Assembly (NCBI GenBank): GCA_030638385.1
Contig: DAOWES010000261.1
Location: forward strand, 1 to 33,816
Source: Candidatus Cloacimonadota bacterium
GTDB lineage: Bacteria > Cloacimonadota > Cloacimonadia > Cloacimonadales > TCS61
Direction of reading: 5' to 3'
DNA: 33,816 nt
In this document: positions 1 through 33,816 of the stretch, piece by piece
Layout of the letters: each line of letters opens with the position of its first letter
How positions within the stretch are numbered: the first letter of the stretch is position 1
Translations under genes and position numbers: made by a program
The notes under the pieces: model-generated
What the model saw: the letters and a program-made list of their open reading frames with translations, nothing else
Told to the model about the DNA's origin: nothing
Database searches by the model: none

Positions 1-141
1 ATCCCGTGTTGATTTTATTTGAGAAAAAAGAAGTCTGATTGAGTTTGCTTTTTCCAGAGGGGTCAAGTCTTCCCGGATTAGATTTTCATGAACTAGATCA
101 ACCATTAAAGTATTATCCTTCTTTCTTGTTTTGATGAATGC
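1..141. repeat. Terminal direct repeat, left copy (identical to 33676..33816)
   Basis: Read end to end: atcccgtgttgattttatttgag...ttcttgttttgatgaatgc occurs at both window ends, 141/141 identical and in the same orientation. This is the signature of a circularly closed or terminally redundant contig. Unique length is 33,675 bp. Confidence 0.95.
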
Positions 142-360
142 CGGAATAGTTTTCTTTTTCATCCGCTTGAAAGCTGCAAGTCTTCTGTGTCCGGCAACAA
201 CAACAAACCCGTCAAGATCTTGTAAAACTGTTATCGGGCTGAGTAGGCCTCTTTCTCGGATGCTCTTTGTTAGGATCTTCAATGGTTCGAGTTCAACTTT
301 CTCCCGAGTCTGATAAGGATTACTTTTTATCTTAGAAATCTGTACCTCTTCAACTTTCAT
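1..360 (-). CDS. parB: ParB/Spo0J-like protein, N-terminal part (gene crosses the circular junction and continues 33675->32863; 390 aa in total)
   Basis: Reverse translation from ATG 360..358 gives MKVEEVQISKIKSNPYQTREKVELEPLKILTKSIRERGLLSPITVLQDLDGFVVVAGHRRLAAFKRMKKKTIPAFIKTRKKDNTL. Through the repeat this is in frame with MVDLVHENL... of ORF 32863..33780. It carries the classic ParB N-terminal boxes, including the arginine patch GHRRLAA. The ATG overlaps the stop of the upstream ORF (ATGA). Confidence 0.85.
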   Translation of the reverse strand, partial: MKVEEVQISKIKSNPYQTREKVELEPLKILTKSIRERGLLSPITVLQDLDGFVVVAGHRRLAAFKRMKKKTIPAFIKTRKKDNTLMVDLVHENLIREDLTPLEKANSIRLLFSQIKSTRD

Positions 361-662
361 TTTTTCTTGCACTCCGGACACCGATATTTTCTTCTTCTAT
401 CTTGATCCCCACATTTAGCGCAACCCGTAACCTCTCCCTTCTTCCCCACAGTATTATAGATCTTGCCGCATCCTTCTTTCACCTTATCCACCATAATTTT
501 CTCTACGTTTTCAAATTCTTCGAATGGCTTAATGGTCCCACAGATAGGACATTTTATAAGTTGCTTCTTTGCAGTATATCCACATTTATTTTTTGATTTG
601 GGATGGCAATAATAAGCTCCGGCATCACAAAGATAGGCATTACACTTAGGGCATCGACTCAT
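357..662 (-). CDS. Multi-CxxC zinc-ribbon protein (101 aa)
   Basis: It has CPKC, CPIC, CAKC and CPEC pairs. Start and stop are both in ATGA overlaps with the neighbouring genes (659-662 and 357-360). Confidence 0.65.
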   Translation of the reverse strand: MSRCPKCNAYLCDAGAYYCHPKSKNKCGYTAKKQLIKCPICGTIKPFEEFENVEKIMVDKVKEGCGKIYNTVGKKGEVTGCAKCGDQDRRRKYRCPECKKK

Positions 663-916
663 CTTTGGTCCAACCTGTTAAACAAATTTAGATAATAGAT
701 TCCGATGTTGGTTAGGCTCACAAGATAATCTCTGCCTTTCTTTTCGCTCTTGATCAGGAAAGCATCTTTCAGTTTTTTGTGGGTCTTAGATTTTGTTTGA
801 CGGTCCTTGTTTATACTTGTGAGGCCCATCTGTTTTGCGATCTCGCTGAGTAAGATTTCTTTCTTTCCGATCGCTTGAACAAACGATTTGATGTGTGGGT
901 TTATTATTTTTTCCAT
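659..916 (-). CDS. Winged-helix DNA-binding protein (about 85 aa from ATG 916)
   Basis: MEKIINPHIKSFVQAIGKKEILLSEIAKQMGLTS...YLVSLTNIGIYYL has an HTH-plus-wing pattern. The longer track reading (to 937) starts at TTG, so ATG 916 is preferred. Confidence 0.5.
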   Translation of the reverse strand: MEKIINPHIKSFVQAIGKKEILLSEIAKQMGLTSINKDRQTKSKTHKKLKDAFLIKSEKKGRDYLVSLTNIGIYYLNLFNRLDQR

Positions 917-1202
917 GTTGAGTTTAATGAGGATCAACGTCGTCGCCTTATGATCACTGGTATCACCTCAGTTCGGAGCGTTAAAAGGGAAATGAAGCCC
1001 TTGGTCCTCCTTGCGGATTGGACACTCCTATGCACATCCCCGGATTCGAACCGGTATCTCGAACTAGTTTTCGGTGTAGCGATTTCACTTGATGGAGATT
1101 ATATCCAACCCCACTAGTATCTATGTCCCAATAGTTTTTCCTGTGCAATCAATGAGGGGGAGGTACTCCGGGGAGCCCTATTCAGCCTCGATGATTATGA
1201 TG
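917..1202 (-). ncRNA. G+C-rich untranslated island C (candidate structured RNA, cos site or att remnant)
   Basis: These 286 nt have no ORF above about 18 codons on the coding strand and are visibly richer in G+C than the flanks. They contain a tRNA-like T-arm, two ACTAGT palindromes (1063-1068, 1113-1118), orphan SD-like strings (AAGGAGG, GAGGTGAT) and an AAGGG/CCCTT hairpin followed by TTTT. Confidence 0.35.
1031..1060 (-). other. tRNA-like 3' fragment (T-arm plus acceptor-like tail), not a complete tRNA
   Basis: The minus strand reads GATACCGGTTCGAATCCGGGGATGTGCA, i.e. CCGG-TTCGAAT-CCGG with a canonical T-loop followed by a 7-nt acceptor-like strand. No complementary 5' acceptor strand (GCACATC), D-arm or anticodon arm lies within 150 nt upstream. 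Confidence 0.45.
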
Positions 1203-1646
1203 TTATTTTCTATGCCACGGATGATAAGTCACCAACTGATGATGTTTATTGCATAGTGGTCGGCAGTTGAGGATCGTGTATGCGCCTCCCTGAGTTGCAG
1301 GGATCAGTCTGTGAATCTCCACATTCTCATCTTCGCAATTAGGTTGGAAGCATTCGTTTCCCCAAACTTCTAAAATTTGCTTTCTTAATTTTGCAGAGCA
1401 TTTCATTGGCCCTTTTTCTATGAATGGAATCTTCAAAACATATCCTTGCTTAACAAACGTATCGAATATTTCCAGGAGATGTTTGCAAGGGACTGCATAA
1501 TATTTTATTCCTGAAACATTTCCAATTTTCTTTCGGCAGTACATCTCGAAGCTCTTGCAAGTGCAATGAAGTTTGATAATCTTCTTTGCCCCATCATCTA
1601 CTTTGATGAAACCTTCATATTTATTCTTTAGCCAGAGAGTTCTCAT
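1203..1646 (-). CDS. SWIM zinc finger - HNH endonuclease
   Basis: A CxCx(n)CxH SWIM pattern (HCTCKSF...PCKHL) is followed by an HNH core (EIHRLIP...NCRPLCNKHHQLV). Confidence 0.8.
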   Translation of the reverse strand: MRTLWLKNKYEGFIKVDDGAKKIIKLHCTCKSFEMYCRKKIGNVSGIKYYAVPCKHLLEIFDTFVKQGYVLKIPFIEKGPMKCSAKLRKQILEVWGNECFQPNCEDENVEIHRLIPATQGGAYTILNCRPLCNKHHQLVTYHPWHRK

Positions 1647-2032
1647 TTGATCAACTCCGGATTTTCATAGATATTGCCGACTACTTCACATTTCGTTACT
1701 CCATCGATATGAAGAATATTTTTTAATCCAGCCTTCCAAATTTTATCTTGCCTCAAATATAACCGCAGGCCATAAGTTTCAACTTCAATAAGTGCAATTT
1801 CTTCTTCCCCTTTCTCTCCGAAGCTGTCTTGCCACCTTCTTATATATTTTATAATATCCCCTTCATAGATTTCTTTTCCATTTTTATCTTTGAGTCCTGT
1901 GAATTGCAAAAATATAAAATTACTTTTTGTCATCAACATCCCAATAGGCATACATTTGCTTTCCATCAACTCCTCCGGAGACATCATCTTTTTATTCCAC
2001 TCCGTCCAAACTCTGAACTTAATTTCTCTCAT
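1643..2032 (-). CDS. yopX: YopX-family protein
   Basis: MREIKFRVW...FTGLKDKNGKEIYEGDII...VVGNIYENPELI matches the YopX family signature end to end. Confidence 0.8.
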   Translation of the reverse strand: MREIKFRVWTEWNKKMMSPEELMESKCMPIGMLMTKSNFIFLQFTGLKDKNGKEIYEGDIIKYIRRWQDSFGEKGEEEIALIEVETYGLRLYLRQDKIWKAGLKNILHIDGVTKCEVVGNIYENPELIK

Positions 2033-2264
2033 ATTTTTTTGGATGGCAGATCTCTAACTTAGGGCAATCTCTGCAAGACTTTTGTTTCTTGCATTGGTCC
2101 ATGATTTCTCTTTCCTTCGTAACGTCATGAATCTTCCAGGACATTTTATCTCCGCCGCTTAATTTATTTGAATGGACATCTGTATATATCTCTGGAAGCA
2201 TATTTGGAAGTTGATCAAACAAATCTTCAATGTTCTCTGCATCGATTGTGAATCTAATCGTCAT
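2019..2264 (-). CDS. Hypothetical protein (81 aa, Cys-rich C-terminus)
   Basis: The ORF overlaps its neighbours by a few nt in the same-strand gene train. The C-terminus reads CKKQKSCRDCPKLEICH. Confidence 0.5.
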   Translation of the reverse strand: MTIRFTIDAENIEDLFDQLPNMLPEIYTDVHSNKLSGGDKMSWKIHDVTKEREIMDQCKKQKSCRDCPKLEICHPKKYERN

Positions 2265-2796
2265 GTTTAAGTTCCTCCGCCATTGCTACTCCAATATTAA
2301 CAAAGTCTCTCAGTGCCCGGCCTTTTGCTCGAGTGTGGGCCATTTCGACAGGATGCGATTGAGTCATCTTTCCAGTGTTTGCCGGACTTGAAGATCCAAA
2401 ACCATCGAAGACTTGATTCATTTTTGAAGTTAATCGAACCTTGCACCATGCCATTGTCATTTCCGGATTTACGAAAGACTCAGTAATTTCCATTGAGAAG
2501 TTTGGATCCTTTTCGTGGGCCAACGCTAATAATCCTTTGTAGAGCATGTGATCCTTTCCTGAGATTTTTACGATGTCTGATTCGGGTTGGATCTCTGCCT
2601 TCTTAATCAACTTCAACATCTTAACGGCACCATTGACAACTGTGAATGAAATCTCATTTCCTTTCTTAATAACCAATAAGTTATGTCCCTCACAATCATA
2701 CAAATTATAAAAGGTCTGTCCAATTTTGAAACTTAAATTCATCTTTCCGTTGTAGATTGCCGGTTTATCTGCGGCCCATGCAATTATTCCTTTCAT
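2254..2796 (-). CDS. Putative Rad52-like single-strand annealing protein
   Basis: AWCKVRLTSKMNQVFDGFGSSS...VEMAHTRAKGRALRDFVNIG resembles the Rad52/Sak core (beta-hairpin, then ...TDxLKRALRxFGN...). A GGAGAA SD lies upstream. Confidence 0.45.
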   Translation of the reverse strand: MKGIIAWAADKPAIYNGKMNLSFKIGQTFYNLYDCEGHNLLVIKKGNEISFTVVNGAVKMLKLIKKAEIQPESDIVKISGKDHMLYKGLLALAHEKDPNFSMEITESFVNPEMTMAWCKVRLTSKMNQVFDGFGSSSPANTGKMTQSHPVEMAHTRAKGRALRDFVNIGVAMAEELKHDD

Positions 2797-3002
2797 TGGG
2801 TTTTCTCCAAACTTAAAATTTTATTAAGATCCCATTTCTTAGTTTGGGGATTCATATCAAACACTTGGCCGTTATCGACTTTTCTGAATACTCCGTAGAT
2901 TCCCAAGTATGTGACTCCATCAACCTCAGTCCGTTGGATTGGATCGTTATTGTGTTTGAAGATCTCTTTCCATTCTGCAAGGGTTGGGGCATTTTCACTC
3001 AT
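2793..3002 (-). CDS. Hypothetical protein (69 aa)
   Basis: AGGAGG lies 8 nt upstream of the ATG. The ORF overlaps both neighbours by 4 nt. Confidence 0.55.
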   Translation of the reverse strand: MSENAPTLAEWKEIFKHNNDPIQRTEVDGVTYLGIYGVFRKVDNGQVFDMNPQTKKWDLNKILSLEKTQ

Positions 3003-3277
3003 AAGAAAGCCTCCTTGAATTCTTCTTGTCTTTCATCACGAGCTGCAGAAATCTTCTCAGTTGGTTTGAAAAGTCCCAAAGTATTTTGGATGTGTTGTCG
3101 GCTTCGTCTGATTGATTCGAAGCTTGGCATCTCCTTTATTTTTGAATAGTCTACCCAGATTTTGAATCCCATGCTTCTTAAAACTTCGATGATTAATCGA
3201 GTGTCGCAATCTCGAGTCTTTGGATCATTCTCCAGGACGTTCTTCACGATTTGTTTTGTTGTTGTTAGTTTTTCCAT
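2999..3277 (-). CDS. Hypothetical protein (92 aa)
   Basis: ORF within the coupled gene train. No motif recognised. Confidence 0.55.
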   Translation of the reverse strand: MEKLTTTKQIVKNVLENDPKTRDCDTRLIIEVLRSMGFKIWVDYSKIKEMPSFESIRRSRQHIQNTLGLFKPTEKISAARDERQEEFKEAFL

Positions 3278-3278
3278 T

Positions 3279-3431
3279 TTAATATGATATCCTTGTACCT
3301 TTAGTTTGACTAACCAGGACCCTTGTTGAAACCATCTTAGTTACGTGGGTGAGGATCTCAATCTTGTGCAGCTTGTTCTTGCAACCCTTCAAAATCTTCA
3401 ATATCTCCCGAGCCCTTTGTTCATCATCCAT
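3279..3431 (-). CDS. Micro-ORF, 50 aa (not in the ORF track)
   Basis: MDDEQRAREILKILKGCKNKLHKIEILTHVTKMVSTRVLVSQTKGTRISY. The ATG shares one nt with the upstream stop (TGATG) and the stop lies 1 nt before the next ATG. Confidence 0.4.
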   Translation of the reverse strand: MDDEQRAREILKILKGCKNKLHKIEILTHVTKMVSTRVLVSQTKGTRISY

Positions 3432-3604
3432 CAGATTAACTCCTCCGCATCGTGTCCAATATCTTCAAGAATAACTTCTGCAATGTGTCTATCTCCTTCA
3501 CTAAAAAAATCACCTTGAATTGCATTTTCTATTGCCGACTGGATAATATCAATCTGAAATCCTGAAAGTTTAATTCCATAAACTGAATTCTTTTTGGTTT
3601 CCAT
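3431..3604 (-). CDS. Micro-ORF, 57 aa, acidic (not in the ORF track)
   Basis: METKKNSVYGIKLSGFQIDIIQSAIENAIQGDFFSEGDRHIAEVILEDIGHDAEELI. The ATG is in an ATGA overlap with the stop of ORF 3604..3915. Confidence 0.45.
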   Translation of the reverse strand: METKKNSVYGIKLSGFQIDIIQSAIENAIQGDFFSEGDRHIAEVILEDIGHDAEELI

Positions 3605-3915
3605 CACATGAACCTCGCTTTCAAATTTCTTTTAATTAGTTTGATACTTCGATTTGCATAAGCCCAATCGATTAATTTCCTTCCATAGAATTTCATTGTC
3701 TTGATCAAAACTTTCGGCTCGATTCCGACAAGCGCACAACCTCCAAAGATTGCGAACCAGGATCCTGTTGGTGCAAGAAGTGTGATCACTCCATATCCAA
3801 TCAAAGGATATCCAATCACCTTTCTCATGAATGTTATTGGTTTGTAAGTCTCAACACCCTCGAGGAATTTAATCCTTGAGATCAATTGTTTTCGTGTAAG
3901 CTTTCTTGTTTGCAT
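3604..3915 (-). CDS. Small membrane protein (two predicted TM helices)
   Basis: Hydrophobic stretch GYPLIGYGVITLLAPTGSWFAIFGGCALVGI. A class E promoter lies exactly 21 nt upstream of the ATG. Confidence 0.6.
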   Translation of the reverse strand: MQTRKLTRKQLISRIKFLEGVETYKPITFMRKVIGYPLIGYGVITLLAPTGSWFAIFGGCALVGIEPKVLIKTMKFYGRKLIDWAYANRSIKLIKRNLKARFM

Positions 3916-3936
3916 AATTATACTAGAAAAAGATAC

Positions 3937-3949
3937 TATTTAAATGTTT
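3937..3949 (-). promoter_or_regulatory. Class E TATA-like promoter (coding strand AAACATTTAAATA)
   Basis: TTTAAATA is followed by 21 nt and then ATG 3915, with no SD. Confidence 0.6.
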
Positions 3950-3955
3950 TGGTTG

Positions 3956-3972
3956 GTGTCTTTTTTAGACAC
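3956..3972 (-). other. Perfect 6-bp hairpin GTGTCT-AAAAA-AGACAC
   Basis: It sits between the stop of a 39-codon ORF and the class E promoter. It may be an RNA 3'-end or stability element. Confidence 0.3.
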
Positions 3973-3978
3973 AAACAT

Positions 3979-4098
3979 TTATCTGATCGGAGTTGCTTTC
4001 CCTTCGATGATTAGATCTATTTTGTTATTTGTCCAATCCCTGAAGATCCCTGCCTTTCTTGGGGAGATTCCGGCTTCTCTTAATTCATGATATTTCAT
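3979..4098 (-). CDS. Possible micro-ORF, 39 aa
   Basis: MKYHELREAGISPRKAGIFRDWTNNKIDLIIEGKATPIR. This is the only open frame in the 3916-4136 gap, and no SD was seen. Confidence 0.25.
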   Translation of the reverse strand: MKYHELREAGISPRKAGIFRDWTNNKIDLIIEGKATPIR

Positions 4099-4136
4099 CT
4101 TTCTTTCGAATTTTTGTTCAATTGTATTGTGTGGCC

Positions 4137-4571
4137 TCATTTGGATTTTTCATTGATCTCGAAAACCTTAATCCCAAGATCAGTAATTTGATAATATTTA
4201 TGACGGCTGTCTTTGATCTCTTGGCCGTTTTCTAATGTGTCTGGTTCTTTGTAGTATGCAAATAAATTGTTGACTGTTGTTCCAGGGATTATTTTAAGCT
4301 CTCGGATCCATCCATTGTTTTTTGCTCGGGCCATGAATCGACTTACGCAATTGATCCCTTGGATGTTGCATAATTTTTTTAGATCTGAAGGGGAGAAGGC
4401 CCGAATGTTAAGCGCCATGACTTGAAGAATATTGATTTGATTGATTGAAAGTTTGAAATCTTGTTTGATTTTTACGACAGGATTAAGGTTGAGGTCTAGT
4501 TGTTGGGGGGTGGTGTGTATCTCCTCAAGGGTGGTGGTGGTTAGTATTTTTTTATCTGATTTGTTTTGCAT
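4137..4571 (-). CDS. Winged-helix transcription regulator (about 144 aa from ATG 4571)
   Basis: The C-terminal half has an HTH-plus-wing pattern (FSPSDLKKLCNIQGINCVSRFMARAKNNGWIRE...HKYYQITDLGIKVF). The track start at 4622 is a GTG placed directly against AGGA, so the ATG at 4571 is preferred. The start remains uncertain. Confidence 0.5.
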   Translation of the reverse strand: MQNKSDKKILTTTTLEEIHTTPQQLDLNLNPVVKIKQDFKLSINQINILQVMALNIRAFSPSDLKKLCNIQGINCVSRFMARAKNNGWIRELKIIPGTTVNNLFAYYKEPDTLENGQEIKDSRHKYYQITDLGIKVFEINEKSK

Positions 4572-4795
4572 GGTGTGGATTTTTTTGGACTCTTTTTTAT
4601 TTTTCTCTTTTATTTTTTGCACTCCTGACTAATAATTCCTTCAGCTCCGTCCTTGAGATGCAGCACCTTAGACTACCAGACTTCGCCTGACTTACAATCG
4701 TAAAGAAAAATTAATAACCACCACCACGCCCTTTTTTTAATTTGAGTTTCCTCGTCGGCGTAATAGATTTTTGTTGTTAACAATTATCCGTTACG
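4572..4795 (-). promoter_or_regulatory. Long untranslated leader of the regulator gene (island A, proximal part)
   Basis: The predicted start is about 21 nt after the TATA at 4817-4824. There is no ATG at that point and no ORF. The leader contains GGGCGTGGTGGTGGTTA, GTCAGG twice, and ends in GTCAGGAGT. Confidence 0.4.
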
Positions 4796-4816
4796 AAGAA
4801 TCTTAGAGAATTAGAT

Positions 4817-4829
4817 TATTTAAATGTTT
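4817..4829 (-). promoter_or_regulatory. Class E TATA-like promoter with no ORF at +1
   Basis: AAACATTTAAATA is present, but the sequence 21 nt downstream is CGTAACGG, not ATG. Confidence 0.5.
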
Positions 4830-4832
4830 CTT

Positions 4833-4970
4833 AAAAAATGGGAAAAGAGGTGTGTAACAGATAATTGACCGAAGTAAAAAATCATCACCTCTTCCGGGCT
4901 CTCATGCAAACAAGATTATTTCCGAAGAAATGTGCCCTAAACTTTCAGGAGGTTAAACAACTGATCATCT
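4833..4970 (-). ncRNA. Candidate ORF-less transcript of about 140 nt (island A, distal part)
   Basis: It has its own class E promoter (4992-5004). The longest ATG-initiated frame I found is about 21 codons. It has an ATTTC-UUCG-GAAAT hairpin (4918-4931). It also has an 8-10 bp stem, GGAAGAGGTG (4886-4895) with CACCTCTTTTCC (4841-4852), followed by T6 (4833-4838). Confidence 0.45.
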
Positions 4971-4991
4971 GATTATTACTAGAAGACTATG

Positions 4992-5004
4992 TATTTAAAT
5001 GTTT
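4992..5004 (-). promoter_or_regulatory. Class E TATA-like promoter driving the ORF-less transcript
   Basis: AAACATTTAAATACATAGTC. At +1 the sequence is AGATGATCAG, followed only by a 7-codon frame. Confidence 0.5.
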
Positions 5005-5017
5005 TCTTTGATCAGAA

Positions 5018-5389
5018 TTATGCTGTAGGTTCTGGAACTGGATCCTTATTCTCTTCTTCCGTAGGAGCTTGCACATTACCTTCAAGTAATTCATAAACAG
5101 GCCCAACAACATGAGTACCATAACAAGCTCCGACCTGTTCTTTGATTAAGGAAATCTCTTCTGCAGTAACTTCAACAATTCCGCCAACATTAATTTTTTT
5201 AGCAAGGTTGAATTTCTTAAATTTATCTCGGCCAGTTTCTTGTGGCGCATTTTGAGGCTTGGGAATATTAGCCATTATAGCATTCACACAGACACCATTC
5301 AAAATGGAATTAACATTTTTCCCGTCGATAGTTTCCTGTATGGGCTTACCTCCCAGATTAAGGATCTCTGAATCAAAATTGATTTTCAT
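5018..5389 (-). CDS. Hypothetical protein (123 aa)
   Basis: A class E promoter lies 21 nt upstream of the ATG. No motif recognised. Confidence 0.6.
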   Translation of the reverse strand: MKINFDSEILNLGGKPIQETIDGKNVNSILNGVCVNAIMANIPKPQNAPQETGRDKFKKFNLAKKINVGGIVEVTAEEISLIKEQVGACYGTHVVGPVYELLEGNVQAPTEEENKDPVPEPTA

Positions 5390-5410
5390 AATATTTCTTA
5401 GAGGACTATG

Positions 5411-5423
5411 TATTTAAATGTTT
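5411..5423 (-). promoter_or_regulatory. Class E TATA-like promoter
   Basis: AAACATTTAAATACATAGTC, then 21 nt, then ATG 5389. It overlaps the stop codon of ORF 5414..5638. Confidence 0.6.
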
Positions 5424-5638
5424 TGCCGATCTAAAATATTTTCAATTTGAAATCTTAAATCTTCCAAGACTACAACATCATCAAGAAAGTCTCGGAGCAT
5501 CCATCTTACTGGACAAGCAATATCAAAGGAACAATCTCCTTCTAAATATTCTCCGCAGACCAAATGATATTGACATTCCAATTTTCCTAATGGGAAATTA
5601 TCCGTTACATATGTGGGGGTTGGATTATCTTCTGTCAT
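5414..5638 (-). CDS. Hypothetical Cys-rich protein (74 aa)
   Basis: ORF carrying CQYHLVCGEYLEGDCSFDIACP. Confidence 0.5.
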   Translation of the reverse strand: MTEDNPTPTYVTDNFPLGKLECQYHLVCGEYLEGDCSFDIACPVRWMLRDFLDDVVVLEDLRFQIENILDRQNI

Positions 5639-5651
5639 AGTCTACAATTTA

Positions 5652-5903
5652 TTATGAAACTAATTCGTTATCTGCTTGAATGCTTACAGCCTCTTTTGCC
5701 TGGTTAATTTCAAATCTTCTCACTTGTTTTATCATATATCTTTTTAAAGATTCTTTTGCCCATTGGTTATCTGTAAATTCGTTTTCCATTACTGGCTCTT
5801 CTTCTGTTCCAGTATTAATTTGTGGAATTGGATGAAACCATTTCGTTGCATTAATTACTCTTTGTAATTTCTCGTCGGGTATTGTTAGTGTTATTTTTGC
5901 CAT
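5652..5903 (-). CDS. Hypothetical protein (83 aa) downstream of the fibre gene
   Basis: GGAGG lies 5 nt upstream of the ATG. Confidence 0.6.
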   Translation of the reverse strand: MAKITLTIPDEKLQRVINATKWFHPIPQINTGTEEEPVMENEFTDNQWAKESLKRYMIKQVRRFEINQAKEAVSIQADNELVS

Positions 5904-5912
5904 TTTATCCTC

Positions 5913-8900
5913 CTATGCTGTTATTAATCCTAAATTTACCAACGCTGCGTGTATTCCTACTGCGGTTACTACCACACCAGTTTGTTGTGCTATTGGTGAT
6001 GTCCCATGGAATCCCAATTGTTCTGCTGCGCTTGTCAAAACCTGTACTCCATTAGTCCCAGTTTCATCTGCCTTTATTATAAGGTCTGTGCCATTGAAAG
6101 AAATACTGACATCATCAGCGCCACCAAGCATTAATTTTTGATTATCGTTTGGCATCTTCAACCAATCATTAGAAATATGAACTGCATGATTTCCACCCCA
6201 TCCAATTAAAAAACTATTAGTAATTGTATTTGTAACCGATTGACCAAATACCCCAGAATAAGTTGCAGCTGAACCAGTACCTACATCCACACCAATTCCT
6301 GTAGATGAAGTCCCAAGTAAATCTATATTTAGCCCTACTCCAAATATTCCTTCCTCGTTATTAACATTATCACCTAAAGATGTTCCAAAACTCTTAAAAC
6401 AATTATTATTTCTTCCAGAAACATTACAATAAGGTTTAGTAATATTATGACCAGAACCGCCATAAACTGCGGCATCTCCAGTAATGGAATGCCCTGTACC
6501 CCCACCTATGCTATCTCCTGAGTTTATTGTAGAAGCTCTGGCAGAAGTAAAAATATTGTTACCCGTTACATCTGTCCCAGTTCCTAAATTAAGAATATTA
6601 TCCCCTGTCGAAGTTCCTGCATTGATATTTTGTAAATCAGAAAATGAAACCATTTGGGCATTTATATTTGTAGCTTCTATATCTGAAAGTTTTTTAACAC
6701 TTAATCTATATATTTTCAAAGTAGGAACACCAAAATCTTCATTTGTGACAATTTTTATTGAACCTGTTGCCGTTGCTGTAAAATAAATCAGTCCATCGAA
6801 AGTTGTCCCATAAGAACTATGGACATTAACACCTCCTGCATAAATATTTACAAATTCACCAGCTATATAACTAACATTCAAAACATAATTATTTCCACTT
6901 TCTACTATATTTGATTGTTCCAAATATTCACCATTAGCATCTGCATAAGCATAATAATCCCCTGCATCGTTTCCATAAGACCATGAACCAGATTCAGTCC
7001 ACCCCGTAGAACCATCATCAAATTCTTCATTTGTCATTAACTCCGAGGATATACCCAGAGAAACACTTCCTGTTGCTGTTAAACCATTTGCAGTTACATC
7101 TCCTGTTGCCGTCAAATCTCCCCCGAAAGTAGTAAGTCCAGTGCCAAGAAAATTATAAGTAGGATTGACGTTTGTAGTTCCAAAATTGATGAGAAGATTG
7201 TCAGTATCAAATTCTAAATAATTATCTCCATTGCTTCCAAAAATTGAAGACCCAAACCCTAAAGAGCATTTAGAACTTCCATCATCTAAAAACCAATTCC
7301 AATCACCCTGTATTGTTGGGGCAATAAGTGTTGCACCTGTTATTGTAGAAACATTAGAAATCGCATTATTACCCATATCCAAATTACCAGTCATTGCTTG
7401 AGAACCACTCGTTAAGAAAATTGTTCCACTAGCATCGGGCATTGTTAGAGTTCTAGTATTTCCAGTTGTGATATTTGATAAGTCAACATCAACTGTTTTT
7501 GCATTGTCTGCATTATTAAACCATAAAAAATTACCATCACTGAATGTACTTGAGGCAGGAATGGAAACTCCACCTGCAAATGAACCTACTGGGTTTCCCC
7601 TTATGTCTATTACTTGTGTTCCTAATTCACTTAAAGCAACATTTGTCCAAGTTCCACCAGATACTTGAGTTTGTCTTAAAGGAAGTCTTGCAACTAAAAA
7701 CCCATTACCCCTAAAATCTTTAGGAATTGATGTAACTGAAGTGCCATCTTTATCTGCAATAACATCAGCATCATTTCCATAAGTGTCCAACGGAAGATTC
7801 AAAAATAATTTAGTTTCACCCGTATTACTATTTATTGCACCCCAGATTATAAAATTAAATCTTCTTCCAACTAAAGAATTCCCATTAGCGTCAACAAGAA
7901 TATCTGCTAAATCAAATACTTTCAAATAGGGTGTAGTTGGATGATTTACAATTCTAATTCCGTTTACTGAAATTTGTCTTGATGGGACATCTTGTAAATG
8001 TTTCTGCCATGCCTCTCCAGACGTCATTGTAAAATCAACATCATCAGGTACTCCAACATTTGGTGTAATTATAACAGTTTGAGCCATTCCACTCTCATAT
8101 TCAGCATCAAGTATTCTTAATCTTTCAGCACTTCTTTGAACAGCCCCCCTCCCATCAAAACTTTTAGCATCATTATATAATTGGCCCATATAAGTCCCGT
8201 CAGAGTCGATGGTTGCTGCGGTTGGTAGTATTGTAGTCCCTAGATATGCAAACTCTCCAGTAGGTCTTGATGTTGAAGATTGTAAAATTGCCTCATCTCC
8301 GTTTCTAATAACATAAATATAATTCAATTTGGGATGAGTGTCTGTTCCAGGTGTTAGTTGAATCCTAGCGGCTCCATCAACCCCATCTCCGTTAGTGCAA
8401 TCAAGGACATATTCTCTTTGACCAAAAGCATAAGTAATATCCCCACCGCCAAGTGCTTCAATATCACCAAATACATCATCTCCAATAACAACAGGAACAC
8501 CCGTAGGAACTTGATAACTCATTCCGTCAATTGATTCAACTGATTCTATGAATCTTGAGAAGCTCGGAATTATATTGAAATTCTTATCTCCCAAAACTCC
8601 CAAATTAATGAATTTTATTTCTGTAAGTTCAGACAAATCCGCCCCCCCCTGTTTGACTACAATACAGCAACGACATAAAATATTCTGAACTTCATCTACT
8701 TTAGCATGCTCTTCTTTATCGAAAGAGTCAGCTGCTTTTTTAAGAGAGTCATAAGCGTTTTGACCGTATTGCATTACAGTTTCTTGAGTTGAGGGGTCTA
8801 GATAAATTCTATGAATCGTAAAAAACCCATCAGGAATATTAACCAAAGTACCATCTCCGTTTGGATCATATTTATCTGTTGGAATTTCAGTTTTTACTGC

Positions 8901-10145
8901 TACATTACTTATCGGCGAACCTCTCCAAAAAGCAGGAAAGATAATTTCTGTATCGGCTGCGATAGAACTTATGTTTGGATTTTTCTTGTCAATATCATAA
9001 TTAAATCCAGGACCATAAGCCTTTCCTGAACTCTTGTCAATTTTCAAATTCGTCCCGTTCGCTGAATACACATTGCCCGACACTGACAAAGATGGTCCAA
9101 GCGTATTTACCATATCAAAGAAATGGAGTAGGTTGTCTTGGGTCCATAATGGAGCCGTTGTTGCTTTTCTTATTGTAGTAAATGGTGGCACATCATGTAC
9201 AAGAATACCAAGCAAAGCACAATCTCTTTTTTCATCTTCTATTGGAGCCGTTGCCGAATAAGTTAAATTACCATCAATATCTATAGATACAAATTCGATT
9301 GGAGTTATTCCACTTAATCCTGGCGTTACTGCAATCTTTGCCCCCCATGTGACTTTTGTTGCAGTTGGATTAAGTGGATCTGTATAGCTATCAATAAAAT
9401 ATGCTTCGCCGGCAGCTACGTCCAGTTTTGTTGGATCCACATTAATACTTAATTCTCCGCCGGCAATTAAACCCGTTGAATTTTGCTGAAGATTGTTGAT
9501 ATCTAATTCGTCGATTGCAGTATTTACATTTGTTGATTCTAAAGTTGAAGAAGAATTATCGTAAGGTACTTGGACTGCAGTTACTCCGTGAGGATTACTC
9601 GTATTGGAAATATGCGAATCGATTTGCGCATGAGTATTTGTTCCTATATTTTGAATTACAGTATGATCGATAGCAGTTTGCGCATAATGAATCGAGGTAT
9701 CTGCAATATGTGAATCAATCTGAGTATGGCTATTAGAGCCGATGTCTTGAATGTTTAAGTGAGAGATGCTGCTTTCTGTGAAGTGGATCGTTAAATCTCC
9801 TGTATGGGCTTGGAAATCAGTTTCATCAGTCTTTAAATCAAGGGCTGCCTGCAAATCTGTCTGATCTGAAAGAGTCCCAGTTATTTCTCCCCAATTAACA
9901 TCTTCAAAGACTTCAGGATCAACATATTCAAGAGCATTCCCCCCAGAATTTACCCTTACTATCTTGAGAGCACTTCCAGTTTTAGAGGCAGGAGTATCAA
10001 GAAGTGAATCAAAACTTGCGAAATCATCATCAATTTCAATATTGATCTCGCTTGTTTCCACAACATCTAAATCAATTTCATTTCCTTCATTAATATCTAG
10101 ATCAACAGAAATGTCTTCAACAACATTCAATGAAACGTCATTCAT
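5913..10145 (-). CDS. Tail fibre / receptor-binding protein (1410 aa)
   Basis: This is the largest ORF and the last gene of the tail module. It has a G/S/T/N-rich, beta-type composition. The N-terminus carries tandem His-rich repeats (IQDIGSNSHTQIDSHIADTSIHY and IQNIGTNTHAQIDSHISNTSNPH). The C-terminal tail reads LGFHGTSPIAQQTG...ALVNLGLITA. Confidence 0.75.
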   Translation of the reverse strand: MNDVSLNVVEDISVDLDINEGNEIDLDVVETSEINIEIDDDFASFDSLLDTPASKTGSALKIVRVNSGGNALEYVDPEVFEDVNWGEITGTLSDQTDLQAALDLKTDETDFQAHTGDLTIHFTESSISHLNIQDIGSNSHTQIDSHIADTSIHYAQTAIDHTVIQNIGTNTHAQIDSHISNTSNPHGVTAVQVPYDNSSSTLESTNVNTAIDELDINNLQQNSTGLIAGGELSINVDPTKLDVAAGEAYFIDSYTDPLNPTATKVTWGAKIAVTPGLSGITPIEFVSIDIDGNLTYSATAPIEDEKRDCALLGILVHDVPPFTTIRKATTAPLWTQDNLLHFFDMVNTLGPSLSVSGNVYSANGTNLKIDKSSGKAYGPGFNYDIDKKNPNISSIAADTEIIFPAFWRGSPISNVAVKTEIPTDKYDPNGDGTLVNIPDGFFTIHRIYLDPSTQETVMQYGQNAYDSLKKAADSFDKEEHAKVDEVQNILCRCCIVVKQGGADLSELTEIKFINLGVLGDKNFNIIPSFSRFIESVESIDGMSYQVPTGVPVVIGDDVFGDIEALGGGDITYAFGQREYVLDCTNGDGVDGAARIQLTPGTDTHPKLNYIYVIRNGDEAILQSSTSRPTGEFAYLGTTILPTAATIDSDGTYMGQLYNDAKSFDGRGAVQRSAERLRILDAEYESGMAQTVIITPNVGVPDDVDFTMTSGEAWQKHLQDVPSRQISVNGIRIVNHPTTPYLKVFDLADILVDANGNSLVGRRFNFIIWGAINSNTGETKLFLNLPLDTYGNDADVIADKDGTSVTSIPKDFRGNGFLVARLPLRQTQVSGGTWTNVALSELGTQVIDIRGNPVGSFAGGVSIPASSTFSDGNFLWFNNADNAKTVDVDLSNITTGNTRTLTMPDASGTIFLTSGSQAMTGNLDMGNNAISNVSTITGATLIAPTIQGDWNWFLDDGSSKCSLGFGSSIFGSNGDNYLEFDTDNLLINFGTTNVNPTYNFLGTGLTTFGGDLTATGDVTANGLTATGSVSLGISSELMTNEEFDDGSTGWTESGSWSYGNDAGDYYAYADANGEYLEQSNIVESGNNYVLNVSYIAGEFVNIYAGGVNVHSSYGTTFDGLIYFTATATGSIKIVTNEDFGVPTLKIYRLSVKKLSDIEATNINAQMVSFSDLQNINAGTSTGDNILNLGTGTDVTGNNIFTSARASTINSGDSIGGGTGHSITGDAAVYGGSGHNITKPYCNVSGRNNNCFKSFGTSLGDNVNNEEGIFGVGLNIDLLGTSSTGIGVDVGTGSAATYSGVFGQSVTNTITNSFLIGWGGNHAVHISNDWLKMPNDNQKLMLGGADDVSISFNGTDLIIKADETGTNGVQVLTSAAEQLGFHGTSPIAQQTGVVVTAVGIHAALVNLGLITA

Positions 10146-10146
10146 T

Positions 10147-10494
10147 TTAAGCCGCTCCCGACCGGGTAATATCAGCCTCGATTATAAATGCTCCAGTGCC
10201 GCTTGAATGAATACTTCCGTCACCTTTGATATACTGGACATCGTAAAGATATTTTTTAGGATCAATGTCTGTATCTTCAGAAGTTAATTCTATTGAATGG
10301 ATTCCGGTGGAATTTCCGGCCACCTCTTTTGAAATAATTGCACCAGAATCATCAGTCACAGAAGTTGCAGGGATATCCTCTCGGACGGTAAAATAAATCG
10401 TATAACCAGTAGTGTCGACAAACTCTCCCTTGTTCTTAATATTGATTGTAAATGCTCGAGTATCATTTCTTTTTATTTTGATTGTACTTCCCAT
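10147..10494 (-). CDS. Hypothetical beta-rich virion protein (115 aa)
   Basis: A class L promoter lies 21 nt upstream. The stop lies 1 nt before the fibre ATG. Confidence 0.55.
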   Translation of the reverse strand: MGSTIKIKRNDTRAFTINIKNKGEFVDTTGYTIYFTVREDIPATSVTDDSGAIISKEVAGNSTGIHSIELTSEDTDIDPKKYLYDVQYIKGDGSIHSSGTGAFIIEADITRSGAA

Positions 10495-10515
10495 GATTCA
10501 AGAAGGCGATGAGAT

Positions 10516-10531
10516 GTTTATATATTTATTT
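10516..10531 (-). promoter_or_regulatory. Class L TATA-like promoter (coding strand AAATAAATATATAAAC)
   Basis: The motif is followed by 21 nt and then ATG 10494, with no SD. Confidence 0.6.
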
Positions 10532-10853
10532 AGGAGATGATAATTCCCATAGATTCTAAAATAGTCATAATCAATGCTGCGCAAAGCAATCCGCAAACTG
10601 CAAAAACTGCTCGTTTCATCCATTTGATATCCTGACCCTGACGGATTGAGGATTCAGTTAAAGTTTTGATATTCTTATTCATAGCAGTGGTGTTATGATT
10701 GAATGTAAGAATCATCTGTTGAGTATTGTGGTGCACGTCTTTCATCGATCTTGGCTCTCGATACATTGGAACAAAATTTTCATCTACCATTTTTTCACCC
10801 AACATATCCTTCCGAAAATTCTCACCGAAGGGTACATTAATTTTACTTTCCAT
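10530..10853 (-). CDS. Membrane-anchored protein (C-terminal TM helix); start uncertain (10853, 10805 or 10790)
   Basis: The C-terminus AVFAVCGLLCAALIMTILESMGIII is hydrophobic. The ORF overlaps the end of the DUF1353 gene, so an internal ATG is likely. Confidence 0.45.
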   Translation of the reverse strand: MESKINVPFGENFRKDMLGEKMVDENFVPMYREPRSMKDVHHNTQQMILTFNHNTTAMNKNIKTLTESSIRQGQDIKWMKRAVFAVCGLLCAALIMTILESMGIIIS

Positions 10854-11140
10854 TTGTAAGTCCCATAACGAATCATGAGCTCTTTGAAAATCTGATCTGC
10901 ATCCTTCCGGGTACCATGTTGAAAAGTATAAAGATAATCATGAACGACTGCAGCAACCGCAAAATCTCCTGAAAATGGATGACCAATTATAGGCCAGAAT
11001 ATTTTTGGAATACTTGCCCCATCAGTTCGAAATCCTTTCGGAATAATAACAACTCCCTGAGAAGTATTTACCTTCAGATCTTGTTCAAGCTTCCAATGTT
11101 TGAATCCGTCATTTGTTATGATTAATCTAATTTCTTTCAT
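10784..11140 (-). CDS. DUF1353-family protein
   Basis: GFRTDGASIP...AAVVHDYLY is the signature of this phage-associated family. Confidence 0.6.
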   Translation of the reverse strand: MKEIRLIITNDGFKHWKLEQDLKVNTSQGVVIIPKGFRTDGASIPKIFWPIIGHPFSGDFAVAAVVHDYLYTFQHGTRKDADQIFKELMIRYGTYKWKVKLMYPSVRIFGRICWVKKW

Positions 11141-11270
11141 TTTCTAGGGCCTCCACCCGATCAAACAATTCTTCAATTAATTTTCTAACTTCAAAACCCT
11201 TGAAAGTTCTATCCTTCTCAACCTTTCCTTTCATTTCTTTTCTTAATTGTTTTATATTTTTATTTTCCAT
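11127..11270 (-). CDS. Small coiled-coil protein (47 aa from ATG 11270)
   Basis: MENKNIKQLRKEMKGKVEKDR... The ATG shares one nt with the upstream stop (TAATG). Confidence 0.4.
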   Translation of the reverse strand: MENKNIKQLRKEMKGKVEKDRTFKGFEVRKLIEELFDRVEALENERN

Positions 11271-12337
11271 TATTGGGGCCACATTTGGTAAGCATAACCA
11301 AACAACCAAGGAGTAGAAGTTCCGGATGCTTTAAGATTTATTTTCAAAATGACATCAGTATCATCACCATCTAAATTAATAATTGAATCGAGAGGCTGAT
11401 CAGTAACATCATAGGTAGATCCCCCATCAGTAGAAATATCTATGGTAATGCTAGTCCCCGAAAGGCTTGTGTCCCCATTACCATTTAAGATTCCTGAAGA
11501 GATATTTGATGGGAGGGTTTTAAGATTAGTTTGAATATATGACGATGAATCGAAATTAAGATAAACATTATCAAGATAATGGGATGCACTATCTGCTCCA
11601 TCATTTGCCCTACATCTGAATCTAACAGTCCCACTAAGTGCGGAAGCTATTTCTCTTACAAAAACTCCATCTTTGTAAAGTCTATGTGTGGAAGCTCCAA
11701 CTTTGAAAATCTCCCAAGTCCCAGTAGTATAATCATCATAAATTGTCAAGGCATTTTCTCCAACGTCGACAATAACGACCCCCCCAATAGAAACTGAATT
11801 TATCCCCGTTGCGCTTGTGATTAAAGTTACCGCATCCCATTTAAGATAATCTGTATAATTAGTATCTGAGTCCAAATAAGCATTATTTTCATCATTCCCT
11901 CCTGGATTCGCACAATTCATTTCTATTCTTTGGTTCTGCTCAACAACTGATGCGGTTCCAATACCCCCTCCCAAATTAGTTGTAACCGTCCATAAATTTG
12001 TATCTAAGGAATTATCATTAAAATCGTCATAAAGTGTTCCTGCAATAATATATCTATCTTCAACTAATCTCGCAGTCGTATTTCCAGTATCTACATGATT
12101 ATTATATCCGTTTGAATCAGAAAAAAGTTCTGTCTCGGCCCACGAATAATCCTTGTCAGTTATTGATGCATCTTCAGATAAAATTGTTGATTGATTAATG
12201 CCCTGTAAAAAAGTGATTGAGCTTTCTATAAGGGCACCTGCGAACCTTGTAAAAGTATCATTCTGATCAGTGGGTTTAATCCTATCTGAAGGAGTGCTCA
12301 AATCAGATCCCCCGGCCTTAGTACATTTAATTGCCAT
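11270..12337 (-). CDS. Tail/baseplate protein with lectin-like (ConA/LamG-type) region
   Basis: LYDDFNDNSLDTNLWTV...is typical of the first strands of ConA-like/LamG domains. The gene sits in the tail module. Confidence 0.4.
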   Translation of the reverse strand: MAIKCTKAGGSDLSTPSDRIKPTDQNDTFTRFAGALIESSITFLQGINQSTILSEDASITDKDYSWAETELFSDSNGYNNHVDTGNTTARLVEDRYIIAGTLYDDFNDNSLDTNLWTVTTNLGGGIGTASVVEQNQRIEMNCANPGGNDENNAYLDSDTNYTDYLKWDAVTLITSATGINSVSIGGVVIVDVGENALTIYDDYTTGTWEIFKVGASTHRLYKDGVFVREIASALSGTVRFRCRANDGADSASHYLDNVYLNFDSSSYIQTNLKTLPSNISSGILNGNGDTSLSGTSITIDISTDGGSTYDVTDQPLDSIINLDGDDTDVILKINLKASGTSTPWLFGYAYQMWPQ

Positions 12338-12714
12338 TATCCTGTTTGGTCAAGGACCTCAACCGTTAATTTATATCCTACATTGATTTCTCGATCTGCA
12401 GTCTTTGCAACTACCACCTCTAAAAGTCTGCTCAGTTTAAGGGTATCTCCTGACAGATCTGTGAAGACTCCAAGTTTTTGAAGAGTCTCTCCATTTGCTT
12501 CAGTCAATCCAATAAGCGCATCAAATTCATAAGTGAAGAAAGCTGTATCTTTAGAAGAAACCGAAAGGGCTTTTCTCAAAAACTCTCCGGCAAGTACATC
12601 AGAACTAGCTAATTCATTTGAACCATCGTCGGAGAACCCCATGTGAGAAATTACATCGAACTCATCAAGAGCACTATTGTTTATACTATCAACTATTTCC
12701 TGATTCAAAACCAT
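12337..12714 (-). CDS. Hypothetical tail/baseplate protein (125 aa)
   Basis: A class L promoter lies 21 nt upstream of the ATG. The stop overlaps the next start. Confidence 0.55.
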   Translation of the reverse strand: MVLNQEIVDSINNSALDEFDVISHMGFSDDGSNELASSDVLAGEFLRKALSVSSKDTAFFTYEFDALIGLTEANGETLQKLGVFTDLSGDTLKLSRLLEVVVAKTADREINVGYKLTVEVLDQTG

Positions 12715-12734
12715 AAGACTTAGAGAGAAAGTTT

Positions 12735-12750
12735 GTTTATATATTTATTT
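12735..12750 (-). promoter_or_regulatory. Class L TATA-like promoter
   Basis: AAAATAAATATATAAAC plus spacer plus ATG 12714. Confidence 0.6.
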
Positions 12751-14183
12751 TAAGGATTCAAAATGTCTATGAAGGCATCACTCGGCAGACCATCATCATC
12801 ATACGCAATTGCATAATCCACATCCGGGCCCGTATCGCTTATCAAATCTGCATCATTTGCGAGTGGCGTATCACTCGACCAAAGAACTTCTCCAGTGTTG
12901 ATCACCACCAAATATTTTGTGAGCTCTGTGGTTATTTTCACTTTTAAGTCACCAGTCTTGAAAACATCCAACTGAATGAAGTCAGAGTTTTGATCCTTTT
13001 CTTCGAGCTGCTTGGTTCGATCTTTTGATTCGGCTTGCCAATCAAAAATCGAGGTTGTATCTTCTCCGACAGTTATCTGGTTTTGCCTTGGATATTTCCT
13101 CACGATCTTAGTAATTATGTAAGTCCCATCACGATTGGAATTCAACTTATTAATTACAGGGATCTTATCTCCAACCACCAAATCGTTTAGATCTAATCCA
13201 TACATATCTGAATTCAACCAAGTAGAAGATTGAATTCCGTCACCAAAGATCTCAATATATTTTCTTCCAAGTGCTCGAGCTTCAACAATGTCTTCGATAT
13301 AATTTCTTGGAAGAACCTTTATCGGAGCCCCATTTCCAACCTGGGCCCTGACTTGAGATTCATAAGAATAAAATATTTCTGGATCTGTTTGGGAAGCTTC
13401 GAATGTTATTTCCTTTGCTTGTTTGTCCACAGTATAATCTCCATCAATATTATCTGTAGTTTGAGTAAAGCCGTCAATCTCAACATCGACTGGAGTCCTT
13501 GAGAGTTCGAAAACTGTTCCGGTTCCTGTCACTGTTTCTTTTGTTCTCTGAAGAATAGTCGCCCCCTTAACAATTACTGTTGAAGCTTTTCTGTCAGTAT
13601 CATCTAACCATCCGTCTTTGTTTAGGGCCCATCCAGAGGTTCCATCGATTGTAATTGTTGAGAGATCTTGGCCCCTCAAAAAAAGATAAAAGTTTGTGCC
13701 TTCGACTCTCCAGTTTGCCCCAAGGGTATTGCATTGTTCATTTACTGCTTCAATTGGATCACGATCTTGATAAACTTTTTTTGTAATTATTGCCCCACTT
13801 GGCGCAGGTAGAAGATTAACAAATGTCAATCCGAAGGCCTCAACAACATCCTCAATGAGATCTTCAGGAGAAATGGATCTAAAAACTTCATTTAGATTTT
13901 CATCAATAAGAATATACCCGTGATCATAGATTTCAATTTCATAGATTCTGGATCCAGTTGTGGGATCATGAGATAACTCCTTGGCTGATTTTATTTTTCC
14001 GTCGAGAAGAAGGTTATCTTCTGAATCATAATATTCTGCAGTTGAGTCAAGTGCAACAGTTTCGTCCATTCCGATCCTGAACTTCACACTTGAAGAAGAA
14101 TTCTCTTTATCGACCAATTGGGCTGAAGAAATATTTATCGCATCAACAATACTCGCATTTTCTTGGAAAACAAAATCTGCCAT
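12750..14183 (-). CDS. Tail hub / tail-associated (Tal-like) protein (about 477 aa from ATG 14183)
   Basis: It is the second gene after the tape measure and has a typical size. ATG 14183 shares one nt with the upstream stop (TGATG). Confidence 0.45.
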   Translation of the reverse strand: MADFVFQENASIVDAINISSAQLVDKENSSSSVKFRIGMDETVALDSTAEYYDSEDNLLLDGKIKSAKELSHDPTTGSRIYEIEIYDHGYILIDENLNEVFRSISPEDLIEDVVEAFGLTFVNLLPAPSGAIITKKVYQDRDPIEAVNEQCNTLGANWRVEGTNFYLFLRGQDLSTITIDGTSGWALNKDGWLDDTDRKASTVIVKGATILQRTKETVTGTGTVFELSRTPVDVEIDGFTQTTDNIDGDYTVDKQAKEITFEASQTDPEIFYSYESQVRAQVGNGAPIKVLPRNYIEDIVEARALGRKYIEIFGDGIQSSTWLNSDMYGLDLNDLVVGDKIPVINKLNSNRDGTYIITKIVRKYPRQNQITVGEDTTSIFDWQAESKDRTKQLEEKDQNSDFIQLDVFKTGDLKVKITTELTKYLVVINTGEVLWSSDTPLANDADLISDTGPDVDYAIAYDDDGLPSDAFIDILNP

Positions 14184-14641
14184 CAAACCACCTGCTTCTT
14201 CCACTTAAATTTCAGAGTACCTGCCGGATGAAGAGAAGAGTCTGTGTCGATATTGAAACTTTCAAAAGAATAGATCGCAGTCCTGGTCCTAAACCTGTCA
14301 ATAATTGTGATCGTATAATCAATAATACCTATACCAGGGAATCCAATAACATCCTCAAGATAGTTCAACATTTCCCCATAAGTTTCGATGGTTGAAGGTG
14401 CAGTTCCTTCAGATCTGTCAGTCGTTTGTTTGTAAAGTTTCCAAGTAAGATTTAGGTCCTTAGAAATTCCGAGATCAATTGTGAAATCTTCTTGTACATC
14501 TGTTGGGCTATCTTTAGGAAATGAAAGTGTTGCGGACTGACTGACTTGGGGGATATTTGAATTCTTTGCTTCCCCTTTTTCGAAGATGAAGTTTCTTGTA
14601 ACCCCCCCCTTACTCCTTACGATTCTTATTTCGACTACCAT
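14183..14641 (-). CDS. Distal tail protein (Dit-like) candidate
   Basis: 152 aa, immediately downstream of the tape measure (start and stop abut at 14641). It contains a G8 tract at 14602-14609. Confidence 0.4.
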   Translation of the reverse strand: MVVEIRIVRSKGGVTRNFIFEKGEAKNSNIPQVSQSATLSFPKDSPTDVQEDFTIDLGISKDLNLTWKLYKQTTDRSEGTAPSTIETYGEMLNYLEDVIGFPGIGIIDYTITIIDRFRTRTAIYSFESFNIDTDSSLHPAGTLKFKWKKQVV

Positions 14642-15813
14642 TAGAAGTTTGAGGTCCCCCCCCTTGAACTACTGTTTAATGCTCTTCCCATTCGATCTGC
14701 AAGTTCTTCCTCACTTCCCACAAAACCTTCAACAGTTATATAGATATCTCCTTTCCCACTTCCTTGTCCGGAACCTGCAGCCGCAAGAGTTGAGAAATCT
14801 TTGAATGCCATGATGTTATCGTCCGGATGAAACTTGACCACATCTCCGCCGCTTGTTATTAGGGCATCATTCACCCCGAAGATTCTTTTTATTCCCCCCC
14901 CAATTCCTTTTATAAACCCTAGGGCTGCATCTTTGATTGCTTTTCCAATTCCTGCGAGAACACTCAATCCTGACTTAACTGTATCAACAATCATATTGAA
15001 TAATTTTGCACCAAGGCCGATCAATGCTTTAAGACCATTCCATAAGCCCACAAGTATATTTCCAATTATAGTTCCTACCATCCCTGCAGCCCCCACAATA
15101 GTTTTCAATACTCCGAGAAAAATATCAAAGATCCCTGTGAATATTTTAACTATCCCTTGAACAATACGATCAAGGTCCCCTGTGAAGATCCCGACAATTA
15201 CATCCCAAACTCCCCCAAGGATATCTAAAAATCCGAAGAAAATATTTCCAAGACCAGTTATAAAAACTTTCAAGAATGCACCCATTGATGCAAGGAAAAG
15301 TGAAGAGGTTTGAAAATTAAACATTTCATCAATCCATCCGAAGAATTTATCTTTAAATCCCTGAACAAATTCTCCGGCAGATCCTTCAATTGTATCTGCT
15401 TGCAATCCTCTTCCAGTGGCCAATGCAGCACCCTGTTCTTCCAGTCCCCCCCCAGTAAACATCTTCAATAAAACCATTCCAAGCTTCAAGAATAAAATTA
15501 GGAAAGGTTTCATCAACATCATAACTGGAACTAATGCAATCTTCAGGATCCCACCAATTACTCCTAGGATCTCTTTTATTGGTTCAAGCGTTCCAAGAAG
15601 CGCCCCGATAAGTCCTCCAAGCGCTGCGCCACCAAATGCTCCTTTTCCTTTCTTTTTTCCGCCGGCAGCTTCTTCTCCGGCTATTGCTCCGGCAATCGCC
15701 CCAGTGCCAGAATTGATTCCCTGGCTTACGCCTTTCTTGGTTCCCTTGCCTAATTCTTTAGAAGCAGCTTTCGCACTTCCCTTATCCACGATTAATTTGA
15801 TTCCCAATGTCAT
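14641..15813 (-). CDS. Tape measure protein (390 aa)
   Basis: Gly/Ala/Ile/Leu-rich with long hydrophobic helices, located directly after the frameshifted chaperone pair. A class L promoter lies 21 nt upstream. Confidence 0.7.
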   Translation of the reverse strand: MTLGIKLIVDKGSAKAASKELGKGTKKGVSQGINSGTGAIAGAIAGEEAAGGKKKGKGAFGGAALGGLIGALLGTLEPIKEILGVIGGILKIALVPVMMLMKPFLILFLKLGMVLLKMFTGGGLEEQGAALATGRGLQADTIEGSAGEFVQGFKDKFFGWIDEMFNFQTSSLFLASMGAFLKVFITGLGNIFFGFLDILGGVWDVIVGIFTGDLDRIVQGIVKIFTGIFDIFLGVLKTIVGAAGMVGTIIGNILVGLWNGLKALIGLGAKLFNMIVDTVKSGLSVLAGIGKAIKDAALGFIKGIGGGIKRIFGVNDALITSGGDVVKFHPDDNIMAFKDFSTLAAAGSGQGSGKGDIYITVEGFVGSEEELADRMGRALNSSSRGGTSNF

Positions 15814-15833
15814 AACAATCAGAAATGAAAATT

Positions 15834-15849
15834 GTTTATATATTTATTT
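15834..15849 (-). promoter_or_regulatory. Class L TATA-like promoter
   Basis: Motif plus spacer plus ATG 15813. It overlaps the stop of the frameshift-extended chaperone. Confidence 0.6.
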
Positions 15850-16434
15850 AGAACTTCTTTTTGGCGATTGTTTTGCAAACTGCCTCGAAACCCTTCTTCA
15901 GGAATTCCACCCACCCTTTTGTTTCGACTTCTTTTCTTTTCTTTTGGATCCCATTAACTGCATAATTTATCAGCTCTTGTTCTTCGATTGTAAAGTCATT
16001 AAAATTCAATGTGAATCCTGAAACAAGGCATCTTGCATAATGAAGAATTTCATAAGCCTCAACACTTATTGGAATTTTTGGAGCATTAGAATTAATTATC
16101 CTGTCTAACTCGTTAATTATTATTTCCCGAAGTTTTCCAGATTTTTTTTTATAACAAAGTCGATGTCTTTCTTAGCATACTTCTCGAAGATCCTTTGCAT
16201 ATCTTCCGAAGTAACATCATCTTTTTGAGGGCATGGTGCAACAATTACATCCCAACAAATATCCACTGCAGAATTCATGTCACATTTAGCAGACATTTCA
16301 CCATCTTTCCCCTGAGAGATCCCCTTGATAACTAGAATTTTTGGTCCAAGCTGAAATGCTTTTCGGCCCATGATATGTTTACATTCGATTTCAGCTTCTT
16401 CCCCAGAATTAAGTTTTACTTTTTCTTTGGCCAT
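15848..16434 (-). CDS. Tail assembly chaperone, -1 frameshift (GT-like) product, about 190 aa
   Basis: The -1 frame is open from the A9 run to TAA at 15848-15850 (KSGKLREIIINELDRIINSNAPKIPISVEAYEILHYARCLVSGF...KTIAKKKF). No independent start or SD was seen for it. Confidence 0.6.
16120..16434 (-). CDS. Tail assembly chaperone, short (G-like) product, 104 aa
   Basis: Located between the major tail protein and the tape measure, as in siphoviruses generally. A class E promoter lies 21 nt upstream. Confidence 0.65.
   Translation of the reverse strand: MAKEKVKLNSGEEAEIECKHIMGRKAFQLGPKILVIKGISQGKDGEMSAKCDMNSAVDICWDVIVAPCPQKDDVTSEDMQRIFEKYAKKDIDFVIKKNLENFGK
16142..16150 (-). promoter_or_regulatory. 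Slippery site A AAA AAA (A9 on the coding strand) for -1 ribosomal frameshifting
   Basis: The zero frame reads ATA AAA AAA AAT, a canonical X XXY YYZ heptamer in the correct phase, 8 codons before the G stop. Confidence 0.6.
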
Positions 16435-16455
16435 AACAAAATTAACAAGACTATG

Positions 16456-16468
16456 TATTTAAATGTTT
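16456..16468 (-). promoter_or_regulatory. Class E TATA-like promoter inside the late module
   Basis: AAACATTTAAATACATAGTC, then 21 nt, then ATG 16434. Confidence 0.6.
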
Positions 16469-17407
16469 CTAAGAACTAGCAAATAAATCACCATCAATCG
16501 AAATATCCAAACCGATGTAATCGCAAGAAAGCTTCTTAGTCTCGTTATCATTATTCATATCCCTAGATCGAGTATTTGTTCGAGATGCAGCGATAGTGAA
16601 AACATGGTCATTGCTTGATCCTCTTGCAAGAGTCAAAACAATTGGAATATTAGATCTCTCATCTTCGTAACCGGTATCAATATTGTCATCCATTTCAGAT
16701 TCAAAAGATCCAGTAAGTGAGAGGTTATGCCTAATTATTCGATTGATCACTCTTCGGCCATTTGCAGATTCAACTTCTATTCCTCGGCCATCTTCCGGAG
16801 CAACATTCCAGTCCACTGCAATTGTGAACGTATCAAGGATAGTTGCATTTCCATCATAAGTAACAGTCGCATCAAGTCCTCTGAAAACATCTCCAACATT
16901 TGTTGATGGAGCAAGCGCCTCTGTAGCCGTAGCCAATTTCTGTGCCTGATAATTAAGAGACATTTCAACTGAAGCATCTTTGTTCACAGTGATCTCTCCG
17001 CCAGTGATACACATTCCAGTCATCTCTTTTGTTTTTCCTGTGGTCGTGTTGACCTTCATCGAGTAAGATAAATCGTCGGATGTAACTGGAGCCGTGATAA
17101 TTGTATAAGTTCCGTCACCATTGTCCGTAAAGTCACCGCATAAGGCCTTTAGAAGCACCGCCATTGAAGCTTTTGTGCATTTTGTGGTGATAGTACCACT
17201 TAAATTATAAAGATCATCATCAAGGTCGATAAGCGTATGTTCTGAATTCATTGAACTGATCTCTTCAACAGTATCATCTTCAGAAATTGTAATGTTTTGA
17301 ACATGGCCAAAATCCAATGCAGTGAATGGTGCCGGCTTTGTTCCGTAGGTAGACTCTTCTGCAATGATGTACTTATTTCCTACGTTGCTTAAAACTTCGG
17401 TTGCCAT
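16469..17407 (-). CDS. Major tail (tube) protein candidate (312 aa)
   Basis: Located immediately upstream of the chaperone pair. It has its own class L promoter and is beta-rich. Confidence 0.55.
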   Translation of the reverse strand: MATEVLSNVGNKYIIAEESTYGTKPAPFTALDFGHVQNITISEDDTVEEISSMNSEHTLIDLDDDLYNLSGTITTKCTKASMAVLLKALCGDFTDNGDGTYTIITAPVTSDDLSYSMKVNTTTGKTKEMTGMCITGGEITVNKDASVEMSLNYQAQKLATATEALAPSTNVGDVFRGLDATVTYDGNATILDTFTIAVDWNVAPEDGRGIEVESANGRRVINRIIRHNLSLTGSFESEMDDNIDTGYEDERSNIPIVLTLARGSSNDHVFTIAASRTNTRSRDMNNDNETKKLSCDYIGLDISIDGDLFASS

Positions 17408-17427
17408 AATTTATTGAGTTGGATTTT

Positions 17428-17443
17428 GTTTATATATTTATTT
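17428..17443 (-). promoter_or_regulatory. Class L TATA-like promoter
   Basis: Motif plus spacer plus ATG 17407. Confidence 0.6.
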
Positions 17444-17444
17444 A

Positions 17445-17939
17445 TTAATTGTTTGGATCTGAAATGTAGTGCATTTCGATGTAAACATTGAAGATCGTGT
17501 TTCGGTCTTTGTCGGTGTCGAATTCATCTCGTATCGGAAGGACATCCAAAAAACCCTGAGCCACCCAATAGTCATGATTCAATTGAATAAGGTTTGTAAC
17601 TTGTTGCCCGATGAATCCGGCGAACTCCTCGTCAGTATAATCCACTGAACCTTCTCCCTCGTCGTAAGTGTAATGATGGCCCATCCCAGTTTTTATTTGG
17701 ATCTGGATCTCATCAGAGTTTTCTGTGCTCGGATTCCCAATTGCAACGGGAAGTTTTAGTGATGGCTTATCCAATTTCAAAAGAAGAATTTTTGGAAATG
17801 GTGTGGCATCAAGATCGATCCTTCGATCATCATCATACACCCATGCAGAAGACCTATCATTTATTGGATCCACCAAATCAGCCTGAAGCTTTGCAGCAAT
17901 CTTTGCCGTTGCAGTATGAATATTCATCCCATTAACCAT
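17445..17939 (-). CDS. Head-tail joining / tail terminator candidate (164 aa)
   Basis: Called by synteny only (between the connector genes and the tail tube). It has its own class L promoter. Confidence 0.35.
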   Translation of the reverse strand: MVNGMNIHTATAKIAAKLQADLVDPINDRSSAWVYDDDRRIDLDATPFPKILLLKLDKPSLKLPVAIGNPSTENSDEIQIQIKTGMGHHYTYDEGEGSVDYTDEEFAGFIGQQVTNLIQLNHDYWVAQGFLDVLPIRDEFDTDKDRNTIFNVYIEMHYISDPNN

Positions 17940-17959
17940 AGTTGATTGAGTAAGAATCT

Positions 17960-17975
17960 TTTTATATATTTATTT
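17960..17975 (-). promoter_or_regulatory. Class L TATA-like promoter embedded in the 3' end of the upstream gene
   Basis: AAATAAATATATAAA encodes ...QINI-stop of ORF 17962..18423. It is followed by the spacer and ATG 17939. Confidence 0.55.
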
Positions 17976-18423
17976 GCTTGATCGACTTAACAGCCTTTAT
18001 CAGAAGTCGCTCCAAGAGTGGAGTATCTTTCTCAATATCTTCAATGACATTGTTAGGTTTTGTTCCAGGGTGTTTAACTTCCTTGAAGAAAAAGAATCCA
18101 TTTGATGTTGGAGATTGCGGAGAGATCGGAGCCTTGGGCCAATTGAATTTGAGTGCTTTACGGTTCTTAGGCCGGATGATATGAGGTTTTGTTCCCTGCA
18201 AATAATATCTCAGTATTTCATCATTGGAACCAATAATCCAGTCTGCACCTTCTTTTGAAATTGCAATCTTATTTCTAAATCTTTTTGGGAGCCTTAGAAT
18301 TATCTCCCTCTGAAGTTGGAATGCAAACCTTGTAAGAATGATATCCATAATCTTGTTTAAAGATTTCTGATCTAACGTGAGGAATCCTTCAACCACGATA
18401 TTTTCCAGTGCCAAACTTTCCAC
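17962..18423 (-). CDS. Head-tail joining protein, HK97 gp10-like candidate
   Basis: LQGTKPHIIRPKNRKALKFNW...FKEVKHPGTKPNNV resembles the gp10-family pattern. Synteny agrees. Confidence 0.45.
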   Translation of the reverse strand: MESLALENIVVEGFLTLDQKSLNKIMDIILTRFAFQLQREIILRLPKRFRNKIAISKEGADWIIGSNDEILRYYLQGTKPHIIRPKNRKALKFNWPKAPISPQSPTSNGFFFFKEVKHPGTKPNNVIEDIEKDTPLLERLLIKAVKSIKQINI

Positions 18424-18910
18424 GAAGAACTTTCAAGAATCTTGTTCTCTTGTCAATCCATTCAGCATAAATCGGATCAATAGTCTGATTCTTGAACGGA
18501 TTGAGACGAGTTCTAAAATTAACGATCGTATAGGCCCGCTCCAAAAGTTTATAATTTGGGGGGACGGAGTACACTTCAACACAATCCCCCGTGGTTAGAT
18601 CATCAACTTCAACACCACTGTTATTCCTAACTAAACGATATTCTGAATCATCCAATTCAACAAATTGTGTGGCCCCTGCAGATAAAACTCTCACTGAAGT
18701 TATCTTCGTCATATTGAAATAAGTGAAGAAGGTATTGTTCCCACGATTGTTTGCCACAAAAGAATCGAATTCAATGGACCTTTTCAAGTCAGAAACCATC
18801 TCCTCATTTGCATCATTGATATAGATTTGAATATCTTGATCCTCAAGGGTCTGATTCTCGGTTTCTAAAAGAAGCAGCTTCTTAATCTCTTCAATAGTGT
18901 TGTGTGCCAT
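18389..18910 (-). CDS. Head-tail connector/adaptor (gp6-like) candidate
   Basis: The N-terminus IEEIKKLLLLETENQTLEDQDIQIYINDANEEMVSDL matches the usual adaptor N-terminal helix pattern. It has a class L promoter. Confidence 0.55.
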   Translation of the reverse strand: MAHNTIEEIKKLLLLETENQTLEDQDIQIYINDANEEMVSDLKRSIEFDSFVANNRGNNTFFTYFNMTKITSVRVLSAGATQFVELDDSEYRLVRNNSGVEVDDLTTGDCVEVYSVPPNYKLLERAYTIVNFRTRLNPFKNQTIDPIYAEWIDKRTRFLKVLRGKFGTGKYRG

Positions 18911-18930
18911 AAGAAAATTAACTGAATCTT

Positions 18931-18945
18931 GTTTATATATTTAAT
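18931..18945 (-). promoter_or_regulatory. Class L TATA-like promoter
   Basis: ATTAAATATATAAAC plus spacer plus ATG 18910. Confidence 0.6.
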
Positions 18946-18948
18946 CAA

Positions 18949-20844
18949 CTAACTAGCGATTTCTAAAAATCCGGCCTGGACATTATAATCGATAGTCTTC
19001 CGATGTTCCTCATCGTCAGGGATCGTTCTTGTTTGTCCTGGAACAAACCATAACACCGGGCCATTAATCTCAAGCTTCCCAAGATTTACCTTCTTTAGGG
19101 CCCTTACTTTGATGAACTTCCCCTTGATTATTGGCCCTGTTTTTATAACCATGTCTGGAACTTTTTGAACTTCACTAAGGATCTTTTTCTTATTTGCCCT
19201 GGCTTGGGTGATCATGTGATTGAAGATCTCTTCATAATATTTGAGCATGATCGGCCAAGAGTGTTCATTTGCGAATACTCGTGCTGCAGCCCCATACTCC
19301 ATCCTATTTCTTGGATCCTTAAAATATTCAAGTGCATCATAGATTTCGGCCGCATTTCTTTTTGCCCAGAAGATCTCCATATTTTGACAGACATCACTAT
19401 GCCATCCGATCTCTGGAGTGATCACTGGAATTCCACTTGCCATTGCTTCGTTGATTGTGTTTGAACAACCTTCGGAATTTGAGGGTAAAAGAAGAACGTC
19501 AATCTTTTGATAGAAGTCTGGCATCTCTTCGAATGGAACTTGAGTGCCTGCAGTGTTTGAAGCGATCATTGTTTTTAATCCGGCCATGTCTGAGCAGTAG
19601 TCCACATAATTAATTCCCTTCAATTGCTTTTCAGATTCTTCCTTGGATCGGCCAACAAATCCAACAATGTAATCTTCACGATCGTGATGTTTCTTTTGTT
19701 TGAACTTCTTTGTGTTGACTCCGTTTGGTAAGACGAAACATTTCTGGCCACTTTTTGATTTCTTGATGAAATGATCTACAAGAGATTTTGCTTCGTTGTT
19801 TTGAACGATCACTCCGGCCTCACCTTTTCCATCAGCCATTTGCCGGTAAAATCTTGAGAAGAGAGAATCTCCCCCAGTTGTGATTGTTGAGAAACTTATG
19901 GCCCTTAAATCTGGCCTGATCTCTAAAAGCTTTTTGTGTCTGTAGGATCCACATCTCCCCCAAACTAGATCCCCCTTCCAGGCAAGCAGCTCGTTTCTCT
20001 GATGAGATACATTGTAAATAACTGTAACATCAAAATTGGATATCTTCATTACTTCTTTTACAGTTGTCGCATAACACCAATCACTATCGTCGACGTGGAT
20101 TAAGATTTTCCGATTAGATATCCTTCCCATAAACTCCAGGTACTTATCACTATATCCTGGATGCCTTGATTCAAGATCCTCAATGAATTTGTCATGAGTG
20201 AAATTAACATCATCCATATTCAAAGTTCCGGCACCAGTCCGGCCACGATCGCTCCAGGATGCAGCCTCTTGATCATAATAGAAGTTTGACCATCTGCCGA
20301 ATTCGATTGGATGCTTTTTTCCCTGCAGCTTACAAAGTGCAAGTTGATCAGAGTACCAATCTTTATCATGTTCGCCACATAACTTTTCGTATCGGGTTGC
20401 CTCTTCAGCAGAATTGATTCCGAAGATCTCACAAGCATAAACAGATTTTCCTTCAGCCTTTCCATAGTCTCGCCGCATCAAGAGAACGTCCCCCCGAGTG
20501 AATTTGTCAGTGATCTCGGAAACGTCACTTCGAATAAGCGCAGTCACATCGATCCACAAAACAGGTTCTTTGAATTTCTTGAATGCTTGATTGACAAATT
20601 TCCCTTTCAGATAAGTGACCTTGAAACATTTTCCTTCAGGATTATTCTTGCCCCTGGCCTCTGCCTCAACTCGATGAGATTTGAAAAGTATGTTTGGGAA
20701 TTGTTGTTTTAAGAATTGTGCTTTTTTGGAAGGTAAGTTTATGAGATTAACTAAGATTTTCTCGACGGTGTTTCCTTCGAGTCCACAAATGAAGTGGTGC
20801 AACCAATCAAGATATCCTTCAGTTGCCATTGTTACGATTACCAT
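18949..20844 (-). CDS. Two-domain glycosyltransferase (GT-A-like N-terminal domain + GT-B/GT4-like C-terminal domain), about 631 aa from ATG 20844
   Basis: The N-terminus MVIVTMATEGYLDWL...VLWIDVTALI is typical of nucleotide-diphospho-sugar transferases. The C-terminal domain carries the GT4 EX7E-type motif (NSEGCSNTINEAMASGIPVI). The track start at 20898 is a TTG. Confidence 0.7.
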   Translation of the reverse strand: MVIVTMATEGYLDWLHHFICGLEGNTVEKILVNLINLPSKKAQFLKQQFPNILFKSHRVEAEARGKNNPEGKCFKVTYLKGKFVNQAFKKFKEPVLWIDVTALIRSDVSEITDKFTRGDVLLMRRDYGKAEGKSVYACEIFGINSAEEATRYEKLCGEHDKDWYSDQLALCKLQGKKHPIEFGRWSNFYYDQEAASWSDRGRTGAGTLNMDDVNFTHDKFIEDLESRHPGYSDKYLEFMGRISNRKILIHVDDSDWCYATTVKEVMKISNFDVTVIYNVSHQRNELLAWKGDLVWGRCGSYRHKKLLEIRPDLRAISFSTITTGGDSLFSRFYRQMADGKGEAGVIVQNNEAKSLVDHFIKKSKSGQKCFVLPNGVNTKKFKQKKHHDREDYIVGFVGRSKEESEKQLKGINYVDYCSDMAGLKTMIASNTAGTQVPFEEMPDFYQKIDVLLLPSNSEGCSNTINEAMASGIPVITPEIGWHSDVCQNMEIFWAKRNAAEIYDALEYFKDPRNRMEYGAAARVFANEHSWPIMLKYYEEIFNHMITQARANKKKILSEVQKVPDMVIKTGPIIKGKFIKVRALKKVNLGKLEINGPVLWFVPGQTRTIPDDEEHRKTIDYNVQAGFLEIAS

Positions 20845-21114
20845 TTTATGAATATTGGACCCGGAGGTTTTACCCTCCAACTTATCACGTGATTGCAAAC
20901 TCCTGACCGAATCGGAATTTCTTCTTATCGGAGTGAAAGCTTAGGCCCCATTATTGTGTTGCGCACAAACCACACCCTGCAAGGAATGACCCAACCTTAC
21001 CCGAGATGCCAGTGTCCGTCGGGACCTTAGAGCATTGTCCTTGATGGTTAGTTTTTAGCCGACCCCAAAGAGTTACTTAGGCGAGGGGCTTTTGAATTCC
21101 CGATTCCGCAACAT
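20845..21114 (-). promoter_or_regulatory. G+C-rich structured leader / candidate cis-regulatory RNA (island B)
   Basis: The region runs from the predicted start at 21114 to the GT ATG. A 9-bp closing helix pairs 21098-21106 with 20909-20917, including a G-U pair that would be a C-A mismatch on the other strand. There is a CCCGA...TCGGG hairpin. A GGAGG-GTAAAA-CCTCC hairpin lies at 20863-20878. A 13-codon leaderless mini-ORF spans 21114..21073. Confidence 0.5.
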
Positions 21115-21135
21115 GAGATTCTATGTAATACTACA

Positions 21136-21143
21136 TATATAAA
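21136..21143 (-). promoter_or_regulatory. TATA-like promoter (TTTATATA) of the glycosyltransferase cassette
   Basis: The octamer is followed by exactly 21 nt and then an ATG (21114), the same geometry as the other 14 promoters. Confidence 0.55.
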
Positions 21144-21149
21144 ACTTTC

Positions 21150-21205
21150 TAAGAAAAAGAGTTTGTGGGGACCCGAAGGCCCCCGAATAAAAATAAAAAA
21201 ATAAT
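21150..21205 (-). terminator. Terminator after the capsid gene: T-rich run, GGGGGCC-UUCG-GGUCCCC hairpin, T-run
   Basis: The coding strand reads TTTTTTTATTTTTATTC GGGGGCCTTCGGGTCCCC ACAAACTCTTTTTCTT. The 7-bp stem (one G-U) has a UUCG tetraloop at 21167-21184. The wobble pair works only in the minus-strand RNA. Confidence 0.65.
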
Positions 21206-21215
21206 CTACTTAAGA

Positions 21216-22298
21216 TCAACTAGAGACTGTTTCCACAAGTCTGAAAACGGCTTCAGGCTGAATTACTTCAACACCATAAAGCTTCAAACCAATCACTTCC
21301 CAGTTTACTGTTGCGGATTTTCGTCCGTCTAGCATCTGGATAGCGCTGCCTTCAATCAAGTATTTACACCGATTAGTATCGACGATATACATGTTGTTAG
21401 CAGAAGCTTGAGTTGTCAAAACTACCTTCAAGCCCAAGAAGTCTTGGATTCGAGGGAATAATGATCCTTCGTTAACAGAATTATAACCTAGAGCTGCGAT
21501 CACATTTGAGTCCTTCAAGAAGTTCCCCCATGTAAAAGAGTTAGTAACAATAGCGTCAGGTAAAGCGTTCAATCCAATGTGAGCCATAACTCCAGTGATC
21601 AGATCACTATAAGTCATTGTGGAAGCCAACAGAGTATAATTGCTGTTAGCATTTGAGTCGGGACTAGCCGTTTCAATTGCTGCAACAATGTCTGTGTCCA
21701 CTTTTCGAGCAAGAGCATCTCCAATCTCAAACATCTGATCCTGAACTATGTCGATAATACCTTGCTGAATTAACTGTAAGGTAATAACTTCATAAGAGAA
21801 GATCCATGCCAATGTGATTGTAGCACTTCCATAATCATCGTTAGATGGGTCTGGGAGTTCTCCGGAGTCCGGAAGAGCTGCTGCAGTCTTAAGCGCACTA
21901 ATTGGAATCTTAACAGTCTCAACACCACTTGGGTTCACTGAAATAGTCCGGATGATTTCATTCATAACCAACTTAGGTCTGAATGCTCTCTCCACAATAT
22001 TTCGAACAATAGTTGTGTACAAAGCGCCATTGTTAGGGAAAGTCATATCCTCAGTACTCATTCCTTCGAAATCTTCACAGCTTGGCATTTCCATACCTAA
22101 AGCATTTTTGAAGAATTCTGTCCCACGCTTCTCGTGAGCATTAGATAAGAACGCATCCTCTTTCGCTAAATTCACATAGCTCTCAAGGATCTTTTTACCA
22201 AGCTTTTCAACAGTGTTTGTTTCAACCTCCATTGGAATTGCCTTGTTCTCTCTATCAGAGATTCGGATTTCTTTGCCTAAAAATTCTAATTTTTGCAT
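21216..22298 (-). CDS. Major capsid protein (HK97-fold type)
   Basis: 360 aa, directly downstream of the protease-scaffold gene. A GGGGG SD lies upstream and the strongest terminator follows. Size and position are canonical. Confidence 0.8.
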   Translation of the reverse strand: MQKLEFLGKEIRISDRENKAIPMEVETNTVEKLGKKILESYVNLAKEDAFLSNAHEKRGTEFFKNALGMEMPSCEDFEGMSTEDMTFPNNGALYTTIVRNIVERAFRPKLVMNEIIRTISVNPSGVETVKIPISALKTAAALPDSGELPDPSNDDYGSATITLAWIFSYEVITLQLIQQGIIDIVQDQMFEIGDALARKVDTDIVAAIETASPDSNANSNYTLLASTMTYSDLITGVMAHIGLNALPDAIVTNSFTWGNFLKDSNVIAALGYNSVNEGSLFPRIQDFLGLKVVLTTQASANNMYIVDTNRCKYLIEGSAIQMLDGRKSATVNWEVIGLKLYGVEVIQPEAVFRLVETVSS

Positions 22299-22331
22299 TT
22301 TTTTTGTCCCCCTTACAGTACGTTAGGTTTA

Positions 22332-23480
22332 TCAATATTGTCGGATTTTCTTTCGATTCGCCGAAATATCAACGATGTCTTTGCCTTCAGATTCATCTCC
22401 TTCCAGAGATTTCTTCTTGTTAGCAATTGACTCTTTTGTTGGGCATGGCTTCCCATGCTTAGAAGTAAATGTCTCCTCCTTGTTGGGTTCTAGTTCTTCA
22501 CCCTCTTCGGATTCATCAGGAGTATCAACATCTTCCGCACCCTCTTCTTCATTCAAAGTATCAATTTTTGACTCTGCAATTGCAAGCCTGTTTTCAAATT
22601 CATCATTCTTGGATTCAAGCTCAGAAACTTTGTTCTCAAGTTCAGTGATCCTTTCTTCAGGAGTCGCTTCTTCGTCTGCTTGCTCTTCACCTTCTGAATC
22701 AGCTTCTTCCTTTTTCCCGATTAGTGCTTCTTTGCCCTCTTCGTCAGTCTCTTCGGCCTCGGCTTCCTCAGTACCTTCTTCAGAACCTTCGTCCCCGTCA
22801 GCGGATTCGTCTTTGTCTTTTTCATCATCATCATCATCATCATCAGCTTCGTCTTCTTTATCGTCATCTTTGGCTTCTTCGGACCCCTCTCCTTCTGGAG
22901 ATTCTTCTTCAGAATCTTCTTTCTTCCCAACAGCATCAAGTGCGGCCTTTTCTTTCAAACTTTGAAGAACCTTCTTATCTCCAAGTGCATTTGCCAAAAA
23001 CATTGCGCTTTCAAGTCCTTCTTTTTCAGCGCTTGTGTTAGAAAACCCTGGAACAGTTACAGCGCTTAATTCAACATACTCTTTCACATCACATTCGTAA
23101 ATATTATCTTCCTCATTGAACTGAACATTTTCAACCATACATCCAACAGAAACAAACTTGATATCTCCTCGCTCAACTTTTCGGATGTACTCTTTTTCTT
23201 CAGGATCCACATCAGCTGAGTAGGTCAAATGAGAATCAGTTAATCCGGATTTTGTCACATGGCCAAGAGATCTTGCCGAATCATGATTAAACAAAAATGC
23301 AACACCTTGAAGAGACTTCGCAGCTTTCTTCACTGAATCAGGCCTATACCTCACACCGTTTCGAGAATCTTCATTAAGCGGCTGCGCATTTCCAGAAATC
23401 ATAATGGTTGCTTCCTTACCTTCGCCCTTCTTTTCAAACTGCATTTCTTCAGTATGGAATAATGTAATTGGTTCAGCCAT
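22332..23480 (-). CDS. Prohead protease - scaffold fusion (382 aa from ATG 23480)
   Basis: FLFNHDSARSLGHV and KFVSVGC match the HK97-type prohead protease His and Ser regions. The C-terminal 200 aa are extremely acidic (EADDDDDDDEKDKDE) with a coiled coil. A class L promoter lies 22 nt upstream of ATG 23480, so the track start at 23558 is rejected. Confidence 0.75.
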   Translation of the reverse strand: MAEPITLFHTEEMQFEKKGEGKEATIMISGNAQPLNEDSRNGVRYRPDSVKKAAKSLQGVAFLFNHDSARSLGHVTKSGLTDSHLTYSADVDPEEKEYIRKVERGDIKFVSVGCMVENVQFNEEDNIYECDVKEYVELSAVTVPGFSNTSAEKEGLESAMFLANALGDKKVLQSLKEKAALDAVGKKEDSEEESPEGEGSEEAKDDDKEDEADDDDDDDEKDKDESADGDEGSEEGTEEAEAEETDEEGKEALIGKKEEADSEGEEQADEEATPEERITELENKVSELESKNDEFENRLAIAESKIDTLNEEEGAEDVDTPDESEEGEELEPNKEETFTSKHGKPCPTKESIANKKKSLEGDESEGKDIVDISANRKKIRQY

Positions 23481-23502
23481 AATTCTTTTAGGAAAACATC
23501 TA

Positions 23503-23515
23503 TTTATATATTTAA
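23503..23515 (-). promoter_or_regulatory. Class L TATA-like promoter
   Basis: TTAAATATATAAA plus spacer plus ATG 23480. Confidence 0.55.
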
Positions 23516-23713
23516 TTAAAGCCGCTTGTAGAAAATCCGAACACCTTTCTTCTTCCACTTAACTTTTCCGTGAGATCTTAATCGTCGGAGGGCCTTATTC
23601 ATATTGATCTCTGAACCATCCCCCCACTTTTCATTGAAGATTCTTTTGACAGCCATCCCGTCGGTAAACTTGTCTAGGGTGTCAATGATCTCAAGCATAT
23701 CATCATAATACAT
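23516..23713 (-). CDS. Small basic protein (65 aa), possible DNA-binding
   Basis: ORF between the Mu-F-like gene and the protease gene. The C-terminus is Lys/Arg-rich. Confidence 0.45.
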   Translation of the reverse strand: MYYDDMLEIIDTLDKFTDGMAVKRIFNEKWGDGSEINMNKALRRLRSHGKVKWKKKGVRIFYKRL

Positions 23714-23714
23714 T

Positions 23715-24506
23715 TTATCTGATCACCACTGTACATCTACAATTGGGATGAGAATTTAGAACTGGAAGAGGATTGTTCGGGGTCCCGGCATATTGTACTT
23801 GATAGATTTTCTCACGACCCTTTGGGCCCTGGTTGTGTCTGCAGATCTTTGAGACTTTTGAATCGTTTGAGGTGATGTAATTGTATTCTTCGATCTCTGC
23901 TTCTTTCATGGTTTGGACTTGACCGAGAACGTGCGACTTGACAACTTCAGTCCTGGAGATTCGCATGGCCCTTTTGCTTGAGATTGATCTAATCGAACTA
24001 TGGATCTGTTGAGAAATCTTCTGAGGGTCTTGGCCCTTTTCTAATCCATCAGCAATGATTTGATTTACTTTTTTTGATTGTGCCTGGGAAACACCTTCAT
24101 AATAATCTAGTTGTTGATCGATCAGGATATCTATTGCTGCAGTGTCTTCGATCTCATCGAACTTGACAACTCCCCCCTCCTTGTCGAGAATTCGTTTGGA
24201 TCCTTTCTGAAAACTATCAAGCAAGAGTTCCCTGGCAGTCTCAAATAATTGGACAATTCTCTTATTGATCGCTGCAAAATAATCATAAACAATTTCATTG
24301 AAACTTTCCTGCTGGATGAATGGCAGGTTTTCAGACAAGAGACTCTCAATCAAAGAAGGATCATAAAACGTATTAAATATTTCCTTACGATATTTCTTCT
24401 CTGCAGTTTTCACGCCATAATACTTTTTCTTATCAATCAGTCGCCGGGCTTTCTTCGTCGCCATTTTCAGGAATCTTCCCTCGTTGATACACTTCTTTTT
24501 TCCCAT
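23715..24506 (-). CDS. Head morphogenesis protein (Mu gpF / SPP1 gp7-like)
   Basis: The C-terminal ...NPLPVLNSHPNCRCTVV is the hallmark of this domain. The gene sits directly after the portal gene. Confidence 0.75.
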   Translation of the reverse strand: MGKKKCINEGRFLKMATKKARRLIDKKKYYGVKTAEKKYRKEIFNTFYDPSLIESLLSENLPFIQQESFNEIVYDYFAAINKRIVQLFETARELLLDSFQKGSKRILDKEGGVVKFDEIEDTAAIDILIDQQLDYYEGVSQAQSKKVNQIIADGLEKGQDPQKISQQIHSSIRSISSKRAMRISRTEVVKSHVLGQVQTMKEAEIEEYNYITSNDSKVSKICRHNQGPKGREKIYQVQYAGTPNNPLPVLNSHPNCRCTVVIR

Positions 24507-24539
24507 TGAATTCTAGTTCGTCCGTATGATATTCCATGA

Positions 24540-25970
24540 TTAATTTTCAACCTTGTTCTTTTCTTTAGCCTTCTTCTCACCCAATAATTTTGAAACCTTC
24601 TCGAGAGTCTCTTCAGAAGATTCACCTGCGCCTGTTTCCCACTTGTAAGCTTCACCGAAATCATCATCTTTTGGATAACCTAACTCGACACGATATTCAT
24701 CAAGCTTGATTGTCCCATCGTTCCATTCTTTTTGAAGCCTGTTAATTCTATCAACCATAAGCTCAACATCATATCTTCCCCACTTCCATTTGTATCTCGC
24801 CTTTGGAACTGTGATATTATCGCCGATTGCTTTTAGACTTGCATTCATTCCCTCGTGAACCGATTCATTCAATGTTCCAGTGAAATAATTTCTAATGGAG
24901 GAAATAGCCAAATAGAATAATTGTGCTTGCTCTTGAGAAGTTGATCTGTTGACAAGCTCCCCGTGAATAATAAACTCCGGACTCAAAACCGAGCTCACTT
25001 TTCTCTTGAAGTAATCCAAATATTTTGATAGGTCAAGTGCTTGGCCCCCATCAGTAAGATTCAATGCGCTGAACTTTCGACCAACAACAGGACTCTCATA
25101 ATCTTGAAGACTTTCCAATAATTTCTTAACCTTATCAACTGCAGGATCATCCATGATGTCTTCTTCGTCGGTTACTTCGGGCATGATCATCTTAATTGGA
25201 ACTGCCTTGTATCTGGAGATAACTGCAATTGCTCGCTCCATAGATAATAAAATATCCACATCATTAAGAGTTGCAGCAATTGGCGATCTTCCGTAAATCC
25301 CCCAGATGTTCCTCATGAATCTGAAGTGAATAATTTCGTCCGGAGAATATTCAATTCCATTAAAGCTTTCAACACCCCATGCAGTTTGAACAGAATATTG
25401 TTTTAGCTTAAGTTTCTTTGCTTGGGCGACGGTGAAGTACATCCTTTCGATATATCTTATCGGCTGCTGAGTCTTCCAATCGAATTCAATATAAATATCT
25501 TCAGAGTTTTCAATGTTGACATATTTGAAGGATCCCTTGTTGCCCTTGATCTTTCTTAAATAACCATCACCAGTTGCGACTGCTTGAGTAATTGCTTCAC
25601 GAGCCTCTGGCCTGTATTGAGAAAAGTGCAACCATTTATCTCCGTAATCTTCAAGGACTTCATTTGGAGATTCGATTCCAGGGCAATCTCCCATGAGAAC
25701 ATTCACCAAATAATTCACACTGGTTTGGATAAAAGTATTGTCATCAAAGGCCTTCTTACATTTGGCTTTCTCCTCGTGGATTGTTAATGTTCGAGAAGTA
25801 AAAATGTCTTTTGCGTATTTGTAAGAAAGTCCGAAATATTCGAATCCAGAGATAAGTGCATCGAGTTGAGTTTGAACATCACCAACCGCTTCAATCAATT
25901 GGGGTTTTGTTTTTGCCTGCAGTTTCTTCAATTCCTGTTTAGCACCAATTTTTACCTTCTTCTTCACCAT
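24540..25970 (-). CDS. Portal protein (476 aa from ATG 25970)
   Basis: Called on position between terL and the Mu-F-like gene and on size. A class L promoter lies 22 nt upstream of ATG 25970. The longer track reading overlaps terL by 74 nt. Confidence 0.75.
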   Translation of the reverse strand: MVKKKVKIGAKQELKKLQAKTKPQLIEAVGDVQTQLDALISGFEYFGLSYKYAKDIFTSRTLTIHEEKAKCKKAFDDNTFIQTSVNYLVNVLMGDCPGIESPNEVLEDYGDKWLHFSQYRPEAREAITQAVATGDGYLRKIKGNKGSFKYVNIENSEDIYIEFDWKTQQPIRYIERMYFTVAQAKKLKLKQYSVQTAWGVESFNGIEYSPDEIIHFRFMRNIWGIYGRSPIAATLNDVDILLSMERAIAVISRYKAVPIKMIMPEVTDEEDIMDDPAVDKVKKLLESLQDYESPVVGRKFSALNLTDGGQALDLSKYLDYFKRKVSSVLSPEFIIHGELVNRSTSQEQAQLFYLAISSIRNYFTGTLNESVHEGMNASLKAIGDNITVPKARYKWKWGRYDVELMVDRINRLQKEWNDGTIKLDEYRVELGYPKDDDFGEAYKWETGAGESSEETLEKVSKLLGEKKAKEKNKVEN

Positions 25971-25992
25971 AAGCTTTTTAAGTTTTTCGTGT

Positions 25993-26006
25993 TTTATATA
26001 TTTATT
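25993..26006 (-). promoter_or_regulatory. Class L TATA-like promoter overlapping the terL stop
   Basis: AATAAATATATAAAA plus spacer plus ATG 25970. Confidence 0.55.
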
Positions 26007-27213
26007 CTTCCGGGCCCCTGCCAACAATTCCAGTTCCAACCGTTTTGACCTTTCGAGATTTCTTCTCCAGGCCATATCTCATCGCATCCATCAGATGATC
26101 GTTTAAATCGATTGGAGTATCAAGCACGTGCTCTTGAGAGTCTGTCTTCCATTTGTATGATCTTAATTCTTTAGCCAAGTTGACAGAGTCTTTTGTTACA
26201 AATAAGGAATTCTGTTTGATGAAGTTTATTCCTCTGAGAATAGATCCCTTCCCTTTCTTTGTCTTGTGTATGTTGAACCCGGCCTGTTTGATATCTCTGA
26301 TTATTTCGGGTCGGGCTGAATCTGCAATGATAGTTGAGTCCCTTTTAAGAGCTCCAGATTCAACTAATGCCTCCAACTTCATAACAATGTTCTCTGAAGT
26401 TAATTCTGTTTGATAGAGAAGCTCCTGAACCATTATTCCCCCTTTAGGATGATATCTGATTCTTACGAGTGTTGTTGGATCGTTAAAACCAAAGTCCATG
26501 CCATACAATTCTTCTCCTTCGAACTCTTCAATCTTAATATCCCTTCCACCCCGATTCACAGCATATTTCCAATGAGGATAAATAGTTGATTTGGGTGCAC
26601 CCCTTTCTCCGAGTCCATAGATCCTCCACATATTCAAATCTCTCTCCTTGAATTTTAGGATCTTTCTGATGATTTCTTTTTCAAGGAATGGATTATCTTT
26701 GTAGGTTGACTTATGGAAAAAGTTATCCTTGTCATCAGCATACTCATCATAGAACCAGTGGAATGTTTCTGAAGGATTATAATCTGACCAAGATTCTTTT
26801 TTGGTTCGCATCATGATTTGCTCAACATCCATTTTCTTCATCGAAAGAACTTCATTGAAATAAGTCCTATCACGTCTTGGCCCACGAACCTTGTCTTCAT
26901 TGTCTGATGAATAAAACCTCACCAAGTTGGATTTTATTCTATACTCATGATGGGATTTGTTGTGCATATTTTTTGAATAGATCCCGTGCTTTTTTAGAAT
27001 ATCTTCCCAGTCTTTCATTGCAGAGATCCTAAGCGCAGGCATCGTATCTCTCACTACATCAATTGTCTCATTTTCCCACTGGCTTAAACATCCAATTAGA
27101 ATTCGATAAAGTATGGACCAAGTTTTTCCTGAAGATGAGCCTCCCTGCAATATCTTCGTGGGATTTTTTTCATCCATCAACATCCGAATATTCGGTGTAA
27201 TAGGAATCTTCAT
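26002..27213 (-). CDS. terL: Terminase large subunit
   Basis: It has Walker A GGSSSGKT and the nuclease-domain motifs IIADSARPE and DHLMDAMRY. AGGAGG lies 5 nt upstream of the ATG. Confidence 0.9.
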   Translation of the reverse strand: MKIPITPNIRMLMDEKNPTKILQGGSSSGKTWSILYRILIGCLSQWENETIDVVRDTMPALRISAMKDWEDILKKHGIYSKNMHNKSHHEYRIKSNLVRFYSSDNEDKVRGPRRDRTYFNEVLSMKKMDVEQIMMRTKKESWSDYNPSETFHWFYDEYADDKDNFFHKSTYKDNPFLEKEIIRKILKFKERDLNMWRIYGLGERGAPKSTIYPHWKYAVNRGGRDIKIEEFEGEELYGMDFGFNDPTTLVRIRYHPKGGIMVQELLYQTELTSENIVMKLEALVESGALKRDSTIIADSARPEIIRDIKQAGFNIHKTKKGKGSILRGINFIKQNSLFVTKDSVNLAKELRSYKWKTDSQEHVLDTPIDLNDHLMDAMRYGLEKKSRKVKTVGTGIVGRGPEE

Positions 27214-27855
27214 TTAGGCCTCCTTCTTCACACAAATAATTCTCTGATATTTCTCGAAGTCTTTGATTACCTTAAGCCTTGTAAAAACTTCTGCACCCAC
27301 TTTTGTCAATGCAGCGATTCCACCAGTTCCCTTTCGAACGTCCAGGATCAATGTTGCGCCAGGCTTCATGACTCTGATTGCTTCATTCAGATAAGTTTCA
27401 ATAGGATAATGGAATCCCCAACTGATGAGGGATGTTACGAGATCCACAGACTCGTCGGCCAACAAAATCTCGTTATCATCTGTTGCGAATTGCGCAAGTG
27501 AATGAACTCCATTGGCCAATAATGTGTCCACTGACAAGTCTAGTGAATTATAAAATGCTCCCTCATCCTTGAAGCCATACCAAATATTATCTTCAGTCTG
27601 GGTTTTGTCGATCATGGTGATGTTGACGATTCCAGAATAAGCTTCTTGTAATAAAATATTTTGAATTCCGATTCCGGATCCAATATCTACCACATTTATC
27701 TGTTCATGATCATCAGTGAAATCCGGTAAGAAATCTTTGTAAGTATCAAAATCTCTTCGGAAGTCAGCTTCAATCTCTTCAGCAGTTACACCTTCTTTGA
27801 GCTGCGTTCTCTGCAGAAGAATAAACTTAATCGCTTCAGGAGTTAGTTTCAACAT
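27214..27855 (-). CDS. Class I SAM-dependent methyltransferase (not an obvious DNA MTase)
   Basis: Motif I is VVDIGSGIGIQ and the post-I region is VNITMIDK...MKPGATLILDV. No (D/N/S)PP(Y/F) motif was seen. Confidence 0.7.
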   Translation of the reverse strand: MLKLTPEAIKFILLQRTQLKEGVTAEEIEADFRRDFDTYKDFLPDFTDDHEQINVVDIGSGIGIQNILLQEAYSGIVNITMIDKTQTEDNIWYGFKDEGAFYNSLDLSVDTLLANGVHSLAQFATDDNEILLADESVDLVTSLISWGFHYPIETYLNEAIRVMKPGATLILDVRKGTGGIAALTKVGAEVFTRLKVIKDFEKYQRIICVKKEA

Positions 27856-28763
27856 TTGAAAACCTCCATCTTGTAGAGCTCGTAAACAATCCTTGCTTCA
27901 TGTAGTGCATCATCTGCTCCCCGGTGAGCTTCAGTATAATCTTCTTTGACTATGATGGCCCATGCCTCTTGAACGCTTGGCCATTTGAATCCGGCCTTGT
28001 TCACATTAGGAATCTTACAGACATCTGTTGCAAGGACCATTGGGCACTCAAGTTCTTTTACCTCAAGTTCTCTTGATCTTAGGAAGTCGAAATCAAATTT
28101 CTTGTTGTAAGCAGTTGCAGGATATTTATCCAGGATCAATTGAATTCTCTCTTTGTCAAGGGGTTTTGCTTTCATGCAATCAATAAATTTCAAATCAGAA
28201 TTATTAAAGATCCAGGCATCGCCATGAGTCCCATCAAGTCCTTCCTCTTTCACAAGTTCATCATAAACAATCTTCGCTTCGCCAGTGTTTAGATCTAACT
28301 CCACAATTCCAACTTCAACAATCAGGCCGCCCCTTTGTAAAAAGTTAGTTGTTTCAATATCAACAATCAAGATCTTCTTCTCTTCCATTGGTTTTTCAGT
28401 AGCCTTGAATTTACTTAAATCTTCTGGTGAGTTGACCATCACGAGCTCAAGCTTCTGATCAGGCATAACTCCAACTTGCTCAACTTCTTGACGTTCAACA
28501 TATCCCCTGGATCTTCCAAGTCTTTTAAGAATCAATTCAATCGCCCACTTCTTTCCTTCATCTGCTGCAGTGAATAATCTATTTTCGGCCACATCAATCA
28601 CGTTCTCTCTCTCTTGATCGCAGAGGACTTTCATCTCCGGATTGTTTTGAAGGAACCTTGTGATGGTTGATCGCTCAACTTTTAGTGTTTCTGCAATCAC
28701 TGCCTGGACTCCGAAAGATCCCTCTAGTGCTTTCTTGAATGTGTCTTCAGTTACTTTTGTCAT
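27849..28763 (-). CDS. Small-terminase-like HTH domain fused to a DEDDh (DnaQ-like) 3'-5' exonuclease; start 28763 (or 28829)
   Basis: The N-terminus GVQAVIAETLKVERSTITRFLQNNPE...IDVAENRLF...KWAIELILKR follows a pattern common in phage TerS and packaging HTH proteins. The C-terminus has Exo I ILIVDIETT, Exo II AYNKKFDFDFL and Exo III HRGADDALHEARI. Confidence 0.6.
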   Translation of the reverse strand: MTKVTEDTFKKALEGSFGVQAVIAETLKVERSTITRFLQNNPEMKVLCDQERENVIDVAENRLFTAADEGKKWAIELILKRLGRSRGYVERQEVEQVGVMPDQKLELVMVNSPEDLSKFKATEKPMEEKKILIVDIETTNFLQRGGLIVEVGIVELDLNTGEAKIVYDELVKEEGLDGTHGDAWIFNNSDLKFIDCMKAKPLDKERIQLILDKYPATAYNKKFDFDFLRSRELEVKELECPMVLATDVCKIPNVNKAGFKWPSVQEAWAIIVKEDYTEAHRGADDALHEARIVYELYKMEVFKC

Positions 28764-28792
28764 GTTCTCTTTTTTGTTGCAATTGTTGCAAT

Positions 28793-29002
28793 TTACTTCA
28801 CGATTCTTGCAGAATAGTGGTTCGGGCACTTAGGGCCATAAACCTTATCAGGGCATTTCTCTCCCTTCATTTTGCAGTAGGGAATTATGTCACCGATCTT
28901 TCCTGGGATTGTCCAGTCAGAGATTATTAATTCTATTCCCATGAGATTATCCATCTTGATCGTTCGGGACTTCTTCTTTGTGTAGTTGTGTTTGCCGTTC
29001 AT
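28793..29002 (-). CDS. Hypothetical protein (69 aa)
   Basis: ORF in the coupled gene train (4-nt overlap upstream). Confidence 0.45.
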   Translation of the reverse strand: MNGKHNYTKKKSRTIKMDNLMGIELIISDWTIPGKIGDIIPYCKMKGEKCPDKVYGPKCPNHYSARIVK

Positions 29003-29187
29003 CCTTTAGACTCCGAGTATTTGTTAGTTAGAATCCACCTTAGCATCCTTCTTATTTTTATCTCGATCTTCTCACCACTGTTTATAACTTGGATGATTTG
29101 TGTGGGGAGTTTTCCTTTTGGTAGATCCCCTAAAATATATCTTTCAAGATCCCCAAGATTCTTACTTAGTATCGCTTCTTTTATCAT
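28999..29187 (-). CDS. Hypothetical protein (62 aa)
   Basis: ORF in the coupled gene train (4-nt overlaps on both sides). Confidence 0.45.
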   Translation of the reverse strand: MIKEAILSKNLGDLERYILGDLPKGKLPTQIIQVINSGEKIEIKIRRMLRWILTNKYSESKG

Positions 29188-29762
29188 TCTTCTTCCCTCA
29201 AATCAAATCCACACTTGGGACATTTGTGATCTTTGTTTAGTTTTCTTTTGTGGGCGCTTACGTTAGTCGTCTCAGTATTTTCGATTCTTTTTACAATTGT
29301 ATCAATACGTTTCAATGAGAATCCAGTGTCTTTGAGGTTTCTTGATCCTTCGAGCTTTTTGAATTCTGTTTTTAGGATCTTTAGATCGTAACCAGTCTTT
29401 TGATTTGTTTCGTTTGCGGCCAGTCTGTAGGCGATCTTCTCTTGGTCAGTAAAATCAGTTATTTTGAGAACTTCGATTTCTTTTGTGCCGCTTGGATCAA
29501 TCATGTAAAATGCTCTGAGTCGGCCGTGGCCTGATAGGACTTGGTTGTTTTCATCAACTTCGATCTTGGTTGTGTAGCCAAATGTGATCAATGAATTTGC
29601 GATATCTTTTACCTGGGCCTCAGTGTGGATCTTAGAATTATCTGGATAAGGTTTGATTTTGTTTAACTTGAGAGTTACTAATTTTCCGTTCTTTCGTTTG
29701 GTCATGGCTTTTCCGATCTCTTTTTCAACTTCAGGGGATTCGAGCTCACTCATTTTCCCCAC
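29184..29762 (-). CDS. ParB-like nuclease-domain (sulfiredoxin-fold) protein with C-terminal zinc ribbon
   Basis: LNKIKPYPDNSKIHTEAQVKDIANSLITFGYTTKIEVDENNQVLSGHGRLRAF matches the ParBc pattern. The C-terminus has CPKCGF. Confidence 0.7.
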   Translation of the reverse strand: MGKMSELESPEVEKEIGKAMTKRKNGKLVTLKLNKIKPYPDNSKIHTEAQVKDIANSLITFGYTTKIEVDENNQVLSGHGRLRAFYMIDPSGTKEIEVLKITDFTDQEKIAYRLAANETNQKTGYDLKILKTEFKKLEGSRNLKDTGFSLKRIDTIVKRIENTETTNVSAHKRKLNKDHKCPKCGFDLREEE

Positions 29763-30018
29763 TGCAGCAATTCACTGCATCCTCTTTATCTTTAAAATCA
29801 TAATTGCAGATCGGACAAACGTATTTGTAAATGATCAGTTGATTCTTTTGGAGTGATCTTCTCACATCGATCCAGAAGCATTGAAAGATTTCTTTGAATG
29901 TCATGTTCCAGATTCTTGTTCGATAGGATCTTGCTTCACAGATGTTTCCTTCACCATCAATGTAATAAAGATATTTTGGCTTTCGTTCGATTGCGTTTGG
30001 GATTATTATCTTACTCAT
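29746..30018 (-). CDS. Hypothetical protein (90 aa) with C-terminal CxxC...CC motif
   Basis: ORF carrying CPICNYDFKDKEDAVNCC. Confidence 0.5.
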   Translation of the reverse strand: MSKIIIPNAIERKPKYLYYIDGEGNICEARSYRTRIWNMTFKEIFQCFWIDVRRSLQKNQLIIYKYVCPICNYDFKDKEDAVNCCSGENE

Positions 30019-30277
30019 CTTTGTGCTCCCAGGAGATTATAAGAAATCCTTGGTAGTAAGTAACATCAGTTATTTCTCTGATGAAAAATATATTATCGTC
30101 TTCAGAATTAAAAACTTGTATCTTTCCAAATTCTCTTTTCTGCATCATATCAATTAATGAATCAAACCTTGCATCATGATATTCGATCTTTCGAAAAGTA
30201 TTTGGTTTTAGTCCAGACTTTTCCTTGTAGTAGAAAAATGGATCTGATTTGAATTGAACAAGTGATCCGTAAGTCAT
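30011..30277 (-). CDS. Hypothetical protein (88 aa from ATG 30277)
   Basis: MTYGSLVQFKSDPFFYYKEK... The ATG is in an ATGA overlap with the stop of the upstream micro-ORF. The track start at 30355 would overlap that ORF. Confidence 0.5.
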   Translation of the reverse strand: MTYGSLVQFKSDPFFYYKEKSGLKPNTFRKIEYHDARFDSLIDMMQKREFGKIQVFNSEDDNIFFIREITDVTYYQGFLIISWEHKDE

Positions 30278-30450
30278 TGGGTCCTCCGCTTGTAAGTTTC
30301 GCAAGTATCGTGATGGTTGAAATAGCATTTGTAGTAATCGCCACGCATCGGGCATTGTTCATAAGTTATTGGACAGGTCACTAGATCTTGATCTTTTGTT
30401 GGGATTTTTCCGTTTCCGATTTCAGTTTTTGCTTCGAGTGTTTTTGCCAT
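30274..30450 (-). CDS. Micro-ORF, 58 aa, Cys/His-rich (not in the ORF track)
   Basis: MAKTLEAKTEIGNGKIPTKDQDLVTCPITYEQCPMRGDYYKCYFNHHDTCETYKRRTQ. Confidence 0.45.
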   Translation of the reverse strand: MAKTLEAKTEIGNGKIPTKDQDLVTCPITYEQCPMRGDYYKCYFNHHDTCETYKRRTQ

Positions 30451-30484
30451 GTTTTCTTCTTTCTTTGCGCACTTTCTTTCTTCT

Positions 30485-30661
30485 TTAGTAGATCTCGAAT
30501 CGGACCTTGACCGTGCATCTAGTCTCTCTCTTTACCTTGTAGCGCTTCATTTCTACACTCTTGATCACTGCAACTTTCTCAAGATTTGTCAACCATGCGA
30601 GAGCTGCATAATCTACAGGCATTGATTCTGAATCCTCATAGAAGGTTTTTTGTTTCTTCAT
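30485..30661 (-). CDS. Micro-ORF, 58 aa (not in the ORF track)
   Basis: MKKQKTFYEDSESMPVDYAALAWLTNLEKVAVIKSVEMKRYKVKRETRCTVKVRFEIY. The ATG is in an ATGA overlap with the stop of the AbrB-like gene. Confidence 0.45.
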   Translation of the reverse strand: MKKQKTFYEDSESMPVDYAALAWLTNLEKVAVIKSVEMKRYKVKRETRCTVKVRFEIY

Positions 30662-30891
30662 TTTGATTTCACCTTCTTCAACAACTTAACAAACTCTTCA
30701 TCAGTTGGAACGTGAGACATATATCCTGAACGAGTCAATTGAATAATTGCTTTTGCAAGGAAGTCTTTTTCAGAATTCTTTGGAATGATCACAACTTCAT
30801 CTCCTGGTTGGATCTTTGAATCTTGGGGGATTGTTACGAACTTGGATTTGTTTGCCTTGTTCTGTTTTACGGTCCTGATTAATTCTTCCAT
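30658..30891 (-). CDS. AbrB/SpoVT-like DNA-binding protein
   Basis: KFVTIPQDSKIQPGDEVVIIPKN fits the swapped-hairpin AbrB motif. Confidence 0.55.
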   Translation of the reverse strand: MEELIRTVKQNKANKSKFVTIPQDSKIQPGDEVVIIPKNSEKDFLAKAIIQLTRSGYMSHVPTDEEFVKLLKKVKSK

Positions 30892-31223
30892 TAGAATTCA
30901 ACCCTCTGAGGAATCTCTTTTAATAAATCGTTTAGGACTTGCACCTTAGAATTGGGATCTGCTTCTCCCTTGATAATATTTTTAATTAGATCTATGGATG
31001 CAAGAAGGACTTTGGAATTCTTACTAACAGACTTCATTTGTTCAGCCCATTGAAATGCTTGAGAATCTAATTCTCGGACCCGATTGTTTGCCGATCTTAA
31101 TTCTCCCTGGGCCTTGCATCTTGCATCAATCTCCACCCTATTTGCTGACCTCGACGAATCAAGAATATTGTTCAATCTCTCAATTTCTTCCTCACACCTT
31201 TTTATTGTTTTTCTTGCCATCAC
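30891..31223 (-). CDS. Coiled-coil protein (110 aa)
   Basis: ORF with heptad-like composition, overlapping both neighbours. Confidence 0.5.
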   Translation of the reverse strand: MMARKTIKRCEEEIERLNNILDSSRSANRVEIDARCKAQGELRSANNRVRELDSQAFQWAEQMKSVSKNSKVLLASIDLIKNIIKGEADPNSKVQVLNDLLKEIPQRVEF

Positions 31224-31441
31224 TTCTTTTTGTTGAATTTATTCTCAAACGCTTGAACACCTTTCACGAGCGCATAAAATAATCCTGGGATTCCGCCAAA
31301 GATAAATAATGCAATGAACCATCCCCAACTGAAGGGTTTATTTTTTTTAGCATAATTTCGATATCCTAATCGATCCTCAAGAAATATCTCTTCGCCTTTT
31401 GGGATGTTTTCAGCAGCAGTTCCTACAACTCGGCCTGCCAT
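31220..31441 (-). CDS. Small membrane protein (73 aa)
   Basis: TM stretch WGWFIALFIFGGIPGLFYALV. Confidence 0.5.
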   Translation of the reverse strand: MAGRVVGTAAENIPKGEEIFLEDRLGYRNYAKKNKPFSWGWFIALFIFGGIPGLFYALVKGVQAFENKFNKKK

Positions 31442-32127
31442 TATTCTGCTGCAACCTCTTCAGGATTTGGGAGAGACCTTGCTTCTTTCGTTCCCTTCTT
31501 TCTTGAAGCGGCTTGATCGTCCAAAAGCTTGTCGATATTCTTTCCACGCTTATCGAAGAATTCTTTTACTGCAGATAATTTTTCCTTAATCTTATTCAAT
31601 AATTCATCTTGCTGCTTCATGGCTTGCTCAACTCGAAGGACGCTTTTTTCTTCCTGGAGTAAAGTTTCTAATCGTTCAGGCCTGTTGGATTCGATCTCCA
31701 TGTACTCCATCAATAAATCTTCAATCTCATTTGTGCTGACGGTGGTGATCTCGTATTTTCCATCAACAAAGTGCATCTCAGTTCTTGCGTTGTCAATGAT
31801 TCCCTTCAATCGAGTCATGATTTCTTTGTCAGAATAAATTTCTCTGATCTTCCGGCAACGCTTTTCAACATTGATATTATGTTCTTTGAAGATCGCTTTT
31901 AAATTTTCAGATTTCTTGTCCTTGGATTCGATAGTTTGTTTCATCACCATCAGATTTACTTTGATTGATTCAATTCGATGAGGCCCTTCTTGGATCTTTT
32001 TGTCAGTCATCATTTTAGCCATTAAGTTTGCCCGGTAATTCTCGATAAGACTTGCTTCATCGTGAGTGACTGTTTCTTTGAAAGTTATTTTTTCTTTGTC
32101 CTGAGTGATCTCAATTTTATCTTCCAT
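31441..32127 (-). CDS. Hypothetical coiled-coil protein (228 aa)
   Basis: A class E promoter lies 21 nt upstream of the ATG. No motif recognised. Confidence 0.6.
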   Translation of the reverse strand: MEDKIEITQDKEKITFKETVTHDEASLIENYRANLMAKMMTDKKIQEGPHRIESIKVNLMVMKQTIESKDKKSENLKAIFKEHNINVEKRCRKIREIYSDKEIMTRLKGIIDNARTEMHFVDGKYEITTVSTNEIEDLLMEYMEIESNRPERLETLLQEEKSVLRVEQAMKQQDELLNKIKEKLSAVKEFFDKRGKNIDKLLDDQAASRKKGTKEARSLPNPEEVAAE

Positions 32128-32148
32128 GCAGAACTATGTAATAATACG

Positions 32149-32161
32149 TATTTAAATGTTT
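32149..32161 (-). promoter_or_regulatory. Class E TATA-like promoter
   Basis: AAACATTTAAATA, then 21 nt (containing ACATAGTTC), then ATG 32127. Confidence 0.6.
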
Positions 32162-32362
32162 CTAATAAATCGGTTGAGAAATCTTTTTCCAGATCCTTAT
32201 CTTTTCGGCTACCTGGCAATTGCTTGAGAATTCTTTTTCTGTTGTGGGATTGATAATCAATTGAGATTTTAGATCGTCGATTCGCTTTTGGTTAGTAGGA
32301 TATAAACAAACAAACCTTCCTTCACAATTGACTGGCTCTTTAATTTCTATTAAGGGTTTCAT
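32162..32362 (-). CDS. Hypothetical protein (66 aa from ATG 32362)
   Basis: GAGG lies 7 nt upstream of ATG 32362. The track start at 32389 is a TTG inside rusA. Confidence 0.4.
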   Translation of the reverse strand: MKPLIEIKEPVNCEGRFVCLYPTNQKRIDDLKSQLIINPTTEKEFSSNCQVAEKIRIWKKISQPIY

Positions 32363-32735
32363 CGATAGCCTCGATTTTAACAATTGCAAATTCTTCTTTA
32401 TCCTGTATCTTCTTCATTTGATGATCAAAGATAAATTTGTCTTCAAGGGTGAGTCTATCGAATACTGCATCGACTAAGAACTTCTCCCTATTTGCAATAT
32501 CTTTTCTTTTGACTGATCCGTTTTTGCAATACCAGTCCTCATGAACTTCGATTGTGACCTTAAGATTTTTTCCAATCAGGCCTGTTGCTGCAAGTAATGG
32601 GTAAGCTCCAATTGCTTCTGCAATATCAACCTTAAGTTTTTTTGCTTCGGGCTTTAGATAAAATGCCCCCCATTTATTATGGCCGTGGAGATGATTAATT
32701 GTTGGAGTTTTGAATGGAATCTTAATTGTTAACAT
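32340..32735 (-). CDS. rusA: RusA-like Holliday junction resolvase (131 aa from ATG 32735)
   Basis: MLTIKIPFKTPTINHLHG... and KRKDIANREKFLVDAVFD align with the RusA N-terminal motif and the DxDN..K...D catalytic motif. Confidence 0.75.
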   Translation of the reverse strand: MLTIKIPFKTPTINHLHGHNKWGAFYLKPEAKKLKVDIAEAIGAYPLLAATGLIGKNLKVTIEVHEDWYCKNGSVKRKDIANREKFLVDAVFDRLTLEDKFIFDHQMKKIQDKEEFAIVKIEAIDETLNRN

Positions 32736-32859
32736 TTTCATTCTCCAATCTTTTATTTTTCTGATAATCTTTATGCCTGCATCGTTCGCAACAATATCTC
32801 GCACTTTTCATTTTCATCATCTTTCTCCTTCCGCAAGATTCACATGTTATCATTGGCAT
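32722..32859 (-). CDS. Micro-ORF, 45 aa zinc ribbon (not in the ORF track)
   Basis: MPMITCESCGRRKMMKMKSARYCCERCRHKDYQKNKRLENENVNN. It fills the gap between parB and rusA and overlaps the rusA start by 14 nt. Confidence 0.45.
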   Translation of the reverse strand: MPMITCESCGRRKMMKMKSARYCCERCRHKDYQKNKRLENENVNN

Positions 32860-32862
32860 TTT

Positions 32863-33816
32863 TTATTTTCTAATCCCCACTATTTTTAATTTTAAGAACT
32901 CTTTTTCTGTTTCCGATAATTCCAACTTCTTTGCAATTTTTGAGGGGAATGTGAATCGATAATTTTTCTTTGCAATTGATTTTTTGATGCAAACTTCAAA
33001 TGAATCAATTTCTTCCGGATTCAAGATTTCTTTATAGCCCTTGTCTTCAAGTTTCCCTTCAACACTGTTTGTCAATAAATCTAATTCTTTTTTTAGATCA
33101 ACAATGTGTGCAATGAAATCTTCTTTTTCTAAGGTCCCTTCCAATTTCAGAAGAGTATCACATTTGAAGCTTGTAATTCTGGCAGAGATTTTCCTGCAGT
33201 CCTCCCTTACAGATTCCATTACTTTAATATCATCCTTGAATTTATGGAAGGTTCCAAGCTTTTTCTGAAATCCATTCCACTCGCCCTTCTCTAATTTCTC
33301 AACATAAATATTCACATGAGCCTGAATGATCCTACAATTTGCTCCCTTCAAACATCTCTGGTATAAATGTTCTCGATATTTTGGATCTCCAATCCTTGCA
33401 AGTTGTTCTGCTTGTTTGATTACTAATCTCCCCTTAGCTTCTACACCACTTTTATTGAAGATTATATTCCGAGACATTGATCTTGGAAGTCTGAGCAACA
33501 TCAAATAAGTCACTGCATTGTTTTCGCTAATTCCTAGACTCTTGAGTATCTTCTCACATCTAAAAATATCATTCTCTTCAAAACCAGTGGTCTTTTTCTT
33601 TTGGTGTTCTGGATAATATCCTCGGCGTTTAAAATTCTTTAGCATATTGATCAAAGTATACATCCTCTCGGGATCATCCCGTGTTGATTTTATTTGAGAA
33701 AAAAGAAGTCTGATTGAGTTTGCTTTTTCCAGAGGGGTCAAGTCTTCCCGGATTAGATTTTCATGAACTAGATCAACCATTAAAGTATTATCCTTCTTTC
33801 TTGTTTTGATGAATGC
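32863..33816 (-). CDS. parB: ParB/Spo0J-like protein, remainder of the same gene (cut by the window end)
   Basis: The open frame continues to the window edge. It contains LTPLEKA and a ParB-type HTH (GISENNAVTYLMLLRLP), followed by a roughly 200-aa helical C-terminal region. Confidence 0.85.
   Translation of the reverse strand, partial: AFIKTRKKDNTLMVDLVHENLIREDLTPLEKANSIRLLFSQIKSTRDDPERMYTLINMLKNFKRRGYYPEHQKKKTTGFEENDIFRCEKILKSLGISENNAVTYLMLLRLPRSMSRNIIFNKSGVEAKGRLVIKQAEQLARIGDPKYREHLYQRCLKGANCRIIQAHVNIYVEKLEKGEWNGFQKKLGTFHKFKDDIKVMESVREDCRKISARITSFKCDTLLKLEGTLEKEDFIAHIVDLKKELDLLTNSVEGKLEDKGYKEILNPEEIDSFEVCIKKSIAKKNYRFTFPSKIAKKLELSETEKEFLKLKIVGIRK
33676..33816. repeat. Terminal direct repeat, right copy (identical to 1..141)
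   Basis: Same 141-nt string as bases 1-141. Confidence 0.95.

Follow-up and report, generated by a model that had tools for sequence, protein, structure and literature searches.

A probable set of archaeal host-type core promoters in the genome of an uncultured tailed virus

The window, the whole 33,816-nt stretch of DNA analyzed here, contains the entire genome of a tailed virus (Caudoviricetes) that has not been cultured. Its first 141 nucleotides (1..141) form a direct repeat identical to 33676-33816. With this terminal repeat, the contig is a complete genome of ~33.7 kb, either circular or terminally redundant. The ATG at 360 opens a ParB-like gene that crosses the junction to 32863. The minus strand holds every gene and all 15 of the motifs described below. 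RusA, YopX, Mu-F and HNH genes, all common in phages, are present, and the provenance of the sequence is marine sediment or seep metagenomes. A set of 50,697 phage and virus records from GenBank yielded no match to the capsid, portal or tube proteins.

The sequence-only reading had described three motif groups on the coding strand. All were recovered where it had placed them, on the minus strand. Eight exact copies of the class L core, TAAATATATAAR, were counted versus 0.01 expected. The full 16-mer, AAATAAATATATAAAC, is exact at 10516, 12735, 15834 and 17428 and has one or two mismatches at 17960, 18931, 23502 and 25992; the coordinates 23503 and 25993 given earlier mark the shared core, and the 16-mers begin at 23502 and 25992. 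A ninth look-alike at 11250 was dropped because its spacing was wrong. The class E 13-mer, AAACATTTAAATA, has six exact copies, and shuffled sequences gave an expectation of 0. The fifteenth site (21136-21143) is a single TTTATATA variant. It had been called a hybrid but is better regarded as an E subclass, as it has TATTACATAG in common with the site at 32149 and, at the position of the supposed hybrid, the closest relative carries the exact class E 13-mer. The TATA octamer is TATATAAA in class L, and TTTAAATA or TTTATATA in class E.

Class L candidate promoters were found only before virion protein genes. The one at 25992..26007 (BRE plus TATA box, GAATAAATATATAAAA) overlaps the terL stop codon and leads to the portal gene (ATG 25970, 476 aa), followed by a Mu-F-like gene and a 65-aa gene. 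The next, at 23502..23517, precedes a 382-aa gene (ATG 23480; its orthologues from relatives contain Peptidase_S78) and, after it, the major capsid gene (22298-21216), which is led by a Shine-Dalgarno (SD) sequence. On the 3′ side of the capsid gene is a terminator-like element (21154..21205, minus strand) made up of T7, T5, the hairpin GGGGGCC-TTCG-GGTCCCC and T5; its layout is kept in relatives L015 and L016 with different stem sequences. Further class L copies lie at 18931..18946 (ATG 18910, 173 aa, then a 153-aa gene), 17960..17975 (ATG 17939, 164 aa) and 17428..17443, before the tail tube gene (ATG 17407, 312 aa; footprint in alignment A2). The remaining three are at 15834..15849, before a tape-measure-like gene (ATG 15813, 390 aa) and genes of 152 and 484 aa; at 12735..12750 (ATG 12714, 125 aa), with 355-aa, DUF1353 and 107-aa genes behind; and at 10516..10531 (ATG 10494, 115 aa), followed by a 1410-aa protein (10145-5913) and genes of 83 and 74 aa.

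Class E stands before a more mixed set: an operon ending with terL, a glycosyltransferase gene, the tail chaperone gene and two ORF-less units, among others. With such a set, a split into early E and late L promoters is no more than a possibility. The operon begins at 32149..32161 with a 228-aa gene (ATG 32127) and continues through ~14 genes to terL (27213-26002); it includes ParB-like (189 aa), exonuclease-like (326 aa) and methyltransferase genes, and over half of the ~14 have SD-like motifs. The site at 16456..16468 leads to a 104-aa gene (ATG 16434), which by its position between the tube and tape-measure-like genes is the tail assembly chaperone. An E-type promoter occupies the same place in L015, L016, L001 and L002, and an L-like variant in L008. 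At 5411..5423 a monocistronic 123-aa gene follows (ATG 5389). The site at 3937..3949 precedes a 103-aa gene (ATG 3915) and many small SD-led genes, YopX and HNH among them, that reach to 1203, and its transcription may read through the circular junction.

Three of the 15 candidate promoters are without a recognizable ORF. At 21136..21149 (GAAAGT plus TTTATATA), the ORF that begins with the ATG at 21114 has only 12 codons, and a GC-rich untranslated stretch of 267 nt (21114-20848) comes before the glycosyltransferase ATG at 20844 (gene 20844-18949). At 4992..5004, an ATG at 23 nt opens a 7-codon ORF; the ~140-nt transcript predicted here (about 4970-4830) finishes with a T6 run that adjoins the next promoter. 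That promoter (4817..4829) has no ATG at the leaderless position, and ~225 untranslated nucleotides precede a wHTH-like ORF (probable ATG 4571, end 4137) and a 53-aa HTH-like ORF. The predicted transcripts of these three promoters folded no better than shuffled sequence, and both observations weigh against the promoter reading.

Counted from the octamer's final base, an ATG follows after 21 or 22 nt at 13 of the 15 sites, which has a chance probability of ~8e-17. The fixed spacing proposed earlier is real, and twelve of the ATGs open genes of 103-476 codons. When we rescanned the window for 8/8 TATA octamers correctly spaced from any ATG that opens an ORF, exactly these 12 sites were returned, and none on the opposite strand. 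The octamer occupies -29 to -22 relative to the ATG, with an A/purine-rich, BRE-like element immediately 5′. All 12 promoter-led genes start with ATG and have a pyrimidine (T or C) at -1. None of them has an SD-like motif, compared with ~22 of the 41 other genes in the window (Fisher p = 6e-4), and the SDs of internal cistrons are of the GGAGG type. The split proposed from the first reading is thereby borne out, and its three quoted SD examples (terL, 5903 and 3002) are correct.

The pattern extends beyond the window. TATATAA[AG] followed by 21-22 nt and ATG occurs at 49 sites in the window and eight relatives. Positions outside this search pattern were also nearly invariant, namely the TAAA that precedes the octamer and the purines at -15/-14 from its 3′ end; further upstream of the BRE-like element, the 49 sites held no information content. 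Relatives keep the whole arrangement at orthologous positions, even where capsid identity to the window falls to 49%, and over the same range the L motif is invariant in all eight. Across the family, SD motifs were found in one of 58 promoter-led genes and 55 of 148 internal genes (p = 1.5e-8; background ~15%).

Repeats of this kind might not be promoters at all, but sites for RNA processing, for binding of packaging or replication proteins, or relics of recombination between modules. The motifs do sit exactly at gene boundaries, packed into 30-35-nt gaps and often over the upstream stop codon, as do the module-boundary sequences of some phages. However, such sites would not be expected to keep to one strand at a constant distance from an ATG, to be identical to BRE/TATA consensus forms, to be anticorrelated with SD sequences or to precede ORF-less units ending in T-runs. 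We consider this reading scarcely credible.

In archaea, the TATA box lies about 27 bp and the BRE about 33 bp before the transcription start (PMC5316973). The archaeal BRE is A-rich and adjoins the TATA box, and a T(A/G) initiator overlaps the start codons of leaderless mRNAs (PMC7289017). The octamers of the window match archaeal TATA consensus forms, and its BRE/TATA/initiator geometry, with predicted leaderless first cistrons, is the textbook archaeal layout as far as sequence can tell. Every prediction of the archaeal-type architecture that could be tested at this level held: the place of the octamer, the BRE-like element, the -1 pyrimidine, the SD split, the conservation and the lack of a sigma-70 signal (46 sites found versus 48.9 in shuffles). 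It is thus probable that the virus expresses its genes, all in one direction, from 15 host-type archaeal core promoters. With the TATA box and BRE bound by host TBP and TFB, the host RNA polymerase would be recruited and would start transcription on the A of the ATG, a purine at +1 preceded by a pyrimidine at -1. With such a start, the first cistron of each unit would be a leaderless mRNA, a status deduced from geometry, with the initiator tRNA pairing directly with the 5′ AUG. Downstream cistrons would be translated through their GGAGG-type SDs.

The layout matters mainly as a pointer to an archaeal host. The host evidence favours Archaea without proving it; a bacterial host would refute the sequence-only reading by its own test, and the outcome so far leans archaeal. 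Most bin labels of relatives are archaeal ("archaeon", Promethearchaeia/Promethearchaeota, and Woesearchaeota for two contigs of one bin). Relative L013 (terL 71% identical) encodes a tRNA-Met(CAT) with an Rfam tRNA family score of 56 bits; it features an A1:U72 pair, its ends are AGC...GCUA and its anticodon loop reads CCCAUAA. By tRNA identity rules we take A1:U72 to mark an initiator of archaeal/eukaryal type, bacterial ones having C1xA72. Against this, one relative is labelled Bacteroidales and one, a P0031 cluster member, Elusimicrobiota; of the relatives that carry a bin label, the Bacteroidales contig L008 is nearest to the window, with a capsid 67% identical. The common phage genes named above (RusA, YopX, Mu-F and HNH) weigh on the same side. 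Among archaeal hosts, an Asgard one fits poorly, because SD sequences are rare in Lokiarchaea (review, PMC12993045) and the internal SDs here are strong.

The bacterial labels, a UDP-glucose dehydrogenase of one relative with its nearest named homologues in Patescibacteria (~51% identity), and Flavobacterium phages as the best terL match among cultured viruses (35%) would suit a bacteriophage, with Bacteroidota, Patescibacteria or Elusimicrobiota among the conceivable hosts. In that case, the motifs would be -10-like late promoters for a phage-modified bacterial RNA polymerase, in the style of T4 TATAAATA, and the mRNAs would have SD-less leaders of ~14 nt. The octamer TATATAAA does resemble both TATAAT and TATAAATA. 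We nevertheless regard a bacteriophage as very unlikely. A start 7 nt past the motif leaves the constant 21-22 nt to the ATG, at 49 sites in diverged genomes, without explanation. The aligned family sites have no information content at -35, the motifs have no TG extension, and no sigma, gp55 or gp33 homologue was found among the proteins scanned. SD sequences are largely absent from Bacteroidota and their phages, yet even L008 has strong GGAGG SDs on internal genes (7 of 15 versus a 13% background). TAnnTTTG appeared, by eye, in only one of 12 sites, and the A1:U72 tRNA-Met of L013 also argues against a bacterial host.

Under the archaeal reading, the two classes might be regulated differently. 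Class E sequences vary between virus lineages, and conserved, lineage-specific sequence follows the TATA box on its 3′ side. L013 has an E-type consensus of its own, and in the interval from TATA box to ATG, L001 has four copies and L002 three of the palindrome ATGTTTAAACAT (~0.1 expected). HTH-like ORFs, called by eye only, are located in the region of the E-promoter cluster. Most likely, class L would be an unregulated promoter of maximal strength, and class E the regulated class, with virus-encoded (w)HTH proteins binding between TATA box and start site. Against this, neither a viral homologue of TBP or TFB nor a confirmed regulator turned up among the proteins scanned.

The same architecture could also work with reversed logic. 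Class E would then be plain host-type early promoters, and class L would be late promoters whose extended 12-bp motif is recognized by a family-conserved viral activator or a modified TBP/TFB; the need for it would account for the invariance of the L motif. The 12-bp core is indeed longer than a TATA box and unchanged at capsid identities down to 49%, L occurs only before virion genes, and the E box TTTAAATA equals that of the SSV1 T6 promoter, which we take to be a classical strong archaeal box. We think this unlikely, though worth keeping in view. The four extra conserved L bases fall exactly at the BRE and fit RNWAAW, the Sulfolobus BRE consensus, so host TFB alone can explain them. Moreover, the operator-like, lineage-specific sequences belong to class E and not to L, and no conserved candidate activator was identified.

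The candidate promoters are similar to those of Saccharolobus solfataricus, Haloferax volcanii and Thermococcus in having an 8-bp A/T-rich TATA box ~26-27 bp before the (here predicted) start. As in mapped archaeal core promoters, an A-rich BRE lies directly 5′, the initiator is pyrimidine-purine, the predicted leaderless first genes use AUG only, and SDs are on internal genes (PMC5316973, PMC7289017). Unlike the degenerate consensus of mapped promoters, those of the window are near-identical copies (a 12-bp core in L, a 13-bp motif in E) set in 30-35-nt gaps over the preceding stop codon, and their starts are deduced from sequence. The class E BRE and TATA box, AAACATTTAAATA, are almost the SSV1 T6 sequence, AAAGTTTAAATA. 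Known archaeal viruses encode no RNA polymerase, and their genomes bear host-like promoter elements (bioRxiv 10.64898/2026.09.13.751334); likewise, this virus would rely on host TBP, TFB and RNA polymerase. It differs from the cultivated ones in being a tailed virus recovered from metagenomes of marine sediment or seeps, in its capsid, portal and tube, unmatched in the GenBank records searched, and in eight copies of one invariant promoter within the structural module. T4 late promoters carry TATAAATA at -10 and are read by gp55/gp33/gp45. They share with the window a short A/T-rich motif repeated before virion genes with no upstream -35 element. In T4, however, the motif is at -10 and an SD-bearing leader follows, whereas the window has no SD, a fixed 21-22 nt to the ATG, no gp55-like protein among those scanned, and a motif that is given its orientation by the upstream BRE-like element.

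The sequence-only reading had placed TATA-like motifs at 15 sites, and all 15 were confirmed on the coding strand. The class L core TAAATATATAAR occurred in 8 copies, against 0.01 expected, and the class E 13-mer in 6 exact copies, against 0 expected. The 16-mer by which class L had been described was exact in 4 copies, with 1-2 mismatches in the other 4. Each motif contains an 8-bp A/T-rich octamer of the TTTAWATA-type consensus of TATA boxes: TTTAAATA six times, TTTATATA once (21136-21143) and TATATAAA eight times, all on the coding strand. The last base of the octamer lay 21-22 nt from an ATG at 13 of the 15 sites (chance about 8e-17), and 12 of these 13 ATGs open real genes, of 103-476 codons. 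When the window was searched again for perfect TATA octamers of any kind with an ORF-opening ATG at this spacing, exactly the same 12 sites came back and, on the opposite strand, none. Relative to the first base of the ATG, the octamer extends from -29 to -22, and its palindromic core (ATATATAA or ATTTAAAT) has its centre at -26.5. This placement would fit the rule of a TATA box about 26-27 bp from the start only if the ATG is itself the transcription start. We also observed a ninth L-like motif, AAATAAAAATATAAAA (2 mismatches; 11250-11265, minus strand), which overlaps the end of a gene for 355 amino acids and is followed by an ATG after only 15 nt. This motif is unlikely to act as a leaderless promoter.

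All credible genes of the window lie on the minus strand. PHROGs and Pfam identified terL (27213-26002), the portal gene (25970-24540), a Mu-F-like gene, an HK97-type major capsid gene (22298-21216; relatives carry PF25209), the tail tube gene (17407-16469) and a tape-measure-like gene (15813-14641), all on that strand. Peptidase_S78 was found in relatives in the orthologue of the gene that precedes the capsid gene. A 141-bp direct repeat joins the two ends (1-141 = 33676-33816) and a ParB-like gene spans the junction, running from its ATG at 360 to 32863. Therefore, the genome is complete, either circular or terminally redundant, at about 33.7 kb. Among 50,697 GenBank phage and virus records, no match was found for the capsid, portal or tube proteins, and the best terL match in such records, to Flavobacterium phages, had only 35% identity. 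Relatives of 33-38 kb form a family in metagenomes. Some of them come from Site-F, a cold seep in the South China Sea whose study gives 768 bins (PMC9357000). Relatives were compared as 21-kb stretches or whole contigs, with capsid identities to that of the window from 81% down to 49%. An exact IMG/VR scan with the L-class 15-mer gave, among the matches listed, only single chance matches in unrelated contigs and was uninformative. Several terL genes of the family (P0062, P0078, P0114, P0138 and P0163) contain Hint/intein domains (PF07591, PF14890), and HNH homing-endonuclease genes are inserted in the structural module of two relatives (L001 and L016).

In the window and eight relatives together, 49 sites had the pattern TATATAA[AG] with an ORF-opening ATG after 21-22 nt. 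Their positions are orthologous and lie ahead of the portal, protease, connector, tube, tape-measure and tail genes. Nearly invariant at these sites were also the bases TAAA just before the octamer and two purines further upstream, neither of which the search had specified. The sequence leading up to the octamer is R-R-W-T-A-A-A at the 49 sites, with zero information content upstream of the conserved purines, and RAAAC-A in class E. Thus, an A/purine-rich, orienting element of BRE type adjoins the TATA box directly on its upstream side. When the regions upstream of the tube gene were aligned, only the class L 12-mer and the ATG were invariant blocks, the spacer having otherwise diverged. The distance from the motif to the ATG is longer in a few relatives, and the 36-nt leader of one of them (L009) contains AGGAG. 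Such leaders fit a start site that is set by the promoter and not by the ATG.

The translation signals also differ between the two sets of genes, as the sequence-only reading had proposed. An SD-like motif was present before none of the 12 promoter-led genes but before about 22 of the 41 others (P = 6e-4), and the three examples of internal SDs that had been offered were correct. The same dichotomy was seen across the relatives, where 1 of 58 promoter-led genes had such a motif compared with 55 of 148 other genes (background about 15%; P = 1.5e-8). The SD contrast in both the window and its relatives is that expected of predicted leaderless first cistrons and SD-led internal cistrons. All 12 promoter-led genes start with ATG, and the base at -1, before the A, is T or C in every one of them. 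Several internal genes would start with GTG or TTG if the longest ORF were taken.

Bacterial promoters were compared with the same sites. A sigma-70 promoter has -35 and -10 hexamers 16-18 bp apart, the latter about 7 nt before the start, and the sites do not have this arrangement. No information content precedes the BRE-like element, the region from -12 to -7 did not resemble TATAAT, and a sigma-70 consensus scan of the window gave 46 sites, no excess over the 48.9 in shuffled sequences. The sigma-ABfr promoter of Bacteroidota, with TAnnTTTG at -7 and TTTG at -33, did not agree either; TAnnTTTG was seen, by eye, in only one of the 12 upstream regions (16434), and the frequent internal SDs also speak against it. 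A T4-type late promoter would combine TATAAATA at -10 with a phage sigma of gp55/gp33 type. Of the ORFs compared with PHROGs and Pfam, none was recognised as such a sigma, and the fixed distance of 21-22 nt to an ATG without an SD does not fit this promoter. Likewise, searches of the early proteins with Pfam, PHROGs and PDB phmmer revealed no viral TBP, TFB or other transcription factor. None of the archaeal viruses known so far encodes its own polymerase (bioRxiv 10.64898/2026.09.13.751334). The archaeal-type promoter that had been postulated agrees with the window in octamer, BRE, initiator, AUG start and SD contrast. Judged from these sequence features, the sites are probably promoters of archaeal type.

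The two motif classes precede different genes. Class L, as had been noted, stands before virion genes only. Class E site 32149 leads a 15-gene unit with terL last, 5411 a single gene for 123 amino acids, and 3937 a long run of small genes; 4992 and 4817 lead two units without ORFs. The previously remarked class E site before the tail chaperone gene, 16456, was also found. The motif at 21136 had been regarded as a hybrid of the two classes. It shares TATTACATAG with the site at 32149, and in L015, the closest relative, an exact copy of the class E 13-mer occupies the same position. This indicates a subclass of E and not a hybrid. In several relatives, E-type promoters precede the glycosyltransferase and chaperone genes with lineage-specific sequences. 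In the second promoter class of two relatives, the TATA box is weaker, and a perfect palindrome, ATGTTTAAACAT, lies between it and the ATG; there are 4 copies in L001 (818, 2289, 11176 and 16183) and 3 in L002 (109, 11165 and 15553), with about 0.1 expected. This palindrome is operator-like and absent from the window. In L013 the class E form is AGAAAG-TTTTAWAWA...ATATGT-ATG, and in L008 an L-like variant precedes the chaperone gene. The presence of an invariant class beside a co-evolving, operator-bearing one suggests that L is an unregulated strong promoter and E a regulated one. The E-promoter cluster contains HTH-like ORFs, none of which was confirmed by profile searches; "early" and "late" are therefore labels and not findings. 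The candidate (w)HTH proteins of the virus are encoded at 4571-4137, 4140-3979 and 915-659. In relatives (L002, 15560-15675; L016, about 7180-7285), a leaderless ORF for a small membrane protein of about 35 amino acids (MKK..W..FW..YWA.RQEE) separates the chaperone gene from the E-type promoter; the window lacks it.

Some of the stretches downstream of class E promoters are noncoding. Between the promoter at 21136 and the ATG of the glycosyltransferase gene (20844), there is a 267-nt stretch of 48% GC (20848-21114, minus strand) with a GGAGG...CCTCC hairpin. It is missing from close relatives: in L016 the promoter leads straight into the gene with no leader, and in L015 an ORF for 51 amino acids takes its place. 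The stretch had no Rfam match, and its predicted fold was not better than those of shuffled sequences (z = 0.06); it could represent an insertion or a regulatory leader. In the stretch 4640-4970 on the minus strand, no real ORF follows the promoters 4992 and 4817. A T6 run closes the first unit (about 140 nt) immediately ahead of the second promoter, and the TGATGA and CTGA boxes inside this unit recall C/D-box RNAs. These two units had no Rfam match and z-scores of about 0 and -1.2. The predicted ORF-less units run from 4970 to 4830, from 4795 to about 4700 and from 21114 to 20848. With z = 0.06, 0.00 and -1.16, the idea that the three ORF-less transcripts are structured RNAs was not supported. 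By BLAST, two of the three transcripts and the noncoding gap 916-1203 were not conserved in the relatives compared. The gap holds, at about 1030-1060 on the minus strand, a tRNA-like 3' half, GAGATACCGGTTCGAATCCGGGGATGTGCA, which resembles the 3' half of the tRNA-Met of L013. The window yielded no hit in tRNA or Rfam scans, and ARAGORN at relaxed settings gave only noise. Because neither ARAGORN nor Rfam called a tRNA at this place and no integrase gene was found, the half is probably a decayed viral tRNA gene. After the capsid gene, a T-run, a GC hairpin and a second T-run are conserved (window 21154-21205; L015, about 9520-9590; L016, about 2735-2790); the stem sequences differ among relatives and the hairpin is kept. 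It is the sole strong terminator-like element of the structural module. A depletion of T-runs on the sense strand was considered as a sign of oligo-T termination, but base composition explains it (3-fold observed, 3.7-fold expected).

The host is probably an archaeon, with its lineage left between candidates. The bin labels of the relatives include "archaeon", Promethearchaeia/Promethearchaeota and Woesearchaeota (two contigs from one bin), a distant relative is labelled "uncultured archaeon", and there are one Bacteroidales and one Elusimicrobiota label. Four different labels occur within one 90%-identity cluster; thus, the binning is unreliable. A 69-kb "uncultured archaeon" contig (L012; capsid only 29% identical) was rejected as evidence of integration into an archaeal chromosome, being itself viral in the 21 kb examined. 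The UDP-glucose dehydrogenase of one relative was closest only to Patescibacteria-labelled proteins, at about 51% identity, and was not decisive as a host marker. The tRNA-Met(CAT) of the close relative L013 (4349-4420; Rfam 56 bits), just upstream of its early E-type promoter, has A1:U72, AGC...GCUA ends and a CCCAUAA anticodon loop with C33. A1:U72 marks archaeal and eukaryal initiator tRNAs, the bacterial type being C1xA72, and C33 is a feature of vertebrate initiator tRNAs. It is noteworthy that a virus with predicted leaderless translation should bring a tRNA of initiator type; other relatives carry tRNA-Gly (L011) or tRNA-Phe and tRNA-Gly (L014). The promoter of BRE and TATATAAA(A/G) also matches the eukaryotic TATAWAWR box perfectly. 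According to a review, Lokiarchaea rarely have SD sequences (PMC12993045), and the strong internal SDs of the window agree poorly with this. A fuller scheme, which we consider rather unlikely, would place the virus in an uncultivated seep or sediment archaeon (Asgard/Promethearchaeota or DPANN/Woesearchaeota, according to bin labels). The invariant late promoter would then report the basal transcription grammar of the host and the tRNA-Met of L013 its translation-initiation grammar, and the lineage-specific class E operators would be a virus-encoded switch keeping stoichiometric virion proteins apart from enzymes and chaperones.

The value of these results lies in a host-domain inference for an undescribed virus family, a defined promoter set and a second promoter class. 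Promoter geometry and the leaderless/SD dichotomy make the host domain readable from raw viral sequence, even where the capsid, portal and tube have no counterparts among deposited phage and virus genomes. The sharply defined and, by prediction, very strong BRE/TATA promoters are a ready-made set for archaeal in vitro transcription tests or for use as expression elements, and the operator-bearing, apparently regulated class could reveal virus-encoded regulators. If the host is an Asgard or DPANN archaeon, its lineage would gain some of its first explicit promoter models.

The mechanism itself is already known and is textbook archaeal. A preprint on viruses of an Asgard enrichment describes NMV1, of 96.6 kb, and NMV2, whose HK97-fold capsid was found by structural modelling only; no link to the family of the window is seen there. 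Published start maps place the archaeal TATA box around -27 and the BRE around -33, and show leaderless mRNAs to be chiefly those of operon first genes, with AUG starting 95% of them (PMC5316973). The BRE is A-rich and adjoins the TATA box, and a T(A/G) initiator overlaps the start codon in leaderless mRNAs (PMC7289017). This picture from archaeal transcription-start maps matches the arrangement of octamer, BRE, -1 base and ATG in the window.

Follow-up and report, generated by a model that had tools for sequence, protein, structure and literature searches.

Covarying antisense modules upstream of a viral winged-helix regulator gene suggest a two-tier RNA circuit

Why does a tailed virus keep a long gap with two promoter-like motifs, neither leading to a start codon, directly upstream of a regulator gene? 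To address this question we analysed the window, the whole 33,816-nt stretch of DNA under study, and compared it with homologous loci. Thirteen related metagenomic loci keep the gap, and every homologue of the 144-aa regulator has an upstream gap of 256–558 nt between called genes. The preliminary description of this DNA had proposed a small structured RNA placed head-to-tail upstream of the regulator, of the small RNA (sRNA) or riboregulator type, and this view is now backed by covarying complementarities in 7–13 related loci. Features are collected in Table 1.

Table 1 Features of the gap and its predicted targets, in order along the minus strand
Feature	Position	Strand	Remarks
Promoter P-a of RNA 1	4992..5003	minus	BRE/TATA-like AACATTTAAATA; start predicted at 4970
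RNA 1 (sRNA1), ~138 nt	4833..4970	minus	Both ends predicted
5′ tail with UAACCUCCU	4947-4955	minus	Part of RNA 1
GGGC/GCCC-closed domain	4896-4937	minus	Part of RNA 1
sRNA1 antisense module a UCUUGUUUGCAU	4904..4915	minus	Second loop of RNA 1
RNA 1 terminal hairpin	4841-4895	minus	Followed by T6 run at 4833-4838
sRNA1 antisense module b CAAUUAUCUGUUAC	4854..4867	minus	3′ half of terminal hairpin loop
Promoter P-b of RNA 2	4817..4828	minus	AACATTTAAATA; start predicted at 4795
RNA 2 5′ end GUAACGGAUAAUUG, target of module b	4781..4794	minus	+2..+15 of RNA 2
RNA 2 long imperfect hairpin	4709..4785	minus	Present in all 12 loci with sequence
RNA 2 outer stem	4776-4785 with 4709-4718	minus	Hairpin base
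RNA 2 inner stem, CUAUUACGCC with GGCGUGGUGG	4757-4766 with 4721-4730	minus	Covaries
GAG-GAAA-CUC mini-hairpin	4744-4753	minus	In RNA 2 hairpin loop
Segment X + U-run GGGCGUGGUGGUGGUUAUUAAUUUUU	4706..4731	minus	Antisense element of RNA 2 (3′ strand of hairpin)
RNA 2 central structured domain (type A)	4621..4699	minus	Closed by GAUUG (4695-4699) with UAGUC (4627-4631)
Conserved UUAUUAGUCAGGAGU	4621-4635	minus	End of central domain
A-rich TATA-like box GAAAAATAAAAAAG	4592..4605	minus	Ends 20 nt before regulator ATG; late-class spacing (AAATATATAAAC + 20 nt + ATG)
144-aa winged-helix (MarR-like fold) protein gene	4137..4571	minus	AlphaFold + Foldseek
X′, A-run + UACUAACCACCACCACCCUU, target of X	4527..4552	minus	+20..+45 of regulator ORF, codons 7-15
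103-aa ORF	3604-3915	minus	Promoter motif 3937-3948, 21 nt, ATG
Target of module a	3904..3915	minus	+1..+12; predicted leaderless mRNA 5′ end of 103-aa ORF, start codon included

Promoters and structured elements of the gap

The AACATTTAAATA motif occurs in six exact copies in the window, all on the minus (gene) strand. Four of the six have ATG exactly 21 nt downstream, and this arrangement (AAAC-A-TTTAAATA, 21 nt, ATG, with predicted starts) matches archaeal promoters of leaderless mRNAs, defined here by a TATA-like octamer after a purine-rich BRE, ~22–27 bp upstream of the start, and AUG at +1. The other two copies, P-a and P-b, lack ATG at 21 nt, just as the preliminary description had noted. 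TATA-like boxes equivalent to P-a lie upstream of the hairpin cassette in L005, L011, L017, L018, L024 and L025, and a TATA-like box is kept at the P-b position in every homologous locus with sufficient sequence. No conserved −10 element was found at the window promoters. GGAGG is used by internal genes and the first genes are leaderless; the regulator ORF, unlike internal genes, has no GGAGG. Judging by its spacing, which is that of a second (late) promoter class, the A-rich box upstream of this ORF could conceivably be a weak promoter of the regulator itself.

Transcription from P-a is predicted to yield RNA 1, in which the ATTTC-TTCG-GAAAT hairpin (4918-4931), the stem of GGAAGAGGTG (4886-4895) with CACCTCTTTTCC (4841-4852) and the T6 run noticed earlier are all present. 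Across eight lineages a terminal stem of 7–10 bp is kept with different sequences. Neither the 138-nt RNA 1 (z = −0.08) nor the whole gap (z = +0.88) folds better than shuffles, and the structure proposed for both is backed by comparison rather than thermodynamics. Another T6 (4876-4881) lies within the loop of the RNA 1 hairpin, and runs of five or more T are not depleted in genes (45 observed versus 32 in shuffles). With genes so rich in such runs, T-runs do not prove discrete 3′ ends, and the existence of sRNA1 and RNA 2 as discrete molecules is uncertain. The sRNA1 cassette is absent from L010 and L026, and L021 has a tRNA gene within the gap and a hairpin cassette of another design.

Known RNA families do not account for these elements. 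The Rfam check proposed at the outset returned no family for either RNA (cmscan of the window, gathering threshold), and across the window and 12 homologous loci, scans for tRNAs, tmRNAs and Rfam families at the gathering threshold found only the tRNA-Met of L021. Matches to Rfam snoRNAs are weak (E 0.7–7, far under gathering scores). An archaeal C/D box sRNA has a K-turn made of a C box RUGAUGA and a D box CUGA, and its guide lies immediately 5′ to D; we rejected this identity for lack of a D box, since GUGAUGA occurs only in the window, L011 and L018a and CUGA only in L018a. The antisense stretch of the window RNA 1 passes through a D-like CUGU. Pairing of the CCUCC tail of sRNA1 with GUCRGGAGU in RNA 2, seen by eye, was set aside as inconsistent among lineages.

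RNA 2, predicted to start from P-b, contains a long hairpin whose inner stem covaries (CGCC/GGCG, CACU/AGUG, CGCU/AGCG). This hairpin has z-scores of −2.2 to −3.7 in 9 of 12 loci, and it is strand-specific: with 39 G-U pairs, it is more stable than its own reverse complement in 12 of 12 loci. Comparison across specificity classes of the hairpin, like that of sRNA1 between the window and L017, used per-locus folds and hand comparison in place of MAFFT alignments. The possibility that the hairpin is protein-coding (W-W-W frame, 4673-4783) was rejected, as L011 and L017 have no in-frame start codon and L005 lacks one upstream of the W-W-W codons; no conserved ORF accounts for the hairpin.

The central domain of RNA 2 covaries as well. 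Among six type-A sequences, 92% of cells are paired (36–53% in slid controls), 7 of 13 pairs are changed on both sides and 0 of 500 shuffles match this result. The remaining loci carry unrelated type B or C domains inside the same closing stem; at least three unrelated versions in one closing stem, and no Rfam match, do not describe a riboswitch, which would keep its ligand-binding core and match a known class. Structure extends beyond the U5 tract of RNA 2, and this second element may be both leader and regulator. The reading of GTCAGGAGT (4621-4629) as a Shine–Dalgarno (SD) sequence just before the ORF does not hold, as the start conserved among homologues is ATG 4571, which lies 50 nt downstream, and GTCAGGAGT is the conserved 3′ strand and tail of the closing stem. 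GTG at 4622 has no counterpart among homologues.

Structure prediction supports the earlier winged-helix call for the regulator. Residues 41-144 of the AlphaFold model (pLDDT ~90) resemble MarR-family structures, with MarR, ZitR and AdcR as best Foldseek matches (E from 6e-4, TM 0.44–0.48, probability 1.0). The fold looks alike, but identity to the MarR family, whose members combine a winged helix with a dimerisation helix, is 14–20%, and the regulator has a disordered, repeat-bearing N terminus of ~40 residues (pLDDT < 50 for 1-21), within which X′ lies. Searches with the regulator gave no Pfam (MarR included) or PHROG matches, and a PDB sequence search was negative or marginal.

Covarying complementarities link loops, predicted 5′ ends and a coding sequence

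Three short modules in the gap complement sites on the same strand. Module b pairs with nucleotides +2..+15 of RNA 2 over 14 bp with one G-U, a score reached by 0 of 1,000 shuffles. The seven lineages compared have seven different module b sequences; every hairpin matches best with its own partner, and the observed sum is reached by 1 of 5,040 permutations. In six of the seven (window, L017, L018, L005, L011 and L025) the module b complement begins at predicted +1 to +3, and in L024 the match is weaker and shifted to +10..+21. The target in RNA 2 overlaps the 5′ strand of the hairpin base (AAUUG, 4781-4785).

Module a complements the predicted 5′ end of the 103-aa ORF mRNA with a score of 28 (background mean 16.3, 99th percentile 24). 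Just two predicted 5′ ends out of 11 across the window stand out for complementarity (31 and 28, against the 99th percentile of 24). Module a pairing with the 5′ end of a leaderless ORF is seen in the window and in L017, where UCUUGUUCGCA versus UGCGAACAGGA represents a compensatory U-A to C-G change.

The third pairing joins segment X to X′ inside the regulator ORF. RNAduplex on long segments is uninformative as it allows huge loops, and ungapped scoring was used in its place, giving z = 6.2 for X:X′ in the window. All 13 loci show this complementarity (z = 1.7 to 9.4) and fall into four covarying specificity classes (GGUGGUGG, UUGUUGUUG, GAGGGUGG and the L027 type; permutation p < 5e-5); these statistics rest on 13 lineages, many of them related, and the shuffle statistics overstate independence. 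In L028, X and X′ come from different classes. The duplex is calculated to be more stable than the hairpin in all loci (−19 to −39 versus −9 to −19 kcal/mol; −30.5 versus −16.1 kcal/mol in the window). X′ varies in position from +10 to +59 by lineage, so that pairing would not necessarily just occlude the start site.

Reading frames and codon choice indicate that X′ is under nucleotide-level constraint. In L010 the X′ nucleotides are read in another frame (NNHHH, not TTTT), and two frames are used across the L018 repeats. The window regulator has six N-terminal Thr codons, all of them ACC, which makes up 12% of Thr codons in this genome.

A predicted antisense relay and competing explanations

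We consider it somewhat more probable than an even call, to judge from these complementarities, that the gap specifies a trans-acting sRNA and a relay leader that repress early genes, in other words a two-tier antisense RNA circuit over the first genes of a non-structural (presumably early or regulatory) module. In the first tier, sRNA1 would be made from ~4970 to 4833 from its own BRE/TATA-type promoter and expose two antisense modules in hairpin loops. Module a would cover +1 to +12, and with them the AUG, of the leaderless mRNA for the 103-aa ORF; as a leaderless mRNA must present a free 5′-terminal AUG, this pairing should block translation. Module b would pair with the first ~14 nt of RNA 2. 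In the second tier, RNA 2, from ~4795, would serve as the regulator mRNA's long leader or else end before the regulator, and would fold first into a long, G-U-rich, metastable hairpin whose 3′ strand (X and the U-run) complements X′ far better. Since the sRNA1 target shares nucleotides with the 5′ strand of the hairpin base, sRNA1 binding should open that base and free a U-rich toehold, allowing exchange of the hairpin for an X:X′ duplex of 22–28 bp. This duplex would silence the regulator mRNA, either because ribosomes are blocked or because so long a duplex is open to cleavage, and the lineage-specific covarying pairs would act as determinants of specificity (immunity or compatibility). What the sequences show directly is the complementarities, how they covary and where they lie, together with the strand-specific hairpin and the nucleotide constraint on X′; transcription, RNA ends, trans action, the sign of control and the domain of the host are predictions. 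The complete version of this proposal is less likely than not: a self-contained, RNA-only cascade in a tailed archaeal virus, running from sRNA to relay RNA to regulator mRNA with a second direct sRNA target, in which short modules that co-evolve rapidly set immunity or compatibility classes among related viruses, the sRNA caps leaderless 5′ ends and strand exchange in the relay RNA is toehold-like.

The same pairings might also operate within one long transcript, made from P-a and/or P-b through the regulator ORF, that adopts alternative conformations with nothing acting in trans; the complementarities would then be intramolecular leader helices (loop with downstream 5′ region; hairpin A:B versus long-range B:C, labels explained below) that time or limit regulator translation. 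Every partner lies on one strand in one orientation, T-runs are poor terminators here, the central domain would be enclosed by the B:C helix, and read-through is likely given that the structured domain continues beyond the U5 tract. Yet the module a target is an mRNA start ~1 kb downstream, behind another promoter, which is hard to reach in cis, the targets start at predicted +1 to +3 of separate promoters, and the fast, specific divergence of pairs between close relatives (L005 versus L011) suits trans specificity better; we regard regulation purely in cis as unlikely, while giving it serious weight. Less probable still are DNA-level inverted repeats, whether operators or iterons for the winged-helix protein (perhaps at an origin with an A/T-rich unwinding region) or arms of an invertible segment flanking promoters. 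The repeats at 4854-4867 and 4781-4794 do flank P-b, as inverton arms would, those at 4706-4731 and 4527-4552 flank an A-rich spacer with the ORF start, and the 5′ region of the ORF holds iteron-like nucleotide repeats read in different frames; covariation alone, moreover, cannot separate RNA pairing from shared recognition by a protein. DNA sites would have no need to keep one arm always within a hairpin loop and its partner at the 5′ end of a predicted transcript, nor do they explain wobble positions inside the duplexes or a hairpin that beats its reverse complement throughout. The sites of MarR-type dimers are short palindromes rather than half-sites separated by 170 bp. An inverton would call for a site-specific recombinase nearby and for populations with both orientations; scans of 37 window proteins gave no recombinase domain, and all contigs seen have a single orientation.

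Could the gap instead be an ordinary operon boundary of terminator hairpins and promoter spacers, its complementarities being functionless by-products of local duplication or template switching? The structural gene block does end in hairpins followed by U-runs, a rough estimate puts the expected number of single 14-nt complements carrying one wobble at ~0.2 per window, and several unrelated matches of similar score exist. That the same geometry should recur across 7 and across 13 lineages, built from different sequences, makes this very improbable, and the compensatory changes, frame-independent conservation of X′ and rare-codon bias together indicate selection. Hardly credible is the earlier suggestion that the first unit encodes a small hydrophobic peptide resembling a type I toxin, with its SD and AUG buried in the stem. 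A 21-codon ATG frame (4820-4885) does exist after GAGGUG, and L011 and L018 likewise have ATG at GGUGAUGA, but L017, L005, L024 and L025 have no ATG, and the peptides of the window, L011 and L018 are unrelated beyond MI. GAGGUG adjoins the AUG without spacing, whereas real SDs here lie 5–10 nt upstream. Type I toxin–antitoxin loci are recognized by a small hydrophobic ORF that is conserved and has a start codon of its own; neither the frame nor its ATG is conserved here, and conservation falls on the stem and the antisense loop.

Known antisense RNAs and the viral host

The closest functional analogies to the proposed relay come from phages. CI of satellite phage P4 is an untranslated small RNA whose gene lies upstream of, and on the same strand as, the replication and regulatory genes that it shuts off, and within one transcription unit its antisense segment complements both an upstream and a downstream site (seqA, seqB and seqC), as summarized in PMC4825925, which describes Sabbattini et al. 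1995. The logic here is alike, with the hairpin 5′ strand as A, X as B and X′ as C: in 12–13 loci X is complementary to both the hairpin 5′ strand and X′ on the same strand. The analogy to P4 and P1 is functional only. There is no similarity to P4 in sequence or structure; in our locus the hairpin consists of A and B, C falls within a coding sequence, an extra sRNA tier lies upstream and the promoters are of archaeal type. P4 CI itself acts by premature transcription termination. The covariance model of the C4 family (P1 c4/P4 CI), which captures sequence and cloverleaf structure, found no match in the window or 12 loci at the gathering threshold, or in 4400-5200 at E ≤ 10.

The immI operon of P1 and P7 provides a second parallel: c4 (Rfam C4 family) is a co-transcribed, same-strand antisense RNA that represses the next gene, as predicted here. 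Heteroimmune relatives have matched changes in the c4 antisense and its target, and the four X:X′ specificity classes mirror these differences. The loops of c4, a processed cloverleaf, pair with the icd ribosome-binding site, whereas the antisense segment of our locus lies in a stem and pairs inside an ORF.

Archaeal precedents are fewer. The preliminary description held that nothing comparable is characterized for tailed archaeal viruses, which is too strong: in Halobacterium virus phiH, a tailed archaeal virus, an antisense RNA regulates early lytic transcripts (PMC6210493, citing Stolt and Zillig 1993). The phiH RNA is of different design, being an opposite-strand counter-transcript with long perfect complementarity, whereas our locus would have same-strand RNAs, complements of 9–28 nt and a cascade. 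The structured trans-acting sRNA162 of Methanosarcina has two separate target-recognition domains that mask translation-initiation regions (PMC4825925, reference 51). It is host-encoded and is not known to involve a relay RNA or to target leaderless mRNAs at their extreme 5′ ends. In a limited literature check, RNA control in archaeal viruses was represented solely by the phiH counter-transcript, and the present locus looks like an RNA-only control relay previously undescribed for this kind of virus. RNA-based expression control in archaeal viruses is almost unexplored, and this compact circuit of three short pairing modules comes with natural compensatory variants from 13 lineages. It touches on control of leaderless mRNAs by 5′-end masking, toehold-type strand exchange in natural RNAs and protein-free diversification of immunity specificity among related viruses. 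If the host is archaeal, the circuit would correspond in function to the immunity RNAs P1 c4 and P4 CI, with an independent origin in another domain.

The host is presumed to be archaeal. The nearest terminases belong to bacterial phages and bacterial metagenome-assembled genomes (MAGs), and the samples of the window itself are DNA metagenomes. Scanning the genome collection with the regulator gave no matches, and with the terminase only bacterial MAG contigs at ≤47% identity. We found no DNA similarity to GenBank phages, no close relatives in IMG/VR by way of two flanking proteins and no matches in an IMG/VR DNA pattern scan. A profile scan recovered just the L021 lineage again, and a metagenome pattern scan added one new variant (L013) along with one chance match (L016).

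The gap and its promoters

The window is tailed-virus genome sequence with every gene on the minus strand, and encodes large terminase, portal, prohead protease, major capsid and tail tube proteins, together with Mu F-like, RusA and YopX proteins. At one edge of the gap (table below) a 123-aa ORF comes after the structural block, and at the other a 144-aa ORF, the regulator, is the first of a block of small non-structural genes; tRNA and Rfam scans were negative for the gap. DNA metagenomes from South China Sea cold seeps also contain the window sequence, and a check of sample type confined to the window's own samples returned DNA metagenomes.

The class E box AACATTTAAATA occurs six times in the window, always on the gene strand, and an ATG lies exactly 21 nt after four of these copies; the two gap copies alone lack it, in agreement with the preliminary description of two orphan promoters. 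A second, separate box class, AAATATATAAAC, stands 20 nt ahead of late-gene ATGs; genes behind this box, AAATAAATATATAAAC with one variant that has an AAAA end, are late or structural. The two promoter classes, AACATTTAAATA and AAATAAATATATAAAC, suggest two temporal classes. GGAGG is found at internal genes, and no conserved −10 element was found at the window promoters. Judged from sequence, the promoter layout follows the archaeal BRE/TATA-plus-leaderless pattern; an archaeal host is only putative, because the nearest terminases to that of the window are bacterial.

The 144-aa protein has 12 metagenome homologues (34–62% identity to the query), with Ace Lake, Antarctica, among the source samples. 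The homologue contigs and one contig from a DNA pattern scan gave 13 distinct locus versions including the window, a comparison set of only 13 lineages, partly related (L013 is used as the reverse complement of its deposited record). A gap of 256–558 nt upstream of the regulator gene is kept in all versions. The equivalent gap holds a tRNA-Met (CAT) gene in L021 (1346–1420), L022, L023 and L029; the L021-type position is the gap part upstream of the locus's own hairpin cassette. ParB-like proteins adjoin or lie near the regulator in relatives (L024 1510–2424; L017 8366–9316) and the window yielded no integrase, which hints at a plasmid-like, non-integrated carrier state.

Coordinates and matched segments of the gap elements and promoter boxes
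Feature	Locus	Segment	Partner or context	Partner position or remark
Gap	Window	4572-5017, 446 nt	between 123-aa ORF and 144-aa ORF	
RNA 2 hairpin inner stem	Window	4757-4766	4721-4730	
RNA 2 hairpin outer stem	Window	4776-4785	4709-4718	
sRNA1 loop with RNA 2	Window	CAAUUAUCUGUUAC	GUAACGGAUAAUUG	+2..+15
sRNA1 loop with RNA 2	L017	UAAUUUCUGUUAC	GUAACAGAAAUUA	+2..+14
sRNA1 loop with RNA 2	L018	UUUUCAAUUUACU	AGUAAAUUGAAAA	+1..+13
sRNA1 loop with RNA 2	L005	UUUCUAGUC	GACUAGAAA	+3..+11
sRNA1 loop with RNA 2	L011	UUUACAGUUCG	UGAACUGUAAA	+1..+11
sRNA1 loop with RNA 2	L025	UUAUCGAAUUUUGUGCU	AGCACAAAAUAAGAUAA	+1..+17
X class with X′	Eight loci	GGUGGUGG	CCACCACC	
X class with X′	L018, L021	UUGUUGUUG	CAACAACAA	
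X class with X′	L026	GAGGGUGG	CCACCCUC	perfect 22-mer
X with X′	L027			own type
Second-class boxes	Window	AAATAAATATATAAAC	ATGs at 18910, 17939, 17407, 15813, 12714, 10494	minus strand

A predicted structured RNA ahead of the regulator

Every locus carries a long imperfect hairpin 3′ of a TATA-like box conserved in position. Its inner stem covaries (CGCC/GGCG, CACU/AGUG, CGCU/AGCG). The reverse complement of the hairpin is the less stable form in 12/12 loci, a difference due to 39 G-U pairs; such strand specificity argues for structure at the RNA level. Beyond the U-run, the closing-stem 3′ strand is a conserved UUAUUAGUYRG, and the same closing frame holds a type-A central domain in six loci and unrelated type B or C domains in others. 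Pairing in the type-A domain amounts to 92%, and in 7 of 13 pairs both partners have changed; 0/500 shuffles get this far (slid controls, 36–53%). On this comparative evidence the second element of the gap, the predicted RNA 2, is a conserved structured RNA.

A W-W-W frame runs across the hairpin, but L011 and L017 lack a start codon for it and L005 lacks one upstream of the W-W-W codons; as these sequences read, it is not a gene. Previously placed just before the regulator ORF, GTCAGGAGT is instead the end of the RNA 2 closing stem and is no Shine–Dalgarno sequence, since the conserved regulator ATG lies 50 nt further downstream; the motif recurs at ~20899–20907, directly before the TTG start of a 649-aa glycosyltransferase ORF. 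L011 (~410–450), L018 (~4700–4740) and L026 (~597–625) share a conserved block, AGTTTAGTAATGTAAGAACG, upstream of their second promoter; the window lacks it. The first bases of two independent contigs, L019 and L020, fall at −1 and +6 of the predicted L018 RNA 2 start. Assembly may have broken there, where variable sequence meets conserved, or, were the libraries RNA, the positions could hint at transcript ends.

Lineage-matched complementarities

In the window, the RNA 2 hairpin's 3′ strand with its U-run (X, 4706–4731) complements positions +20..+45 of the regulator ORF (X′, 4527–4552), which contain an A-run and UACUAACCACCACCACC. X:X′ complementarity is present in 13/13 loci (z = 1.7–9.4), its classes are told apart by cross-scoring, and the observed sum was reached by 0 of 20,000 random reassignments. 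The intermolecular duplex is always stronger than the hairpin (−19 to −39 versus −9 to −19 kcal/mol). X′ lies +10 to +59 from the regulator AUG among lineages and falls in a disordered N-terminal tail, the rest of the protein modelling as a MarR-like winged helix. L010 reads X′ in another frame (NNHHH versus TTTT), the repeated X′ target of L018 uses two reading frames, and all six N-terminal Thr codons of the window regulator are ACC, which makes up 12% of Thr codons genome-wide. X′ is, in these comparisons, constrained as nucleotides. X and X′ of L028 (1–270) belong to different, mismatched classes, GAGGGUGG and CCACCACC respectively, and the locus may be a recombinant or escape variant. Towards its 5′ end the regulator ORF contains tandem GAGATAGCTACCACCCC repeats in L005 (two, 4001–4100) and L014 (three, 3288–3400) and repeats read in two different frames in L018 (5020–5070); these repeats may serve as several target sites or be iterons.

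A TATA-like box followed by a predicted short RNA recurs in eight lineages, the RNA ending in a hairpin with a 7–10 bp G-rich stem, large loop and U-run; stem sequences differ between lineages and pairing is kept. The hairpins, stem and T6 run of the window copy, sRNA1, lie where they were initially placed. Neither this first RNA nor the entire gap folds better than shuffles, and because T-runs are common within window genes the RNA ends are conjectural. The idea of a small peptide from its 21-codon frame fails because the ATG is not conserved among lineages. The sRNA1 tier is missing in L010 and L026, and the L021 cassette, with a tRNA gene in the gap, has a different design.

The 3′ half of the sRNA1 loop (module b, 4854–4867 in the window) is complementary to the extreme 5′ start of RNA 2. 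The L025 match has a perfect core (AAUUUUGUGCU/AGCACAAAAU) with internal mismatches around it; that of L024 is weaker and shifted to +10..+21. No sRNA1 hairpin scores as well with another lineage's partner as with its own, and of 5040 assignments the true one alone reaches the observed sum. The 5′ strand at the base of the RNA 2 hairpin shares nucleotides with the loop target in every case but L018, where the two are immediately adjacent. A 103-aa ORF has a leaderless mRNA whose +1..+12 (3904–3915) is the complement of module a (4904–4915) of sRNA1; the equivalent pairing in L017, with a homologous gene likewise behind a class E box, carries a U-A to C-G compensatory change. Of the window's 11 predicted primary 5′ ends, those of RNA 2 and the 103-aa ORF mRNA are the sole outliers.

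A second copy of the module b target, UGUAACGGAUAAUU, at 5596–5609 (codons 10–14 of a 74-aa ORF) could be an extra sRNA1 target or chance. In the single-stranded sRNA1 5′ tail, UAACCUCCU is conserved in three lineages (window, 4947–4955; L005; L011) and matches the anti-Shine–Dalgarno core at the 16S rRNA 3′ end; possible pairing partners are the GGAGG that internal genes carry and the RNA 2 sequence GUCRGGAGU. Two more same-scaffold hairpins (GUGAUGAUUUCUUU...UCUGAUUCAC) precede the antisense-bearing hairpin of L018 (4510–4590), and no targets were found for them.

A candidate antisense chain and its precedents

The simplest account of these sequences is an antisense chain, in which sRNA1 would pair with two early-class 5′ ends and RNA 2 with the regulator mRNA; the early suggestion of a riboregulator, a small structured RNA ahead of the regulator, gains support at sequence level from the lineage-matched complementarities. 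sRNA1 would directly block the leaderless AUG of the 103-aa ORF mRNA and would open the RNA 2 hairpin base; the opened hairpin would favour exchange to the stronger X:X′ duplex, which would silence the regulator. The sign of control, trans action and processing are what we infer. At the DNA level the complementary segments may instead be operators, iterons or invertons, a less probable reading that leaves unexplained the strand-specific G-U pairs and why a loop should contain one arm and a 5′ end the other; no recombinase was found in protein scans of the window.

The antisense chain is functionally similar to P1/P7 c4 and to the P4 CI RNA, in which seqB is complementary to seqA and seqC (PMC4825925). 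The window RNA is not a member of the Rfam family of P4 CI and P1 c4. A limited literature check found no same-strand sRNA–relay–mRNA cascade with leaderless 5′-end masking. The initial view that tailed archaeal viruses offer nothing comparable goes too far, as a characterised antisense RNA of halovirus phiH is already reported (PMC6210493); that RNA is a counter-transcript, whereas the window RNAs are same-strand.

Follow-up and report, generated by a model that had tools for sequence, protein, structure and literature searches.

The window, which is the whole stretch of 33,816 nucleotides that was analysed, is a viral contig that has been mis-binned in a bacterial metagenome-assembled genome, and it represents the complete circular genome (33.7 kb) of a tailed virus. 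No rRNA genes were found in the bin, and its long open reading frames and tRNA clusters identify it as bacterial and no more precisely than that. Within the structural block of the viral genome, a gene encoding a predicted glycosyltransferase of 631 amino acids, which we call P0001, lies between the gene for the major capsid protein and a gene for a head-tail connector-like protein. This is the position described in the initial annotation, and it holds, the connector match being a weak one. The genes and signals of the locus are as follows.

18389-18910, minus strand: head-tail connector-like gene, downstream of the glycosyltransferase gene (Phage_connect_1/2, weak, E 0.07-0.09; synteny conserved in relatives)
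18933-18940, minus strand: TATA box ATATATAA of the connector-like gene, starting 8 nt past the glycosyltransferase stop codon
18949..20844, minus strand: predicted bifunctional glycosyltransferase gene (P0001, 631 aa; TAG stop at 18949-18951; from the ORF list and translation)
20845..21113, minus strand: G+C-rich insertion of ~268 nt that separates the glycosyltransferase ATG from the conserved promoter/start position (alignment)
21136-21143, minus strand: TATA-like box TTTATATA, putative glycosyltransferase promoter, with an ATG 21 nt further downstream at 21114
21151..21205, minus strand: terminator-like region after the capsid gene, with a T-rich run, a hairpin GGGGGCC-UUCG-GGUCCCC (21167-21184) and a T5 run
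21216-22298, minus strand: major capsid protein gene (HK97-type), candidate substrate (Phage_capsid_4, E 4.2e-07; PHROG major head protein)

The reading frame of the glycosyltransferase gene can also be read from a TTG at 20898, upstream of the ATG, which would give a protein of 649 aa. Since the N-termini of the homologues begin with M-x-I-V-x-M-x-T-E in the family alignment, we favour the ATG at 20844 as the start.

With a folding energy of -15.2 kcal/mol, the hairpin at 21167-21184 is more stable than any other 26-nt hairpin along the genome's coding strand. Relatives have oligo-T tracts at the same place, in some cases with a hairpin and in others without one. The TTTATATA block is conserved in relatives as well, with the glycosyltransferase start codon ~21 nt further on, and more than 10 further genes of this genome show the same geometry of TATA box and start codon. 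Thus, the strong upstream terminator and the separate promoter named in the initial annotation both have their counterparts here, the hairpin as a putative terminator and TTTATATA as a putative promoter. The insertion that follows opens with a mini-ORF of 13 codons, the ATG of which (21112-21114) stands at the ancestral leaderless start position, and alignment indicates that the insertion is missing from the relatives L002, L035 and L008. We considered whether the resulting leader of ~270 nt might be a structured riboregulator, and this is unsupported, as its folding energy equals that of shuffled sequence (z 0.0) and Rfam gives no match for the insertion or leader. In another relative, L001, an HNH gene lies in the gap between the capsid and glycosyltransferase genes.

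Domains of the predicted glycosyltransferase

P0001 consists of three parts: a GT-A-fold domain (residues 1-244), a compact GT4-type GT-B domain (residues 245-550), and a basic C-terminal tail (residues 551-631). Its AlphaFold2 model has a pLDDT of 91.2. The initial annotation had proposed just such an architecture, with a GT-A and a GT-B (GT4, EX7E-type) domain and a basic tail, and Pfam (for the GT-B domain), the models and Foldseek support it. The features of the protein map to the DNA as follows.

20113..20844, minus strand: GT-A-fold N-terminal domain, residues 1-244 (AlphaFold2 domain model and Foldseek)
20548..20550, minus strand: codon of invariant D99 at the DxD-equivalent position, a degenerate D-x-T/S (alignment and model secondary structure)
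20344..20349, minus strand: codons of invariant D166-Q167, W-x-S-D-Q motif, candidate sugar-binding/catalytic pair (invariant in 34 sequences)
19195..20112, minus strand: compact GT-B (GT4-type) domain, residues 245-550 (Pfam, NCBIfam, Foldseek)
19447..19473, minus strand: EX7E motif E458-G-C-S-N-T-I-N-E466, the GT4 donor-binding/catalytic signature (alignment)
18952..19194, minus strand: disordered linker (residues ~551-574) and basic alpha/beta tail domain (residues ~575-631), a "type A" tail

Profile searches recognise the GT-B domain readily. Residues 435-520 match the Pfam families Glyco_trans_1_4 (PF13692; E 1.2e-11, 45.4 bits, cut-off 27) and Glycos_transf_1 (PF00534; E 1.9e-10, 41 bits, cut-off 26.4), and P0001 matches PHROG 2170, "glycosyltransferase", with an E value of 7.6e-15. 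GT4 families of NCBIfam also match this domain, the best being PEP-CTERM/EPS glycosyltransferases, Agl16, TuaC and PelF-type enzymes. Comparison of the P0001 model with the GT4 structures MshA, SenB, BshA, PimB' and PglA gives a Foldseek probability of 1.00 and target TM scores of up to 0.70. When 34 sequences are aligned, E458, G459, N462, T463, E466 and A467 of the EX7E region are invariant, as are R399 and K409-G410. The acceptor-domain profiles PF13439 (Glyco_transf_4) and PF13579 (Glyco_trans_4_4) do not match P0001; the acceptor half of the GT-B domain is shortened, resembling that of viral glycosyltransferases of ~300 aa, and many stand-alone proteins of ~300 aa align to residues 245-550. 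In the homologue P0028, an intein is inserted 3 residues past the second Glu of EX7E, and we take an intein at this site as a sign that the glycosyltransferase is indispensable.

The N-terminal domain, by comparison, is recognised by its fold. Modelled in isolation (pLDDT 93.6, pTM 0.91), it resembles retaining GT-A enzymes of families GT24, GT8 and GT6 with a Foldseek probability of 1.00, an E value of about 6e-8 and TM scores of up to 0.62. The matches include UGGT, LARGE1, glycogenin, GlyE, LgtC, WbbM and the ABO transferases, and the probability of 1.00 holds, with TM scores of 0.5-0.62, for the GT8/GT24 enzymes LgtC, glycogenin and GlyE, the xylosyltransferase domain of LARGE1 and the catalytic domain of UGGT. 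Among these, UGGT, glycogenin, GlyE and LARGE1 act on proteins.

Ten residues of the N-terminal domain (T8, Y11, N36, T77, K80, W97, D99, W163, D166 and Q167) are invariant in the alignment, and T8, Y11, K80, D99, D166 and Q167 remain unchanged down to 30% identity. D99 ends the beta-strand formed by residues 95-98, in a motif W97-I/S-D99-x-T/S101 of which only the first Asp is conserved; the alignment reveals D-x-T/S at this place instead of a canonical DxD metal-binding motif. The domain resembles GT8/GT24 enzymes in having an invariant Asp at the end of a beta-strand where DxD would stand, and the invariant D166-Q167 further downstream may correspond to the D-Q pair of the GT8 enzymes LgtC and glycogenin.

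At the sequence level, no such relationship is detected. Pfam has no match for the N-terminal domain, either in the whole protein or among 17 isolated domains, and PF01501 (Glyco_transf_8) does not match any of the 17 members at E values up to 10. A PDB profile search with the domain returned only a spurious match (E 0.4), PHROGs returned nothing for it, and hhalign against E. coli WaaJ/WaaO gave a probability of 3.6%. GT8 genes that might have furnished a better profile were sought in the bin and 12 relatives, and none were found. Given the lack of PF01501 matches, the hhalign result and the degenerate DxD, we reject membership of the domain in the GT8 sequence family and retain the shared GT-A fold alone. 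By sequence, the domain forms a separate family, known only from fusions to this GT-B domain.

The noncanonical DxD and the lack of a sequence-level link to GT8 mean that the N-terminal domain could be a binding module and not a catalyst. More broadly, P0001 might be a decoration protein or scaffold-like assembly factor in which the glycosyltransferase folds are kept for binding sugar or protein and one or both domains are inactive. The slot between capsid and connector genes, where this gene lies, often holds decoration or accessory head proteins; the GT-A domain is without the second Asp of DxD; and the tail domain is variable and lineage-specific. However, every donor-binding signature residue of the GT-B domain is invariant, the pocket residues of the GT-A domain are invariant at 30% identity, which fits selection for catalysis, and we know of no virion protein of this kind. 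We consider a structural or assembly role of this kind improbable.

The C-terminal region (residues 551-631) has a pI of 9.8, with 15 Lys and Arg residues against 9 Asp and Glu. Model confidence falls below a pLDDT of 50 over residues 562-574 and is 70-94 in the tail domain itself. Across the family, the alignment shows that the tail takes two alternative forms or is missing. It is known only as a fusion to this glycosyltransferase; viruses with a tail-less enzyme have no separate tail gene, and searches of Pfam and PHROG with the tail found no family match.

P0001 has no signal segment and no membrane segment; the maximum Kyte-Doolittle mean over 19 residues is 0.88, and it is at most 1.49 in the family. 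The transmembrane or membrane-embedded parts of the Gtr-type, membrane-bound serotype-conversion glycosyltransferases are likewise absent from P0001 by hydropathy, and PADLOC gave no match to a defence model. When the 10 kb region was compared by megablast with 50,697 phage records, nothing was found, and tblastn of P0001 against the same records gave a single weak match (25.7% identity over 28% of the query).

Conservation of the gene beside the capsid gene

About 30 full-length homologues of P0001 were found, all on viral-type contigs and all in structural-gene contexts. The glycosyltransferase gene lies directly 3' of the capsid gene in 9/9 capsid relatives with readable downstream DNA (the studied genome, L001, L002/L034, L003, L008, L009, L010, L035 and L037). 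Identity of the glycosyltransferase falls along with that of the capsid protein, from 70/51% (capsid/glycosyltransferase) down to 53/30%. The gene has a GC fraction of 0.410, and the capsid and protease genes that flank it have 0.407; of the 11 genes of 300 aa or more, only two have a lower codon-usage distance than its 0.168. Relatives keep the layout of predicted terminator, own predicted promoter and leaderless start at this gene, which argues for a separately regulated core gene and not for an insertion.

The association extends beyond these close relatives. In L004, a very divergent virus of 46 kb, the glycosyltransferase gene follows an unrelated-looking capsid gene and carries an intein beside EX7E. 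In a third lineage (L006, L007 and L032), where the glycosyltransferase has a different C-terminal tail, its gene comes last in the structural block and closes the tail module. A survey with the capsid protein found 1 locus in IMG/VR and 4 loci in JGI metagenomes, so this lineage of viruses is rare in both collections.

These observations indicate that the glycosyltransferase gene is a conserved, vertically inherited core gene of the lineage's morphogenesis block and not a recent cassette. The initial annotation had called it an inserted, moron-like cassette. On a strict moron reading, it would be a passenger gained recently by horizontal transfer, transcribed independently and without a role in morphogenesis. 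The gene does have a TATA-like box to itself, preceded by a terminator-like hairpin, and mobile elements do visit the gap, as the HNH gene of L001 and the 268-nt insertion of the studied genome attest. However, a promoter and terminator common to all relatives are not diagnostic of insertion, and this layout is ancestral. Together with the presence of the gene at the same place in 9/9 relatives, where a cassette would be expected to be patchy, its co-divergence with the capsid protein, a GC content and codon usage native to the genome, and the confinement of the ~30 homologues to viral-type contigs, this largely refutes the idea, and we regard a passenger gene as very improbable.

The promoter geometry of the viral genome is archaeal, and 3/5 bins carrying this glycosyltransferase family belong to Woesearchaeota or to that order. 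On the basis of binning and promoter geometry, this lineage of ~34 kb tailed viruses probably infects DPANN (Woesearchaeota-type) archaea.

A proposed role in virion glycosylation

The best reading of these data, to which we assign a probability of roughly 0.45, is that P0001 is a late, soluble, cytoplasmic and bifunctional glycosyltransferase that would glycosylate virion proteins. The argument for a morphogenetic role comes from conserved synteny beside the capsid gene and from co-divergence with the capsid protein, and it keeps virion glycosylation, which the initial annotation had suggested, a leading reading. We propose that transcription of the gene starts at a dedicated TATA promoter, immediately past the terminator that ends the abundant capsid transcript, and given this arrangement the enzyme would be made alongside the virion proteins at a lower, separately set level. 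A retaining, GT8/GT24-like GT-A domain and a retaining, GT4-type GT-B domain would together attach two or more sugars, one after the other, to a virion protein in the cytoplasm, which is also where tailed virions are assembled. The nucleotide sugars would be drawn from the host and, in some relatives, be supplied by the virus; one relative encodes a UDP-glucose/GDP-mannose dehydrogenase, which we count as sugar supply in favour of virion glycosylation, as we do the several fold matches of the N-terminal domain that act on proteins. The variable, basic C-terminal tail may serve as a docking module.

The most likely acceptor would be the major capsid protein. Its C-terminus reads ...ETVSS, and the terminal Ser is conserved in 8/8 relatives. 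The tail tube protein has a Ser-rich C-terminus that is not conserved in relatives and so does not count as evidence for a common acceptor motif. A more specific version of the proposal, and a distinctly more doubtful one, is that tailed viruses of DPANN (Woesearchaeota-type) archaea glycosylate their own HK97-type capsid in the cytoplasm by means of a fused GT-A+GT-B enzyme, the gene for which is locked to the capsid gene, with interchangeable tails that target head versus tail.

Some observations count against virion glycosylation. GT4 enzymes commonly use lipid-linked acceptors at the cytoplasmic face of the membrane, and the GT-B families nearest to P0001 (exopolysaccharide, PEP-CTERM and Agl16-type) use lipid-linked or polysaccharide acceptors. 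One lineage has the gene at the end of the tail module and not beside the capsid gene, and a place beside the capsid gene bears on the substrate only circumstantially. Moreover, surveys read the glycosyltransferases of CPR and DPANN viruses as auxiliary genes acting on the host surface (PMC11310336, PMC12647753), and a preprint on Asgard viruses names an altered surface as the other option besides virion glycosylation (10.1101/2021.07.29.453957).

P0001 might instead remodel the host surface late in infection, acting on dolichol-phosphate-linked glycan precursors, S-layer or pilus glycoproteins, or surface polysaccharide. Such remodelling could block superinfection, keep progeny from sticking to lysed cells, or alter the attachment of DPANN cells to their partners. 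The best NCBIfam matches of the GT-B domain point in this direction, and the basic tail could mediate peripheral membrane binding. On the other hand, genes for surface conversion tend to occur sporadically and close to lysogeny modules, whereas the gene studied here is strictly conserved within the structural block, adjoins the capsid gene in two lineages with seemingly unrelated capsids, and co-diverges with the capsid as a core gene and not an accessory one. The lack of a transmembrane or signal segment in P0001 also speaks against surface remodelling, which we consider possible and less probable than virion glycosylation.

A third target would be the viral DNA, with modified bases being glycosylated as a protection from restriction, as by the T4 glucosyltransferases. 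Phage DNA glucosyltransferases do share the GT-B fold, and a growing number of viral glycosyltransferases are found to hypermodify DNA (bioRxiv 10.1101/2023.12.21.572611). However, the Pfam-scanned ORFs of the genome include no hydroxymethylase, TET/5mYOX or other base-modification gene, and the one methyltransferase encoded belongs to the generic class I SAM enzymes. The top Foldseek matches are GT4 enzymes and not T4 glucosyltransferases, and the gene lies in the head/tail block and not in a block for replication or nucleotide metabolism. We reject DNA glycosylation as highly unlikely, chiefly for the lack of base-modification genes.

Comparison with known systems and significance

To our knowledge, virus-encoded virion glycosylation is established in only a few systems, namely giant viruses, the chloroviruses among them, and some mycobacteriophages. 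The chlorovirus PBCV-1 builds its capsid glycans in the cytoplasm with A064R (638 aa; two glycosyltransferase domains and a methyltransferase) and A111/114R, which are, like P0001, virus-encoded, soluble, multi-domain, of similar size and conserved across a virus group (PMC7826918). The BFVD fold matches of the whole of P0001 are multi-domain glycosyltransferases of giant viruses, and the PDB matches include a chlorovirus glycosyltransferase structure, 3oy2. However, chloroviruses are Nucleocytoviricota of algae and not HK97-type tailed viruses, their enzymes have another domain composition and no detectable sequence homology to P0001 beyond generic glycosyltransferase folds, and the genes do not lie beside the capsid gene. 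Capsid glycosylation has been demonstrated in the chlorovirus, whereas here it is predicted from genes.

In mycobacteriophages, glycosyltransferases decorate proteins of the capsid and the tail tube (Freeman et al. 2023, as cited in PMC11256854 and PMC11600133), and Che8 and Corndog/cluster O are, like the virus described here, tailed viruses that encode their own cytoplasmic glycosyltransferases. A methyltransferase accompanies the mycobacteriophage enzymes (PMC11600133), and the studied genome likewise has its class I SAM methyltransferase. The mycobacteriophages differ in having bacterial hosts and two to four separate single-domain glycosyltransferase genes, arranged in tandem or placed close to the right end of the genome (PMC11256854, PMC11600133), with no fused GT-A+GT-B gene beside the capsid gene.

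Many archaeal viruses have glycosylated structural proteins (bioRxiv 10.1101/2021.07.29.453957). Those glycosyltransferases of ~300 aa that occur in archaeal viruses (His1 ORF31, lipothrixvirus, ABV3 and spiravirus), and those of cyanophages, share the compact GT-B fold of residues 245-550, with target-normalised TM scores of 0.63-0.75. The archaeal-virus enzymes differ from P0001 in that they are single-domain proteins of non-tailed viruses with putative functions, and they have neither the GT-A domain nor the tail. The expectation that a virus-borne dual glycosyltransferase would be unusual is only partly right: multi-domain enzymes are known in giant viruses (PMC7826918), and glycosyltransferase genes as such occur commonly among archaeal and DPANN viruses (PMC11310336, PMC12647753).

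If P0001 remodels the host surface, its gene would bear on how viruses manipulate the DPANN surface that is used for partner attachment. The result also corrects the habit of annotating every viral glycosyltransferase as an auxiliary host-surface gene or a moron. Glycosylation of phage virions affects immune recognition and stability. If P0001 does glycosylate virion proteins, it would constitute a compact two-step protein-glycosylation module that includes a previously unrecognised GT-A sequence family missed by current profile libraries, and the enzyme and the capsid protein would form a compact, expressible pair with which to test protein glycosylation. Should the more specific version of the proposal hold, the virus would be the first self-glycosylating archaeal tailed virus; a fused two-step enzyme kept as a core gene of the head module in small viruses of ultra-small archaea would extend self-glycosylation to archaeal tailed viruses.

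A soluble protein with two glycosyltransferase folds

The dual glycosyltransferase (GT) is encoded by an open reading frame on the minus strand at 18949..20844 and comprises 631 amino acid residues. An in-frame TTG codon at 20898 would lengthen it by 18 residues, and the ATG start is aligned with the N-termini of 33 homologues.

Of a GT4-type GT-B domain, Pfam and PHROGs recognize the donor-binding half alone, at residues ~435-545. An exhaustive phmmer search aligned many stand-alone glycosyltransferases of ~300 residues with the whole of residues 245-550, and this segment is therefore a compact GT-B unit. In the alignment of 34 sequences, E458 and E466 of the EX7E motif, R399, K409-G410 and a TTGG loop are invariant. 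An AlphaFold2 model of the whole protein has a mean pLDDT of 91.2, with values below 50 only in the linker at 562-574, and matches MshA, SenB, BshA, PimB', PglA and a chlorovirus GT with a probability of 1.00.

For residues 1-244, searches of Pfam, PHROGs and the PDB returned no sequence match. Modelled alone (pLDDT 93.6, pTM 0.91), they match retaining GT-A enzymes with a probability of 1.00 and a TM score of up to 0.62, among them the UGGT catalytic domain, LARGE1, glycogenin, GlyE, WbbM, LgtC and the ABO transferases. Invariant residues include T8 and Y11 after strand 1, K80, D99, which closes strand 95-98 at the DxD position but in the form D-x-T/S, and the motif W-x-S-D166-Q167; in the model they appear to occupy the active-site positions expected of a GT-A fold. 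When the profile of this domain was compared with that of real GT8 enzymes (E. coli WaaJ/WaaO), the similarity was not significant, and thus the domain is GT8/GT24-like by fold and constitutes its own sequence family.

Residues 551-631 consist of a disordered linker and a small basic alpha/beta domain (pI 9.8). All three parts of the initial annotation's description, a GT-A-like domain, a GT-B domain and a basic tail, are thus upheld. GTs of 540-560 residues (e.g. in the relatives L009, L010 and L037) end without the tail, and those of a third lineage (L006, L007 and L032) alone carry a different, unrelated one (…KYIAED.GM…FKPG…NYFKQNFPNKFEF). The tail domains were never seen as separate genes. 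The protein has no hydrophobic segment and no defence-system match.

Genomic position and inheritance of the GT gene

All genes of the window lie on the minus strand, and those around GT form a standard head-tail morphogenesis block, as judged by Pfam and PHROGs.

Morphogenesis genes around GT
26002-27213, minus strand, large terminase
24540-26075, minus strand, portal
23715-24506, minus strand, MuF-like protein
22332-23558, minus strand, S78 prohead protease with a long acidic C-terminal region
21216-22298, minus strand, HK97-type major capsid protein (C-terminus at 21216-21230)
18389-18910, minus strand, connector-like gene (weak likeness), with two more small genes beyond it
16469-17407, minus strand, tail tube
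Then, minus strand, a chaperone and a tape-measure-like protein

In the prohead protease (22332-23558), Peptidase_S78 spans residues 48-178, and an extremely acidic, D/E-rich extension of ~200 residues with coiled-coil-like stretches is probably a fused scaffold. Directly before the large terminase gene lies a class I SAM methyltransferase gene (27214-27855; Methyltransf_11, E 2.4e-05) that is kept in the relative L001 at 39% identity; its substrate could be a sugar or a protein instead of DNA.

The initial annotation also proposed that GT lies behind the strongest terminator of the genome and has its own promoter, and the sequence agrees with both proposals. The capsid stop codon is followed by a T-rich run, the hairpin GGGGGCC-UUCG-GGUCCCC and a further T-run; no other compact hairpin on the genome's coding strand is as stable as this one (-15.2 kcal/mol). 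After it comes a promoter-like TTTATATA box, 21 nt before an ATG at 21114. Relatives show the same order in compact form: an oligo-T tract, in some of them with a hairpin, then a TATA box and, ~21 nt further on, the GT start codon. GT was therefore ancestrally separately promoted and leaderless behind a putative capsid terminator. With such an arrangement, GT would be made in smaller amounts than the capsid protein.

The ancestral start position is taken in the window by an ATG (21114) that opens a frame of only 13 codons, and a G+C-rich insertion of ~268 nt (20845-21113, minus strand), defined by alignment with L002, L035 and L008, precedes the real start. No Rfam family matches the insertion, whose folding is no more stable than that of shuffled sequence (z 0.0). 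Since L001, whose GT is 54% identical, carries an HNH_3 homing-endonuclease-type gene (L001 9516-10013) in the same gap, mobile DNA seems to enter the capsid-GT junction repeatedly.

Approximately 30 full-length GT homologues (30-66% identity) were found, mostly on contigs of 30-37 kb. GT directly follows the capsid gene and precedes the connector genes in every capsid relative with downstream DNA (the window, L001, L002/L034, L003, L008, L009, L010, L035 and L037), and its identity falls as capsid identity falls.

Identity of capsid protein and GT to those of the window
L035: capsid 70%, GT 51%
L002: capsid 69%, GT 39%
L001: capsid 68%, GT 54%
L008: capsid 67%, GT 37%
L010: capsid 55%, GT 32%
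L037: capsid 54%, GT 31%
L009: capsid 53%, GT 30%

Judged from these identities, the pattern is one of vertical co-inheritance, with the enzyme apparently evolving faster. GT matches the capsid and protease genes in GC content (0.410 versus 0.407), and few genes of the genome have a more typical codon usage. Given the position shared by all capsid relatives, the co-divergence and the native composition, the earlier view of GT as a moron-like cassette, an independently acquired passenger gene, is largely refuted and now appears very improbable.

In the divergent 46 kb virus L004, the portal is of the Mu type and the capsid protein shows no BLAST similarity to that of the window, yet GT still directly follows the capsid gene. 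This homologue (P0028; L004 10001-12535) contains an intein of ~300 residues, which interrupts it three residues past the second Glu of EX7E (…EGCSNTIHEAMS / C… / GIPCI…). Inteins typically occupy conserved sites of proteins that the element cannot lose. In L006, L007 and L032, GT is the last gene at the tail end of the structural block, before the early genes.

Genome and probable host

The window is the entire contig C192 of a 1.87 Mb MAG of 316 contigs. An exact terminal repeat on a contig is a signature of circular assembly, and because 1-141 and 33676-33816 form an exact 141-bp direct repeat, the window is a complete genome of ~33.7 kb. The bin itself has a bacterial appearance: its long ORFs include SecA-, PolA-, AcrB- and UvrA-like ones, and its tRNA genes are tightly clustered. 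Among its 40 contigs of at least 10 kb, the window is the worst tetranucleotide outlier (correlation 0.879 versus >0.97 for all others), so it was probably placed in the wrong bin. Its capsid protein was found in none of the 202 other genomes of the bin's order.

Two A/T-rich boxes, AAATAAATATATAAAC and AAACATTTAAATAC, recur 21-22 nt upstream of ATG codons with no Shine-Dalgarno sequence between (starts at 18910, 17939, 17407, 15813, 12714 and 10494, and at 32127, 16434, 5389 and 3915), and GGAGG-like sites precede internal operon genes. This is the layout of archaeal TATA promoters whose first gene is leaderless. Full-length members of the GT family occur, within the species-representative genome collection, on three contigs of two 'Candidatus Woesearchaeota' MAGs, in one 'uncultured archaeon' bin of the same order as one of these, and in one Bacteroidales MAG. 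From the promoter geometry and this binning, we infer that the window is probably a virus of a DPANN archaeon, and we therefore read it as mis-binned with a low-GC bacterium.

Proposed acceptor and relation to known systems

We propose, with a probability of roughly 0.45, that GT glycosylates virion proteins, most likely the capsid protein. This reading is favoured because the capsid-adjacent position recurs in two lineages whose capsid proteins share no BLAST similarity, because GT behaves as a core gene, and because the type of C-terminal tail switches with genomic position. A soluble GT could reach tailed virions, since their assembly takes place in the cytoplasm. Also in its favour, a relative encodes a nucleotide-sugar dehydrogenase, and precedents exist in chloroviruses and in mycobacteriophages, for which phage-encoded virion glycosylation is described in the accounts of Freeman et al. 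(2023) given in PMC11256854 and PMC11600133.

The dehydrogenase gene (UDP-glucose/GDP-mannose type; L003 1-414) lies upstream of ParB-methyltransferase and terminase genes in L003, which encodes an identical GT (P0012), and suggests virus-supplied nucleotide-sugar modification. Ser is the last residue of the capsid protein in all eight sequences compared, those of the window and seven relatives (ETVSS, ETPSS, ETVESS, ETPASS, TGFES), and one might speculate that this residue is an acceptor site; a comparable tail tube ending, ...LFASS, occurs in the window only.

The main rival, which we regard as possible though less likely, is that GT modifies host glycan precursors or surface glycoproteins, a reading that agrees with the nearest GT4 sequence families and is given by DPANN virus surveys (PMC11310336, PMC12647753). 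A non-catalytic structural role is improbable given the invariant catalytic-type residues, and glycosylation of DNA is more improbable still, as no supporting base-modification genes were found among the ORFs of the window scanned with Pfam.

Fused multi-domain GTs build the capsid glycans of chloroviruses (PMC7826918), similar two-domain GTs of other giant viruses appear among the BFVD fold matches, and archaeal viruses frequently encode compact GT-B enzymes. The literature searched yielded no description of the features considered new here: a compact GT4 domain fused to a previously unrecognized family of GT-A sequences, an interchangeable C-terminal tail, and the standing of GT as a conserved morphogenesis-block gene in small, probably archaeal tailed viruses. 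Our analysis shows a soluble two-domain protein in which both domains have nucleotide-sugar-transferase folds and conserved pocket residues, and whose gene evolves under purifying selection and is firmly tied to the block of virion genes.
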